Shown: positions 1-58,273 of the stretch, one piece after another
Position numbering within the stretch: the stretch's first letter is position 1
How the letters are laid out: each line of letters begins with the position of its first letter
NCBI GenBank assembly: GCA_002269645.1
Contig: NIVC01002039.1
Location: forward strand, 1-58,273
Reading direction: 5' to 3'
DNA length: 58,273 nt
From: Macrostomum lignano
Lineage: Eukaryota
Program-made: the position numbers and the translations under genes
The notes under the pieces: model-generated
What the model was told of the DNA's origin: nothing
What the model saw: only the letters and a program-made list of their open reading frames with translations
Databases searched by the model: none

Positions 1-88
1 TTTGGTTCCCCTCGTGTCCCCCCTCTAACCCTTCAAATCGCCTGTTTGATTAGGGCTCTGGTCTAGAAGCGTACAAATGTATACTACT

Positions 89-1002
89 AAGGTGCAATAG
101 TTGGTCACTCGGTCATAGTATGACCGAGTGGCTGCCACCACTCTATGTGACCTGGCCACCTGGATCTTTCTACCAACCTCTCGAGGCTAGAGCCCCGCCT
201 GGATGGTTACCAGGAGATTTAGGCTAACAGGGGAGACACATGCAGCCGAGTACAGGGACTCTGCTTGGGCATGATCGGGAACTCTGCGCTCAATCTGGAG
301 GATTTCTCAGCAGGGGATCCTTTGTGGCTGTGAGCGAGGCTGACTTGCGACTTTGATTACTAAGAGTAGTATGAGGGGAACATGTACTGTCTACAGTTTA
401 GATTGCTCAGGGCGAAGGGACGCGTCAGCATCGGGCAACCTTCCACTGCCATTCTGTGCCAAGACTCGCTAATCCCTCTACTGCACGCACACACGGCACC
501 GCAGCACGCACTCACAGGCGGCTTTGCATGGGAGAGGCCATTAGCTTACCCAAACTTCCTTATGCTTAGCCACCCCGGGAGAAAGGCTTAGCAAGCCATG
601 AGTGAAATGATGGTGAAAGAGTGAATAATGATGAGGTTAGTTAATAGTTAATAATTAGGCCCTAAGGCAAATAGTCAGCAATTAGGCGGCTTCACTATGT
701 GGAAAATACAGCAAAAGTTACGGTATCACAATTGGCTCAGCTCTCTAATTAAGCAATGGCAAATAGGCAAACCCCGGATAAGTAAAGGCGATTGGAGCAC
801 AAATTAGTAATAGGAACTTACCGGCAGCTGCACAGAGAGAGAGAGCGGCGGAGTGACGAGGGCGGCTGTAGGCTGCAGTCAGGCAGACAGTGAAGCGGCG
901 ATGCGCTGAAGCGACGAGGCGCTGATGTAGATCAGGCGATGCTGATGATGCTGGCGGTACCAGACCGCTGGCCGATAGACGAGCTTACTTGGGAGCTAAG
1001 GT
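89..1002 (-). repeat. Left copy of ~0.9 kb inverted duplication (partner 11891-12817)
   Basis: 89-1002 (aaggtgcaatag...gggagctaaggt) is the reverse complement of 11891-12817. Differences are mostly single-base deletions in this copy. Confidence 0.95.
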
Positions 1003-2536
1003 CAACCAACGAGCCAACGAGTTCTACCCGAAAATGGACAGCAGTGGATCCCCTGGACCCTGAAAGTTCAGGGTTCCCCAGCGTTGACGAAAGAAATCTG
1101 GAAGAGCTTAGCATCGGCCCATACCACGTTCTTCAGTCAAAACGCTACATCGAAAACGTCAGAGTTCATGAGGTGCTCAGTAGCTACGCTGGAGACTCGT
1201 GGCGCGATTTCGAATTGTTGATTTCTGAACTGCCAAGCCATTTAAAATGCTGGAAGTTTCATCAGCGAGCGCCACCAAAGGGGTGGAGCAGTAAGTTTGG
1301 AGAATGGAGGCCATCTTGGATATATTTAGCCGTTCTTCATTCCCGTCATCGGTCAAAAACTTACCGAGTTGTCCTTCGTATTTGCGAAACTGCAAGTGGT
1401 AACCGATTCGGAGTTCGTGACTCGGGGCTGCTGCGTCTGCATGGCTACTTTTCATCCTTAAAGGCCGGAAGCAGGACAGCAGGGTGTGACAGTCATGTTA
1501 TGGCTGTGGTTAGAATGCTAGGCTGTTATGCATATCACCCCGAAAGCTACAACATGTGCGGCAGCAGCTTCCGATTTATTGACAGTGCTTTGCCAAAAGC
1601 ACTGATTGCCAATCTTTACAATGATCAATCTGGTGGTCATCCAGCTCCAAATGCACCTCGCAGAGACAGTGCTGAATCGCAGCAAGATGAACAGAGGCAC
1701 AGTTTAAATGCTACTGGTTCATTGAATTCGCCGAAGAAGTTATTTGGGTTGCCAAATAATGGCCTGCAGTGCTACGTAAATGCAGCAGTGCAATTGTTTC
1801 TCTGCCTGCATTCTAATGGATGCATTTTAAAAGAGACTAGCAACGACTAGCATCGAGAGCTGCTTCGTCTTCTGACGGAGATGCAACAGCGGTCTGCAAC
1901 AGTCACTCCACTGTTAACGGCAGTTCGGTTGCAACATCCAGATTCATTTCAAACAAATCAGCACCATTGCGTCAACGAATTTGTTCAAACGCTTCTAATA
2001 CATCTGGAATTTCTGTCATCAGATACTTTCACAGAATTTTCACTCATTCAAACTTGTCGGGATTGCCAGCGCACAAGTGCTGAAGTTCCTGTTGGCACAA
2101 TCGATAACAGAGTGATTTGCATTCCTCTCTGTCAATTTGAGCGCTCAATTGTCAGTTTAGACAAAATCTTCTGCGCTTTTGTCGCTCCTCAAGTAGTGAA
2201 ATGTTCGGACGCCAATTGCCTGGGCGATTGTAATCGAGAGATCGTAGTAACACCTGGAAAGTTTACCCTGATTTATCTTGATCGTGCTAGTATGGATGGC
2301 CACCTAAAGCTTCAAACTCCTGTAAGCTTTTCTTCAAGGTCAGGGGTGTTTCTACACTTGGTAAGCCAGTGGCCACAATATCACACCATGGAAACCGACT
2401 GAAATCGGGACATTTCACAGCAAGCGTACTGAGCTGTGTGTGGACGAATATTGACGACATGAAAGTTACGTCAGACTATAACCCGTTCGTACGTGAGCCT
2501 GAGTGCATCGTGCTCGTTGCACTTTTAAACTCGTAA
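1003..2536 (+). pseudogene. 5'-truncated ORF: degenerate SWIM-type C-terminus (as seen after Harbinger/ISL2EU-type DDE domains) fused to a USP/peptidase C19 deubiquitinase domain
   Basis: FPSVDERNLEELSIGPYHVLQSKRY, SRHRSKTYRV and LKAGSRTAGCDSH form the SWIM-like part with Cys residues lost. USP Cys box GLPNNGLQCYVNAAVQ (Cys 1770-1772), in-frame TAG at 1848-1850, Q-box-like QHHCVNEF, CxxC pairs, frameshift near 2350-2370, then His box ATISHHGNRLKSGHFTA (His 2411-2413) and WTNIDD (2453-2458). Stop 2534-2536. The ORF track start at 939 lies in the inverted repeat. Confidence 0.75.
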
Positions 2537-3205
2537 AAGCATTTTTAGCGAAAATACAATTGTTTTAAGCGAGTGTACTGTACGTTTTGTATTGTAGATT
2601 TTAAAGGACATGCAGATTAAGAAACAATGTCATATCACGCATTCTTTACGTACCATAGGTTACATGTGAAGATAATTCAGACTGACATCAAATAACAAAA
2701 GCTTTGAATTAGTTGTTTCAATTTCTTTTAGACTCACAATTAGCTTTTTTTACTGAAGCAAAGAACTTAAACCCAAAAACCGTTTCTTAGGACTGAGAAA
2801 CTTTTGCAATTATGATTTTACTAAGCTTTGCGTGAGAGGCGTTACTTTATTTGCTTAAAAACGTGTGCTGCTTTGCATGACATGCTTTGTTTTTATTACT
2901 TTGATAACTTGTACAGCTTTGCATGATATGCTTTGTATCCATTACGTCATAACTTGTACAGCCTTGCGTGATATTCTTTATTTTACCAATATACATGGTT
3001 TCGGTTTATCGTCAAAAGTTCTGCTTACTAATAACCAAACGAATTTACAAGTTAATTTTTTCAAACTGAGTTTCCAGGTCGGCATTTTAACAGGTTTCGA
3101 TACGAGCAAATCATTTTTATTATTTAACAATCAATGTATAATAGCTGAAATAAAATACACCCGCTAATGCGATATTCGAATTGAATAGAGCTTCGTCACT
3201 TGAAA

Positions 3206-3476
3206 CCGGATGGGATGTCTCGGCGATTCTAGTCGTCTGGGCCGACAAGTTATCGATTGCAGTCGGTTTGGTCCGGAGCTGAACTTCGGGCTCCATTCCA
3301 GAGCCTTAAGTTGACATGAGATCCCCAATTTATCCCCTTTATCCCCTGGGACCCCAATGAAGGGAGCCGGATGGGATGTCTCGGCGATTCTAGTCGTCTG
3401 GGCGGACAAGTTATCGATTTCAGTCGGTTTGGTCCGGAGCTGAACTTCGGGCTCCATTCTGGTGCTTAAGTTGACA
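3206..3476 (+). repeat. Two ~110 bp direct repeats, period 161 bp
   Basis: ccggatgggatgtctcggcgattctagtcgtctgg...cttaagttgaca at 3206-3317 and 3367-3476. Confidence 0.9.
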
Positions 3477-3578
3477 TCCCCTTTTCGCGAGCAGTGCGAG
3501 CGGGCGTACGCACCGGGGACAGCTCCAGAACGCGACTATATTTGGATCAGCGACGACTAAGAGGAGGGTGACAGCGAG

Positions 3579-4172
3579 ATGGAATCGGAGTTGGAAGACA
3601 TACCGGATGTCCTAGCGTGGAAGCTGGTGTTGGCAGGGCGACAAGTGGTAGACCCGGAACGATTGGTGTTGCCAACGTCTGTAGAGTTTGGGGAGCTGCG
3701 GAAGAAGCTGAGAGAAGCTCTGCTAGCTGGCGAAGAGGTGGAGATTTGGCAGGCGATGAGGCGTCTGTGCGAGATGTTCGTAGCGCGAGGGGAAGAGCCC
3801 CGAAGATACGTCACGGCCGCGCTGGTTCAGGTGCTGAAGTTCTTGCGGCGTGATCTGTCGGTAACGTGGTCAAAGGGCCGCGGTCGACGCCGGGGTTGGA
3901 AGGTGGAGCGGTTGAGAAAGGCGGTGAGAGCGGTGAACGCGGTGGTTGAGCAGTACGATCTGCTGCAAGCCGGTCACGTGAGGAGGCTGCTGCGCTGGTG
4001 TGCTCGGGTGGTGGCGTGCGAGTTGCTAGTAGAGTGTGAGTGTGGGTTGTGCTGGGGGTGCGGGCCCCGTCGTGCGGGTCCGGTTGTTCGTTTCCCTGTC
4101 CCTCGTGCTGGTGCGTGTATCCTATTTTCCATATTAGTCGTATGCTGTTGGGTTACCGTACGGGTGGTATGA
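3579..4172 (+). CDS. Orphan 197-aa ORF with helical charged N-half and a CxCxxCxxC motif
   Basis: GC-rich island. Amphipathic helical composition (ELRKKLREALLAGEEVEIWQAMRRLCEMF) and ECECGLCWGC. The frame continues upstream past one TAA (3558-3560). No family recognised. Confidence 0.35.
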   Translation: MESELEDIPDVLAWKLVLAGRQVVDPERLVLPTSVEFGELRKKLREALLAGEEVEIWQAMRRLCEMFVARGEEPRRYVTAALVQVLKFLRRDLSVTWSKGRGRRRGWKVERLRKAVRAVNAVVEQYDLLQAGHVRRLLRWCARVVACELLVECECGLCWGCGPRRAGPVVRFPVPRAGACILFSILVVCCWVTVRVV

Positions 4173-4932
4173 GGGTTAGGTAGAGAGGCAGCCGGGAGAC
4201 TGAAGGCGGGAGGTGCACGGTTGGCGAGCACTTGGTCGTCCAGTGTGGGTAGCCATGGCGGCGGCCGGGTGAGCAGCAGTGGCGTGCTCCACTCAACTGA
4301 TGGTCCCAGGCCAAGCGGGTTCCAGCGGACGCCAAGCGGTCACCGGGCAGAAGCTTTAAATCTGGTGACGCAGACGCCAGCGCCGGAACCCCGTACCCAG
4401 GCCAGCTATCGAGAGTCAACGGCGCAGGGACGAGAAAGGGCAGCCGACTCGGCAAGGATGTGCAGAGGGACAGTGCGGTGGAGAACGGTGACTAGCTCTG
4501 ATCCTTTATCATTAAACCCTTTTGCGTCGTTCATCGTTAAATCATTGGTGTCAGAATTCCATAAATCTTTTTGCGTCACTAGCATTCAAGTTTTTTTGCG
4601 TTGTCAACGTTCGAATTTTTGCGGTATCACATGGTAGTTCCTTTTGTCATCATTGATTCAACTGTTTGCTTTATTTCGTGTTCCCATCGATTTCATGTAC
4701 GCGTGTTGTCAGTCATGTAGGTCAGGCAGGCGTGGAACCCGTCGCCCAAGTGCGGTGCAGGTTGTGCAGCTGTGGTGTCATTCGTTGTCATTCGTTTCTG
4801 CAATCTGCGTTACTGGCTCGTATCAGCTTCTTCCTTTTGTTGGGAGGCGGGGTGTTGTGTTGTGCACTTTTGCGGTGCCTGTGCACCTAGCTCCAGCGGG
4901 CTGAGTCACCTGTTGGCCTATGGGTTTTTTTG

Positions 4933-5322
4933 TTATCCCCCCCTTTTTTCGTTTCCGTTGCCGCTTCCACCGCCGCTTCCACCGCCGCTTCCGCTGTTGA
5001 AGCTGTTAAAGCCACCGCTTTCACTTGCGCTGTCTTCTGAACATCTAGAAGTTAAACTACTATTGCTGCGTCTGTCGAATGCAAGGATCTTGTAGTTGCA
5101 GAGATGTGAGACATCGATTGAATCTGAATCTTCGGTGGAACTAGAATCTGACAAATCGTCAGCAGATTCTGACAAGCCGTCAACAGATTCTGACAAATCG
5201 GCAGCAGATTCTGACAAAGTTTCAGCTGAATCCGACAAATCTTCCCGAGATTCAAGCTTCAACAAATTCTGAGCCGACTCCGATGCATCTTCGGAAGAAT
5301 CTGTCAGGTTGACCCAGTCCAT
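4933..5322 (-). CDS. Ser/Asp/Glu-rich low-complexity ORF or exon with 7-aa (21 bp) repeats and a GGGS tail
   Basis: DLSESAA-type repeats (gcagattctgacaaatc, period 21, ~5150-5240) and SGGGSGGGSG from ccgcttcca repeats. Confidence 0.35.
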   Translation of the reverse strand: MDWVNLTDSSEDASESAQNLLKLESREDLSDSAETLSESAADLSESVDGLSESADDLSDSSSTEDSDSIDVSHLCNYKILAFDRRSNSSLTSRCSEDSASESGGFNSFNSGSGGGSGGGSGNGNEKRGG

Positions 5323-5933
5323 ATCACCGGTCCTGTCATTCAGTTACTATTAACGACCGTTATTCGGCTGTAAGATGCAGCGTCAAAGTGCGATAAAATT
5401 TAGATTCATTATTCAAAATTTTATACTGTAAATATTTGCTTTTCCTTACAGTATGCTGACTATACTACATGAAATCAATGTACATATGTAAAATGAAATA
5501 AAAAAACACAAGATCTAACATGTTCATCCAAAATAAACTACTGAATCATATCAGACTGTAAAACTTTAAACTTATATTTGTCAAACTTTCAAGGTGTTCA
5601 GCCACAGAGACAGCAGGTAAGTTTCAAACACCCGAAATATTAATGCAAAAACTTGTATTCATAGTTGAGTCGACAATTACATGATGGGCTTATTTAATTG
5701 TACTTGATACTACTAAAAGCTATGCTGCCCATAATATTATATCTGGCTTTGATAATCGCTATTAATTAAAACAAAAAACATTTGTCGGCTTATTGTAAAT
5801 CAAATAAAAGCTTAAGTATATTTTAAAGTAAAAAATTAAGGTTTTTTTAAGTAAAATAATTAAGGTAAAACTGACTTTTAAGAGACACCACAATACGTTT
5901 TCACATTTAAAGCGTGACCAATAATTCGCTTAC

Positions 5934-6351
5934 TCAACGAGACACAAAAATAATGCTGTCATTTTCAATTTTTACAATATATCTAGCTCCAATTACTGGT
6001 GGCAGCACGAGTTGCAGCTGGTATCGAGTTACGACATTGTTAGCAGCTTCCAATGCACCGTCTCCCAATACCTCCATCAGGGAATCCAATCCAGCCGGTT
6101 CTTCAATAATGTTTGGCTAGGCCATCTGTTCACCAATGTTGATTCTTGAAAGCTGCTCGACGTTGACACCAGGCAGTGGCTGCCCGTTGACACCATTCAG
6201 CGGCTGCTCGTTGGCGTCAGGCAGCGGCTGATCGTTGACACCATTCAGCGGCTGCTCGGTGACACCATTCAGCGGCTGCTCGTTGCCACCATTCAGCGGC
6301 TGCCCGTTGACACCATTAAACGGCTGCTTGTTGGCGTCAGTGCATTCAATA
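5934..6351 (-). pseudogene. Exon-like ORF with 8-aa (24 bp) NxQPLNGV repeats, one internal TAG
   Basis: Reads TDANKQPFNGVNGQPLNGGNEQPL...EQMA*PNIIEEPAGLDSL...IFVSR*. TAG at 6117-6119, TGA at 5934-5936, possible acceptor near 6352. Confidence 0.4.
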
Positions 6352-6988
6352 CTGTGACGAAGTTAATTATTAGCTGTTACGAAGTTAATTATTAGCTGTT
6401 TATTTAATTAGATTGCACATCCACACGAATGGTATGAGACCAAGCCACGCGAAGCGTTACAAAAAAACGAGCGCGCGACAATTCAAATTGGCGGGAAACT
6501 CCGGTGCACTTAAACCTAAGATGCCTAACTAGAAAAACACTAACAATAGCTACGAGTACAGAATAATTAATACAACTTAAAGAGCGAATTTATATATTAA
6601 ATAATATCGAACCAATAGTCGCAAAACCTCCAATTTACTTAAATAAAACTGATTTCAAATAGAAACCTCAAAATCAGATAGAACCTAAAAATGAAAGGTG
6701 TTAACGACCTCGTGACACAACACCGTCACACCCGCTCCTCCACCAAAAAAGAACGCTAAGCATACTACTGAAAGTCACGACAACGTAACACTGATCGGAC
6801 ATCCTTACTCGAAAAAACATGTATCAATATGACTTACTTTACTTTACGAATCTGAATCAAACTAGGAGCGACTATTCGAACGACATATATTACATTACCG
6901 AAATGAAAAAAAATATTTGAACGAATTGAGATATTTGAACGAACTATTGAAATGAGCGTTACTTCGAGTCACAACTAAAAAAAAACGA

Positions 6989-7312
6989 ATGCAAATGCAA
7001 ATGGTTGTGATGACGCAACCTGCTGGAATAAAACTCAGTCACGACGCAGCTGCAGATGGACACGTGACCACTGCAAACGAGCCGACAGCGCCACCGACCA
7101 GGCCAGCGCCAGCACGAGCCAGACCAGCAGCCACCGCGCCGACGACCGCCGAAGGCCCCGACTATCTCCGCGCAGCGACCAGGCGATTCACGCCGCCCAT
7201 AGCCGATCCGCAGACGCCTAACGGCCCGCTCCGAACCATTCAGACCCGCACGAGGCAGCCGAGCGCAACCCTCCGGTTCACACCCCACATACACACGGCA
7301 GGCACACACTAG
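6989..7312 (+). CDS. Pro/Ala/Thr-rich orphan ORF
   Basis: GC-rich island in AT-rich flanks, low-complexity translation, no recognisable domain. Confidence 0.2.
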   Translation: MQMQMVVMTQPAGIKLSHDAAADGHVTTANEPTAPPTRPAPARARPAATAPTTAEGPDYLRAATRRFTPPIADPQTPNGPLRTIQTRTRQPSATLRFTPHIHTAGTH

Positions 7313-7818
7313 ACTACTCCAGAGCTACTCCACCAGCAACAAATAACAACAAATTGGGTCTAAGTGCTAAGTCAAACACTTTGAGAAACCACACCAGTCC
7401 CTTTAGTGTGATTTACTGTACTTTTTGGTAAAAGAATGGAACCCGACGACTAATTGTAAGTTATCACAAAGGACTCCCAGTTAAGTAAGCGTTGGGTTGA
7501 TCTCTTCGCTTTTTCAGTTTATTCGACCTTCATAATTATTGGCTGCTGGTGGTTTTGTCGGCAAGTCACAGTTGGGCTTTGTTTTTACGCGGATTTCCCA
7601 TTTTTTGTTTGCTAATTACTCGTTATGTGCGTATTAATAACGAATAAAGGCTTAAGTTCGTTACAGACTGACGCTATGAGAAGCAGGTGAATATTTGAAT
7701 ATTTTGTAATTACAAAAATATATAAACTTATATAACAAAACAGGAATCTAAACATTACTCTAGCAGAACAAGAAGTGCTCACGGAAGCAAACAATCTTTC
7801 TCACGAATCGCACATCGT

Positions 7819-8094
7819 TTATGAAAACGATAGTTGTGCGTGAGGCATCAGGGCAATATGAGTGTTGCTAATGACACAATTGCCGTCAATTTCACGTAAC
7901 GCTACAGAGTAGGCATGAGAGTCAAGTTTATTAGCAAACGCATCACATGTTAGGCGTCTAACATGAGCCAGACGGCAACAGCGCACATTAGAATCTTGCG
8001 ATACGCCTGCTTGTTCGAAAGGTGTACCAATCTCTAGTTCTTCCACACAGAGATTTTATAGCATCACTCGAACGTCCTCGTTGGATGCGTTCAT
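7819..8094 (-). pseudogene. Orphan ORF remnant with one internal TAA
   Basis: ATG at 8094: MNASNEDVRVML*NLCVEELEIGTPFEQ...; TAA at 8056-8058. Confidence 0.25.
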
Positions 8095-8136
8095 ATATAT
8101 GCATATATACATGTGTATATCTATATATAGTGCATA

Positions 8137-8152
8137 ATTTTTAGTATATGGA
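8137..8152 (-). mobile_element. Isolated Helitron 5'-terminal stub
   Basis: 16-nt exact match (TCCATATACTAAAAAT on the minus strand) to the 5' ends in the 17-49 kb array. Confidence 0.45.
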
Positions 8153-8939
8153 TAGTGCATAGTGCATAGTGCATATAGTGCATATTGGTATATATATATG
8201 AACCACTAAGGGTCTTTATCTTGTTTATTTCTTCTCGTATTTTTTATTTATGTATTATTATATGCTATAATACAAGTACGCTCGTACGCTCGTACTATAA
8301 TATTCACTACCCCCTCCAATCATATCAGAGCAGCAAGAAGCCCACCCCACAACACAACCCGTTACAAAGTTTATTGCTCATTTATTAACAATGCCAGTGC
8401 GCCAGAGGCAGACACCCAAGAAGACCAGAGCCTCTCTCTCTTATCTATTTCACTCCGCACTGACAAATAGTGCGGCAGAGTTGCATAGGCATGCTATTGG
8501 ATAAGCACAGTGGGGACGCCGAGGAGTTGATAAGGCCAGGCACAAATTGAGGTGGACGTTTCCACGCTATGCCTACCTTGTTTTTAATTTGTTTACTCTG
8601 CTATTCCAAAACCTTCCAATTATTTGCTTTGCTACCTGCCCCACAAAGCGGCAGAGTTGAATAAGCGTTTTACCACCCAGCCAATCGCACACCTACCCCA
8701 CGCCCCTTATTTCCATTGGCTATCTCAGCTGGCTCTTTTACGCCCTCCTATCATTTTACATTACTGCCTATCTCCGCAGTACAAGTGCGGCAGAGTTGCA
8801 TAAACTCATACTACTTATAAGGAATTATATAGGGGGGTATCTAGGTGAAAACATAGCGTGATAATAGTGATAACAGAACATAGTGTTATTCCGTTTAATA
8901 GTTTTTTATTTTCTAAGATATTAGAAGCGTGTTTTTCTA

Positions 8940-8987
8940 CCCCAAAGGGGGAATTGATATGCTAGTCTAATATACTAAAAATCAAAA
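8940..8987 (+). mobile_element. Plus-strand Helitron tail-to-head junction (8965|8966)
   Basis: cccc-aaa-gggg hairpin (8940-8950), CTAG 8962-8965, directly followed by TCTAATATACTAAAAATCAAAA. Confidence 0.7.
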
Positions 8988-9309
8988 CTATGTACCTACC
9001 TACCTACCTACCAACCTATCTATATATCTACAAGCTGTTGGAAACCCGCAGATTTTGAACCCAGGGAACTCCAATCCCTAGAAATATTTTTGCATGTATT
9101 CTAAAATCTGAAGTCATACTTAAACAAAAACTTTTTAATAGTTAGGAATTTAGGATAGAGTTAAACATAAAATAGAGTACATTCATGTAAAATTAGTATT
9201 TGAAGCAAACATTAATATTGTTGGTTGGGGTGCTGCGCAGAATGTCAGACAAACTCATGGCCTCTGCCTCTCCTTGTGTCCCTTAGAAGTTGGATCCTTA
9301 GAAACTTCT

Positions 9310-10700
9310 ATCTCTACCTTCTCTTCTGTTTTCTCTCTTCTCACTGGTCTGTGGTCTCTTCTCTTTCTCCTCTATCCCCTCTTCTCTCGTCTATTCCCTC
9401 TTATTCTTTTCTCTCCTCTCCTCTCCTCTCTTGTCTCTGCTCTCCTTTCTCCTGTTTTATCTCTTCCCATTTCTTTCTGCTCTCTATTCTATCTTCTCTC
9501 TTCTCTCTGCTCTCTACTCTATCTTCTCTCTGCTCTCTACTGTCTTCTCTCTGCTCTCTACTCTATCTTCTTTCTGCTCTCTACTCTATCTTCTTTCTGC
9601 TCTCTACTCTCTCTTCTCTCTCCTCTCTACTCTATCTTCTCTCTGCTCTCTACTCTCTCTTCCCTCTCCCCTCTTCTCACTTCTTACTCTACCCTCTCCG
9701 AACACTTCTCCTCTCTCCTTTCTCCTCTCCTCCCTCCTCTGTACTCTGTACTCTCTCGTCTTTCTCCTCTCCTCTCTTCTCTCTCATCTCTTCTATCGTC
9801 TCTTCCCTCACCTCTCCTCTCTCGTCTTTGCTCTCTTATCTATCTCTCCTTTCTCTTCTTTTATCTTTTCTCTCTTATCTCTTCTCATCTCTGTCTGCAT
9901 GCTCTCTACCTCTATCTCTCCCTCTCTCTCCTCTCCCCTCTCTCGTCTCTCTCTCATATTTTCCCCTGTTTCCCCTGTCCTCTCGATTCTCTTCCCTCCC
10001 CTCCTCTCTCCTCACTCACTTCTCTCTCTCCCTTTGTCTCACCTTTCATCTCTCATCTCTTTTTTCTTATCTATCCTCTATTCTCTCTACTCTCCCATCT
10101 CTCGTGTGTTCACTCTCGTCTTTGCTCTCTCAGTCTCATCTTCCCTCTCTCATCTGTCATTTTTACTCTCGTATACTCGTATGTTCTCACCTCTCTCCTC
10201 TGTACTCTTCTCTTTCCCCTCATCTGACTCCTCTCTCCGCTCTCCTCTCTCCTCTCAGATATCGTGTTCACTCTCATCCCCTCTCTTTTCTGTCATCTGT
10301 ACTCTCCAATCTTCAGTGTACTCTTCTCTTTACCCTCTTCTGATTCCTCTCTTTCCTTACTCCTCTTCTCTTCTCTCTTCTATACTCCCTCCCCTCTATT
10401 CTCTTCTCTCGCCTTTATGCACTCTGCTCTCTCCTTCATCTCTCATCTCTACTCTCTTCTCACTCTTTTCTACTCTCCTCTGTCATCGATCCTGTCTCAT
10501 CTCTCCCATCTTCTCTCTCCCTCTTCTCACTTCTACTCTTTCTTCTCCCTTCTCTCCCCTCCTCTCGCTTCTTACTCCAATATTATCTGCTCACTCCTTA
10601 TGCTTACCCCATCGTCTCTCTTCTTAACTTCTATCTTTTCTCTTATCCTCCCCTCGCTTCTTCTCTCTTCTTATAGTCTATTCCTTTTCCTTTTCACTCT
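9310..10700 (+). repeat. Degenerate (CT)-rich polypyrimidine tract, C/T-biased to ~11600
   Basis: Almost purine-free plus strand (ctctctactctatcttctct...). The overlapping Leu/Ser ORFs follow from the composition. Confidence 0.95.
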
Positions 10701-11641
10701 CATCTCATTAGCAATGAGCTTGATTCTTTATCTGGCATTTGAGGTTTAAGTCTGCCAATCCCCGCTTCGAAAGCGTTTGTGGGACGTAGTACTCTCATGG
10801 TTGTTATTGATGTAACCACGCTCTGGTCGCGGGATAGGGCAGGGGAACTTTTTCGAAAGTGTCTCCTATCGCCGTTCACCCCCTATACAGAGCTGTTGAG
10901 ACTCGGCCAGGTCTTCGACCAGGCCTGGAGACTCCCGCTCTGCTGCACCCCCTGCTGCCTTGGCTCCGTCTCCCCTGCCGCCACACTTGCCTTTCCGGAG
11001 CTCCCCCTCCCTCTTTGTACCTCCCCCTCTACCTTATCTCCCCTGCGCGCCTCCCTATTCTCTATGCACTCTTCCTGTCTCCCCTCTTTTTGCCCCTTTT
11101 CGCCCTATTTTCCTGCGCTGTCCTCCCTTTCTCTGCGTCTACTTACAGTATTTTGTGCACTCACCGTCACCCCATCCCTTCTCAAACTCCCAAACGGTGA
11201 CGCAGTCGTGTGACCCCTTCTTCCCCTCGATGACTCATCCCCCTCTCTTGCGCAACCTTTTCTCACGCCATTGTTCTCCTCCCCAAATTTCTCATGCGAC
11301 ACCCACCTCACCTCCGCTTCTATTGTTCTCGTTTTTGATTCTTTTGTTCTCTTTACCCCCACAATTATCACATTTTCTCCGATTTTCTCTTTCTATTGTT
11401 CTCATTTTCGCACCTAATTATCACCTTTTCTCCAATGTTTGCTTTTCTATTGTTCTCGATTCTCCCCAATTATGCCCGATTTCCAATTCCTTTGTTCTCG
11501 ACCCCAGCCCCATTGTTCTCAGTGTTTGCTTGCGCCACACTTTCTCGACCTCCCGCTGCGCCAATTATCCCCCACCCCACCTCCGGATTTCGCAATTCTC
11601 CCATTTCTCATGTTGCTATGCTGGTCTCATGCTTCTCATCA

Positions 11642-11733
11642 TGACTCATTCTGACGTCATTCTGCCGGCAGCTAATCAGAGAGAGGGAGTCATGGAAACG
11701 ACCTTGGAGCGGCGGCTGGGATGGCTATATAAG
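11642..11733 (+). promoter_or_regulatory. Pol II promoter-like cluster: AP-1, CRE, TATA
   Basis: TGACTCA 11642-11648, TGACGTCA 11652-11659, TATATAAG 11726-11733; downstream splice donor CG|GTAAGT at 12074. Confidence 0.5.
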
Positions 11734-11890
11734 GAAGCGATTTTCGGCATGAGAATCCTCAACTCTTCGTTCCGGTCTCCTCAGACTGTGCGTCTCCTCG
11801 TCTTTCTTTGGACTTGCCGTCAGACGTACCTCTGACCTATTCGTCTGTAGGACGAACCTCTGCCGGTCCGCGGTCTGATACCGCCCAGTT

Positions 11891-12817
11891 ACCTTAGCTC
11901 CCAAGTAAGCTCGTCTATCGGCCAGCGGTCTGGTACCGCCCAGCATCATCAGCATCGCCTGATCTACATCAGCGCCTCGTCGCTTCAGCGCATCGCCGCT
12001 TCACTGTCTGCCTGACTGCAGCCTACAGCCGCCCTCGGTCACTCCGCCGCTCTCTCTCTCTGTGCAGCTGCCGGTAAGTTCCTATTACTAATTTGTGCTC
12101 CAATCGCCTTTACTTATCCGGGGTTTGCCTATTTGCCATTGCTTAATTAGAGAGCTGAGCCAATTGTGATACCGTAACTTTTGCTGTATTTTACTCAATA
12201 GTGAAGCCGCCTAATTGCCTGACTATTTGCCTTAGGGCCTAATTATTAACTATTAACTAACCTCATCATTATTCACTCTTTCACCATCATTTCACTCATG
12301 GCTTGCTAAGCCTTTCTCCCGGGGTGGCTAAGCATAAGGAAGTTTGGGTAAGCTAATGGCCTCTCCCATGCAAAGCCCGCCTGTGAGTGCGTGCTGCGGT
12401 GCCGTGTGTGCGTGCAGTAGAGGGATTAGCGAGTCTTGGCACAGAATGGCAGTAGGAAGGTTGCAACCCGATGCTGACGCGTCCCTTCGCCCTGAGCAAT
12501 CTAAACTGTAGACAGTACATGTTCCCCTCATACTACTCTTAGTAATCAAAGTCGCAAGTCAGCCTCGCTCACAGCCACAAAGGATCCCCTGCTGAGAAAT
12601 CCTCCAGATTGAGCCCAGAGTTCCCGATCATGCCCCAAGCAGAGTCCCTGTACTCGGCTGCATGTGTCTCCCCTGTTAGCCTAAATCTCCTGGTAACCAT
12701 CCCAGGCGGGGCTCTAGCCTCGAGAGGTCTGGTAGAAAGATCCAGGTGCGCCAGGTCACATAGAGTGGTGGCAGCCACTCGGTCATACTATGACTGAGTG
12801 ACCAACTATTGCACCTT
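11891..12817 (+). repeat. Right copy of ~0.9 kb inverted duplication (partner 89-1002)
   Basis: accttagctcccaag...ctattgcacctt is the reverse complement of 89-1002. GC-rich sequence continues on both sides, so this is probably the source copy. Confidence 0.95.
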
Positions 12818-13587
12818 GGCTGCAGGTGGGGTCCATGTGTGTCCTTGGCCCTCTGGTCACGAAGCGCTACCAAAGCTATCAATCATGTGGGCGGGACAGT
12901 CTGGTGCTGGAGGTCCGTCAGGTCATTGCCCGGTCATAGGCAGCATACGGTCATTGCCCCCTCTAGTCATGCGTTCGTCTCTCAACGGAGCGGACAGGCG
13001 ACAAGGGTGGTTACACCAGTCTGTTCAGGAAAAAGATTTTTGAAGTGAGAGAAGAAGTTCGATTTCTCACTTTTCAATTCACTACTAATACACTGCATTT
13101 TTACTAAATAATATTGACAGAGGTCAAATTAAGAATCAGAATGAAATTAAACTTAGATGGGTTGTATAGTCGTGCGTGTGAATGTGACTCACGCCACACT
13201 ATCAGTGCACGCGCCCTCGCAAGATCGATTGTGATTGGCTGGACGATTGTTTGATTTCTGTCTTACCCCAAACCAGCCTGAGCCATGCTGGTGGTCGCTG
13301 ATCGTGGCAAAGCGATCTGCGATCTTTATGTTGGTTTGGTAATACCTAACTTTGAGAATTTTACAATTGCGTCCCAGTTTAATACTAATAGAGGGCTGGT
13401 ATATTGATTACCAGACTTCTCACCCTGTAAGTCCCTTGCGTTGCACTTTTTCAATCTCGCCATGAATAAAAGCTAATATAAATATGGAGTGCCAAGTGCG
13501 AGACAGAAGTAAGTCCATTTTATTGAATAGAAGTTATCTACTTTACCTCGACTATTTTTCTATTAACTTGAATTTAAAGATTTGAGG

Positions 13588-14136
13588 ATGTCTCAACCAG
13601 CAAAAAAGCCCGATAGCTACATCGACATGTGGACTCTCGAAGCAAGAGCTATTGAGCAGCACATGAATGGCTTTCTCAGCCGAATGAAGTCACGAGTACT
13701 CGAACCGCTTGAACGAGTCGGACAGTAGGAAGCGGACCAGAAGCAGGCGCTGACTAGCCTTATTGCAGAGCAGCGCATTGAAATAGCCAAGCTGAGAGCT
13801 GACAACCAGCGACTTTAAGAGCAACTTCAGCGAGTCACAGCTAATCGAGACGCACTGGAAGAGCATCTCGGTGTGCAGATTGCTGCCGAAGAGCTTGACG
13901 AAGGAGCTAACGCACCTGGCCAGATGAAGCGACTGCATCCATCCGCGGCTAACTCGGCTGGTCCCAGTAAAGGTCGAGAACCAAATGCGGAGGACAGCGA
14001 AGACGCCGCTGATGACCATGGGACAGAAGAGATCGCCGATGATGCTGATGCTCCTAGCCGTAAGAGGCAGGGACAACAAAGCGCTAGCCCAGCTGGTTCC
14101 AGCAGAAGCGAAGACCCCAGTGCAGAGAACAGCTAA
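13588..14136 (+). pseudogene. Coiled-coil protein with acidic disordered tail, two in-frame stops
   Basis: MSQPAKKPDSYIDMWTLEARAIEQHMNGFLSRMKSRVLEPLERVGQ*EADQKQALTSLIAEQRIEIAKLRADNQRL*EQLQRVTANRDALEEHL...SAENS*. TAG 13726, TAA 13816. Confidence 0.6.
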
Positions 14137-15936
14137 GACCCGACGGTTACTGCACTCTTATATATGAGTAGTACAGACTTATAATACAAAGTATTCATTT
14201 CATCAAATATTATATCAGCTTAGTTTACTGTATGTTTTTTACATGTATGTTACAGTAAGTATACTTAAATATGTGCTAATTTTGACCAAGTCTTGATGTG
14301 GAATGAAAAGCTCTTATTTAATACCCCTCGCAGACTTTAAAAACTCCTTTCACGGCTTTTTTAGTTAGATTTCGTTTTTTTCAAGGAAAATTTTGAGTAT
14401 ACGAGTATTTAAAGCCATCTAGATGGAGGCGTCAATATAAAGATAATGCTTTTCATTTCACCATGACTTCCACGATACTATTAGTAAGTAGGCTACTTAC
14501 CGTATATTAAGTATTCTGCGAGACCAGCTCGTGGCGGGACTTTTCACTCTGGCTATATCTTACAATATAAAATACTTAATGTAAGCCATGAAAAGAGTGA
14601 ACTTGAAGTGGAAAGTCCTGAATAATGTCTTTGGTCTTTTTTATTTCGAACAACTTACAGCTGCCATTCTACGGCTAGAATGAACACGAGATTTGTACAT
14701 TCTTTTCCATCCTTTTGTACTTAAGTAGTGTGAGTCGACTGTTTGATGGCGTTGATGGCGGTATGAATCAGCCATAAGCGAATAGAAAAAGTAAAAAGCT
14801 TCAGAGCTTCTTCAAGTAGTAAGAAAAAACGAAGTTAAAAGCATTTCGAGTTAGTCTGAGCGCTCTATTTGACGTTTTTGGCAGAATCCTACGTTTGATA
14901 CATGTACATACTAATTAAAAATGGGCTGACAAGCATCTTTTTCGACTAGATGAAATTTATGCACTACTCAATGACTTTGTGGGATGCTTCTAATATATCT
15001 TTACAATTGAGACCAATTGGGACCGATTAAGAAATGTTCTTTTTGCGACAAAATAATGCAACGGAGCAAGTACACAAATACACGAGTATCTGGACAGGCT
15101 CTGGTTTTAATTATAAAATCAAGTCTAATAATTCCTTTCATAAATCATTCTCTCGGCATTGCACATTCGGCCTCTAATATCTATCTAAGTGACAAAAAAC
15201 TATGCGCTTGAGATTGAGGGCGAAGAAACTGAGGGTATGATTAAACAATGTTGGACAGTAGGAGACTGAGAAGCAGAATTAGGATTGAAGAAATGAGTTA
15301 TTTCTCAACATTATTTCGGAGTTGAAGGGTGACTCTTAGACTAAGTGGGAATGGAATGAAGAATTTGGAAGGATGAATACTTATAATTTATTGAATGTAG
15401 AATGTAGAAATTTTGCATCGACAAATGTATACTTTTAGCCAGGAGCAGATATATAATTTCTTTTCGGAGGCCAAGGGGCGCCAGTTAGCACGAGGGGCGC
15501 CATGTTATAGGGATGCCAATCAGGGTCAATCCAGGGTGCCAAAACTGCCAAAAGGGCGCAAAAACCGTTAGAACAAACTGTGACGTTGCTAGTTTAAGTG
15601 GTCCCGCAAAAGGGCCGTTGGACTATAGTTTCCCTTGCAATTTCTCATTTTAATTTCTCCAATAGTTTATTTTAACGTTTACTTGTAGTAGCGTGCAAAT
15701 AATCTGTATCAACTGCTAATTCACTGTGTATTCGGTAGGCCTTGCGTTCGTCTGTAAATTTTAGCACGATCGATAATTTCAAGTTCTCTCGCCAGCCAAT
15801 GAAACTCTCCGTGTTTTATGCTACCCCCCCTTTTGCGCTCTTTATTAACCCCCGCCTGGCGGCGGGCTCCTCACTTCTCCTGCCTTCTGTCTGCCTCCTC
15901 CCTTCGGGCCCCTCACTTCGCGGCTCTTGTTTTCCT

Positions 15937-15961
15937 TCTCTCTCTCTCTCTCTCTCTCTCT
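15937..15961 (+). repeat. (TC)n microsatellite in a GC-rich island
   Basis: About 12 perfect TC units. Confidence 0.9.
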
Positions 15962-16499
15962 TGGCTGCCTCGAGCCTGCCTTATCTCTCGCCACGGCCCA
16001 CCCTGTCTGGGCCCGTCTCGCCAGCCAGACCTGTTTACGCCTTTCCACTGCCAGTCTATTCTCCTAGTGCCACTGCACTGTTTGCTCACTGCCATCATTC
16101 GCCACTTGGGATCACCTTCATCGTGCTCAACCGCCTTCAACTTAACTTAACTTATTGTTGCGCTGCCGCCAGTGCCCAGTACAGTAGTCCACTATATTGA
16201 AACTGTTAACCTTTGTGTAAATCTGACTGCTACTCAAATAAACAAGCCTACGCCCAACTGGTTGCCGCGATATTGCCAGTGCTGCCGCTACAAACCGCCG
16301 TGTTGTCTCAACTAGTATTTCTTCACTACGACAAAACACGTGACAAAACGCTAAAATGCAACCGTCAAGGGGCGCCAGTGTCTAAAGGGCGTTGTCGTAG
16401 TTTCGAGGGGGCTGCCGCCCCCCCCCCCCGTTCCCCCAAATAAAAGATACATGACGCATGACATAAGCGCGCATTTAGTAACTGCTCTTAGTGACACAA

Positions 16500-16739
16500 G
16501 CACATTTAAAATGCATGAGTCTGGCACAAGCACATTTAAAATGCATGAGTCTGGCACAAGCACATTTAAAATGCATGAGTCTGGCACAAGCACATTAAAA
16601 ATGCATGAGTCTGGCACAAGCACATTTAAAATGCATGAGTCTGGCACAAGCACATTTAAAATGCATGAGTCTGGCACAAGCACATTTAAAATGCATGAGT
16701 CTGGCACAAGTACATTTAAAATGCATGAGTCTGGCACAG
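16500..16739 (+). repeat. 30-bp minisatellite x8
   Basis: gcacatttaaaatgcatgagtctggcacaa, near-perfect copies. Confidence 0.95.
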
Positions 16740-16995
16740 GCGCACATTCTAGACGCATCAATCTGAATGCTGCAGCTTGAAGTTAGAATAATAAGACCGG
16801 CGTATTCAGCCCTCCCGTATCCAAGCTCTCCCAGCAGCCAGTGCCGGACCATCAGCTGCAGCCAGCGACAGACCATCAAAACCCGGCCTCAGACTTGCGT
16901 AACTTGTGGTTCTATTCCTAGCTACTGAACATTTTACCATTTTTAATCGCAGCATTGTAAAATTTTAAATTTGTGAAAAATAAATATAGAGAAAA

Positions 16996-17020
16996 CGACA
17001 GACCATTTTTAGTATATGGA
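16996..17020 (-). mobile_element. 25-bp Helitron 5'-terminal stub at the left edge of the array
   Basis: Minus strand TCCATATACTAAAAATGGTCTGTCG matches full heads (e.g. 36792), then diverges. Confidence 0.65.
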
Positions 17021-17246
17021 CTAGCAATCTACGCCCCCCGTTGGGGAGCCAAAGAAATGCAATACACGTTTTTTTAATAAGCTACATGTATCCTTGAAAT
17101 CTTAAAAAATCTCCTGTCAAACCTTGTAAGCCTTGACATGTCAGTAATTCCCCCCCCCCACAAGCTTTAACATATTAACTTCCCCCTTGACATCTCAGCA
17201 ATGCCCCCAATAAGCCTTGGAAATCTAAAAATATTTGTCAACCTTC

Positions 17247-17299
17247 TAACCCTACCCTAGCCTACCCTAACCCTAACCCTAACCCTAACCTAACCCTAA
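17247..17299 (+). repeat. Interstitial (CCCTAA)n telomere-like tract
   Basis: ccctaaccctaaccctaaccctaacctaaccctaa; degenerate relatives near 17690, 50410, 54165 and 54320. Confidence 0.8.
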
Positions 17300-18224
17300 A
17301 GCATTGAAATTTCAGTAATTCTCTCTAAGAGTCATTATAGCACTACTACAGCATTATAGCGATTCCCTGCAAGCCTCGACATCGTAGGGATTCCTAAATG
17401 AATCTCTTAACTTCGACATGAAGCTTCTTTTATTTTTTACATTACGCTTTTTTTATCAGCGATCCCTCCCCTGAGGAGGCATCAAATAATGTAATAAAAA
17501 GTTTTCAATAAACTACATGTAGCTTCTGACTTTAGCCTTGAAATCTCATTTATACCCCCGTGAGCCTTGACATCTCAGCTATTCCCCCCGTAAGCCTTAA
17601 CATGTCAACAATGGCCCCCATAAACCTTGAAATCTAAAAAATCCCCTGTTATTCTGTTAACCTTGAAACCCGATAAAATATAACCCTCAACCCACACCTG
17701 ACCTAAACCTAACTTTAACCCAACCTAAAGCCTTGAAATCTCAGCAATTCTTCTCCCCTAAGCCTTGACATTTTAGTGATTCCTTCTTTAAGAATCACAG
17801 CACTATAACGATTTCCACCAAGCTTTGACATCGTAGCGATTCCCAAATGAATCTTTTAACTTCGACATGACTTTCCTTTTATGTATACGTAGTGCTACTT
17901 TTATTTTTTACATGACTCTTCTCCTATCAGCGCCCCCCCGTGGCGAGCCAACAAAGAATGCAATAAAAAATTGAGTAAAGTACATGAACTTTGAAGTAGC
18001 TTCTTACTTTTGCTTTGCCATCTCAGAACCCCCCCCGTAATCTCAGTTATTCTCTGAGAGCCTTTACGTCTCAGTTTTTCTCCCCAGCACAGCATTATAG
18101 CTGCATTTAATTTTTACATGACACCCTTCATGTCTGACATGAAGCTTCTTTTATTCTACCATGATGCTTCTTAATTTTTTGAATGACACTTTCATTAGTT
18201 TTTAAATGAGGCTTCTATGATTTT

Positions 18225-19040
18225 TTCTTGACGCTTCTATGATTGTTTACATGACGCTTCTATGATTTTTTACATGACGCTTCAATGATTGTTTACATGA
18301 CGCTTCTATGATTGTTTACATGACGCTTCTATGATTTTTTACATGACGCTTCTATGATTGTTTACATGACGCTTCTATGATTTTTTTAAATGACGCTTTT
18401 ATGATTTTTAAATGACGCTTCTACGATTTTTTACATGACGCTTCTATGATTTTTTACATGACGCTTCTATGATTTTTTACATGACGCTTCTATGATTGTT
18501 TACATGACGCTTCTATGATTTTTTTAAATGACGCTTTTATGATTTTTAAATGACGCTTCTACGATTTTTTACATGACGCTTCTATGATTTTTTAAATGAC
18601 GCTTCTATAATTGTTTACATGACGCTTCTATGATTGTTTACATGACGCTTCTATGATTCTTTACATGACGCTTCTATGATTCTTTACATGACGCTTCTAT
18701 GATTTTTATATGACGCTTCTTCGATTTTTTACATGACGCTTCTATGATTGTTTACATGACGCTTCTATGATTTTTTACATGGCGCTTCTATGATTGCTTA
18801 CATGACGCTTCTATGATTGTTTACATGACGCTTCTATGATTTTTTACATGACACTTCTATGATTGTTTACATGACGCTTCTATGATTGTTTACATGGCGC
18901 TTCTATGATTGTTTACATGACGCTTCTATGATTCTTTACATGACGCTTCTATGATTTTTTACATGGCGCTTCTATGATTGTTTACATGACGCTTCTATGA
19001 TTTTTTACATGACGCTTCTATGATTTTTACATGACGCTTC
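18225..19040 (+). repeat. Minisatellite D, ~23 bp
   Basis: tacatgacgcttctatgattgtt repeated. Confidence 0.95.
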
Positions 19041-19103
19041 TTTTTAAAAAGTCTTTTAGTTTTCCTGACGTTGAAAAGGTTTAATAAAAAAATTATACTC
19101 TAT

Positions 19104-19166
19104 GAAAATTCGAACAATCGTCGCTGCATTTAGCAGTTCAGTTTGTTCACCTCTAGGCTAGCTCTC
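19104..19166 (-). ncRNA. Degenerate tRNA-derived cassette in H1
   Basis: aaattcgaacaatcgtcgctgcatttagcagttcag...ggctagctctc, homologous to the nine intact copies. Confidence 0.4.
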
Positions 19167-20084
19167 ATCGTTTTGATAACATCAAATTTTGCACTTATAT
19201 ATATAATTCAACCGCTTAAAATCCAAGCATAGAGTAAATCACACGAAGCAGTTATGACATAATCAATTTCTCAGTCAGTCAGTGTGACGCGACCCTTCTT
19301 GTTCGGTGCTGACGGCTATGCACTTATCAATAAAAGAGTCTACGTAGCAAGAAAGTTTAGAATTTTAACTTCGACTGATTGTATTTAACCGTATTATATT
19401 ATTTATTTGAAGACAGGAGTTAACTGTTACTGTTAAATTATTGGTAGTAAGTACTAAGTATGGCGAATAGGCACAACGCGGCGGACAAACCAACAGCACA
19501 CACGAGCCCAGCGAGACAAGAAACACTAGAGAACAAAAATGCGAAATAACCCACTTTTAAATAATGCAATACCCGTATTTCTATGAATGATACAGTAAAA
19601 CAAATTTTATGTATAAATATAGAATAAATTTAAGATTCGTTTAATAAATAGTAGCTAGAGTAATAATATAATACTAAAAAGGCATTAATAACACTAGAAT
19701 ATTTTCAGAAATAAATATCAACATCGTTACAGTCAGTATCAGTTAACAATATGGTTACGCAATTTAAATCAAGTCTGGTGCTACGCTTCCACACTGCATT
19801 TTCAATTCAAGTCGGAGTTACAATTCAGTGATGATGCAATCTATTTCAGAATCAGAATTCAACCAGTCAGTTTTTTCTCTAGCATTCCTACAATGCATTT
19901 CAAGTCGAAAAGTTTGCTTGACCTTTGCAAAAAAGCATGTTTTTCGAATATTTAATGCCTTTAGCATCGAGCAATTTCTTAGCCACGATGCATGTACAGT
20001 CACGGGAAAATTTCTGATCGAACAGTGCAAGTTTGAACAAAATCGGTCCAGCCATTTTTTCTGTAATCGATCACATAGATAGGA

Positions 20085-21915
20085 TAGCAATCTTTGCCCC
20101 CCGATGGGGGACATCTGGATAGAATCTCTGTTCTCTACAAGTAACAAAAAGACAGCCAAAAAATCCTTCACAAAGACAACAGACAAACTGCTCAAATGAA
20201 GTGAATTGCAATAAGAAATCTTCCCAAGACCACAAGCATCCCCCAGATAGCAAGCATTCCCCAGATAGCAAGCATTCCACAGATTGCAAGCATCCCCAGA
20301 TAGCAAGCATCCCCCAGATAGCAAGCATCCTCCAGATAGCAAGCATCCCCCAGATAGCAAGCATCCCCCAGATAGCAAGCATCCCCAGATAGCAAGCATT
20401 CCCCAGATAGCAAGCATCCACCAGATAGCAAGCATCCTCCAGATAGCAAGCATCCCCCAGATAGCAAGCATCCCTCAGATAGCAAGCATCCCTCAGATAG
20501 CAAGCATCCACCAGATAGCAAGCATCCCTCAGATAGCAAGCATCCCCAAATTGCAAGCATCGCCCAGATAGCAAGCATCCCCCAGAAAGCAAGCATCCTC
20601 CAAATAGCAAGCATCCCCCAGATAGATAGCATCCCCAAATAGCAACCATCCACCAGACAATAAGTAGCTAGAGCGACAATTTCCTTAGCTTTATAGTGGC
20701 TCCTTTAAATTGGCATGGCGCTTTATACCTTTACATTTATATCTTGTATATCTTGAATGTTTGACATGGTGGCTCTTTTATGTTTTACATAGTGGCTCTT
20801 CTATGTTTGGCATGGTGGATCTTTAATGTTCGACATGGTGGCTTTTTAAGGTTTGAAATGGTAACACTTTAATGTTTGACATAAAGTCATATATATGTTT
20901 GACATGGTGGCTCCTAAATGTTTGACATTGTGGCTCTTTTATGTTCGACATGGTAGATCTTTTTTGTTCTACATGGTAACTCTTTTATGTTTGATACGGT
21001 CGCTTTTTAATGTCTGACATGTTGGCTCTTTTATGTTTGACATGGTGGCTCATTAATGTTCGACAAAGTGGCTCTTTAATGTTTGACATGGTGGCTCTTT
21101 AATGTTCAAAATGGTGGCTCTTTAATGTTCAAAATGGTGGCTCTTTAATGTTCGAAATGGTGGCTCTTTAATGTTCGAAATGGTGGCTCTTTTATGTTTG
21201 ACATGGTGGCTCTTTAATGTTCGACATGGTGGCTCTTCTATGTTTGATATGGTAACTCTTTTATGTTGGATATGTTGGCTCTTCTATGTTTGACATTGCG
21301 CTTCTTTGATTTTTAGCAGTTTTGTTGTGTTTTTAAGGTGTTTTAATCAAAAAAATCTTTTTGTACTACTAAGATTCGAACCCAGGTTGCTACATTAGCA
21401 TTCCAGTCTGTTCGCATCAGGGCTATCTCTTTTCAATTGGAGAACATGAATTGTGGCCCTTATAATTCAATTCTTACAGCAAGTCAATCGGAGTAAAAAG
21501 TTATGACATAATAATCAATTTCTCAGTCAGCCAGTATCAGTCTCAATTTAAGTCAGCAATATGGTTACGCAATTTAAATCAAGTCGTTTGTGCATTTCTT
21601 CGGCACTGTTTTCAACTTGTTGTGATGCAATCTTTATCACAATCGGAATTCAGTCGGTCAGTTTTTTCTCTAGCATTCTTACAATGCATTTCAAGTCGAA
21701 AATTTGGCTTGACCTTTGCAAAAAAGCATGTTTTTCGAATATTTAATCCCTTTAACATTGAGCAATTTCTTAGCCAAGATGCATGTACCGTCCCAGGAAA
21801 ATTTCTGATCGAATGGTGCAAGTTTGAAGAAAATCGGTTGAGCCAATTTTTCTGAAATCTATCGCATACCCACATACCCACATACAGACAACTCATTTTT
21901 AGTATATAGGAAGGA
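20085..21915 (-). mobile_element. Non-autonomous Helitron H2 (tail b; 18-bp A array 20228-20650, 23-bp B array 20755-21300)
   Basis: ccccc-cgat-ggggg hairpin, 5' TCCTATATACTAAAAATG at 21911 plus a 4-nt stutter. Confidence 0.8.
21369..21429 (-). ncRNA. tRNA-derived Pol III-like cassette
   Basis: Minus strand: TAGCCCTGATGC (A box-like), loop ATGCTAA, GGTTCGAATC (B box), T-run ~20 nt downstream. Confidence 0.55.
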
Positions 21916-22794
21916 CTAGCAATCTTCGCCCCCCGATGGGGGACATCTAAATAGAATATCTGTTCTCTAAAAGTAACAAAAAGACAGCGAAATAAAGCTT
22001 TCACAAAGACAACAGACATTCCATCTGTAAAGAAAACATCCCCAGACAGCATGCAAGCATCTCCCAGATAGCAAGCATCCCCCAAATAGCAAGAATCCCC
22101 CAGATAGCAAGCATCCCCAGACAGCATGCAAGCATCTTCCAGATAGCAAGCATCCCCCAGATAGCAAGCATCCCCAGACAGCATGCAAGCATCTTCCAGA
22201 TAGCAAGCATCCCCCAGATAGCAAGCATCCCCAGACAGCATGCAAGCATCTCCCAGATAGCACGAATCCCCCAGACATAGAAAGCATCCCCAGACAGCAC
22301 GCAAGCATCCCCCCGATAGCAAGAATCCCCCAGATAGCAAGCATCCCCAGACAGCATGCAAGCATCCCCCAGATAGCAAGCATCTCCCAGATAGCAAGAA
22401 TCGCCCAGATAGCAAGCATCCCCAGACAGCATGCAAGCATCCCCAGACAGCATGCAAGCATCCCCAAACAGCATGCAACCATCCCCCAGATAGCAAGCAT
22501 CCCTGGATACAAAGAATCCTTATAGATAGCTAGCAACCCCCTCTCAGATAGCAAGTAGCCTTCACTCCCCAAGAGCAAGCATCCCCCAATAGCATGTTAC
22601 CCCAGATAGCAAGCATTCTTCCGATAGCAAGCATCCCTCCCCCCAATAGCAAGCATCACTCAGATAGCAAGCATCCCCCTGATAGCAAGTATCCATCCTT
22701 AAATAGCAAGCATCCACCAGACATCAAGTAGCTAGTGCAATAATTTCATTAGCTTTATAGTGGCTCCATTTTGTTTGGCATGACACTTCTTTTT

Positions 22795-24840
22795 ATGTTT
22801 GACATGGTGGCTCTTCTATGTTTGACATGGACACATGGTGTCTCTTCTATGTTTGACATGGTGGCTCTTCTATGTTTGACATGGTAGCTCTTTAATGTTT
22901 GACATGGAGTCACGTATATGTTTGACATAGTGGCTCTTTAATGATTGACATCGTGGTTCTTTAATGTTTGACATGGTGGCTCTTTAATGTTTGACATGGT
23001 GTCTCTGTTATGTTTTACATGGTGGCTCAGTTGTTCGACATGGTGTCTCTTCTATGTTTGACATGGTGGCTCTTTTGTGTTTGACATTGTGGCTCTTTAA
23101 TGTTTGACATGGTGGCTCTTCTATGTTTGACATGGTAGCACTTTAATCTTCGACATGATGGCTCTTTAATTTTTGACATTGTGGCTCTTTAATGTTTGAT
23201 ATGGTGGCTCTTTTATGTTTGACATGGTGGCTCTTTAATGTTTGACATGGAGTAATGTATATGCTTGACGTGGTGGTTCTTTTATGGTTGACATGGTGGC
23301 TTTTTTATGTTTGACATGGCGGCTCTTTTATGTTCGACATGGTGGCTCAATAATGTTCGACATGGTGGCTCTTTTATGTTTGACATGGTGGCTCTTTTAT
23401 GTTCGACATGGTGGCTCTTTTGTGTTTGACATTGTGGCTCTTTAATGTCTGACATGGTGGCTCAATAATGTTCGACATGGTGGCTCTTTTATGTTTGACA
23501 TGCTGGCCCTTTAGTGATTGACATCGTGGTTCTTTAATGTTTGACATAGTGGCTCTTTAATGTTTGGCATGGTGGATCTTTAATGTTTGACATGGAGTAA
23601 TGTATATGCTTGACGTGGTGGTTCTTTTATGGTTGACATGGTGGCTTTTTTATGTTTGACATGGCGGCTCTTTTATGTTTGGCATGGTGGCTCTTTTATG
23701 TTTGACATGGTGGCTCTTTAATGTTTGACATGGTAGTTCTTTTATGTTTGATATGGTGGCTCTTTTATGTTTGGCATGGTGGCTCTTTAATGTTAGACAT
23801 GGTGGCTCAATAATGTTCGACATGGTGGCTCTTTTATGTTCGACATGCTGGCTCTTTAATGTTCGACAAAGTGGCTCTTTAATGTTTGACATGGTGGCTA
23901 TTGTTTGACATGGTGGCTCTTTAATGTTCGAAATAGTGGCTCTTCAATGTTTGAAATGGTGGCTCTATTATGTTCGACATGGTGGCTCTTTTAGGTTTGA
24001 CATGGTGGCTCTTAAATGTTTCACATGGTGGCTCTTTAGTTTTTAACATGGTGGCTCTTTGATGTTCTTCATGATATAGCTCTTTTATGTTACACATGGT
24101 GGCACTTTAATGTTCGACATGGTGGCTCTTTAATGTTTGACATAAAGTCACATATATTTTTGACATGGTGGCTCTTAAATGTTTGACATGGTGGCTCTAT
24201 AATGTTCGACATGGTAGCTCTTTTATGTCCGACATGGTGGCTCCTAAATGTTTGACATGGTGGCTCTTAAATGTTTGACATGGTGGCTCTTAAATGTTTG
24301 ACATGGTGGCTCTTTAATATTCTACATGGTGGCTCTTTTATGTTAGACATGGTGGATCTTTAATGTTCGACATGGTGGCTTTTTAAGGTTTGAAATGGTA
24401 ACACTTTAATGTTTGACATAAAGTCATATATATGTTTGACATGGTGGCTCCTAAATGTTTGACATTGTGGCTCTTTTATGTTCGACATGGTAGATCTTTT
24501 TTGTTCTACATGGTAACTCTTTTATGTTTGATACGGTCGCTTTTTAATGTCTGACATGTTGGCTCTTTTATGTTTGACATGGTGGCTCATTAATGTTCGA
24601 CAAAGTGGCTCTTTAATGTTTGACATGGTGGCTCTTTAATGTTCAAAATGGTGGCTCTTTAATGTTCAAAATGGTGGCTCTTTAATGTTCGAAATGGTGG
24701 CTCTTTAATGTTCGAAATGGTGGCTCTTTTATGTTTGACATGGTGGCTCTTTAATGTTCGACATGGTGGCTCTTCTATGTTTGATATGGTAACTCTTTTA
24801 TGTTGGATATGTTGGCTCTTCTATGTTTGACATTGCGCTT
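22795..24840 (+). repeat. Minisatellite B, 23 bp
   Basis: atgtttgacatggtggctcttta repeated, with interspersed acatggagtca variants. Confidence 0.95.
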
Positions 24841-24905
24841 CTTTGATTTTTAGCAGTTTTGTTGTGTTTTTAAGGTGTTTTAATCAAAAAAATCTTTTTG
24901 TACTA

Positions 24906-24966
24906 CTAAGATTCGAACCCAGGTTGCTACATTAGCATTCCAGTCTGTTCGCATCAGGGCTATCTC
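24906..24966 (-). ncRNA. tRNA-derived Pol III-like cassette
   Basis: Copy of 21369-21429 (offset 3537). Confidence 0.55.
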
Positions 24967-26329
24967 TTTTCAATTGGAGAACATGAATTGTGGCCCTTAT
25001 AATTCAATTCTTACAGCAAGTCAATCGGAGTAAAAAGTTATGACATAATAATCAATTTCTCAGTCAGCCAGTATCAGTCTCAATTTAAGTCAGCAATATG
25101 GTTACGCAATTTAAATCAAGTCGTTTGTGCATTTCTTCGGCACTGTTTTCAACTTGTTGTGATGCAATCTTTATCACAATCGGAATTCAGTCGGTCAGTT
25201 TTTTCTCTAGCATTCTTACAATGCATTTCAAGTCGAAAATTTGGCTTGACCTTTGCAAAAAAGCATGTTTTTCGAATATTTAATCCCTTTAACATTGAGC
25301 AATTTCTTAGCCAAGATGCATGTACCGTCCCAGGAAAATTTCTGATCGAATGGTGCAAGTTTGAAGAAAATCGGTTGAGCCAATTTTTCTGAAATCTATC
25401 GCATACCCACATACCCACATACAGACAACTCATTTTTAGTATATAGGAAGGACTAGCAATCTTCGCCCCCCGATGGGGGACATCTAAATAGAATATCTGT
25501 TCTCTAAAAGTAACAAAAAGACAGCGAAATAAAGCTTTCACAAAGACAACAGACATTCCATCTGTAAAGAAAACATCCCCAGACAGCATGCAAGCATCTC
25601 CCAGATAGCAAGCATCCCCCAAATAGCAAGAATCCCCCAGATAGCAAGCATCCCCAGACAGCATGCAAGCATCTTCCAGATAGCAAGCATCCCCCAGATA
25701 GCAAGCATCCCCAGACAGCATGCAAGCATCTTCCAGATAGCAAGCATCCCCCAGATAGCAAGCATCCCCAGACAGCATGCAAGCATCTCCCAGATAGCAC
25801 GAATCCCCCAGACATAGAAAGCATCCCCAGACAGCACGCAAGCATCCCCCCGATAGCAAGAATCCCCAGATAGCAAGCATCCCCAGACAGCATGCAAGCA
25901 TCCCCCAGATAGCAAGCATCTCCCAGATAGCAAGAATCGCCCAGATAGCAAGCATCCCCAGACAGCATGCAAGCATCCCCAGACAGCATGCAAGCATCCC
26001 CAAACAGCATGCAACCATCCCCCAGATAGCAAGCATCCCTGGATACAAAGAATCCTTATAGATAGCTAGCAACCCCCTCTCAGATAGCAAGTAGCCTTCA
26101 CTCCCCAAGAGCAAGCATCCCCCAATAGCATGTTACCCCAGATAGCAAGCATTCTTCCGATAGCAAGCATCCATCCATCCAATAGCAAGCATCACTCAGA
26201 TAGCAAGCATCCCCCTGATAGCAAGTATCCATCCTTAAATAGCAAGCATCCACCAGACATCAAGTAGCTAGTGCAATAATTTCATTAGCTTTATAGTGGC
26301 TCCATTTTGTTTGGCATGACACTTCTTTT

Positions 26330-28880
26330 TATGTTTGACATGGTGGCTCTTCTATGTTTGACATGGACACATGGTGTCTCTTCTATGTTTGACATGGTGG
26401 CTCTTCTATGTTTGACATGGTAGCTCTTTAATGTTTGACATGGAGTCACGTATATGTTTGACATAGTGGCTCTTTAATGATTGACATCGTGGTTCTTTAA
26501 TGTTTGACATGGTGGCTCTTTAATGTTTGACATGGTGTCTCTGTTATGTTTTACATGGTGGCTCAGTTGTTCGACATGGTGTCTCTTCTATGTTTGACAT
26601 GGTGGCTCTTTTGTGTTTGACATTGTGGCTCTTTAATGTTTGACATGGTGGCTCTTCTATGTTTGACATGGTAGCACTTTAATCTTCGACATGATGGCTC
26701 TTTAATTTTTGACATTGTGGCTCTTTAATGTTTGATATGGTGGCTCTTTTATGTTTGACATGGTGGCTCTTTAATGTTTGACATGGAGTAATGTATATGC
26801 TTGACGTGGTGGTTCTTTTATGGTTGACATGGTGGCTTTTTTATGTTTGACATGGCGGCTCTTTTATGTTCGACATGGTGGCTCAATAATGTTCGACATG
26901 GTGGCTCTTTTATGTTTGACATGGTGGCTCTTTTATGTTCGACATGGTGGCTCTTTTGTGTTTGACATTGTGGCTCTTTAATGTCTGACATGGTGGCTCA
27001 ATAATGTTCGACATGGTGGCTCTTTTATGTTTGACATGCTGGCTCTTTAGTGTTTGACATGCTGGCTCTTTAATGTTTGACATAGTGGCTCTTTAATGTT
27101 TGGCATGGTGGATCTTTAATGTTTGACATGGAGTAATGTATATGCTTGACGTGGTGGTTCTTTTATGGTTGACATGGTGGCTTTTTTATGTTTGACATGG
27201 CGGCTCTTTTATGTTTGGCATGGTGGCTCTTTTATGTTTGACATGGTGGCTCTTTAATGTTTGACATGGTAGTTCTTTTATGTTTGATATGGTGGCTCTT
27301 TTATGTTTGGCATGGTGGCTCTTTAATGTTAGACATGGTGGCTCAATAATGTTCGACATGGTGGCTCTTTTATGTTCGACATGCTGGCTCTTTAATGTTT
27401 GACATGGTGGCTCTTTAATGTTTGGCATGGTGGCTCTTTAATGTTAGACATGGTGGCTCAATAATGCTCGACATGGTGGCTCTTTTATGTTCGACATGCT
27501 GGCTCTTTAATGTTTGACATGGTGGCTCTTTAATGTTTGGCATGGTGGCTCTTTAATGTTTGACATGGTGGCTCTTTTATGTTTGACATGGAGTAATGTA
27601 TATGCTTGACGTGGTGGTTCTTTTATGGTTGACATGGTGGCTCTTTTATGTTCAACATGGTGGCTCTTTTATGTTTGGCATGGTGGCTCTTTAATGTTTG
27701 GGATGGTGGCTCTTTAATATTTGACATGGTGGCCCTTTTATGTTCGACATGGTGGCTCTTCAATGTTTGACATGGTACCTCTTTTATGTTCGACATAGTG
27801 GCTCTTTAATGTTTTACATGGTGGCTCTTTATTGTTTGACATGGTGACTCTTTTATGTTCTTCATGGTAGATCTTTTATGTTTGACATGGTGGCTCTTTA
27901 ATGTTCGACATGGTGGCTCTTTAATGTTTGACATGGTGGCTCTTTACTTTTCGAAATGGTGGCTCTGTTTTATGTTTGACCTGGTGGCTCTTTAATGTTC
28001 GACATGGTGGCTCTTTAATGTTTTTATTGGTGTCTGTTTTATGTTTGACATGGTGGCTCTTTAATGTTTGACATGGTAGTTCTTTTATGTTTGATATGGT
28101 GGCTCCTTTATGTTCGACATAGTGGCTCTTTAATGTTCAACATGGTGGCTCTTTTAGGTTTGAAATGGTGGCTCTTTTGTGTTTGACATTGTGGCTCTTT
28201 AATGTTTGACATGGTGGCTCTTCTATGTTTGACATGGTTGCACTTTAATCTTCGACATGGTGGCTCTTTAATTTTTGACATTGTGGCTCTTTAATGTTTG
28301 ATATGGTGGCTCTTTTATGTTTGACATTGTGGCTCTTTAATGTTTGACATGGTAGTTCTTTTATGTTTGATATGGTGGCTCCTTTATGTTTGACATGTTG
28401 GCTCTTTTTGTTTGGCATGGTGGCTCTTTTATGTTCGACATGGTGGCTCAATGATGTTCGACATGGTGGCTCTTTTATGTTTGACATGGTGGCTCTTTTA
28501 TGTTCGACATGTTGGCTCTTTTATGTTTGACATGGTGGCTCTTTAATGTCTGACATGGTGGCTCAATAATATTCGACATGGTGGCTCTTTTATGTTTGAC
28601 ATGCTGGCTCTTTAGTGTTTGACATGCTGGCTCTTTAATGTTTGACATGGTGGCACTTTTATGTTTGACCTGGTGGCTCTTTACTGTTTGACCTGGACTC
28701 ACATATATGTTTGACATGGTGGCTCTTTTATGTTTGATATGGTGTCTTTTTTATGTTTTACATGGTGGCTCTTTAATGTTAGACATGGTGGCTCTTTAAT
28801 GTTCGACATGGTGGCTCTTTAATGTTCGACATGGTGGCTCTTTAATGTTTGACATGGTGGCTCTTTAATGTTTGACATTG
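26330..28880 (+). repeat. Minisatellite B, 23 bp
   Basis: Same monomer as 22795-24840. Confidence 0.95.
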
Positions 28881-28943
28881 TGCTTTTTTGTGTTTAGCAT
28901 TTGTGTTTTTAAGGTTTTTGAATAAAAAAATCTTTTTGCACTA

Positions 28944-29004
28944 CTAAGATTCGAACCCAGGTCGCTGCATTAGCAGTCCAGTCTGTTCGCATCTATGCTA
29001 TCTC
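28944..29004 (-). ncRNA. tRNA-derived Pol III-like cassette
   Basis: Minus: TAGCATAGATGC, CTGGA-CTGCTAA-TGCAG, CTGGG-TTCGAAT-CTTAG, then TTTTTTT. Confidence 0.6.
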
Positions 29005-29128
29005 TTGTCAATTGGAGTACGTTAATTGTGGCCCTTATAATTAAATTCTTATAGCAAATCGGTTGAGCCATTTTTTCTGAAATCTATCGCATAGCTAGTT
29101 ACAGACATTTCATTTTTAGTAAATAGGA

Positions 29129-29485
29129 TTAGCTAATTAGAGCTGGCTGCCACCAGCCAGAATAATTTTTTTATTGCCCCCCCCCCTTTAAGTGGGGCCC
29201 AGTGAGTTTCTTATCAGTTGGCTCTGGCGCAATCAATTAAAATTAGCTGTGATGTTTCTCGCTGATAAAATTTGCATTTACAGACATTTCATTTTTAGTA
29301 TATAGGATTAGCTAATTAGAGCTGGCTGCCACCAGCCAGAATAATTTTTTTATTGCCCCCCCCCTTTAAGTGGGGCCCAGTGAGTTTCTTATCAGTTGGC
29401 TCTGGCGCAATCAATTAAAATTAGCTGTGAAGTTTCTCGCTGATAAAATTTGCATTTACAGACATTTCATTTTTAGTATATAGGA
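29129..29485 (-). mobile_element. Two tandem ~178-bp minimal Helitron units (29129-29307, 29308-29485)
   Basis: Each has a 7-bp-stem hairpin ctggctg-ccac-cagccag, a CTAA end and a TCCTATATACTAAAAATG start. Confidence 0.75.
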
Positions 29486-29809
29486 TTAGCTAATTAGAGC
29501 TGGCTGCCAGCAGCCAGAAAAATTTTTTTATTGCCCCCCCCCTTTAAGTGGGGCGCAGTGAGTTTCTTATCAGTTGGCTCTGGCGCAATCAATTAAAATT
29601 AGCTGTGATGTTTCTCGCTGATAAAATTTGCATTGAAAAAGGCCATTTAAAACAGTTTTTTCGAATATTTAATCCCTTTAGCATTGAAGCAGATACAAGG
29701 AATTTTAACCATACAATCCCAGGCTGATTACAAATCTTTTGGCAAAAACGCGATGAAAATCGGTGAAGAATTGCAATCTCTAGAGCGTTATGGACAAGCA
29801 AGCATACAA

Positions 29810-31670
29810 AATGTTCGACAGGGTGGCTCTTTAATGTTTGACATGGTGGCTCTTTAATGTTCGACATGGTGGCTCTTTAATGTTCGACATGGTGGCTCTT
29901 TAATGTTCGACAGGGTGGCTCTTTAATGTTTGACATGGTGGCTCTTTAATGTTCAACATGGTGGCTCTCTAATGTTTGACATGGTGGCTTTTTAATGTTC
30001 GACATGGTGGCTCTTTAATGCTCGACATTGTGGCTTTTTAATGTTCGACATGGTGGCTCTTTAATTTTCTACATTGTTGCTCCTTAATGTTTGACATGGT
30101 GGCTCTTTAATGTTCTACATGGTGGTTCTTTAATGTTCTACATTGTGGCTCTTTAATATTTGACATGGTGGCTCTTTAATGTTCAACATGGTGGCTCTTT
30201 ATTGTTTGACATGATGGCTCTTTAATGTTCGACATGGTGGCTCCTAAATGTTAGACATGGTGGCTCTTTAATGTTCGACATGGTGGCTCTTTATTGTTCT
30301 AAATTGTGGCTCTTTAATGTTCGACATAGTGGCTCTTTAACGTTCGACAGGGTGGCTCTTTAATGTTTGACATGGAGTCACGTATGTGTTAGACATGGAG
30401 TCATGTATATATTTGGCATGGAGTCACATATATGCTTTACATGGTGGCTCTTTAATGTTTGACATGGTGGCTCTTTAATGTTCGACAGGGTGGCTCTTTA
30501 ATGTTTGACATGGTGGCTCTTTAATGTTCAACATGGTGGCTCTTTAATGTTTGACATGGTGGCTTTTTAATGTTCGACATGGTGGCTCTTTAATGCTCGA
30601 CATTGTGGCTGTTTAATGTTCTACATTGTGGCTCTTTAATTTTCTACATTGTTGCTCCTTAATGTTTGACATGGTGGCTCTTTAATGTTCTACATGGTGG
30701 TTCTTTAATGTTCTACATTGTGGCTCTTTAATATTTGACATGGTGGCTCTTTAATGTTCAACATGGTGGCTCTTTATTGTTTGACATGATGGCTCTTTAA
30801 TGTTCGACATGGTGGCTCCTAAATGTTAGACATGGTGGCTCTTTAATGTTCGACATGGTGGCTCTTTATTGTTCTAAATTGTGGCTCTTTAATGTTCGAC
30901 ATAGTGGCTCTTTAACGTTCGACAGGGTGGCTCTTTAATGTTTGACATGGAGTCACGTATGTGTTAGACATGGAGTCATGTATATATTTGGCATGGAGTC
31001 ACATATATGCTTTACATGGTGGCTCTTTAATGTTTGACATAGTGGCTCTTTAATGTTTGACATAGTGGCTTTTTAATGTTTGACATGATGGCTCTTTAAT
31101 GTTCGACATGGTGGCTGTTTAATGTTTGTTATGGAGTCATATGTATATGTTTTACATGGTGGCTCTTTTATGTGTGACATGGAGTCACGTATATATTTGA
31201 CATGGAGTCACTTATATGTTTGACATGGTGGCTCTTTAGTGTTCGATATGGTGGCTCTTTAATGTTTGACATGGTGGCTCTTTAATGTTTGACATAGTGG
31301 CTTTTAATTTTTTACTTGGTGGCTCTTTAATGTTTGACATGGAGTCACGTATGTGTTTGACATGGAGTCACGTAAATGCTTTACATGGTGGCTCTTTATG
31401 TTCGACAAAGAGTCATAAGTATATGTTTTACATCGTGGCTCTTTTTTGTTTGACATGGAGTCACGTATATGTTTGACATGGAGTCACATATATGCTTTAC
31501 ATGGTGGCTCTTTAATGTTTGACATGTTGGCTCTTTAATGTTTGACATTGTGGCTCTTTTATGCTTGACATGGTGGCTCTTTTATGCTTGACATGGTGGC
31601 TCTTTAATGTTCGACATGGTGGCTCTTTAATGTTCAACATGGTGGCTCTTCTATGTTTGACATTGTGCTT
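29810..31670 (+). repeat. Minisatellite B with 575-bp higher-order duplication
   Basis: The variant order starting cagggtggctc at 29911 recurs at 30486. Confidence 0.9.
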
Positions 31671-31729
31671 CTTTTATGTTTAGCAGTTTTGTGTTTTTAA
31701 TGTTTTAATAAAAAAATATTTTTGCACTA

Positions 31730-31790
31730 CTAAGATTCGAACCCAGGTCACTACATTAGCATCCCAGTCTGTTCGCATCTGGGCTATCTC
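31730..31790 (-). ncRNA. tRNA-derived Pol III-like cassette
   Basis: gattcgaacccaggtcactacattagcatcccag...gctatctc. Confidence 0.55.
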
Positions 31791-32219
31791 TTTTCATTTG
31801 GAGAACATGAATTGTGGCCCTTATAATTCAATTCTTACAGCAAGTCAATTGGAGTAGAAAGTTATGACATAATCAATTTCTCAGTCAGCCAGTATCAGTC
31901 TCAATTTAAGTTAGCAATATAGTTACGCAATTTTAATCAAGTCGGGTGTGCATTTCATCGACACTGTTTTCAACTTGTTGTGATGCAATCTTTATTACAA
32001 TCGGAATTGAGCCAGTCAGTTTTTTCTCTAGCATTCTTACAATGCATTCCAGGTCGAAAGAGCTGCTTGACCTTTGCAAAAAAGCATGTTTTTCGAATAT
32101 TTAATCCCTTTAAAATTGAGCAATTTCTTAGCCAGGATGCATGTACCGTCCCAGGAAAATTTCTGATCGAATGGTGCAAGTTTGAAGAAAATCGGTTGAG
32201 CAATTTTTAGTATATAGGA

Positions 32220-32995
32220 AGTAAAAGAGATTCTTAGAATACAAAGTAGAAGACATTCTTAGAATACAGCAAAGTAGAAAAGATTCTTAGAATACAAAGT
32301 AGAAGACATTCTTACAATACAAATTAGAAGAGATTCTGAGAATAGAAAGTAGAAGACATTCTTAGAATACAAAGTAGAAGTCATTCTTAGAATACAAAGT
32401 AGAAGAGATTCTTAGAATGCAAAAGTAGAAAAGATTCTTAGAATACAAAGTAGAAGAGATTCTTAGAATACAAAGTAGAATTAATTCTAAGAATGCGAAG
32501 TACAAGAGATTCTTAGAATGCAAAAGTAGAAAAGATTCTTAGAATAGATTTATATAATTCAACACTCACAGCAAGTCTATTGAGTTAAAGTCACATGAAA
32601 CAGTTATGGCATAATCAATTTCTTAGGCAAGTCAGTACCAGTCTCTATTAAAGTTAGCAATATGGTTATGCAATATAAATCAAGTGTTGTGTTATGCTTC
32701 CAAACTGCGTTTTCAATACTGTGACGCAATTCAAGTTGGAGTTACAATTCAGTTATGATGCAATCTATTTCAGAATCAGAATTCAACCAGTCAGTTTTTT
32801 TCTCTAGCATTCTTACAATGCATTTCAAGTCGGAAAGTTTGCTTGACCTTTGCAAAAAAGCATGTTTTTCGAATATTTAATCCCTTTAACATGGAGAAAT
32901 TTCTTAGCCAAGATGCATGTACCGTCACAGGAAAATTTCTGATCGAACAGTGCAAGTTCGAAGAAAATCGGTCCAGCCATTTTTGCTAAAATCGA

Positions 32996-33057
<62 letters not shown>

Positions 33058-33082
33058 CGACAGACCATTTTTAGTGTATGGA
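32220..33082 (-). mobile_element. 3'-truncated Helitron H7 (minisatellite E 32221-32548; (CA)n 32997-33052)
   Basis: Intact head to 33082. No hairpin/CTAG at the left; begins in ~24-bp aaagtagaagagattcttagaatac repeats. Confidence 0.75.
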
Positions 33083-33854
33083 CTAGCAATCTAGTGCGGC
33101 CCCCCTTCGGGGCGCCCAATAAGCACGGAGCAAAAATAGTTAATTGAAAACAATTAAAAAAGCACATTTTCTTAAACACCAATTCCTTCTTAACTTTTAA
33201 AAATCACCTTTTTCATGTAAAATTGTCACGGACAATGATATTTGCTATGAATCTATTTTTTTCTAAAATTAACAAATCTAAAACAAAATATAACTTTCAC
33301 AAAGATAATAGACATTACCCCTAAATAGAAAATATTCCAAAGACAGCAAGCATCCCTCCAGATAGCAAGCACCCCCTCCAAAAGTAAGCAACCGCAGATA
33401 GCAAGCATCCCCTAATACTCGTAGCAAGCATCCACCTAGATAGCGAGCATCCTGCAGACAGCAAGCATTTCCCAAATATTGTAGAATAATCCATCCAGAT
33501 AGCAAGCATCCCCCAAATATTGTAGAAGCATCCACCCAGATAGCAAGCATCCCCCAAATATTGTAGAAGCATCCACCCAGATAACAAGCATCTGCAGATA
33601 GCAAGCATCCCCCAAATATTGTAGAAGCATCCAGCTAGATAGCAAGCATCCCCCAAATATTGTAGAAGCATCCACCCAGACAGCAAGCATCCACCCAGAC
33701 AGCAAGCATCCTGCAGATACCAAGCACCCCCCAGATATTGTAGAAGCATCCACCCAGACAGCAAGCATCCCCCAGATAGCAAGCATTCACCCAGTTAGCA
33801 AGAATCCATAAAAAGCAAACATCCCTAGATAGAAAGAATCCCATACATGTAGCC

Positions 33855-36115
33855 AAGCTTATCAAGCGCAGTAATCCTTTGTTTGCCAAGCGCAGTAATC
33901 CTTGGTTTATCAAGTGCAGTAAGCCTTGGTCTATCAAGTGCAGTAATCGTTGGTCTATCAGGTGCAGAAATCATTGGTTTATCAAGTGCAGTAATTCTTG
34001 GTATATAAACTGCAGTAATCCTTGGTTTATCAAGTGCAGTAAGTCTTGGTTTATCAAGTGCAGAAATCTTTGACTTATCAAGCGAAGTCATCTTTGGCTT
34101 ATCAAGTGCAGTAATCCTTCCTTTATCAAGTGCAGAAATCCTTGGTTAATCAAGTACAGTAAGCCTTGGTCTAACAAGTGCAGTAAGTCTTGGTTTATCA
34201 AGTGCAGTAATCCTTGGTTTATCAAGTGCAGTAACTCTTGGTTAATCAAGTGCAGTAATCACTGGTTTATCAAGTGCAGTAATCACTGGTTTATCAAGTG
34301 CAGTAATCCTTGGCTTATCAAGTGCAGTAAGTTCTGGCCTATCGAATGCAGAAATTCTTAGTTTATCAAGTGCAGTAAGTCTTGGTTTATCAAGTGCAGT
34401 AATCCTTGGCTTATCATGTGCAGTATATCTTGGTTTATCAAGTGCAATAATCCTTGGCTTATCAAGTGCAGTAATCCTTTGTTTATCAAGTGCAGTAATC
34501 CTTGGTTTATCAAGTGCAGTAAGTTCTGGTCTATCACGTGCAATAATCCTTCGCTTATCAAGTGCAAAATTCATTGGTTTATCAAGTGCAATAATCCTTG
34601 GTTTATCAAGTGCAGTAATCCTTGGTTTATAAAGTGCCGTAAGTCTTGGTTTATCCAGTGAAGTAATCATTAGTTTATCAAGTGCAATAAGTCTTGGTTT
34701 ATCAAGTGCAGAAATCCTTGGCTTATCAAGTGCAGTAATCCTTGGTTTATCAAGTGCAGTAATCCTTGGTTTATCAAGTGCAGTAAGTTCTGGTCTATCA
34801 AGTGCAATAATCCTTCGCTTATCAAGTGCAATAATCCTTGGTTTATCAAGCGCAGTAGTCCTTGGTTTATCAAGCGCAGTAATCGTTGGCTTATCGAGCG
34901 CAATAATCCTTGGTTTATCAAGTGCAATAATCCTTGGTTTATCAAGTGCAGTAAGGGGGTTTATCAAGTGCAGTAAGTTCTGGTCTATCAAGTGCAATAA
35001 TCCTTGGTTTATCAAGTGCAATAATCCTTGGTTTATCAAGCGCAGTAATCTTTGGCTTATCAAGTGCAATAATCCTTGGTTTATCAAGCGCAGTAGTCCT
35101 TGGTTTATCAAGCGCAGTAATCGTTGGCTTATCGAGCGCAGTAATCCTTGGTTTATCAAGTGCAATAATTCTTGGTTTATCAAGCGCAGTAATCTTTGGC
35201 TTATCAAGTGCAATAATCCTTGGTTTATCAAGTGCAGTAAGGGGGTTTATCAAGTGCAGTAAGTTCTGGTCTATCAAGTGCAATAATCCTTGGTCTATCA
35301 AGTGCAATGATCCTTGGTTTATCAAGCGCAGTAATCCTTGGCTTATCGAGCGCAATAATCCTTGGTTTATCAAGCGCAGTAATCTTTGGCTTATCAAGTG
35401 CAATAATCCTTGGTTTATCAAGCGCAGTAATCTTTGGCTTATCAAGTGCAATAATCCTTGGTTTATCAAGTGCAGTAAGGGGTTTATCAAGTGCAGTAAG
35501 GTTATCAAGTGGTAAGGTTTATCAAGTGCAATAATCCTTGGTTTATCAAGTGCAATAATCCTTGGTTTATCAAGTGCAATAATCCTTGGTTTATCAAGTG
35601 CAGTAAGGCTTATCAAGTGCAATAATCCTTGGTTTATCAAGTGCAGTAAGGGGGTTTATCAAGTGCAGTAAGTTCTGGTCTATCAAGTGCAATAATCCTT
35701 GGCTTATCAAGTGCAGTCAGTCTTGGTTTATCAAGTGCAGTAATCCTTGGCTTATCAAGTGCAATAATCCTTGGTTTATCAAGCGCAGTAATCCTTGGCT
35801 TATCGAGTGCAATAATCCTTGGTTTATCAAGCGCAGTAATCTTTGGCTTATCGAGTGCAATAATCCTTGGCTTATCAAGTGCAATAATCCTTGGCTTATC
35901 AACTGCAATAATCCTTGGCTTATCAAGTGCAATAATCCTTGGTTTATCAAATGCAGTAATCCTTGGCCTATCAAGTGCAATAATCCTTGGTTTATCAAGT
36001 GCAATAATCCTTGGTTTATCAAGTGCAATAATCCTTGGTTTATCAAGTGCAGTAATCCTTGGCCTATCAAGTGCAATAATCCTTGGTTTATCAAGTGCAA
36101 TAATCCTTGGTTTAC
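33855..36115 (+). repeat. Minisatellite C, 24 bp
   Basis: tcaagtgcagtaatccttggttta repeated. Confidence 0.95.
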
Positions 36116-36201
36116 AATCCATAACCTAGGTCTTTTTAATTAGTTTTTTAATAAAAGCTTTCAATAAAAAATTTATGCTACTTTTATTCTTTTATACACT
36201 A

Positions 36202-36262
36202 CTAAGATTCGAACCCAGGTAGCTGCATTAGCAGTCCAGTTTGTTTACATCTAGGCTAGCTC
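36202..36262 (-). ncRNA. tRNA-derived Pol III-like cassette
   Basis: gattcgaacccaggtagctgcattagcagtccag...ggctagctctc. Confidence 0.55.
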
Positions 36263-36792
36263 TCATTGAAATTATAAATGAATTTGTAGCACTTATAATT
36301 CAACACTCACACCAAGTCAATTGAGTAAAAGTTACACGAGGCAGTTATGACATAATCAATTTTTTAGGCAAGTCAGTACCAGTGTCTATGAAAGTTAACA
36401 ATATGGTTACGTAATATAAATTCAGTACTACGCTATGCTTTCACACTCAAAGCTGTGACGCAATTCAATTGAGTGTCAAATTCAGCCAGTACACAGACGA
36501 TAAATAAAGTGTATTGTGATGCAATCTATTTCAGAATCAGAATTCAACCAGTCAGTTTTTCTGCTAGCATTCTTACAATGCATTTCAAGTCGAAAGAGCT
36601 GCTTGACCTTTGCAAAAAAGCATGTTTTTCGAATATTTAATCCCTTTAGCATCGAGCAATTTCTTAGCAACGATGCATGTACCGTCACGGAAAAATTTCT
36701 GATCGAATGGTGCAAATTCGAAGAAAATCGGTTGAGCCGTTTTTGCTAAAATCGATCACACACATACCGACAGACCATTTTTAGTATATGGA

Positions 36793-39700
36793 CTAGCAGT
36801 CTAGCGCCCCCCTTCGGGGTGGCCAATAAGCAAGGGACGAATCCTTTAAAATAAAAAGAATTCTTAGGGAGGGGGCTAGGAATCGAATTCTCATTTTAAT
36901 TCTGGCCCTGGGGCTTATGTACCAATAAAACATGCTTGTGTAGAATTTAAAAAACTGACAATTCAACCTACTTGCCTTCTTTCAGAGCAATAGCGTACTA
37001 CTTCTGTTGCGGTGCAAGCAGTACGCTCTGCAACGGCTGGAAAAGCAACTACAGCTAAAAAAAATTTGTTTCCCAAAGGCCAAAGGCAACAGTTGCCTAT
37101 CATGCAGGGAGTCACTGGCGTTGCACCAATTTTAATGATGTCTGCTGTTAACTGTTTTAACGGTTACAGACAAAAACATGGAGACATGGAGACATCGACA
37201 ATGTTATTGTATTTGGAGCCAGTGTGGTTATTTGATAGTGGATATTGCCTAGTACAATGACGTATAATTAATTGGTTTGACTTGTTAAAAGTATTGTTTC
37301 CGTAATTTAGATTTTGTACTTTTGTACTTTTAAAATTGCGACTCAAATACCAATATTTTCCCACAGCCTAATTTCCTTTTAGCTACAGTTCTTTTTTGCA
37401 GTTTGCATGTGCTCCTAACCCTTTTCATCTTTATTCTCTCATACGGTAATTAAAACGCAATTTTATTTTAAGTCACTCGCCACTCAACTCTAGTAAGTTA
37501 TTTTACGACTTTGGTTTGACCCATTTTGCAAATCATGCATACAACTTTGAAATACATGGATTCACAGCTCTGGTTAACTGATGCAATATATCTGTGCGAC
37601 TCCTACACTAAATTTTTCATCGACATATTCAACTCCACTTGATTAATTCCTTAACTGCGAAACAAGTGTGTGATTAATGTATAGATTTTTAACGTAATAA
37701 AAACGAACCTGTGCTTGGGCCGCTTTCACTCTCATTACCCCAGATAATAGGGAATAGGGGGCATAAGCCAGTGTACTTAGCATGTACTGCGCTTTGGAAA
37801 AAATTCGACATCGTTGGCGCCCCAGTAAAGAGGCTTGTTAAAAAATTCTCAACCAAACTTTTCTAGCTGCCTGACAAGACTGTACTATCATATACGCCTA
37901 CCCATTCCCCCAGGGGGACACGCCAGTGTACTTAGCAACGTACAGTGTCGGAATAACTTCTTCATTTGCGCCCCAGCCGGTGGAGAGGGGCGCAGTCAGT
38001 CATTAGCGGAAACAAGTACAACAAAGTATATACTACGCTCATAACTACATATACTTAAAGTACATGTAAAACACTGCAACCTGCAGCTACCATATTGATC
38101 ACACACCCAGACCTGTACATTTGAAGCAATCTAACTAACAAAAAATCAGAATGGCTGACAATAAATATTTTAGTATATAAAATTTTCATTCTTCTTTACA
38201 GTCACAAATTAGGGAGCAGTCTCCCATTAATTAGTACTCAATAATCCTTTCCTCTGCGTATTCAGACGAAAACAAGAAAAACTCTGCACTGTAATGTTAA
38301 TAGCAAATTTAAAAACGCAATCAAATGCAAGTAGTCATTTTATTTACTCCGTATATTTACAATTGCAAAGTCATAAAAGGATAAGAACTAAGATGTTTTT
38401 GCAGAAGGCTTCGCCAACAAGATGGTACCATTGCACAAATTCTGTTACGAATTTTTCATTGGTGTCAATCTTACCACTTGTTGGCTTGCTTAAGTCTGCA
38501 CAGCTGGACAGAGGCATTCACTTGGGGCATGTAAATTTCAGGCATTACTAATGAGCATGTAAGAACAGTTTGCAACCCTCCTCTTTTTGCAACCAGGCTT
38601 GGGACTGGCTTCGGCAGAGTTAAAGCCATCACAACAGACTATCTGGGGTTTGCAAAGGCTGCTTCAACCCCCCTCTGGCTGCATTTGCATGTACGAGGGC
38701 CATTCCAAAAGTTCATGCAATCAGAAAATTTCTCCCACCACAAAAAGCTGCCAATTTGAGCTTCTCTCACCGCAATACCAGACTCTCTGGCCGAACCCCT
38801 CAGCAGAATATGGACAGGATTCTTACTGAACTATCAAGACTGTCTCTGGCTCAACCCCTCAATCAGAAAATCAATCGAATTTTCCTATCGCTTTGGGACA
38901 GGACTCTTATTGAGCTTTTATCATCCAACTATTACGACTTTCTCCGGCTCAACCCACAATCAGAACATTATTTGATTGAATTTCCATATCGCCTGGAAAA
39001 TGAGTCTAATAATTTCACAAATTAGTAGAATTCAAATTCTATTCTAACGGGCAGACATAACAAAATCCCTTCCTTAATCTGCACAAATGCACCGGTAATT
39101 ACCATGAACTTCTGGATTGGCCCACGTATTAGAGTGGAAGAAATCTACCAGGGACATACAAAGCAGCGAAATGTCCATTTCAACCTTGGCTTATCGAGTG
39201 CAGTAATCCTTGGTTTGCCAAGTGCAGTAATCCTTGGTTTATTAATAGCAATAATCCATGGCTTATCGAGTGTAGTAATCCTTGGTTTATTAATATCAAT
39301 AATCCTTGGCTTAACGAGTGCAGTAATCCTTGGTTTATTAATAGCAATAATCCTTGGCTTATCGAGTGCAGTAATCCTTGGTTTATTAATAGCAATAATC
39401 CTTGGCTTATCGAGTGCAGTAATCCTTGGTTTATTAATAGCAATAATCCTTGGCTTATCGAGTGCAGTAATCCTTGGTTTGTCAAGTGCAGTAATCCTTG
39501 GTTTATTAATAGCAATAATCCTTGGCTTATCGAGTGCAGTAATCCTTGGTTTATTAATAGCAATAATCCTTGGCTTATCGAGTGCAGTAATCCTTGGTTT
39601 GCCAAGTGCAGTAATCCTTGGTTTATTAATAGCAATAATCCATGGCTTATCGAGTGCAGTAATCCTTGGTTTATTAATATGAATAATCCTTGGCTTATCG

Positions 39701-40396
39701 AGTGCAGTAATCCTTGGTTTATTAATAGCAATAATCCTTGGCTTATCCAGTGCAGTAATCCTTGGTTTATTAAGAGCAATAATCCTTGGCTTATGGAGTG
39801 CAGTAATCTAAGTGTTTTTATTTAGCTTTTAATAAAAAAAAGCTTTTAATAAAAAAATTTACACTACTACTTTTAAACTACTTAGATTCGAACCCAGGTT
39901 GCTGCATTAGCAGTCTGGTCTGTTCAGCTCTAGGCTAGCTCTCATCGAAGTTATCAGTGAATTTGTACCACTTATATAATTCAACACTCACACAAAGTCA
40001 GGTAGAGTAAAAAGTCACGAAGCAGTTATGACATAATCAATTTCTTAGGCAAGTCAGTACCAGTCTCTATAAAAGTTAACAATATGGTTACGCAATATAA
40101 ATTGAGTACTGTGCTATGCTTTCACACTCAACGCTGTGACGCAATTCAATTGAGTGTCTTGTGTATTGTGATGCAATCTATTTTAGAATCAGAATTCAAC
40201 CAGTCAGTTTTTCTGCTAGCATTCTTACAATGCATTTCGATGCTTGACCTTTGCAAAAAAGCATGTTTTTCGAATATTTAATCCATTTAGCATCGAGTAA
40301 TTTCTTAGCCATGATGCATGTACCGTCACGGAAAAATTTCTGATCGAACAGTGCAAGTTCGAAGAAAATCGGTTGAGCCGTTTTTGCTAAATTCGA

Positions 40397-40436
<40 letters not shown>

Positions 40437-40461
40437 CGACAGACCATTTCTAGTATATGGA
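36793..40461 (-). mobile_element. Helitron H9 with ~2.3 kb non-repetitive filler (36850-39170) and a short C' array (39180-39808)
   Basis: CTAG 36793-36796 plus hairpin, head with (CA)n at ~40398-40433, 5' end at 40461. Confidence 0.8.
39881..39941 (-). ncRNA. tRNA-derived Pol III-like cassette
   Basis: gattcgaacccaggttgctgcattagcagtctgg...ggctagctctc. Confidence 0.55.
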
Positions 40462-41109
40462 CTAGCAATCTAGTGCGGCCCCCCGTTCGGGGCGCCCAAT
40501 AAGAACGAAGCAAAAATAGTTTATGGAAATCAATGAAAAAGCACATTTTCTTAAAAACTAAGTCCTTCATCACTTTTAAAAATCACCTTATTCATTTAAA
40601 ATTGTCATGGACAATAATATTTGCTATGAATCTCTTTTTTTCTAAAATTAACAAACAGACAAGAAAATATAGCTTTCACAAAGATCACAGTCATTACCCC
40701 TAAATAGAAAATATTCCCAAGACAGCAAGCATCCCCCAGTAGCAAGCACCCTCCTCCAAAAGTAAACAACCGCAGATAGCAAGCATCCCCTAATACTCCT
40801 AGCAAGTATCCACCCAGATAGCAAGCATCCCCTAATACTCCTAGCAAGCATCCACCCAGATAGCAAGCATCTGCAGATAGCAAGCATCTGCAGATAGCAA
40901 GCATCCCCCAAATAGAAGCATCCCCGGATAAAAGCATCCACCCAGATAGCAAGCATCCCCCAAATAATGTAGAAGCATCCTTCCAGATAGCAAGCATCCC
41001 CCAAATAATGTAGAAGCATCCTTCCAGATAGCAAGCATCCTGCACATAGCAAGAATTCCTAAATAGCAAGCATCCCTGGATAGAAATAATCCTATACATG
41101 TAGCCAAGC

Positions 41110-42757
41110 TTATCAAGCGCAGTAATCCTTGGCTATGGAGTGAAGTAATCCTTGGTTTATTAAGACCAATAATCTTTGGCTTATCGAGTGCAGTAATCCT
41201 TGGTTTATTAATAGTAATAATCCTTGGCTTCTCGAGTGCAGTAATCCTTGGTTTTCCAAGTGCAGTAATCCTTGGTTTATTAATAGCAATAATCCTTGGC
41301 TTCTGGAGTGCAGTAATCCTTGGTTTTCCAAGTGCAGTAATCCTTGGTTTATTAAGAGAAATAATCCTTGGCTTATCGAGTGCAGTAATCCTTTGTTTTC
41401 CAATTGCAGTAATCCTTGGTTTATTCATAGCAATAATACTTGGCTTATCGAGTGCAGTAATCCTTAGTTTTCCAAGTGCAGTAATCCTTGGTTTATTAAT
41501 AGCAATAATACTTGGCTTATCGAGTGCAGTAGTCCATGGTTTATTAATAGCAATAATCCTTGGCTTATAGAGTGCAGTAATCCTTGGTTTGCCAAGAGCA
41601 ATTGACCTTGGTTTATCGAGTGCATTAATCCTTGGTTTAATAATAGCAATAATCCTTGGCTTATCGAGTGCAGTAATCCTTGGTTTATTAATAGCAATAA
41701 TCCTTGGCTTCTCGAGTGCAGTGATCCTTTGTTTATTAATAGCAATAATCCTTGGCTTCTCGAGTGCAGTAATCCTTGGTTTATTAATAGCAATAATCCT
41801 TGGCTTCTCGAGTGCAGTGATCCTTTGTTTATTAATAGCAATAATCCTTGGCTTCTCGAGTGCAGTGATCCTTTGTTTATTAATAGCAATAATCCTTGGC
41901 TTCTCGAGTGCAGTAATCCTTGGTTTATTAATAGCAATAATCCTTGGCTTCTCGAGTGCAGTGATCCTTTGTTTATTAATAGCAATAATCCTTGGCTTCT
42001 CGAGTGCAGTAATCCTTGGTTTATTAATAGCAATCATCCTTGATTAATCAAGTGCATTAATCCTTGGTTTATTAATACCAATAATCTTTGGCTTATCGAG
42101 TGCAGTAATCCTTGGTTTATTAAGACCAATAATCCTTGGCTTATCGAGTGCAGTAGTCCATGGTTTATTAATAGCAATAATCCTTGGCTTCTCGAGTGCA
42201 GTAATCCTTGGTTTTCCAAGTGCAGTAATCCTTGGTTTATTAATAGCAAAAATCCTTGGCTTTTCGAGTGCAGTAATCCTTGGTTTTCCAAGTGCAGTAA
42301 TCCTTGGTTTATTAATAGCAATAATCCTTGGTTTATCGAGTGCAGTAATCCTTTGTTTATAAATAGCAATAATCCTTGGCTTCTCGAGTGCAGTAATCCT
42401 TGGTTTATAAGTAGCAATAATCATTGATTAATCTAGTGCATTAATCCTTGGTTTATTAATAGCAATAATCCTTGGCTTCTCGAGTGCAGTGATCCTTTGT
42501 TTATTAATAGCAATAATCCTTGGCTTCTCGAGTGCAGTAATCCTTGGTTTTCCAAGTGCAGTAATTCTTGGTTTATTAATATCAATAATCCTTAGCTTAT
42601 CGAGTGCAGTAATCCTTGGTTTATTAATAGCAATAGTCCTTGGTTTATCGAGTGCAGTAATCCTTAGTTTATTAATAGCAATAATCCTTGGCTTCTCGAG
42701 TGCAGTAATCTTTGGTTTGCCAAGAGCAATAGTACTTGGTTTATCGAGTGCAGTAAT
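41110..42757 (+). repeat. Minisatellite C', 48-bp dimer of two 24-bp monomers
   Basis: atcgagtgcagtaatccttggttt alternates with attaatagcaataatccttggctt. Confidence 0.9.
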
Positions 42758-42856
42758 CTAAGTTTTGTTTTATTAAAGGACTAAATGTTCTATTAAAGGA
42801 CTAAATATTTATTAAAAGCTTTTAATAAAAAATTTTACACTACTACTTTTAAACTA

Positions 42857-42917
42857 CTTAGATTCGAAACCAGGTCGCTGCATTAGCAGTCTAGCTCTTC
42901 AGCTCTAGGCTAGCTCT
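42857..42917 (-). ncRNA. tRNA-derived Pol III-like cassette
   Basis: gattcgaaaccaggtcgctgcattagcagtctag...ggctagctctc. Confidence 0.5.
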
Positions 42918-43824
42918 CATCGAAGTTATCAGTGAATTTGTACCACTTATATAATTCAACACTCACACAAAGTCAGGTAGAGTAAAAAGTCACACGAAGC
43001 AGTTATGAAATAATCAATTTCTTAGGCAAGTCATTACCAGTGTCTATGAAAGTTAACAAATGGTTACGTAATATAAATTGGGTACTGCGCTATGCTTTCA
43101 CACTCAAAGCTGTGACGCAATTCAATTGAGTGTCAAATTCAGCCAGTACACAGACGATAAATAAAGTGTATTGTGATGCAATCTATTTCAGAATCAGAAT
43201 TCAACCAGTCAGTTTTTCTGCTAGCATTCTTACAATGCATTTCAAGTCGAAAGAGCTGCTTGACCTTTGCAAAAAAGCATGTTTTTCGAATATTTAATCC
43301 CTTTAATATTAAGCAATTTCTTAGCCAAGATGCATGTACCGTCACGGAAAAATTTCTGATTAAACAGTGCAAGTTCAAACAAAATCGGTTGAGCCGTTTT
43401 TGCTAAAATCGATCACACACACACACATATACCGACAGACCATTTTTAGTATATGGACTAGCAATCTTCGCCCCCCGTTGGGGGACATCTGGATAGAATC
43501 TCTGTTCTCTACAAGTAACAAAAAGACAGCCAAATAAAGCCTTCACAAAGACGACAGACAAACTGCTCAAATAAAGTGTAATGCAAAAAGAAATCATCCC
43601 AAGACGGCAAGCATCCCCCAGATAGCAAGCATCCCCCAGATAGCAAGCATCCCCCAGATTGCAAGCATCCCCCAGATAGCAAGCATCCCCCAGATAGCAA
43701 GCATCCCCAAATAGTAAGCATCCACCATACAATAAGTAGCTAGTGCTACAATTTCCTTAGCTCTATAGTGGCTCCTTTAAAATTAGCATGACGCTTACTT
43801 TTACGTTTGAAATTGTGTAAATTT

Positions 43825-46410
43825 TATGTTTGACATGGTGGCTCTTTAATGTTTGACATGGTGGCTCTTTTATGTTTGATTCGGGGTTTTTTTATTGTCT
43901 GACATGGTGTCTGTTTATTGTTTGACATAGTGGCTCTTTTATGTTTGACATGGTGGTTCTTTTATGTTCGACATGGTGGCTCTTTTATGCTTGACATGGT
44001 GGCTATTTACTGTTTGACATGGAGTCACATATATGTTTGACATGGTGGCTCTTTAATGTTTGACATGGTGGCTGTTTTATGTTTGACATGGTGGCTCTTT
44101 AATGTTTGAAATGGTGGCTCTTTAATGTTTGACATGATGGCTCTTTTATGTTTGACATGGTGGCTCTTTAAATGTTTGACATGGTGGCTCTTTTATGTTT
44201 GACATGGTGGCACCTTAATGTAATGTTGGCTCTTTAATGTTTGAAATGGTGGCTCTTTAATGTTGGACATGGTGGCTCTTAAATGTTCGACATGGTGGCT
44301 CTTTTATGTTTGAAATGGTGGCTCTTTTATGATTGACATGGTGTCTCTTTTATTTTCGACATGGTGGCTCTTTAATGTTTGACATGGAGTCACGTATATG
44401 TTTGACATAGTGTCTCCTCTATGTTTGACATGGTGGCTCTTTAATGTTTGACATGGTGGCTCCTCTATGTTCGACATGGTGGCTATTTTATGTTTGACAT
44501 GGTGGCTCTTCTATGTTTGACATGTTGGCTATTTTTTGTTTGACATGATAGCTCTTTAATGTTTGACATGGTGGCTCTTTAATGTTTGACTTGGTGGCTC
44601 TTTGATGTTCGACATGGTGGCTCTTTAATGCTCGACATGGAGTCATATATATGTTTGACATGGTGGCTCTTTAATGTTCGAATTGGAGTCATATATATGT
44701 TTGACATGGTGGCTCTTTAATGTTTGATATAGAGTCATGTATATGTTTTACATGGTGGCTTTTTAATGTTTGACTTGGTGGCTCTTTGATGTTTGACATG
44801 GTGGCTTTTTAATGTTTGACATGGTGGCTCTTTTATGATTGACATGGTGGCTCTTTTATGTTTGAAATGGTGGCTCTTTTATGATTGACATGGTGGCTCT
44901 TTAATGTTTGACATGGTGGCGCTTTAATGTTTGACATGGAGTCAGTCACGTGTATGTTTGACATGGTGGCTCTTTATGCTTGACATGTAGGCTCTTTACT
45001 GTTCGACATGGTGGCTCTTTTATGTTTGGCATGGTGGCGCTTTTATGTTTGACATGGTGGCTCTTTCATGTTCGACATGGTGGTTCTTTAACATTTGACA
45101 TGGTGGCTCTTGAATGTTTGACATGGTGGCTCTTTAAAATTTGACATGGAGTCACCTATATGTTTTACATGGTGGCTCTTTTATGTTCGACATGGTGGCT
45201 CTTTAATGTTCGCCACGTTTGTCATCAGATTTTTCATGTTTGAGTCACGTATATGTTTGACATGGTGGCTCTTTTATGTTTGACATGGTGGCTCTTTTAT
45301 GTTTGACATGATGGCTCTTTTATGTTTGACATGATAGCTCTTTTATGTTTGACATGGTGGCTCTTTAATGTTTGACATGGTGGCCCTTTAATGTTCGACA
45401 TGGAGTCATGTATATGTTTGACATAGTGGCTCTTTGATGTTTGACATGGTGGCTCTTTAATTTTCGACATGCCGGCTCATTAATGTTTTACATTGTGATT
45501 CTTTAATGTTTGACATAGTGGCTCTTTAAAGTTCGACATGGTGGCTCTTTAATGTTCGACATGGTGGCTCTTGAATGTCTGACATGGAGTCATGTATATG
45601 TTTGACATGGCGGCTCTTTAATGTTCGACATGGTGGCTCTTTAATGTTTGACATGGTGGCTTATTTATGTTTAACCTGGCCTGGCTCTTTAATGTCTTAC
45701 ATGGATTCATGTATATGTTTGACATGGCGACTCTTTAATGTTTGACATGGCGACTCTTTAATGTTTGACATGGTGGCTCTTTAATGTTTGACATGGTGGC
45801 TTATTTATGTTTAACCTGGCCTGGCTCTTTAATTTTCAACATTGTGGCTCTTTAATGTTCGACATGGTGGCTCTTTTATGTTTGGCATGGTGGCTCCTTA
45901 ATGTTTCGCATGGTGGCTCTTTTATGTTTAACATGGTGGTCTTTTTATTTTTAACATGGCCTGGCTCTTTATTGTTTAACATCGTGGCTCTTTAATTTTC
46001 AACATCGTGTTTATTTAATGTTCGACATGGTGGCTCTTTAATGTTTGACATAATGGCTCTTTTATGTTTGGCATGGTGGTTCTTTAATGTTTGACATGGT
46101 GGCTCTTTAATGCTTGACATGGTGGCTCTTTAATGTCTGACATGGAGTCACGTATATGTTTGACATGGAGTCACGTATATGTTTGACATGGAGTCACGTA
46201 TATGTTTTACATGGTGGCTCTTTTATGTTTGACATGATGGCTCTTTAATGTTCGAATGATGGCTCTTTAATGTTCGACATGGTGGCTCTTTAAAGTCTCA
46301 CATGGAGTCACGCATATGTTTGACATTGAGTCATGTATATGTTTGACATGGTGGCTCTTTAATGTTTTAGATGGTTGGCTCTTTAATGTTTGATATTGCG
46401 CTTCCTTTAT
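43825..46410 (+). repeat. Minisatellite B, 23 bp
   Basis: atgtttgacatggtggctcttta repeated. Confidence 0.95.
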
Positions 46411-46462
46411 GTTTAGCTTTTTGTGTTTTAGGGTGTTTTGATAAAAAAATTATTTTGCACTA

Positions 46463-46523
46463 CTAAGATTCGAACCTAGGTCGCTACATTAGCAGTCCAG
46501 TCTGTTCGCATCTAGGCTATCTC
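46463..46523 (-). ncRNA. tRNA-derived Pol III-like cassette
   Basis: gattcgaacctaggtcgctacattagcagtccag...ggctatctc. Confidence 0.55.
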
Positions 46524-46998
46524 TTTTCAATAGGAGAACATGAACTGTTGCCCTTATAATTTAATTTTTATAGCAAGTCAATTAGAGTAAAAAGTTATGA
46601 CATAATTAATTTCTCAGTCAGCCAGTATCAGTCTCAGTTCAAGTTAGCAATATTGGTTACGCAATTTAAATCAAGTCGTGTGTGCATTTCTTCGGCACTG
46701 TTTTCAACTTGTTGTGATGCAATCTTTATCAGAATTGAAATTCAGTTAGTCAGGTTTTTCTCTAGCATTCTTACAATGCATTTCAAGTCGAAAATTTTGC
46801 TTGACCTTTGCAAAAAAGCATGTTTTCGAATATTTAATCCCTTTAACATTGAGCAATTTCTTAGCCAAGATGCATGTACCGTCCCAGGAAAATTTCTGAT
46901 CGAATGGTGCAAGTTTGAAGAAAATCGGTTGAGCCAATTTTTCTGAAATCTATCGCATACCCACATACCCACAGACAACTCATTTTTAGTATATAGGA

Positions 46999-49077
46999 CT
47001 AGCAATCTTCGCCCCCCGATGGGGGACATCTAGATAGAATCTCTGTTCTCTACAAGTATCAATAAGATGGCCAAACAAAGCCTTCACATAGTCAATAGAA
47101 AAACTGCTCAGATGAAGTGCAATGCAAAAAGAAAACATCCTAAGACAGCAAGCATCCCCCCAGATAGCAAGCACCACCAGATAGCAAGCACCACCAGATA
47201 GCAAGCACCCCCAGATAGCAAGCACCCCCAGATAGCAAGCACCCCCAGATAGCAAGCACCCCCAGATAGCGAGCACCCCAGATAGCAAGCACCCCCAGAT
47301 AGCAAGCACCCCAGATAGCAAGCAACCAATTGATAGCAAGTATTGATCCTATACTAAATAGCAAGCATCCACTGGACAATAAGTACGAGTAGCAAGTGCA
47401 ACAATTTCCTTAGCTTTATAATGGCTCCTTTGTGATTGGCATGACGCTTCTTTTTACGTTTGAAATTGCGTCTCCTATGTTTGACTTGGTGGCTCTTTAT
47501 TGTTCGACATGCTGGCTTTTTACTGTTAGACATGGTAGCTCTTCTATGTTTGACATGGTGGCTCTTCTATTTTTGAAATGGTGGCTCTTTAATGTTCGAC
47601 ATGGTGGCTCTTTAATGTTCGACATAGTGGCTCTTTAATGTTAGACATGGTGGCTCTTCTATTTTTGACATGGTGGCTCTTCTATTTTTGACATGGTGGC
47701 TCTTTAATGTTCGACATGGTGGTTCTTTAATGTTTGACATGGTGGTTCTTTAATGTTCGACATGGTGGCTCTTTAATGTTCTACATGGTGGCCCTTTAAT
47801 GTTCGACATGGTGGCTTTTTACTGTTAGACATGGTGGCTCTTTTAGGTTTGACATAATGGCTCTATAATGTTTGACATGGTGGCTCTTTAATGTTCGATA
47901 TGGTGGCTCTTTTATGTTAGACATGGTGGCTCTTTTAGGTTTGACATGATGGCGCTTTTATGTTTTGACATGGCGGCTCTTTAATGTTTGACATGGTGGC
48001 TCTTTAATGTTCGATAAGGTGGCTCTTTAATGTACGACATGGTGGCTCTTTACTGTTAAACATGGTGGCTCTTTAATGTTTTACATGGTGGCTCTTTAAT
48101 GTTTGACATGGTGGCTCTTTAATGTTCGACATGGTGGCTCTTTAATGTTTGACATAAAGTCACATATATGTTTGAAATGGTGGCTCTTTAATGTTCGAAA
48201 TGGTGGCTCTTTAATGTTCGAAATGGTGGCTCTTCAATGTTTGAAATGGTGGCTCTTTTATGTTTGACATGGTGGCTCTTAAATGTTTGACATGGTGGCT
48301 CTTAAATCTTTGACATGGTGGCTTCTAAATGTTCGACATGGTGGCTCTTTAATGTTCTACATGGTAACTCTTTTATGTTTGATACGGTGGCTTTTTAATG
48401 TCTGACATGTTGTCTCTTTTATGTTTGACATGGTGGCTCTTTAGTGTTCGACAAAGTGGCTCTTCTATGTTTGACATTGCGCTTCTTTGATGTTTAGCAG
48501 TTTTGTTGTGTTTTTAAGGTGTTTTAATAAAAAAAATCTTTTTGCACTACTAAGATTCGAACCCAGGTCGCTACATTAGCATTCCAGTCTGTTCGCATCA
48601 GGGCTATCTCTTTTCAATTGGAGAACATGAATTGCGGCCCTTATAATTCAATTCTTACAGCAAGTCAATTGGAGTAAAAAGTTATGACATAATCAATTTC
48701 TCAGTCAGCCAGTATCAGTCTCAATTTAAGTTAGCAATATGGTTACGCAATTTAAATCAAGTCGTGTGTGCATTTCTTCAGCACTGTTTTCAATTTGTTG
48801 TGATGCAATCTTTATCACAATCGGAATTCAGTCAGTCAGTTTTTTCTCTAGCATTCTTACAATGCATTTCAGGTCGAAAGAGCTGCTTGACCTTTGCAAA
48901 AAAGCATGTTTTTCGAATATTTAATCCCTTTAACATTGAGCAATTTCGTAGCCAGGATGCATGTACCGTGCCAGGAAAATTTCTGATCAAATAGTGCAAG
49001 TTTGAAGAAAATCGGTTGAGCCAATTTTTCTGAAATCTATCGCATACCGACAGACAACTCATTTTTAGTATATAGGA
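46999..49077 (-). mobile_element. Non-autonomous Helitron H12 (tail b; A-variant 47145-47345, B array 47475-48490)
   Basis: CTAG 46999-47002 plus hairpin; 5' TCCTATATACTAAAAATG at 49077. Confidence 0.85.
48550..48610 (-). ncRNA. tRNA-derived Pol III-like cassette
   Basis: gattcgaacccaggtcgctacattagcattccag...ggctatctc. Confidence 0.55.
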
Positions 49078-49103
49078 TTTTGATTTTTAGTATAATGGAT
49101 GGA
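49078..49103 (-). mobile_element. 26-bp 5'-terminal stub of a second Helitron head type
   Basis: Minus strand TCCA-TCCATTATACTAAAAATCAAAA; resembles the 8966 head TCTAATATACTAAAAATCAAAA. Confidence 0.6.
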
Positions 49104-51725
49104 CTAGCCATTTAGCCCCCCGCTGGGGAGCCCTAAAATGACACCAATTGGTTTTTTTTTTGACACAAGAGTAACCTTACTATAATTATCCAAAATGGGG
49201 ATTTCCATTAATCAAAAATTACCTTTTCTCATTTTGGCAAAAATAAATTTCCATGAATCAGAACTTTCATCAGCCAAAAAAGTTTCCTTCATCAGCCCAA
49301 AACCCTTTCTCAATCAGCAAATAGTGCTGATCCTTTCAAGCACAAACTCTTAGTGCATATCGTCGCTGGCCGGGGCATATTCTTATCCGCAGCAAATATG
49401 CAAATCATTGACGGCCTTAGACCCTCTCTTTTAATTAGCCTAAATCAAAGAATGAAACCTTTAATAAATGCGCTGGTATTTCCTATTAGCAGAAATCAGC
49501 ATCACTTGTGTGTACTATTTCAATATCTGAACTACATGAGCTACTTCAGCCGTACTACCTAACTATCTGACAATCGCCCAACAACCTAACACCCCCAACA
49601 ATTCAGCCATCGTCCATGAGCCTTGTCATCTTAGCAATTCCCCCCAGTAAGCCTTGTCATCTTAGCAATTCCCCCCAGTAAGCCTTGAAATCTCAGCAAT
49701 TCCCCAAGTAAGCCTTGACAAGAATTGCTAAGAATTGCTAAGAATACTTAGCTAACAATTGCTAATACTTGCTAAGAATTGCTGAGAAGCCTCGAGATCT
49801 CAGCAATTCCCCCAGTAAGCATTGACATCTCAGCGATTCTCCCAGTAAGCCTTGAAATCTTAGCAATTCCCCCAGAAAGAATTCACATCTTAGCAATTGC
49901 TGCAGTAAGCCTTGAAATCGCTGCAATTCCCCCAGTAAGCCTTAACATCTCAGCAATTCCCCCAATAAGCCTTGACATCTGAGGAATTCCCCAGTAAGCC
50001 TTGAAATCTAAGCATTTCGCCAGTAAGCCTTGAAATCTCAGCATTCCCCCAGAAAGCCTTCACATTTTAGCAATTCCCAGTAAGACTTGACATCTTAGCA
50101 ATTCCCAGTAAGACTTGACATCTCAGCAGTTCCCCCATTAAGCATCGACATCGCAGCAATTAAACTCGAGCCTTGACATCTACGCAGTTCTCTCAGCTGA
50201 GTAAGCCTTGACATCCCAACAACCCAACTCCCCTCCCCAAGAATTCAGCAATCCCCTTATGAGCCTTGATATCTCTGCAATTTCTTCATAAGCCTTGTCA
50301 ACTCAGCGATTCCATTCATGAGCTTTGATATCTTAGCAACTCCCATCTTAGCAAGTCTTTAGTTGATGGTTAACAGAGTGGTTATTCTATGATTAAACCA
50401 AAACTGACCCTAAGCCCCTAACCCTAACCCATAAGTGAGTATTGGCATGTTAGCAATCTCCCCCGTGAGCCTTGAGCCTGAGCATTTAAGTAACTTCCTC
50501 ATAAGCTTTGAAATCTAAATTTCACCGAAAGCCTTGAACTGTCAGCAATTCCCTAAAATCCAAAGCATATAACTAATTCGCCCCTTTGATCTTTGAAATT
50601 CCTTGATGAATCATTTATGATTGACACGACGATCGCTCTATAATTAAACTCAAATCCTAACCCTAAACCTGCAGCCGAGTCACAGCATTTCAGCAACTCC
50701 CCCTCTCAGCCCAAGAATTTCAGCAATTCCCCAATGAGCTTTTGAAATATTAGCAATTTTCCCATGAGCATGAAACTTTAGCGACTAACCTTTTGATATC
50801 TTGGCACTTTCACATGAGTCTTATGGTTGAAAACTAACCCTGCCAAGTCACAGCATTTCAGCAATTCCCACCGTAAACCACAGCATTTCAACAAATACCC
50901 AATGAACCTTGACATTTCGTGAATTTCAGCTATTCGCTTTAGGAGCCTTTGAAATCTCAGTCATTCCCCCGTGAACCTTAGCATCTCAGCAATACCCAAG
51001 AGTCACAGCCTACAGCATTACAGGGATCCCCCGTGAGCTTTGAAATCTCAGCTATTCCCCAATGAGTCTTGATATCTCAGCAACTCCTATTTGAGCCACA
51101 AAATTTCGGCATTATGAGCAGGTACTGCAATCACAACCACATTATAAGCCACATTATAATTAAATATCCCCCCACGAGCCTTTACAACTTAGCAATTCCC
51201 CAATGAGTATTTAATGTTAGACAGGCCTATTCATTTATATGGTTCACGTCTTACTCTTACCCTAACAATGTCGGCAATTCCCTCAAGAGCCACAGCATTC
51301 CAGAAATTATTTCCATGAGCCTTGACAGCAAATAATTTTAATGAGCCTTGATACCTCAGAAATTTCTCAAATGGAATTTGAAATCAAAGCAATTCTGCCC
51401 AGAATCACATCAGATCATATCAGAATCAGAATTTCCCTCTGAGACTTGACAAGACATCTCAGAATTTCTCTCATGGGCCTTGATCTGGCCCATGGCCCAG
51501 TAAGCCTTGTAATCTCAATAATTCCCCAGTAAGCCTTGACATCTCAGAAATTCTCTCATTAAGATCGACATCGCAGCAATTGAACTCAAGCTTTGAAATC
51601 AAAGCAATTCTCCCCAGAATCACATCATTATAGCAATTACCGCTGAGCCTTGAGATCTTAGAAATTCTCCCATGAGTCTTGATATCACAGAAATTTTCCA
51701 TACCAGCCTTGACATCTTAGCAATT
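49104..51725 (-). mobile_element. Helitron H13 3' part (tail e) with degenerate ~30-bp F array 49618-51725; 5' end not found
   Basis: CTAG 49104-49107 with cccc-ccgct-gggg hairpin; gccttgacatctcagcaattcccccagtaa repeats, also present in H1. Confidence 0.65.
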
Positions 51726-51867
51726 CACATTGAGTATTTTATTCTCGACAGACCGCTTCTTTTATGGTTGACATGATGATTCTTTTGTCACTTTTTCTTG
51801 TGTTGAGTTTTCTTCTGTTTAAAGTAGCATTTATTAAAAACTTACAGTGGTTTACCATCACTTTAGC

Positions 51868-51968
51868 GATGGTTCACCAGCAGTTTAGCAATGGTTCACC
51901 AGCAGTTTAGCAATGGTTCACCAGCAGTTTAGCAATGATTCACCAGCAGTTTAGCAATGGTTCACCGG
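51868..51968 (+). repeat. 22-bp minisatellite, ~4.5 copies
   Basis: atggttcaccagcagtttagca. Confidence 0.9.
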
Positions 51969-52924
51969 CACTGTTCCGCAAAATCTGGGAGCAGATGGCT
52001 ACTGATCTCCATATGCTTCTCAATAATCGAAACCATTTGAAATGTTTGCAACTTGCAGTTTAAAATTGATTTGCAATTCTCTTGCATATTTATTAATTCA
52101 TTGTACGTCAGATTAGCACTGCTCACCCAGATTAGACCCTTTGCAAATTAGTACTTACAGCAGATTAGCACTGCTCTAGAAGACTAACGCAGCCCCAGCA
52201 AAAGTATCTTCAAATTTAAGTGTTTAACATCTCCATGAATCTGCATAGGATGCAATCATTATTGTCACAGGTCACAAAGATAAATTCGCTGCTTCAATAC
52301 AGGCTCGAACTGCTGACATCAAAGCATTCTGTTTGCTTCTGCTTGATACTGCCTGCCTACTGCGGCTATTGTGCCTATTGACATGTGGTCGAAATAATCT
52401 AGTTTAACAACTTCAGCCGTTTGAAGTTAACCCCCGGAAATCGGCATTTATCCCCACAACAACCTGAAATTATCCCTTCATCTAATCCCGCAAAAAGACT
52501 GCAGTTATTTCTTAGCAGCCGGCATTTATCATCCACTTTGCATTTTAAAACTTTTATTAAAATTAAGCATGTATACCCGGAGCGGCATAGAATTGTCCCC
52601 TTAGCCAAAAATATTTCACTTAGCAGCCGCAGAAATCCCCTAAACAACTTGTACTTAATCTTCCACAGTAAATATCCACTCAAAACTCAATAGTTAGTTA
52701 TAAGCCTCAGAAGTCTGCCATTATCCTTTAATTAGTCCGCAGTTTTCCCTCTTAGCAGTCTGCAGCTATACGCTCATACGTCTGGAGGAACTACCTCAGC
52801 AGTTTGCAGTTGTTTCCCCTTTGCAATCTGCAATGATCCCTTCGACAGTCTGCAGTTCCCCTCAGCAGTCTGCAGTCATTTCATTTTCAGTCTACAACTG
52901 TACCATTAACGATTTTCATTCATT

Positions 52925-54055
52925 CTCTCAGCAGCCTGCAGTTCTCCTCTCGGCCGGCTCCTCAGTCTCCTCTGCAAACTGCAATTTTCTCAGCATTTTA
53001 CGGCTCACTAATAAATTTTCGATACATATCGGCAGTTTTGAAATGCTCAGCATTTAGCAATACCTTCAGCAGTTTTTTTCAGAATCGTCTGCAGTTTAGC
53101 AATTTCATACTTTCATGGAGCTAGGCAATATACCCATTGATGGGATCAGTACGCTCGTAATACATGTACTTGAAGCAGTTTCTGCAAATCAAATTTGCTT
53201 ATCGACTTGTGCCAAACAGCAAAAATACATGTAGTTCATTAAGTGTGCCTTGTTTATTAAGCATAAAAGTTTAAATTAGTCGAAGCACAAGCTAAAATAA
53301 ATAATTAGTTCAATTTTAATTGTCCGCTGCGAGGTAGACTCGAACCTGGGACCTTACGCCTATCCTAAAACTGGTCCTAGTGCCTACAGTGCAGCTACTC
53401 CGCCTATTGATCGGAGGGCGACAAAATCAGCCATATATGCTTTGGCACTGCAGTCAAATACACAGCAGTGATAGGCTGCTTAGTGCACGGGTTGTGTGCA
53501 GGCAGAGCCAATGCGCAGTTAAGTAAAATCTATAAATTAGATTTAAGTCTGGAGGAACTAATTCTCAGTCTGCAGTTCTTCTGTGGCCGGCACCTCAGTC
53601 CCCTCAGAAAACTGCAATTTGCTCAGAATTGTACGGCTCACTAATCAATTTTCAATACATATCGGCAGTCTTGAAAAGCTCAGCATTTAGCAGCATTGTC
53701 TGCAGTTTAGTAATTTCGTACTTTTATGGAGCTAGACAATACCCATTGATGGGATCAGTTATACTCGAAGCAGTTTTTACAAATCAAATTTGATTAGTGG
53801 CTAGTGCCGAGTAGCAAAAAATGAATTGCTAATTAATAAAAAAATGTTTCAATTGAAATTAAATAAAAAATGTTTCAATTAGTCCAGGCACAAGCTATAA
53901 ATTATTGAATTATTTGAATTTTTATTATCCGCCGGGGAGGCAGACTCGAACCTTGGACCTTACGTCTAGCCTAAACCTAGTCCTAGCCTAAACCTAAGTG
54001 CCTACACTGCGGCTACTCCGCCTATTGATGGGAGGACAACAAAATCAGCCATATA
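52925..54055 (-). repeat. Two diverged ~500-bp direct repeats (~52925-53437 and ~53561-54055), each with a tRNA-derived SINE-like head
   Basis: Shared blocks acggctcactaat, catatcggcagt, tactccgcctattgat, aaaatcagccatata. Minus-strand B box GGTTCGAGTC (53337-53346 and ~53945) and A-box-like TAGCTGCACTGTAG. Confidence 0.65.
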
Positions 54056-55319
54056 CTAGCAATCTACGCCCCCCGTTGGGGAGCCAAATAAATGCAATAC
54101 ACGTTTTTTAATAAGCAACATGTAGCTAAGCCTTGAAATCTTAAAAAATCTCCTGTCAAACTTCTAACCATAACCCCAACCCTAACCATAACCCCAACCC
54201 TAACCATAACCCTAAATTGAATATTTTGTTCACGAGTTTTTGCATGATGCTTGCATTATTTTTTGCATGACGCTTCCATAAATATTTTTAATAGGCTACT
54301 ACATGAGCTAAGTTATAAGCTACCCTAACCCTAGCCCTAAGCCAAATCTTAACGCTATACCCTGAACCTAACACTAAACCTTGAAACCCTAACACCAATC
54401 CTAACACTAACCCTACAGCCTGACATTTTCATAAGTTTGTGAAGCGCTTATGCACCAAATTTTTGTGAACAGAATATTCTCAGTGAAATGAAATATTTGA
54501 AGCTTTATTTATTCCCGGCATAGCACATCACTACAAAGAACGTGCATATACGCGTACCATTTAATACTGGCATACTTTAAGCGTAGGATGATACGAAACT
54601 GCGTGAATAAATTCGCCGAACTATTAAACATTTCTGTTAGTTTCACGATTATTATACACAGTACATGTACAAAGTAACAGTACTGTTCAACTGTACTGTT
54701 ACGAGCTACAACAAACAAAAAACAACAAACGACCGGTACGTGCTTTTAATTAAATTTTAAACAACCGAAAATTGACGTTCAGCAGTTAAAACAATATTTA
54801 AACCAACACATGCATTTATTCAAATGATATGATATGATCTTCTGCTGCTAATACGAGCGTAGCAGGTGAAAATTTGCAATGATGTAATAATTAATTAACA
54901 AAAGGATAGACTGTCGCTTCAGCAGATGGTGCCATCGACAAGCAGCCAGTATAGCTTTAGCAGTACAAAAATGTACATGTATATGCCATCCTGACTACCT
55001 GCCGACTCGCGTCACTGCTCAATTGCATGCATTGGGTGTAAGCAAAGGTAGAGACATTCATTCTCAAACCAAACATTAAGTCGCTCCGCTCTGCTTAAGG
55101 CTGCTACAGAGCTTGACTGCAAATGCTCCTTTTAGAGTCTGGAACCACAGGGTATATAGAGCAGCTCCTATACACCATTCACAAACTCTTTTAGTCCAGT
55201 TAAGATGCAGTCAACCTACTCTCAATGAGGGCTGCTTCATAAATTCCAATTATACATACATGTTTCACCTGCTTATACCTGTACTATTTCTGTTTACTGA
55301 CTGTATTTTATGGTCTGTT

Positions 55320-55680
55320 CAGCGACTGTATTAGTGACTGCATTATTGTCTGTTTAGAGGCTGTATTGTCTGTTAAACGACTGTATTGTCTGTTTAGAGG
55401 CTGTATTGTCTGTTAAACGACTGTATTGTCTGTTAAACGACTGTATTGTCTGTTTAGAGACTGCATTGTCTGTTAAAGGCTGTATTGCCTGTTTAGACAT
55501 TGTATTGTCTGTTTAGAGACTATATTGTCTGCTTAAGGCTGTATTGTCTGTTTGGAGGCTGTATTGCCTGTTTAGAGGCTGTATTGTCTGCTTAGAGGCT
55601 GTATTGTCTGTTTAGAGGCTGTATTGCCTGTTTAGAGGCTGTATTGCCTGTTTAGGGATTGCATCATTGTCTGTTAAAGG
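55320..55680 (+). repeat. 20-bp minisatellite, ~17 copies
   Basis: ctgtattgtctgtttagagg. Confidence 0.9.
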
Positions 55681-55847
55681 CCTGTATTTATTCTGTAATT
55701 TCTACTTTAAGTACTGTTACATTTATGTCCTATGAGTATAAGGAGGAACTTACGAAACATTCCTCGTAAATAGGATTTACTCAATGCACTCTCTCAGGGC
55801 TATCAGTTCATTGAGACTCTACGCGACTTTGATTTCACTCTCAGCCA

Positions 55848-57456
55848 TCAGACGCTCGGGTCAAAAAAGTGGCGCGCCAACTGTGGCAACTCACTGATAC
55901 GAAGTGCTGTTCTGTACGCTGTGATCATCGAACGACATTCTGCTCGACTCATCCTGACCGTCGACACCTCCACTGCGGTGAAACTGACTCCGGTCATCAC
56001 CCGTCGACAATCGTCTGTATCGAATCTGCGAGAAGAAAAAATTTATAAGGATATAAAATATGCGTAACAAGAAAGTCCTATTAGACATGAATACATAAAA
56101 GCAACACAATAAGTACTGTTCTCTTTGCTATTCAATTTGCGATTTTCAAAATAAATAGCTTAACTGAACACCTGTCTAACCTGGTAACCTAACAAACTTT
56201 ATTATATTTAATCTTAATACTAAAAGTGGTGCGTTGTTTGTCTGTATAATCAACTAAATTTGTAGAAAATCACTCACCTTTTTGCCATTTCCGAAGTCCC
56301 TCACAATTTCCTTCGAGTGTTTGTCATAAAACTCAAACAAGGCAGCAGGCTCCCGAATTATGGTCACACTTTCGTCTCCAATCTCATCAGCACCAAGTCC
56401 TGGAGTAGGCACTGGAGCGGGCACAGGTTCAAACCGGGTATCGCCTTCCTTTGCATTCCTATACCAGTCAGCCAAGACTCTGGCTTCACCATCGTCACTG
56501 TTGCATTTTACGTCAGAGTTCGAGCATCCCAACGTGACGGAGCCCGAATACTCCTGCACCTTTGCTCTTCTTATGGACAAAACATCGCCGATGTTCCACC
56601 TGTCCACTTGAGCTGAGGACGAACCCCAAAACGTGCAGCTTACAGAGCCGAAGGTTCGGTCAACCAAAGTCACTTTGGCTACGTTAACCTTTTTCCCAGC
56701 ACGCGTTCGGACTTCTTCAGACGGTTGCCTGGCGTCGATCACTCCAAGCACATCGACGATTCTGATAGTGAAAGGGAGCAAAGGGACTTTTTTTAACTAT
56801 TTGCACACTAACTTAAGCATCACATTAGATTTCTATTTGTACACTAACAGGAGCATCATGAAGCTAATAACCCAGGCTTCGTACAGTGTTGCGATGATAA
56901 ATGTTTTCAAACACAAGACAAACTAACTGTCACCAAAACACGATTACATGTACTTTCACTCCGCGATATTTGAGCACTAATACATGACGAAAACTACTAA
57001 ATCAATTAGTCACTCACCTGTCCAATCCAGTCTGTTGCAGTTGATTAATGCTAGTGTAATTAATTACTGGATCTCGAGCAACCGGCACTTCGTTGCTTCT
57101 ATAGATGAAGCCCTTGGAATCCACGGAAACGGTCATCTCAAGTGGATTGTCCGTACACTTGTACTCTGGCTTGGCAGTCTTCACCATCCCGCCGGATATG
57201 CGAACGGCTTCAGCATCGTTGCATACTTCCCAGATAGCTTGCAAATCCTTACCGAAGACGCTGACTCGCATCTCAGATGAGCGTCCACCAAGATGAACGA
57301 AAACACTTGGCCCTGACCTTGTTGTTATTATACGTGTGAACGTCTTTCAGGTTCGTCACAAGGCAGTGACAGGCGTAGGCATTTGCCCAACTGTCAGACC
57401 GGCAATCCATCCTTCTTCGACTTCTTTTTCAAAGGTGACTCTGAATAAGAGGCCAT
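55848..57456 (-). CDS. RPA70/RPA1-like ssDNA-binding protein, OB folds A and B only; exons 57456-57018, 56761-56278, 56025-55891 (or to 55848)
   Basis: Exon 1 (after correcting about four 1-nt frameshifts) IAGLTVGQ..VTNLKDVHTYNNNKGQGQVFSFILVDASSEMRVSVFG..ISGGMVKTAKPEY..LEMTV parallels RPA70 DBD-A. Exon 2 IVDVLGVI..VTLVDRTFGSVSCTFWG..VLSIRRAKVQEYSG..EARVLADWY parallels DBD-B. GT-AG introns 57017-56762 (phase 2, GLDR|IVD consistent) and 56277-56026. Confidence 0.85.
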
Positions 57457-58273
57457 TTTGCACAAAATATTATTCAACAATTGAAAAAAGAACTGATAAA
57501 AAGTATCAATCAAACTTTTTCTAAGCAATGATAAGCTTTAACTGTAAGACAACAAAATTGGCTCAACAAATCACAAGCTATATATATGTAGAAATAAAAG
57601 TAGCCACGAAAAAAACACCACCTCCCCTCCAGCCCAGTACATTGTACTCAATTTTGCATTCATTTTTACTTTATTACACAATCTAATTGGCTGGACACAC
57701 AACCCAACCCAATCACTCCAGTGCCCAGCATTAAAGCACACACTGCACCTCTGATGTACGCTAAGGTCTCCTCACTTTTCTCACCTAATCTTTTGTTTGT
57801 TTGCTATCTCGTTTTATGGTGACACAATTTCTCAACGACTGACTCAGCAAGTGTAGGCAATACCTTTAAGAGTTCGCGGCCGCGTGTACTTCACTGCACA
57901 AACAAAACTTGTATGGCGCGGCTGACTGGTTGAGCCATTTTCGCACCTTCTAAGCCGGAAAGAAAAATAGGCGACCCTCCTCAAGTCAGGCTGCATGGCC
58001 ACCAGTACGCTAGACAATTTTTAGGCCAATCGCCGCTCTAAAGCCCGACCTGCACAACCGACCAATAGGAAGCCTCAGACTTGTACAGAAAACCACCGTA
58101 AGGCTCAGCGAAGCGACGACGCACAACCCATAACCCCTAATTTTATTCGCCCCTACACCTCAGTTTCAGTGCCTATATAGTCTGATATAGTCTGATTCAT
58201 ATATTTAGAGTCATATATTTCTATATTAGAGTCTCAACAAATCATATTTTCTCAATCAAATCATCAAACAAAT

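Follow-up and report, generated by a model that had tools for sequence, protein, structure and literature searches.

How Helitrons of different kinds come to stand directly end to end, all in one orientation, is the question raised by a long chain of such elements in Macrostomum lignano. We analyzed the whole of a 58,273-nucleotide stretch of contig NIVC01002039.1 (the window).

Organization of the chain

The region is a co-oriented chain of 12 to 13 non-autonomous Helitrons of the canonical (HLE1) type. The units are built on one plan: a head, a microsatellite, a shared 5' region (about 600 bp at the 5' end are common to the units), family-specific minisatellites, and a family-specific tail with a hairpin. 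In the order in which the minus strand is read, the components are as follows.

49104-49596, minus strand: U0, 3' region and tail T6 (…GGGCTCCCCAGCGGGGGGCTAAATGGCTAG)
49078-49103, minus strand: orphan 26-nt head stub TCCATCCATTATACTAAAAATCAAAA, between the U0 tail and the U1 head
46999-49077, minus strand: U1, family A; head TCCTATATAC…, 5' common region, 23-bp array, 17/18-bp array, tail T1a
43458-46998, minus strand: U2, family A; tail T1a
40462-43457, minus strand: U3, family B; head TCCATATAC…GGTCTGTCGG, (GT)n, 48-bp array, 18/41-bp array, tail T2
36793-40461, minus strand: U4, family B head and 48-bp array, 2.4 kb of unique sequence, tail T3
33083-36792, minus strand: U5, family B; 24-bp array, tail T2
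32220-33082, minus strand: U6a, B-type head, (GT)28, C'-type 5' region, 25-bp array, no tail
29486-32219, minus strand: U6b, A-type head with an internal deletion, 23-bp array, tail T4 ending in CTAA
29129-29485, minus strand: U7 and U8, two mini-units of 178/179 bp (28-nt head and 150-nt T4 tail)
25453-29128, minus strand: U9, head variant TCCTATTTAC…GAAATG, shortened 5' region, 23-bp and 18-bp arrays, tail T1b
21916-25452, minus strand: U10, family A; head TCCTTCCTATATAC, tail T1b
20085-21915, minus strand: U11, family A; tail T1a ending in CTA (final G missing)
17021-20084, minus strand: U12, family C'; own 23-bp array, 30-bp array, tail T5
16996-17020, minus strand: orphan 25-nt B-type head stub, end of the chain

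All of the 13 or more entities in the chain point the same way. The earlier note had placed the chain at 17021-49107; it is indeed there but is longer, extending from the 25-nt orphan head (17020-16996), beyond which come a T and DNA with no relation to the units, up to the T6-tailed element that lies above 49104. For the latter, no 5' head was found, and its degenerate 29- to 31-bp arrays extend to about position 51726. The head of U12 carries a deletion of 23 to 30 nt after TCC(TAT), and no Pfam domain was found in the unique 2.4 kb of U4. The number of end types had been set too low in the earlier note (about five 3' tails and two head types): there are six mutually unalignable tail types (T1a and T1b, T2, T3, T4, T5, and T6, with T4 ending in CTAA), three full head variants, and a fourth head variant present only as the 26-nt stub.

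The ends are those of canonical Helitrons, as the earlier note had read them. All units start at head nucleotide 1 and end at CTAG or CTAA with a subterminal hairpin. The heads and stubs (17 of 17) begin with TCC or TCT, in agreement with the 5' TC of HLE1, and the 3' ends agree with its CTRR, being CTAG in 11 tails, CTAA in 3, and CTA in 1 (U11). Every tail type has the GC-rich hairpin typical of HLE1 (a stem of 4 to 7 bp, 9 to 13 nt before the end), with individual folding z-scores that are weak (-0.4 to -2.1); the T4 stem differs (GGCTGC and GCAGCC) and lies at the same position as in the other tails. There are no terminal inverted repeats, the first 20 nt of the heads matching the reverse complement of the last 20 nt of the tails at 4 to 6 of 20 positions, and identity as a Helentron or Helitron2 (HLE2) was rejected on the absence of inverted termini and the ends of the form TC…CTAG. 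No Rep or helicase domain was found within the window, a result that does not exclude HLE1 membership of non-autonomous copies, since the partner may lie outside it. No Rfam match and no tRNA (ARAGORN) was found in this DNA.

Junctions between tails and heads

The 13 minus-strand junctions claimed earlier were all found at their coordinates: 17020/21, 20084/85, 21915/16, 25452/53, 29128/29, 29307/08, 29485/86, 33082/83, 36792/93, 40461/62, 43457/58, 46998/99, and 49103/04 (here and in the motifs below, a slash marks the join). On the minus strand they have the form of a hairpin and CTAG or CTAA, joined to TCC(T)ATATACTAAAAATG. A strict pattern of GCTAR/TCC followed, after 0 to 5 nt, by TWYACTARAAATG gave 9 matches, against 0 in 100 dinucleotide shuffles; the number of junctions expected by chance is zero. 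The other 4 of the 13 are variants of that pattern: at 21915 and 25452 the heads read TCCTTCCT, at 49103 the head is the 26-nt stub, and at 20084 it has an internal deletion. One more junction of the same kind lies apart from the chain, on the opposite strand.

8930-8995, plus strand: separate junction, with the join at 8965/8966; CCCCAAAGGGGGAATTGATATGCTAG followed directly by TCTAATATACTAAAAATCAAAA

Its head, at 8966, is of the same type as the 26-nt stub at 49078-49103. In the whole window, a head comes immediately after 14 of the 15 Helitron tails, and a tail stands immediately before 14 of the 17 heads; the order is broken at the head at 32219, which follows a 25-bp array, and at the head at 49077, which follows the 26-nt stub. 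The claim that no host DNA separates the units is correct at the 13 junctions and has exceptions elsewhere: the heads at 32219 and 49077 and the 2.4 kb of unique sequence in U4. We do not claim the 25-bp array before the head at 32219 as a run of degenerate head stubs, the resemblance being weak (a local match of 12 nt, with a shuffle P of 0.06).

Likeness among the units

The earlier note had described neighboring units as often unlike, and this is borne out. Between families A and B, the 5' regions share about 77% identity; the tails are unalignable, the arrays differ, and the units are not chimeric: U2 belongs wholly to family A and has tail T1, and U3 belongs wholly to family B and has tail T2. 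Unlike joins, with a precise CTAG/TC between different bodies, are clearest at 43457, 36792, 20084, 17020, and 49103. Members of one family, U10 and U11 excepted, differ by 4 to 10%, and their similarity is independent of adjacency, U1 being 96.2% identical to U10 and 93.4% identical to its neighbor U2. Families A and B have 18-bp arrays in common. Along the chain, the families run A A, B B B B, A m m A A A, C', a clustering with P = 0.015 in a runs test and P = 0.11 once recent duplicates are collapsed; local duplication followed by divergence also fits this order.

These differences bear on the possibility that the chain is a rolling-circle concatemer of one element whose copies diverged later. 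Precise CTAG/TC joins lacking a host A are what such a concatemer is expected to leave, and tandem Helitron arrays are known in bats and plants. Here, however, the tails, arrays, and 5' regions differ beyond what divergence in place would produce, and the only near-identical neighbors share a block that ends inside arrays and not at termini, whereas a rolling-circle array has neighbors of the same element and boundaries at the termini. We therefore regard this origin as highly improbable, and the earlier argument that read-through cannot join unlike elements stands.

Recombination within the chain

Part of the chain was produced by recombination between its own arrays. A near-identical block is present twice.

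20751-23863: copy 1 of a 3.1-kb block, crossing junction 21915/16
24288-27399: copy 2 of the same block (99.7 to 100% identity), crossing junction 25452/53

The copies agree without a mismatch over 20811-22325, differ by one 1-bp indel, and show 8 mismatches over 22335-23863. Since both breakpoints lie inside 23-bp arrays and the identity is 99.7 to 100%, the block is a product of unequal crossing-over. Junctions 21915 and 25452 are thus copies of one junction, and U10 is a recombinant, its 5' part being equal to U11 (the 5' 619 bp of U11 are 100% identical to U10) and its 3' part being equal to U9. In addition, a 178-bp unit of tail and head stands three times in tandem at 29099-29634 and covers junctions 29128, 29307, and 29485. 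This makes at least three of the 13 junctions secondary, one produced by unequal crossing-over and two within the 178-bp triplication.

The same block could raise the suspicion of an assembly artifact, with repeats misjoined or a duplicate made by the assembler: the region is highly repetitive, and the copies are 100% identical over long stretches. This is very unlikely to account for the chain, as unit-specific sequence lies within a few hundred bases of each unlike junction, junctions of this kind are found again between different partners and, at 8965/8966, on the opposite strand, and the window contains no Ns.

Recombination could also be given a larger role, with one or two founding joins followed by unequal crossing-over, Campbell-type integration of circles, and divergence. 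The crossing-over demonstrated once, the triplicated 178-bp unit, the 5' 600 bp and the 18-bp arrays held in common, and the clustering of families along the chain all speak for this, and Helitron circles with a precise junction do exist (PMC5876387). But recombination copies junctions and makes no new combinations of tail type and head type, whereas the chain shows at least five distinct unlike combinations, with non-chimeric units on their flanks; divergence in place cannot turn one tail type into six, and similarity within family A does not follow adjacency. A mostly recombinational chain is for these reasons improbable.

Origin of the unlike joins

The history that we consider rather probable is insertion directed to Helitron termini, which would account for the unlike joins, followed by recombination between arrays of the kind described above. 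In the first step, each unlike join would have been made singly by a Helitron transposase, which placed the incoming element precisely on the end of a Helitron already resident or on a tail-head junction already present; the enzyme would recognize this sequence strand-specifically as its own cleavage site. Joins made in this way would read CTAG/TC without an intervening host base, and all elements would share one orientation. Aborted events may have left the short head stubs, which could equally be the deletion remnants of full elements. In the second step, neighbors recombined unequally through their internal minisatellite arrays, which enlarged and remodeled the chain and thereby duplicated whole junctions.

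Several observations point to directed insertion. Junction 43457 could not have been supplied by a single circle or concatemer, because U2 and U3 are not chimeric, and the same holds for 20084, 17020, 36792, and 49103. The region contains 3,040 AT sites, so that insertion at random sites nearby cannot have hit termini time after time, and only the pair U6a and U6b could represent a nested insertion. The junction of the same kind at 8965/8966, on the other strand, lends further support. The transposase of Helraiser precisely cleaves the plus strand of the RTS-LTS junction (PMC5876387). Counterpoints are that Helitron integration is canonically at A/T, whereas most internal junctions here are G/T, that the families are clustered along the chain, and that the window contains no Rep/Hel gene. 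Among the candidate sites, the window is compatible with the resident 5' end (A/TC), the resident 3' end (CTAG/T), and an existing junction, and it cannot distinguish between them.

Two other routes to unlike joins were considered and discarded. Copy-choice between circles during replication would have to switch by homology, for which there is no room, as each head at an unlike junction already belongs to the downstream family by nucleotide 4. Heterodimeric circles amplified by rolling-circle replication are ruled out by the non-periodic order of the units.

The model of the earlier note was narrower, namely, repeated insertion at the A/T formed by a resident's own 5' end. In its strict form, with insertion only at the resident 5' A/T(C), the chain grows only upstream and its oldest unit is the 3' one. 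Such a model keeps the canonical A/T rule while leaving no host base between units, and it is one of the two options put forward for maize by Du et al. (PMC2267711); the 25-nt head stub at the downstream end could have been the seed, and the CTAA tails recreate A/T sites, at which junctions the mini-units sit. However, A/T is palindromic, so both orientations are predicted, and co-orientation, which all units show, needs strand-specific recognition of a Helitron end. After the first event, moreover, internal junctions are G/T and not A/T, no age gradient is visible in the identities of the 5' regions, and no head preceded by a host A was found at the upstream end, where the head of U0 is unrecognizable. 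At least three junctions are not insertions, and the maize polymorphism is read most simply as insertion at a 3' G/T (PMC2267711). In the strict form, we think the model unlikely. Overall, the reading given in the earlier note is partly supported.

Terminus-directed insertion can be taken a step further. Helitron termini, and above all tail-head junctions, may act as strand-specific homing sites at which unrelated non-autonomous Helitrons assemble themselves into chains, with the 16- to 26-nt stubs as scars of aborted events and the chains then expanding in the manner of satellites. This we put forward tentatively, as possible but doubtful; if true, Helitron activity would have a general path to complex tandem arrays.

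Relation to known systems

The idea of end-to-end joins is not new. Du, Caronna, He, and Dooner described in 2008 (BMC Genomics 9:51; PMC2267711) two unlike Helitrons standing head to tail at maize r1, where CTAG is followed directly by TC at a G/T junction with no host A. They read the pair as consecutive insertions, with which its presence/absence polymorphism is consistent, and weighed the resident 3' GT against the A/T formed with the resident 5' T (PMC2267711). Both the end-to-end unlike joins and the A/T(C) model were thus already described, and the precise CTAG/TC joins seen here are alike. The maize case is one gene-carrying pair with presence/absence data from inbred lines, whereas ours comprises 12 to 13 satellite-carrying non-autonomous units from several subfamilies, together with head stubs. 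The window is accordingly a large, unusually long, and varied example of known behavior.

Rolling-circle replication is the origin to which the tandem arrays of bat Helibat (Pritham and Feschotte 2007) and the plant centromeric Helitron arrays (Xiong, Dooner, and Du 2016) were attributed; the arrays reportedly include truncated units and extra 5' ends. The bat and plant arrays resemble the present chain in their common orientation and perfect head-to-tail junctions and differ from it in repeating one element, while the neighbors here are mostly different.

The internal structure of the units has other parallels. Satellite arrays are interleaved with non-autonomous Helitron ends in the centromeric holo-units of Meloidogyne (PMC13404089), in Paramecium Helitrons of the form LTS-satellites-RTS (bioRxiv 10.1101/2025.11.06.686955), and in Heli2Xen of Xenopus (PMC12001565). 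With these, the chain has in common the combination of a head, minisatellite arrays, and a hairpin-CTAG tail, arrays that expand and contract in copy number, and array types separated by short "intermediate sequences" made of Helitron ends. It differs in that nothing points to a centromeric or telomeric location, and base-precise joins of unlike elements were left unanalyzed in those three papers. Multiple 5' termini and self-insertion were reported for the Helitrons of Fusarium and Metarhizium (Chellapan et al. 2016; PMC5148889); the repeated partial 5' ends are similar to ours, but those elements are non-canonical (Helitron2-like), belong to a single family, and provide few cases.

The Helitron ends may be preferred targets, in which case they would explain long complex arrays of Helitron-borne satellites, including centromere-associated ones, and would be a natural starting material for sequence capture and for read-through across several elements. 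Among HUH transposons, IS608 (TTAC) and IS91 (GTTC/CTTG) use targets that mimic their own end. A single-strand HUH nuclease has one recognition mode for cleaving ends and choosing targets, so the element's own end would be a preferred target. IS608 and IS91 are prokaryotic, and to our knowledge a rule of own-end targeting has not been shown for Helitrons. With such a preference, a eukaryotic HUH transposase would be picking targets that resemble its own cleavage site, like some bacterial relatives; the window poses this question and does not answer it. Both IS families are named in PMC5876387.

Further copies were sought outside the window. A protein search with a junction-crossing ORF as the query found no other copies, and the head motif matched 67 times in a metagenome scan, in no case with a TCC prefix or a Helitron context; these matches are chance or unrelated. 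Prokaryotic genomes and viral contigs were scanned with 0 matches.

Other Helitron parts in the window

Two further Helitron parts lie outside the chain.

54056-58273, minus strand: 3' part of a Helitron with an RPA-like gene, ending in a solitary T5 tail, CTAG/T
8137-8152, minus strand: orphan 16-nt head stub, at TA/TA within a (TATGCAC)n microsatellite

Being joined to no other Helitron, these ends are the informative ones for insertion between A and T without a target-site duplication: the T5 tail, the only one in the window with no head after it, is followed by a T, and a paralogous repeat unit reads GCA/TATATGG at the corresponding point, while the 16-nt stub stands at TA/TA. No homologue was found for a 303-amino-acid ORF at 939-1850. 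Within 54056-58273, Pfam showed no Rep or helicase domain. An exact look-up of the RPA-like ORF and its Macrostomum lignano relatives returned nothing on record. The OB-fold ORFs of the RPA-like gene (56254-56781 and 57014-57271) lie upstream of the T5 tail, and the RPA-like ORF has only four relatives, all of them Macrostomum lignano proteins with 53 to 58% identity.

Tail-to-head junctions

At each of the 13 positions (named here by their left coordinate) where the earlier note had claimed a precise join, the minus strand carries a GC-rich hairpin, 9 to 13 nt, CTAG or CTAA (the latter at 29128, 29307, and 29485), and directly thereafter TCC(T)ATATACTAAAAATG. The strict form of this pattern had nine matches in the window and none in 100 dinucleotide-preserving shuffles; the observation is confirmed, far beyond chance. 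The four remaining junctions are variants of the strict pattern:

21915 and 25452, minus strand: TCCTTCCT heads
49103, minus strand: 26-nt head stub
20084, minus strand: head internally deleted after TCC(TAT), the preceding tail ending in CTA, not CTAG

Across the entire window, motif scans showed that 14 of 15 Helitron-type tails (3' ends) were directly followed by a head (5' end) or a short orphan head piece (stub), while 14 of 17 heads or stubs had a tail directly before them. The scans yielded an additional hairpin-CTAG/TC-head junction (slash, point of joining) on the plus strand, between 8965 and 8966. The extreme 5' ends of some heads carry 4-nt duplications (21908-21915 and 25445-25452, TCCTTCCT; 49096-49103, TCCATCCA).

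Units, families, and tails

The units were defined by cutting the minus strand at the junctions, and were grouped into families by their 5' region and into types by their tail (all minus strand):

Upstream of U1: U0, tail T6
49077-46999: U1, family A, tail T1a
46998-43458: U2, family A, tail T1a
43457-40462: U3, family B, tail T2
40461-36793: U4, family B, tail T3
36792-33083: U5, family B, tail T2
33082-29486: U6, comprising U6a (32220-33082, family C') and U6b (29486-32219, family A, tail T4)
178 and 179 bp: U7 and U8, tail T4
29128-25453: U9, tail T1b
25452-21916: U10, family A, tail T1b
21915-20085: U11, family A, tail T1a
20084-17021: U12, family C', tail T5

Mutual identity was 92 to 96% in family A, 90 to 93% in family B, and ~86% in family C', and ~77% between A and B. 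Every long unit follows one plan. It opens with a 25- to 30-nt head, a (GT)n or (GTGGGTAT)n microsatellite, and a common 5' region of ~600 bp in which one stretch is similar to a tRNA 3' half; next come a long family-specific minisatellite (either of two distinct 23-bp arrays, a 24/48-bp array, or a 25-bp array), in many units an 18-bp array, and a family-specific tail. The six tail types are unalignable upstream of the hairpin, which is short and lies at an equal distance from the end in each; T4, ending in CTAA, has a different stem sequence. Since the tails bear hairpins and comparison of heads with tails gave no inverted repeat, the units are non-autonomous canonical Helitrons; there is no Rep/helicase gene within the window. 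After each head variant, at one fixed position (nt ~27 onward), comes a microsatellite whose motif varies among (GT)n, (GTGGGTAT)n, and (CTAC)n (for example, 32997-33052, 40400-40435, and 8990-9010).

Edges of the chain and orphan stubs

The junctions of the chain held as previously described, but not its limits, as it is actually longer at both edges. Three orphan 5'-end stubs were found:

49103-49078, minus strand: 26 nt, another head type, after the T6 tail of U0 and before the U1 head
17020-16996, minus strand: 25 nt, B type, directly after the U12 tail
8152-8137, minus strand: 16 nt, at a TA/TA site within a (TATGCAC)n microsatellite

All are 16 to 26 nt long, each is followed by T, and their ends coincide with the microsatellite position of full heads; they may represent either insertions that were aborted or remnants left by deletion. 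The body of U0 consists of 2.5 kb of degenerate 29- to 31-bp repeats akin to the array of U12; the head of U0 was not found. Downstream of the stub at 17020-16996, the DNA had no similarity to any unit; this otherwise unique DNA contains, close to the end of the chain, a highly uniform 30-bp tandem array (eight copies, 98% matches, 16495-16738). Inside U6, a second head at 32219 is preceded by a 25-bp array, not by a tail. This minisatellite (32220-32546) runs in register into the head, and its monomer weakly resembles head nt 5 to 17 (shuffle P = 0.06).

Joins between unlike elements

The chain contains at least five different unlike tail-head combinations:

49103, minus strand: T6 to stub
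43457, minus strand: T1a to B head
36792, minus strand: T3 to B head
20084, minus strand: T1a to C' head
17020, minus strand: T5 to B stub

Recombination and rolling-circle replication merely copy junctions and cannot create such novel combinations, which upholds the earlier contention that read-through cannot join unlike elements. The units flanking the unlike joins are internally consistent, not chimeric, which argues against Campbell-type integration of circles by homologous recombination, as this would place the tail and head of one element at the junction and yield chimeric units. Copy-choice during replication is an unlikely source, as already from nt 4 each head is of the downstream family. 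Similarity within family A does not track adjacency, U1 being 96.2% identical to U10 and 93.4% to its neighbor U2. The region holds 3040 AT dinucleotides, and for a random local insertion the probability of hitting a terminus (there are 13 at most) would be no more than 0.4% per event; the fused U6a/U6b is the only candidate for a unit interrupted by another. All of the at least 13 entities are co-oriented, for which random orientation gives a probability of 2^-12, or 2^-6 if only the clearly unlike joins are counted. Families cluster along the chain (P = 0.015 by runs test; 0.11 with recent duplicates collapsed), a pattern compatible with local duplication and with local hopping alike.

Junctions of secondary origin

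Block 20751-23863 matches block 24288-27399 with no mismatches over 1515 bp, one 1-bp indel, and eight mismatches over 1529 bp. The duplicated block begins inside a 23-bp array, takes in a 5' region, junction, tail, and 18-bp array, and stops inside the following 23-bp array, a path which indicates that U10 is a recombinant, its 5' part equal to U11 and its 3' part to U9, and junctions 21915 and 25452 are therefore one junction copied. The structure of U10 is that expected of unequal crossing-over between neighboring arrays. Since ~420 bp in the middle of its array match neither neighbor, a second event is needed, probably a deletion in U11. The three junctions of a T4 tail with a head lie in 3.0 repeats of a 178-bp unit (tail, 150 nt; head, 28 nt; 98% identity), which are attributable either to slippage or to two tiny elements. 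With the block duplication and this repeat, at least 3 of the 13 junctions require no insertion, and the proposal that every junction arose by insertion was too broad.

Mechanism and comparison with known systems

The best reading has two steps. A transposase would integrate an element exactly at the terminus or junction of a resident Helitron by strand-specific recognition, and unequal recombination among internal arrays, the step that is demonstrated in the chain, then enlarged and remodeled it. The first step is proposed because of the known biochemistry of Helraiser, a reconstructed bat transposase: the circles it forms have RTS and LTS precisely joined, and its cleavage of this RTS-LTS junction is likewise precise and confined to the plus strand (PMC5876387). 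The genomic CTAG/TC join has the same sequence as the RTS-LTS junction. The narrower model of the earlier note, insertion solely between a host A and the 5' T of a resident, is possible. However, AT is palindromic, so a single orientation is not predicted, and internal junctions are G/T once the first event is done; nor was an upstream head preceded by a host A found or an age gradient visible. Of that interpretation, unlike joins beyond read-through are supported, and insertion strictly at A/T is the less likely part.

End-to-end joining of unlike Helitrons is already known from maize, and the chain is a further case. Du et al. (2008) described two unlike maize Helitrons joined head-to-tail as CTAG/TC, termed a novel G/T junction, with presence/absence polymorphism among inbred lines, and considered two routes, insertion at the 3' GT and a canonical one at the A/T to which the resident contributes its 5' T, with subsequent excision (PMC2267711). 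The present chain is the same kind of object but far exceeds the maize pair in length and variety; the stubs and the argument from orientation are additions. [quoted passage not shown]

Solitary tail and RPA-like element

The sole solitary tail in the window is a T5 tail ending at 54056, 91% identical to that of U12. Directly after it comes a T, where a SINE-like repeat unit begins; the paralog of that unit reads GCA/TATATGG at the matching point, which would fit an ordinary A/T insertion. The element (54056-58273) carries an RPA-like OB-fold gene:

56254-56781 and 57014-57271, minus strand: RPA-like OB-fold ORFs, upstream of the solitary T5 tail

The most similar proteins belong to Macrostomum lignano (53 to 58% identity), and the element may be the 3' part of a gene-carrying or autonomous relative of the chain units. 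Immediately upstream of the tail, positions 54164-54212 hold a degenerate telomere-like repeat (GGTTAGGGTTGGGGTTATGG…). Positions 52950-54055 hold two tandem SINE-like units (~615-bp period, ~85% identity) with a tRNA-like T-arm (GGTTCGAGTC), and the 5' region common to the Helitron units contains a similar stretch resembling a tRNA 3' half (GACCTGGGTTCGAATC); neither ARAGORN nor Rfam reported these tRNA-like stretches.

Inverted repeat near the window start

A long inverted repeat (arms 89-1002 and 11891-12817, at least 900 nt, 99 to 100% complementary) encloses ~10.9 kb with an interrupted ORF (939-2402, no detectable homolog), low-complexity DNA rich in CT (9300-10600), and two ends of Helitron type. 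Its left arm may extend beyond the window start, and the structure may represent a large element bounded by TIRs or else an inverted duplication.
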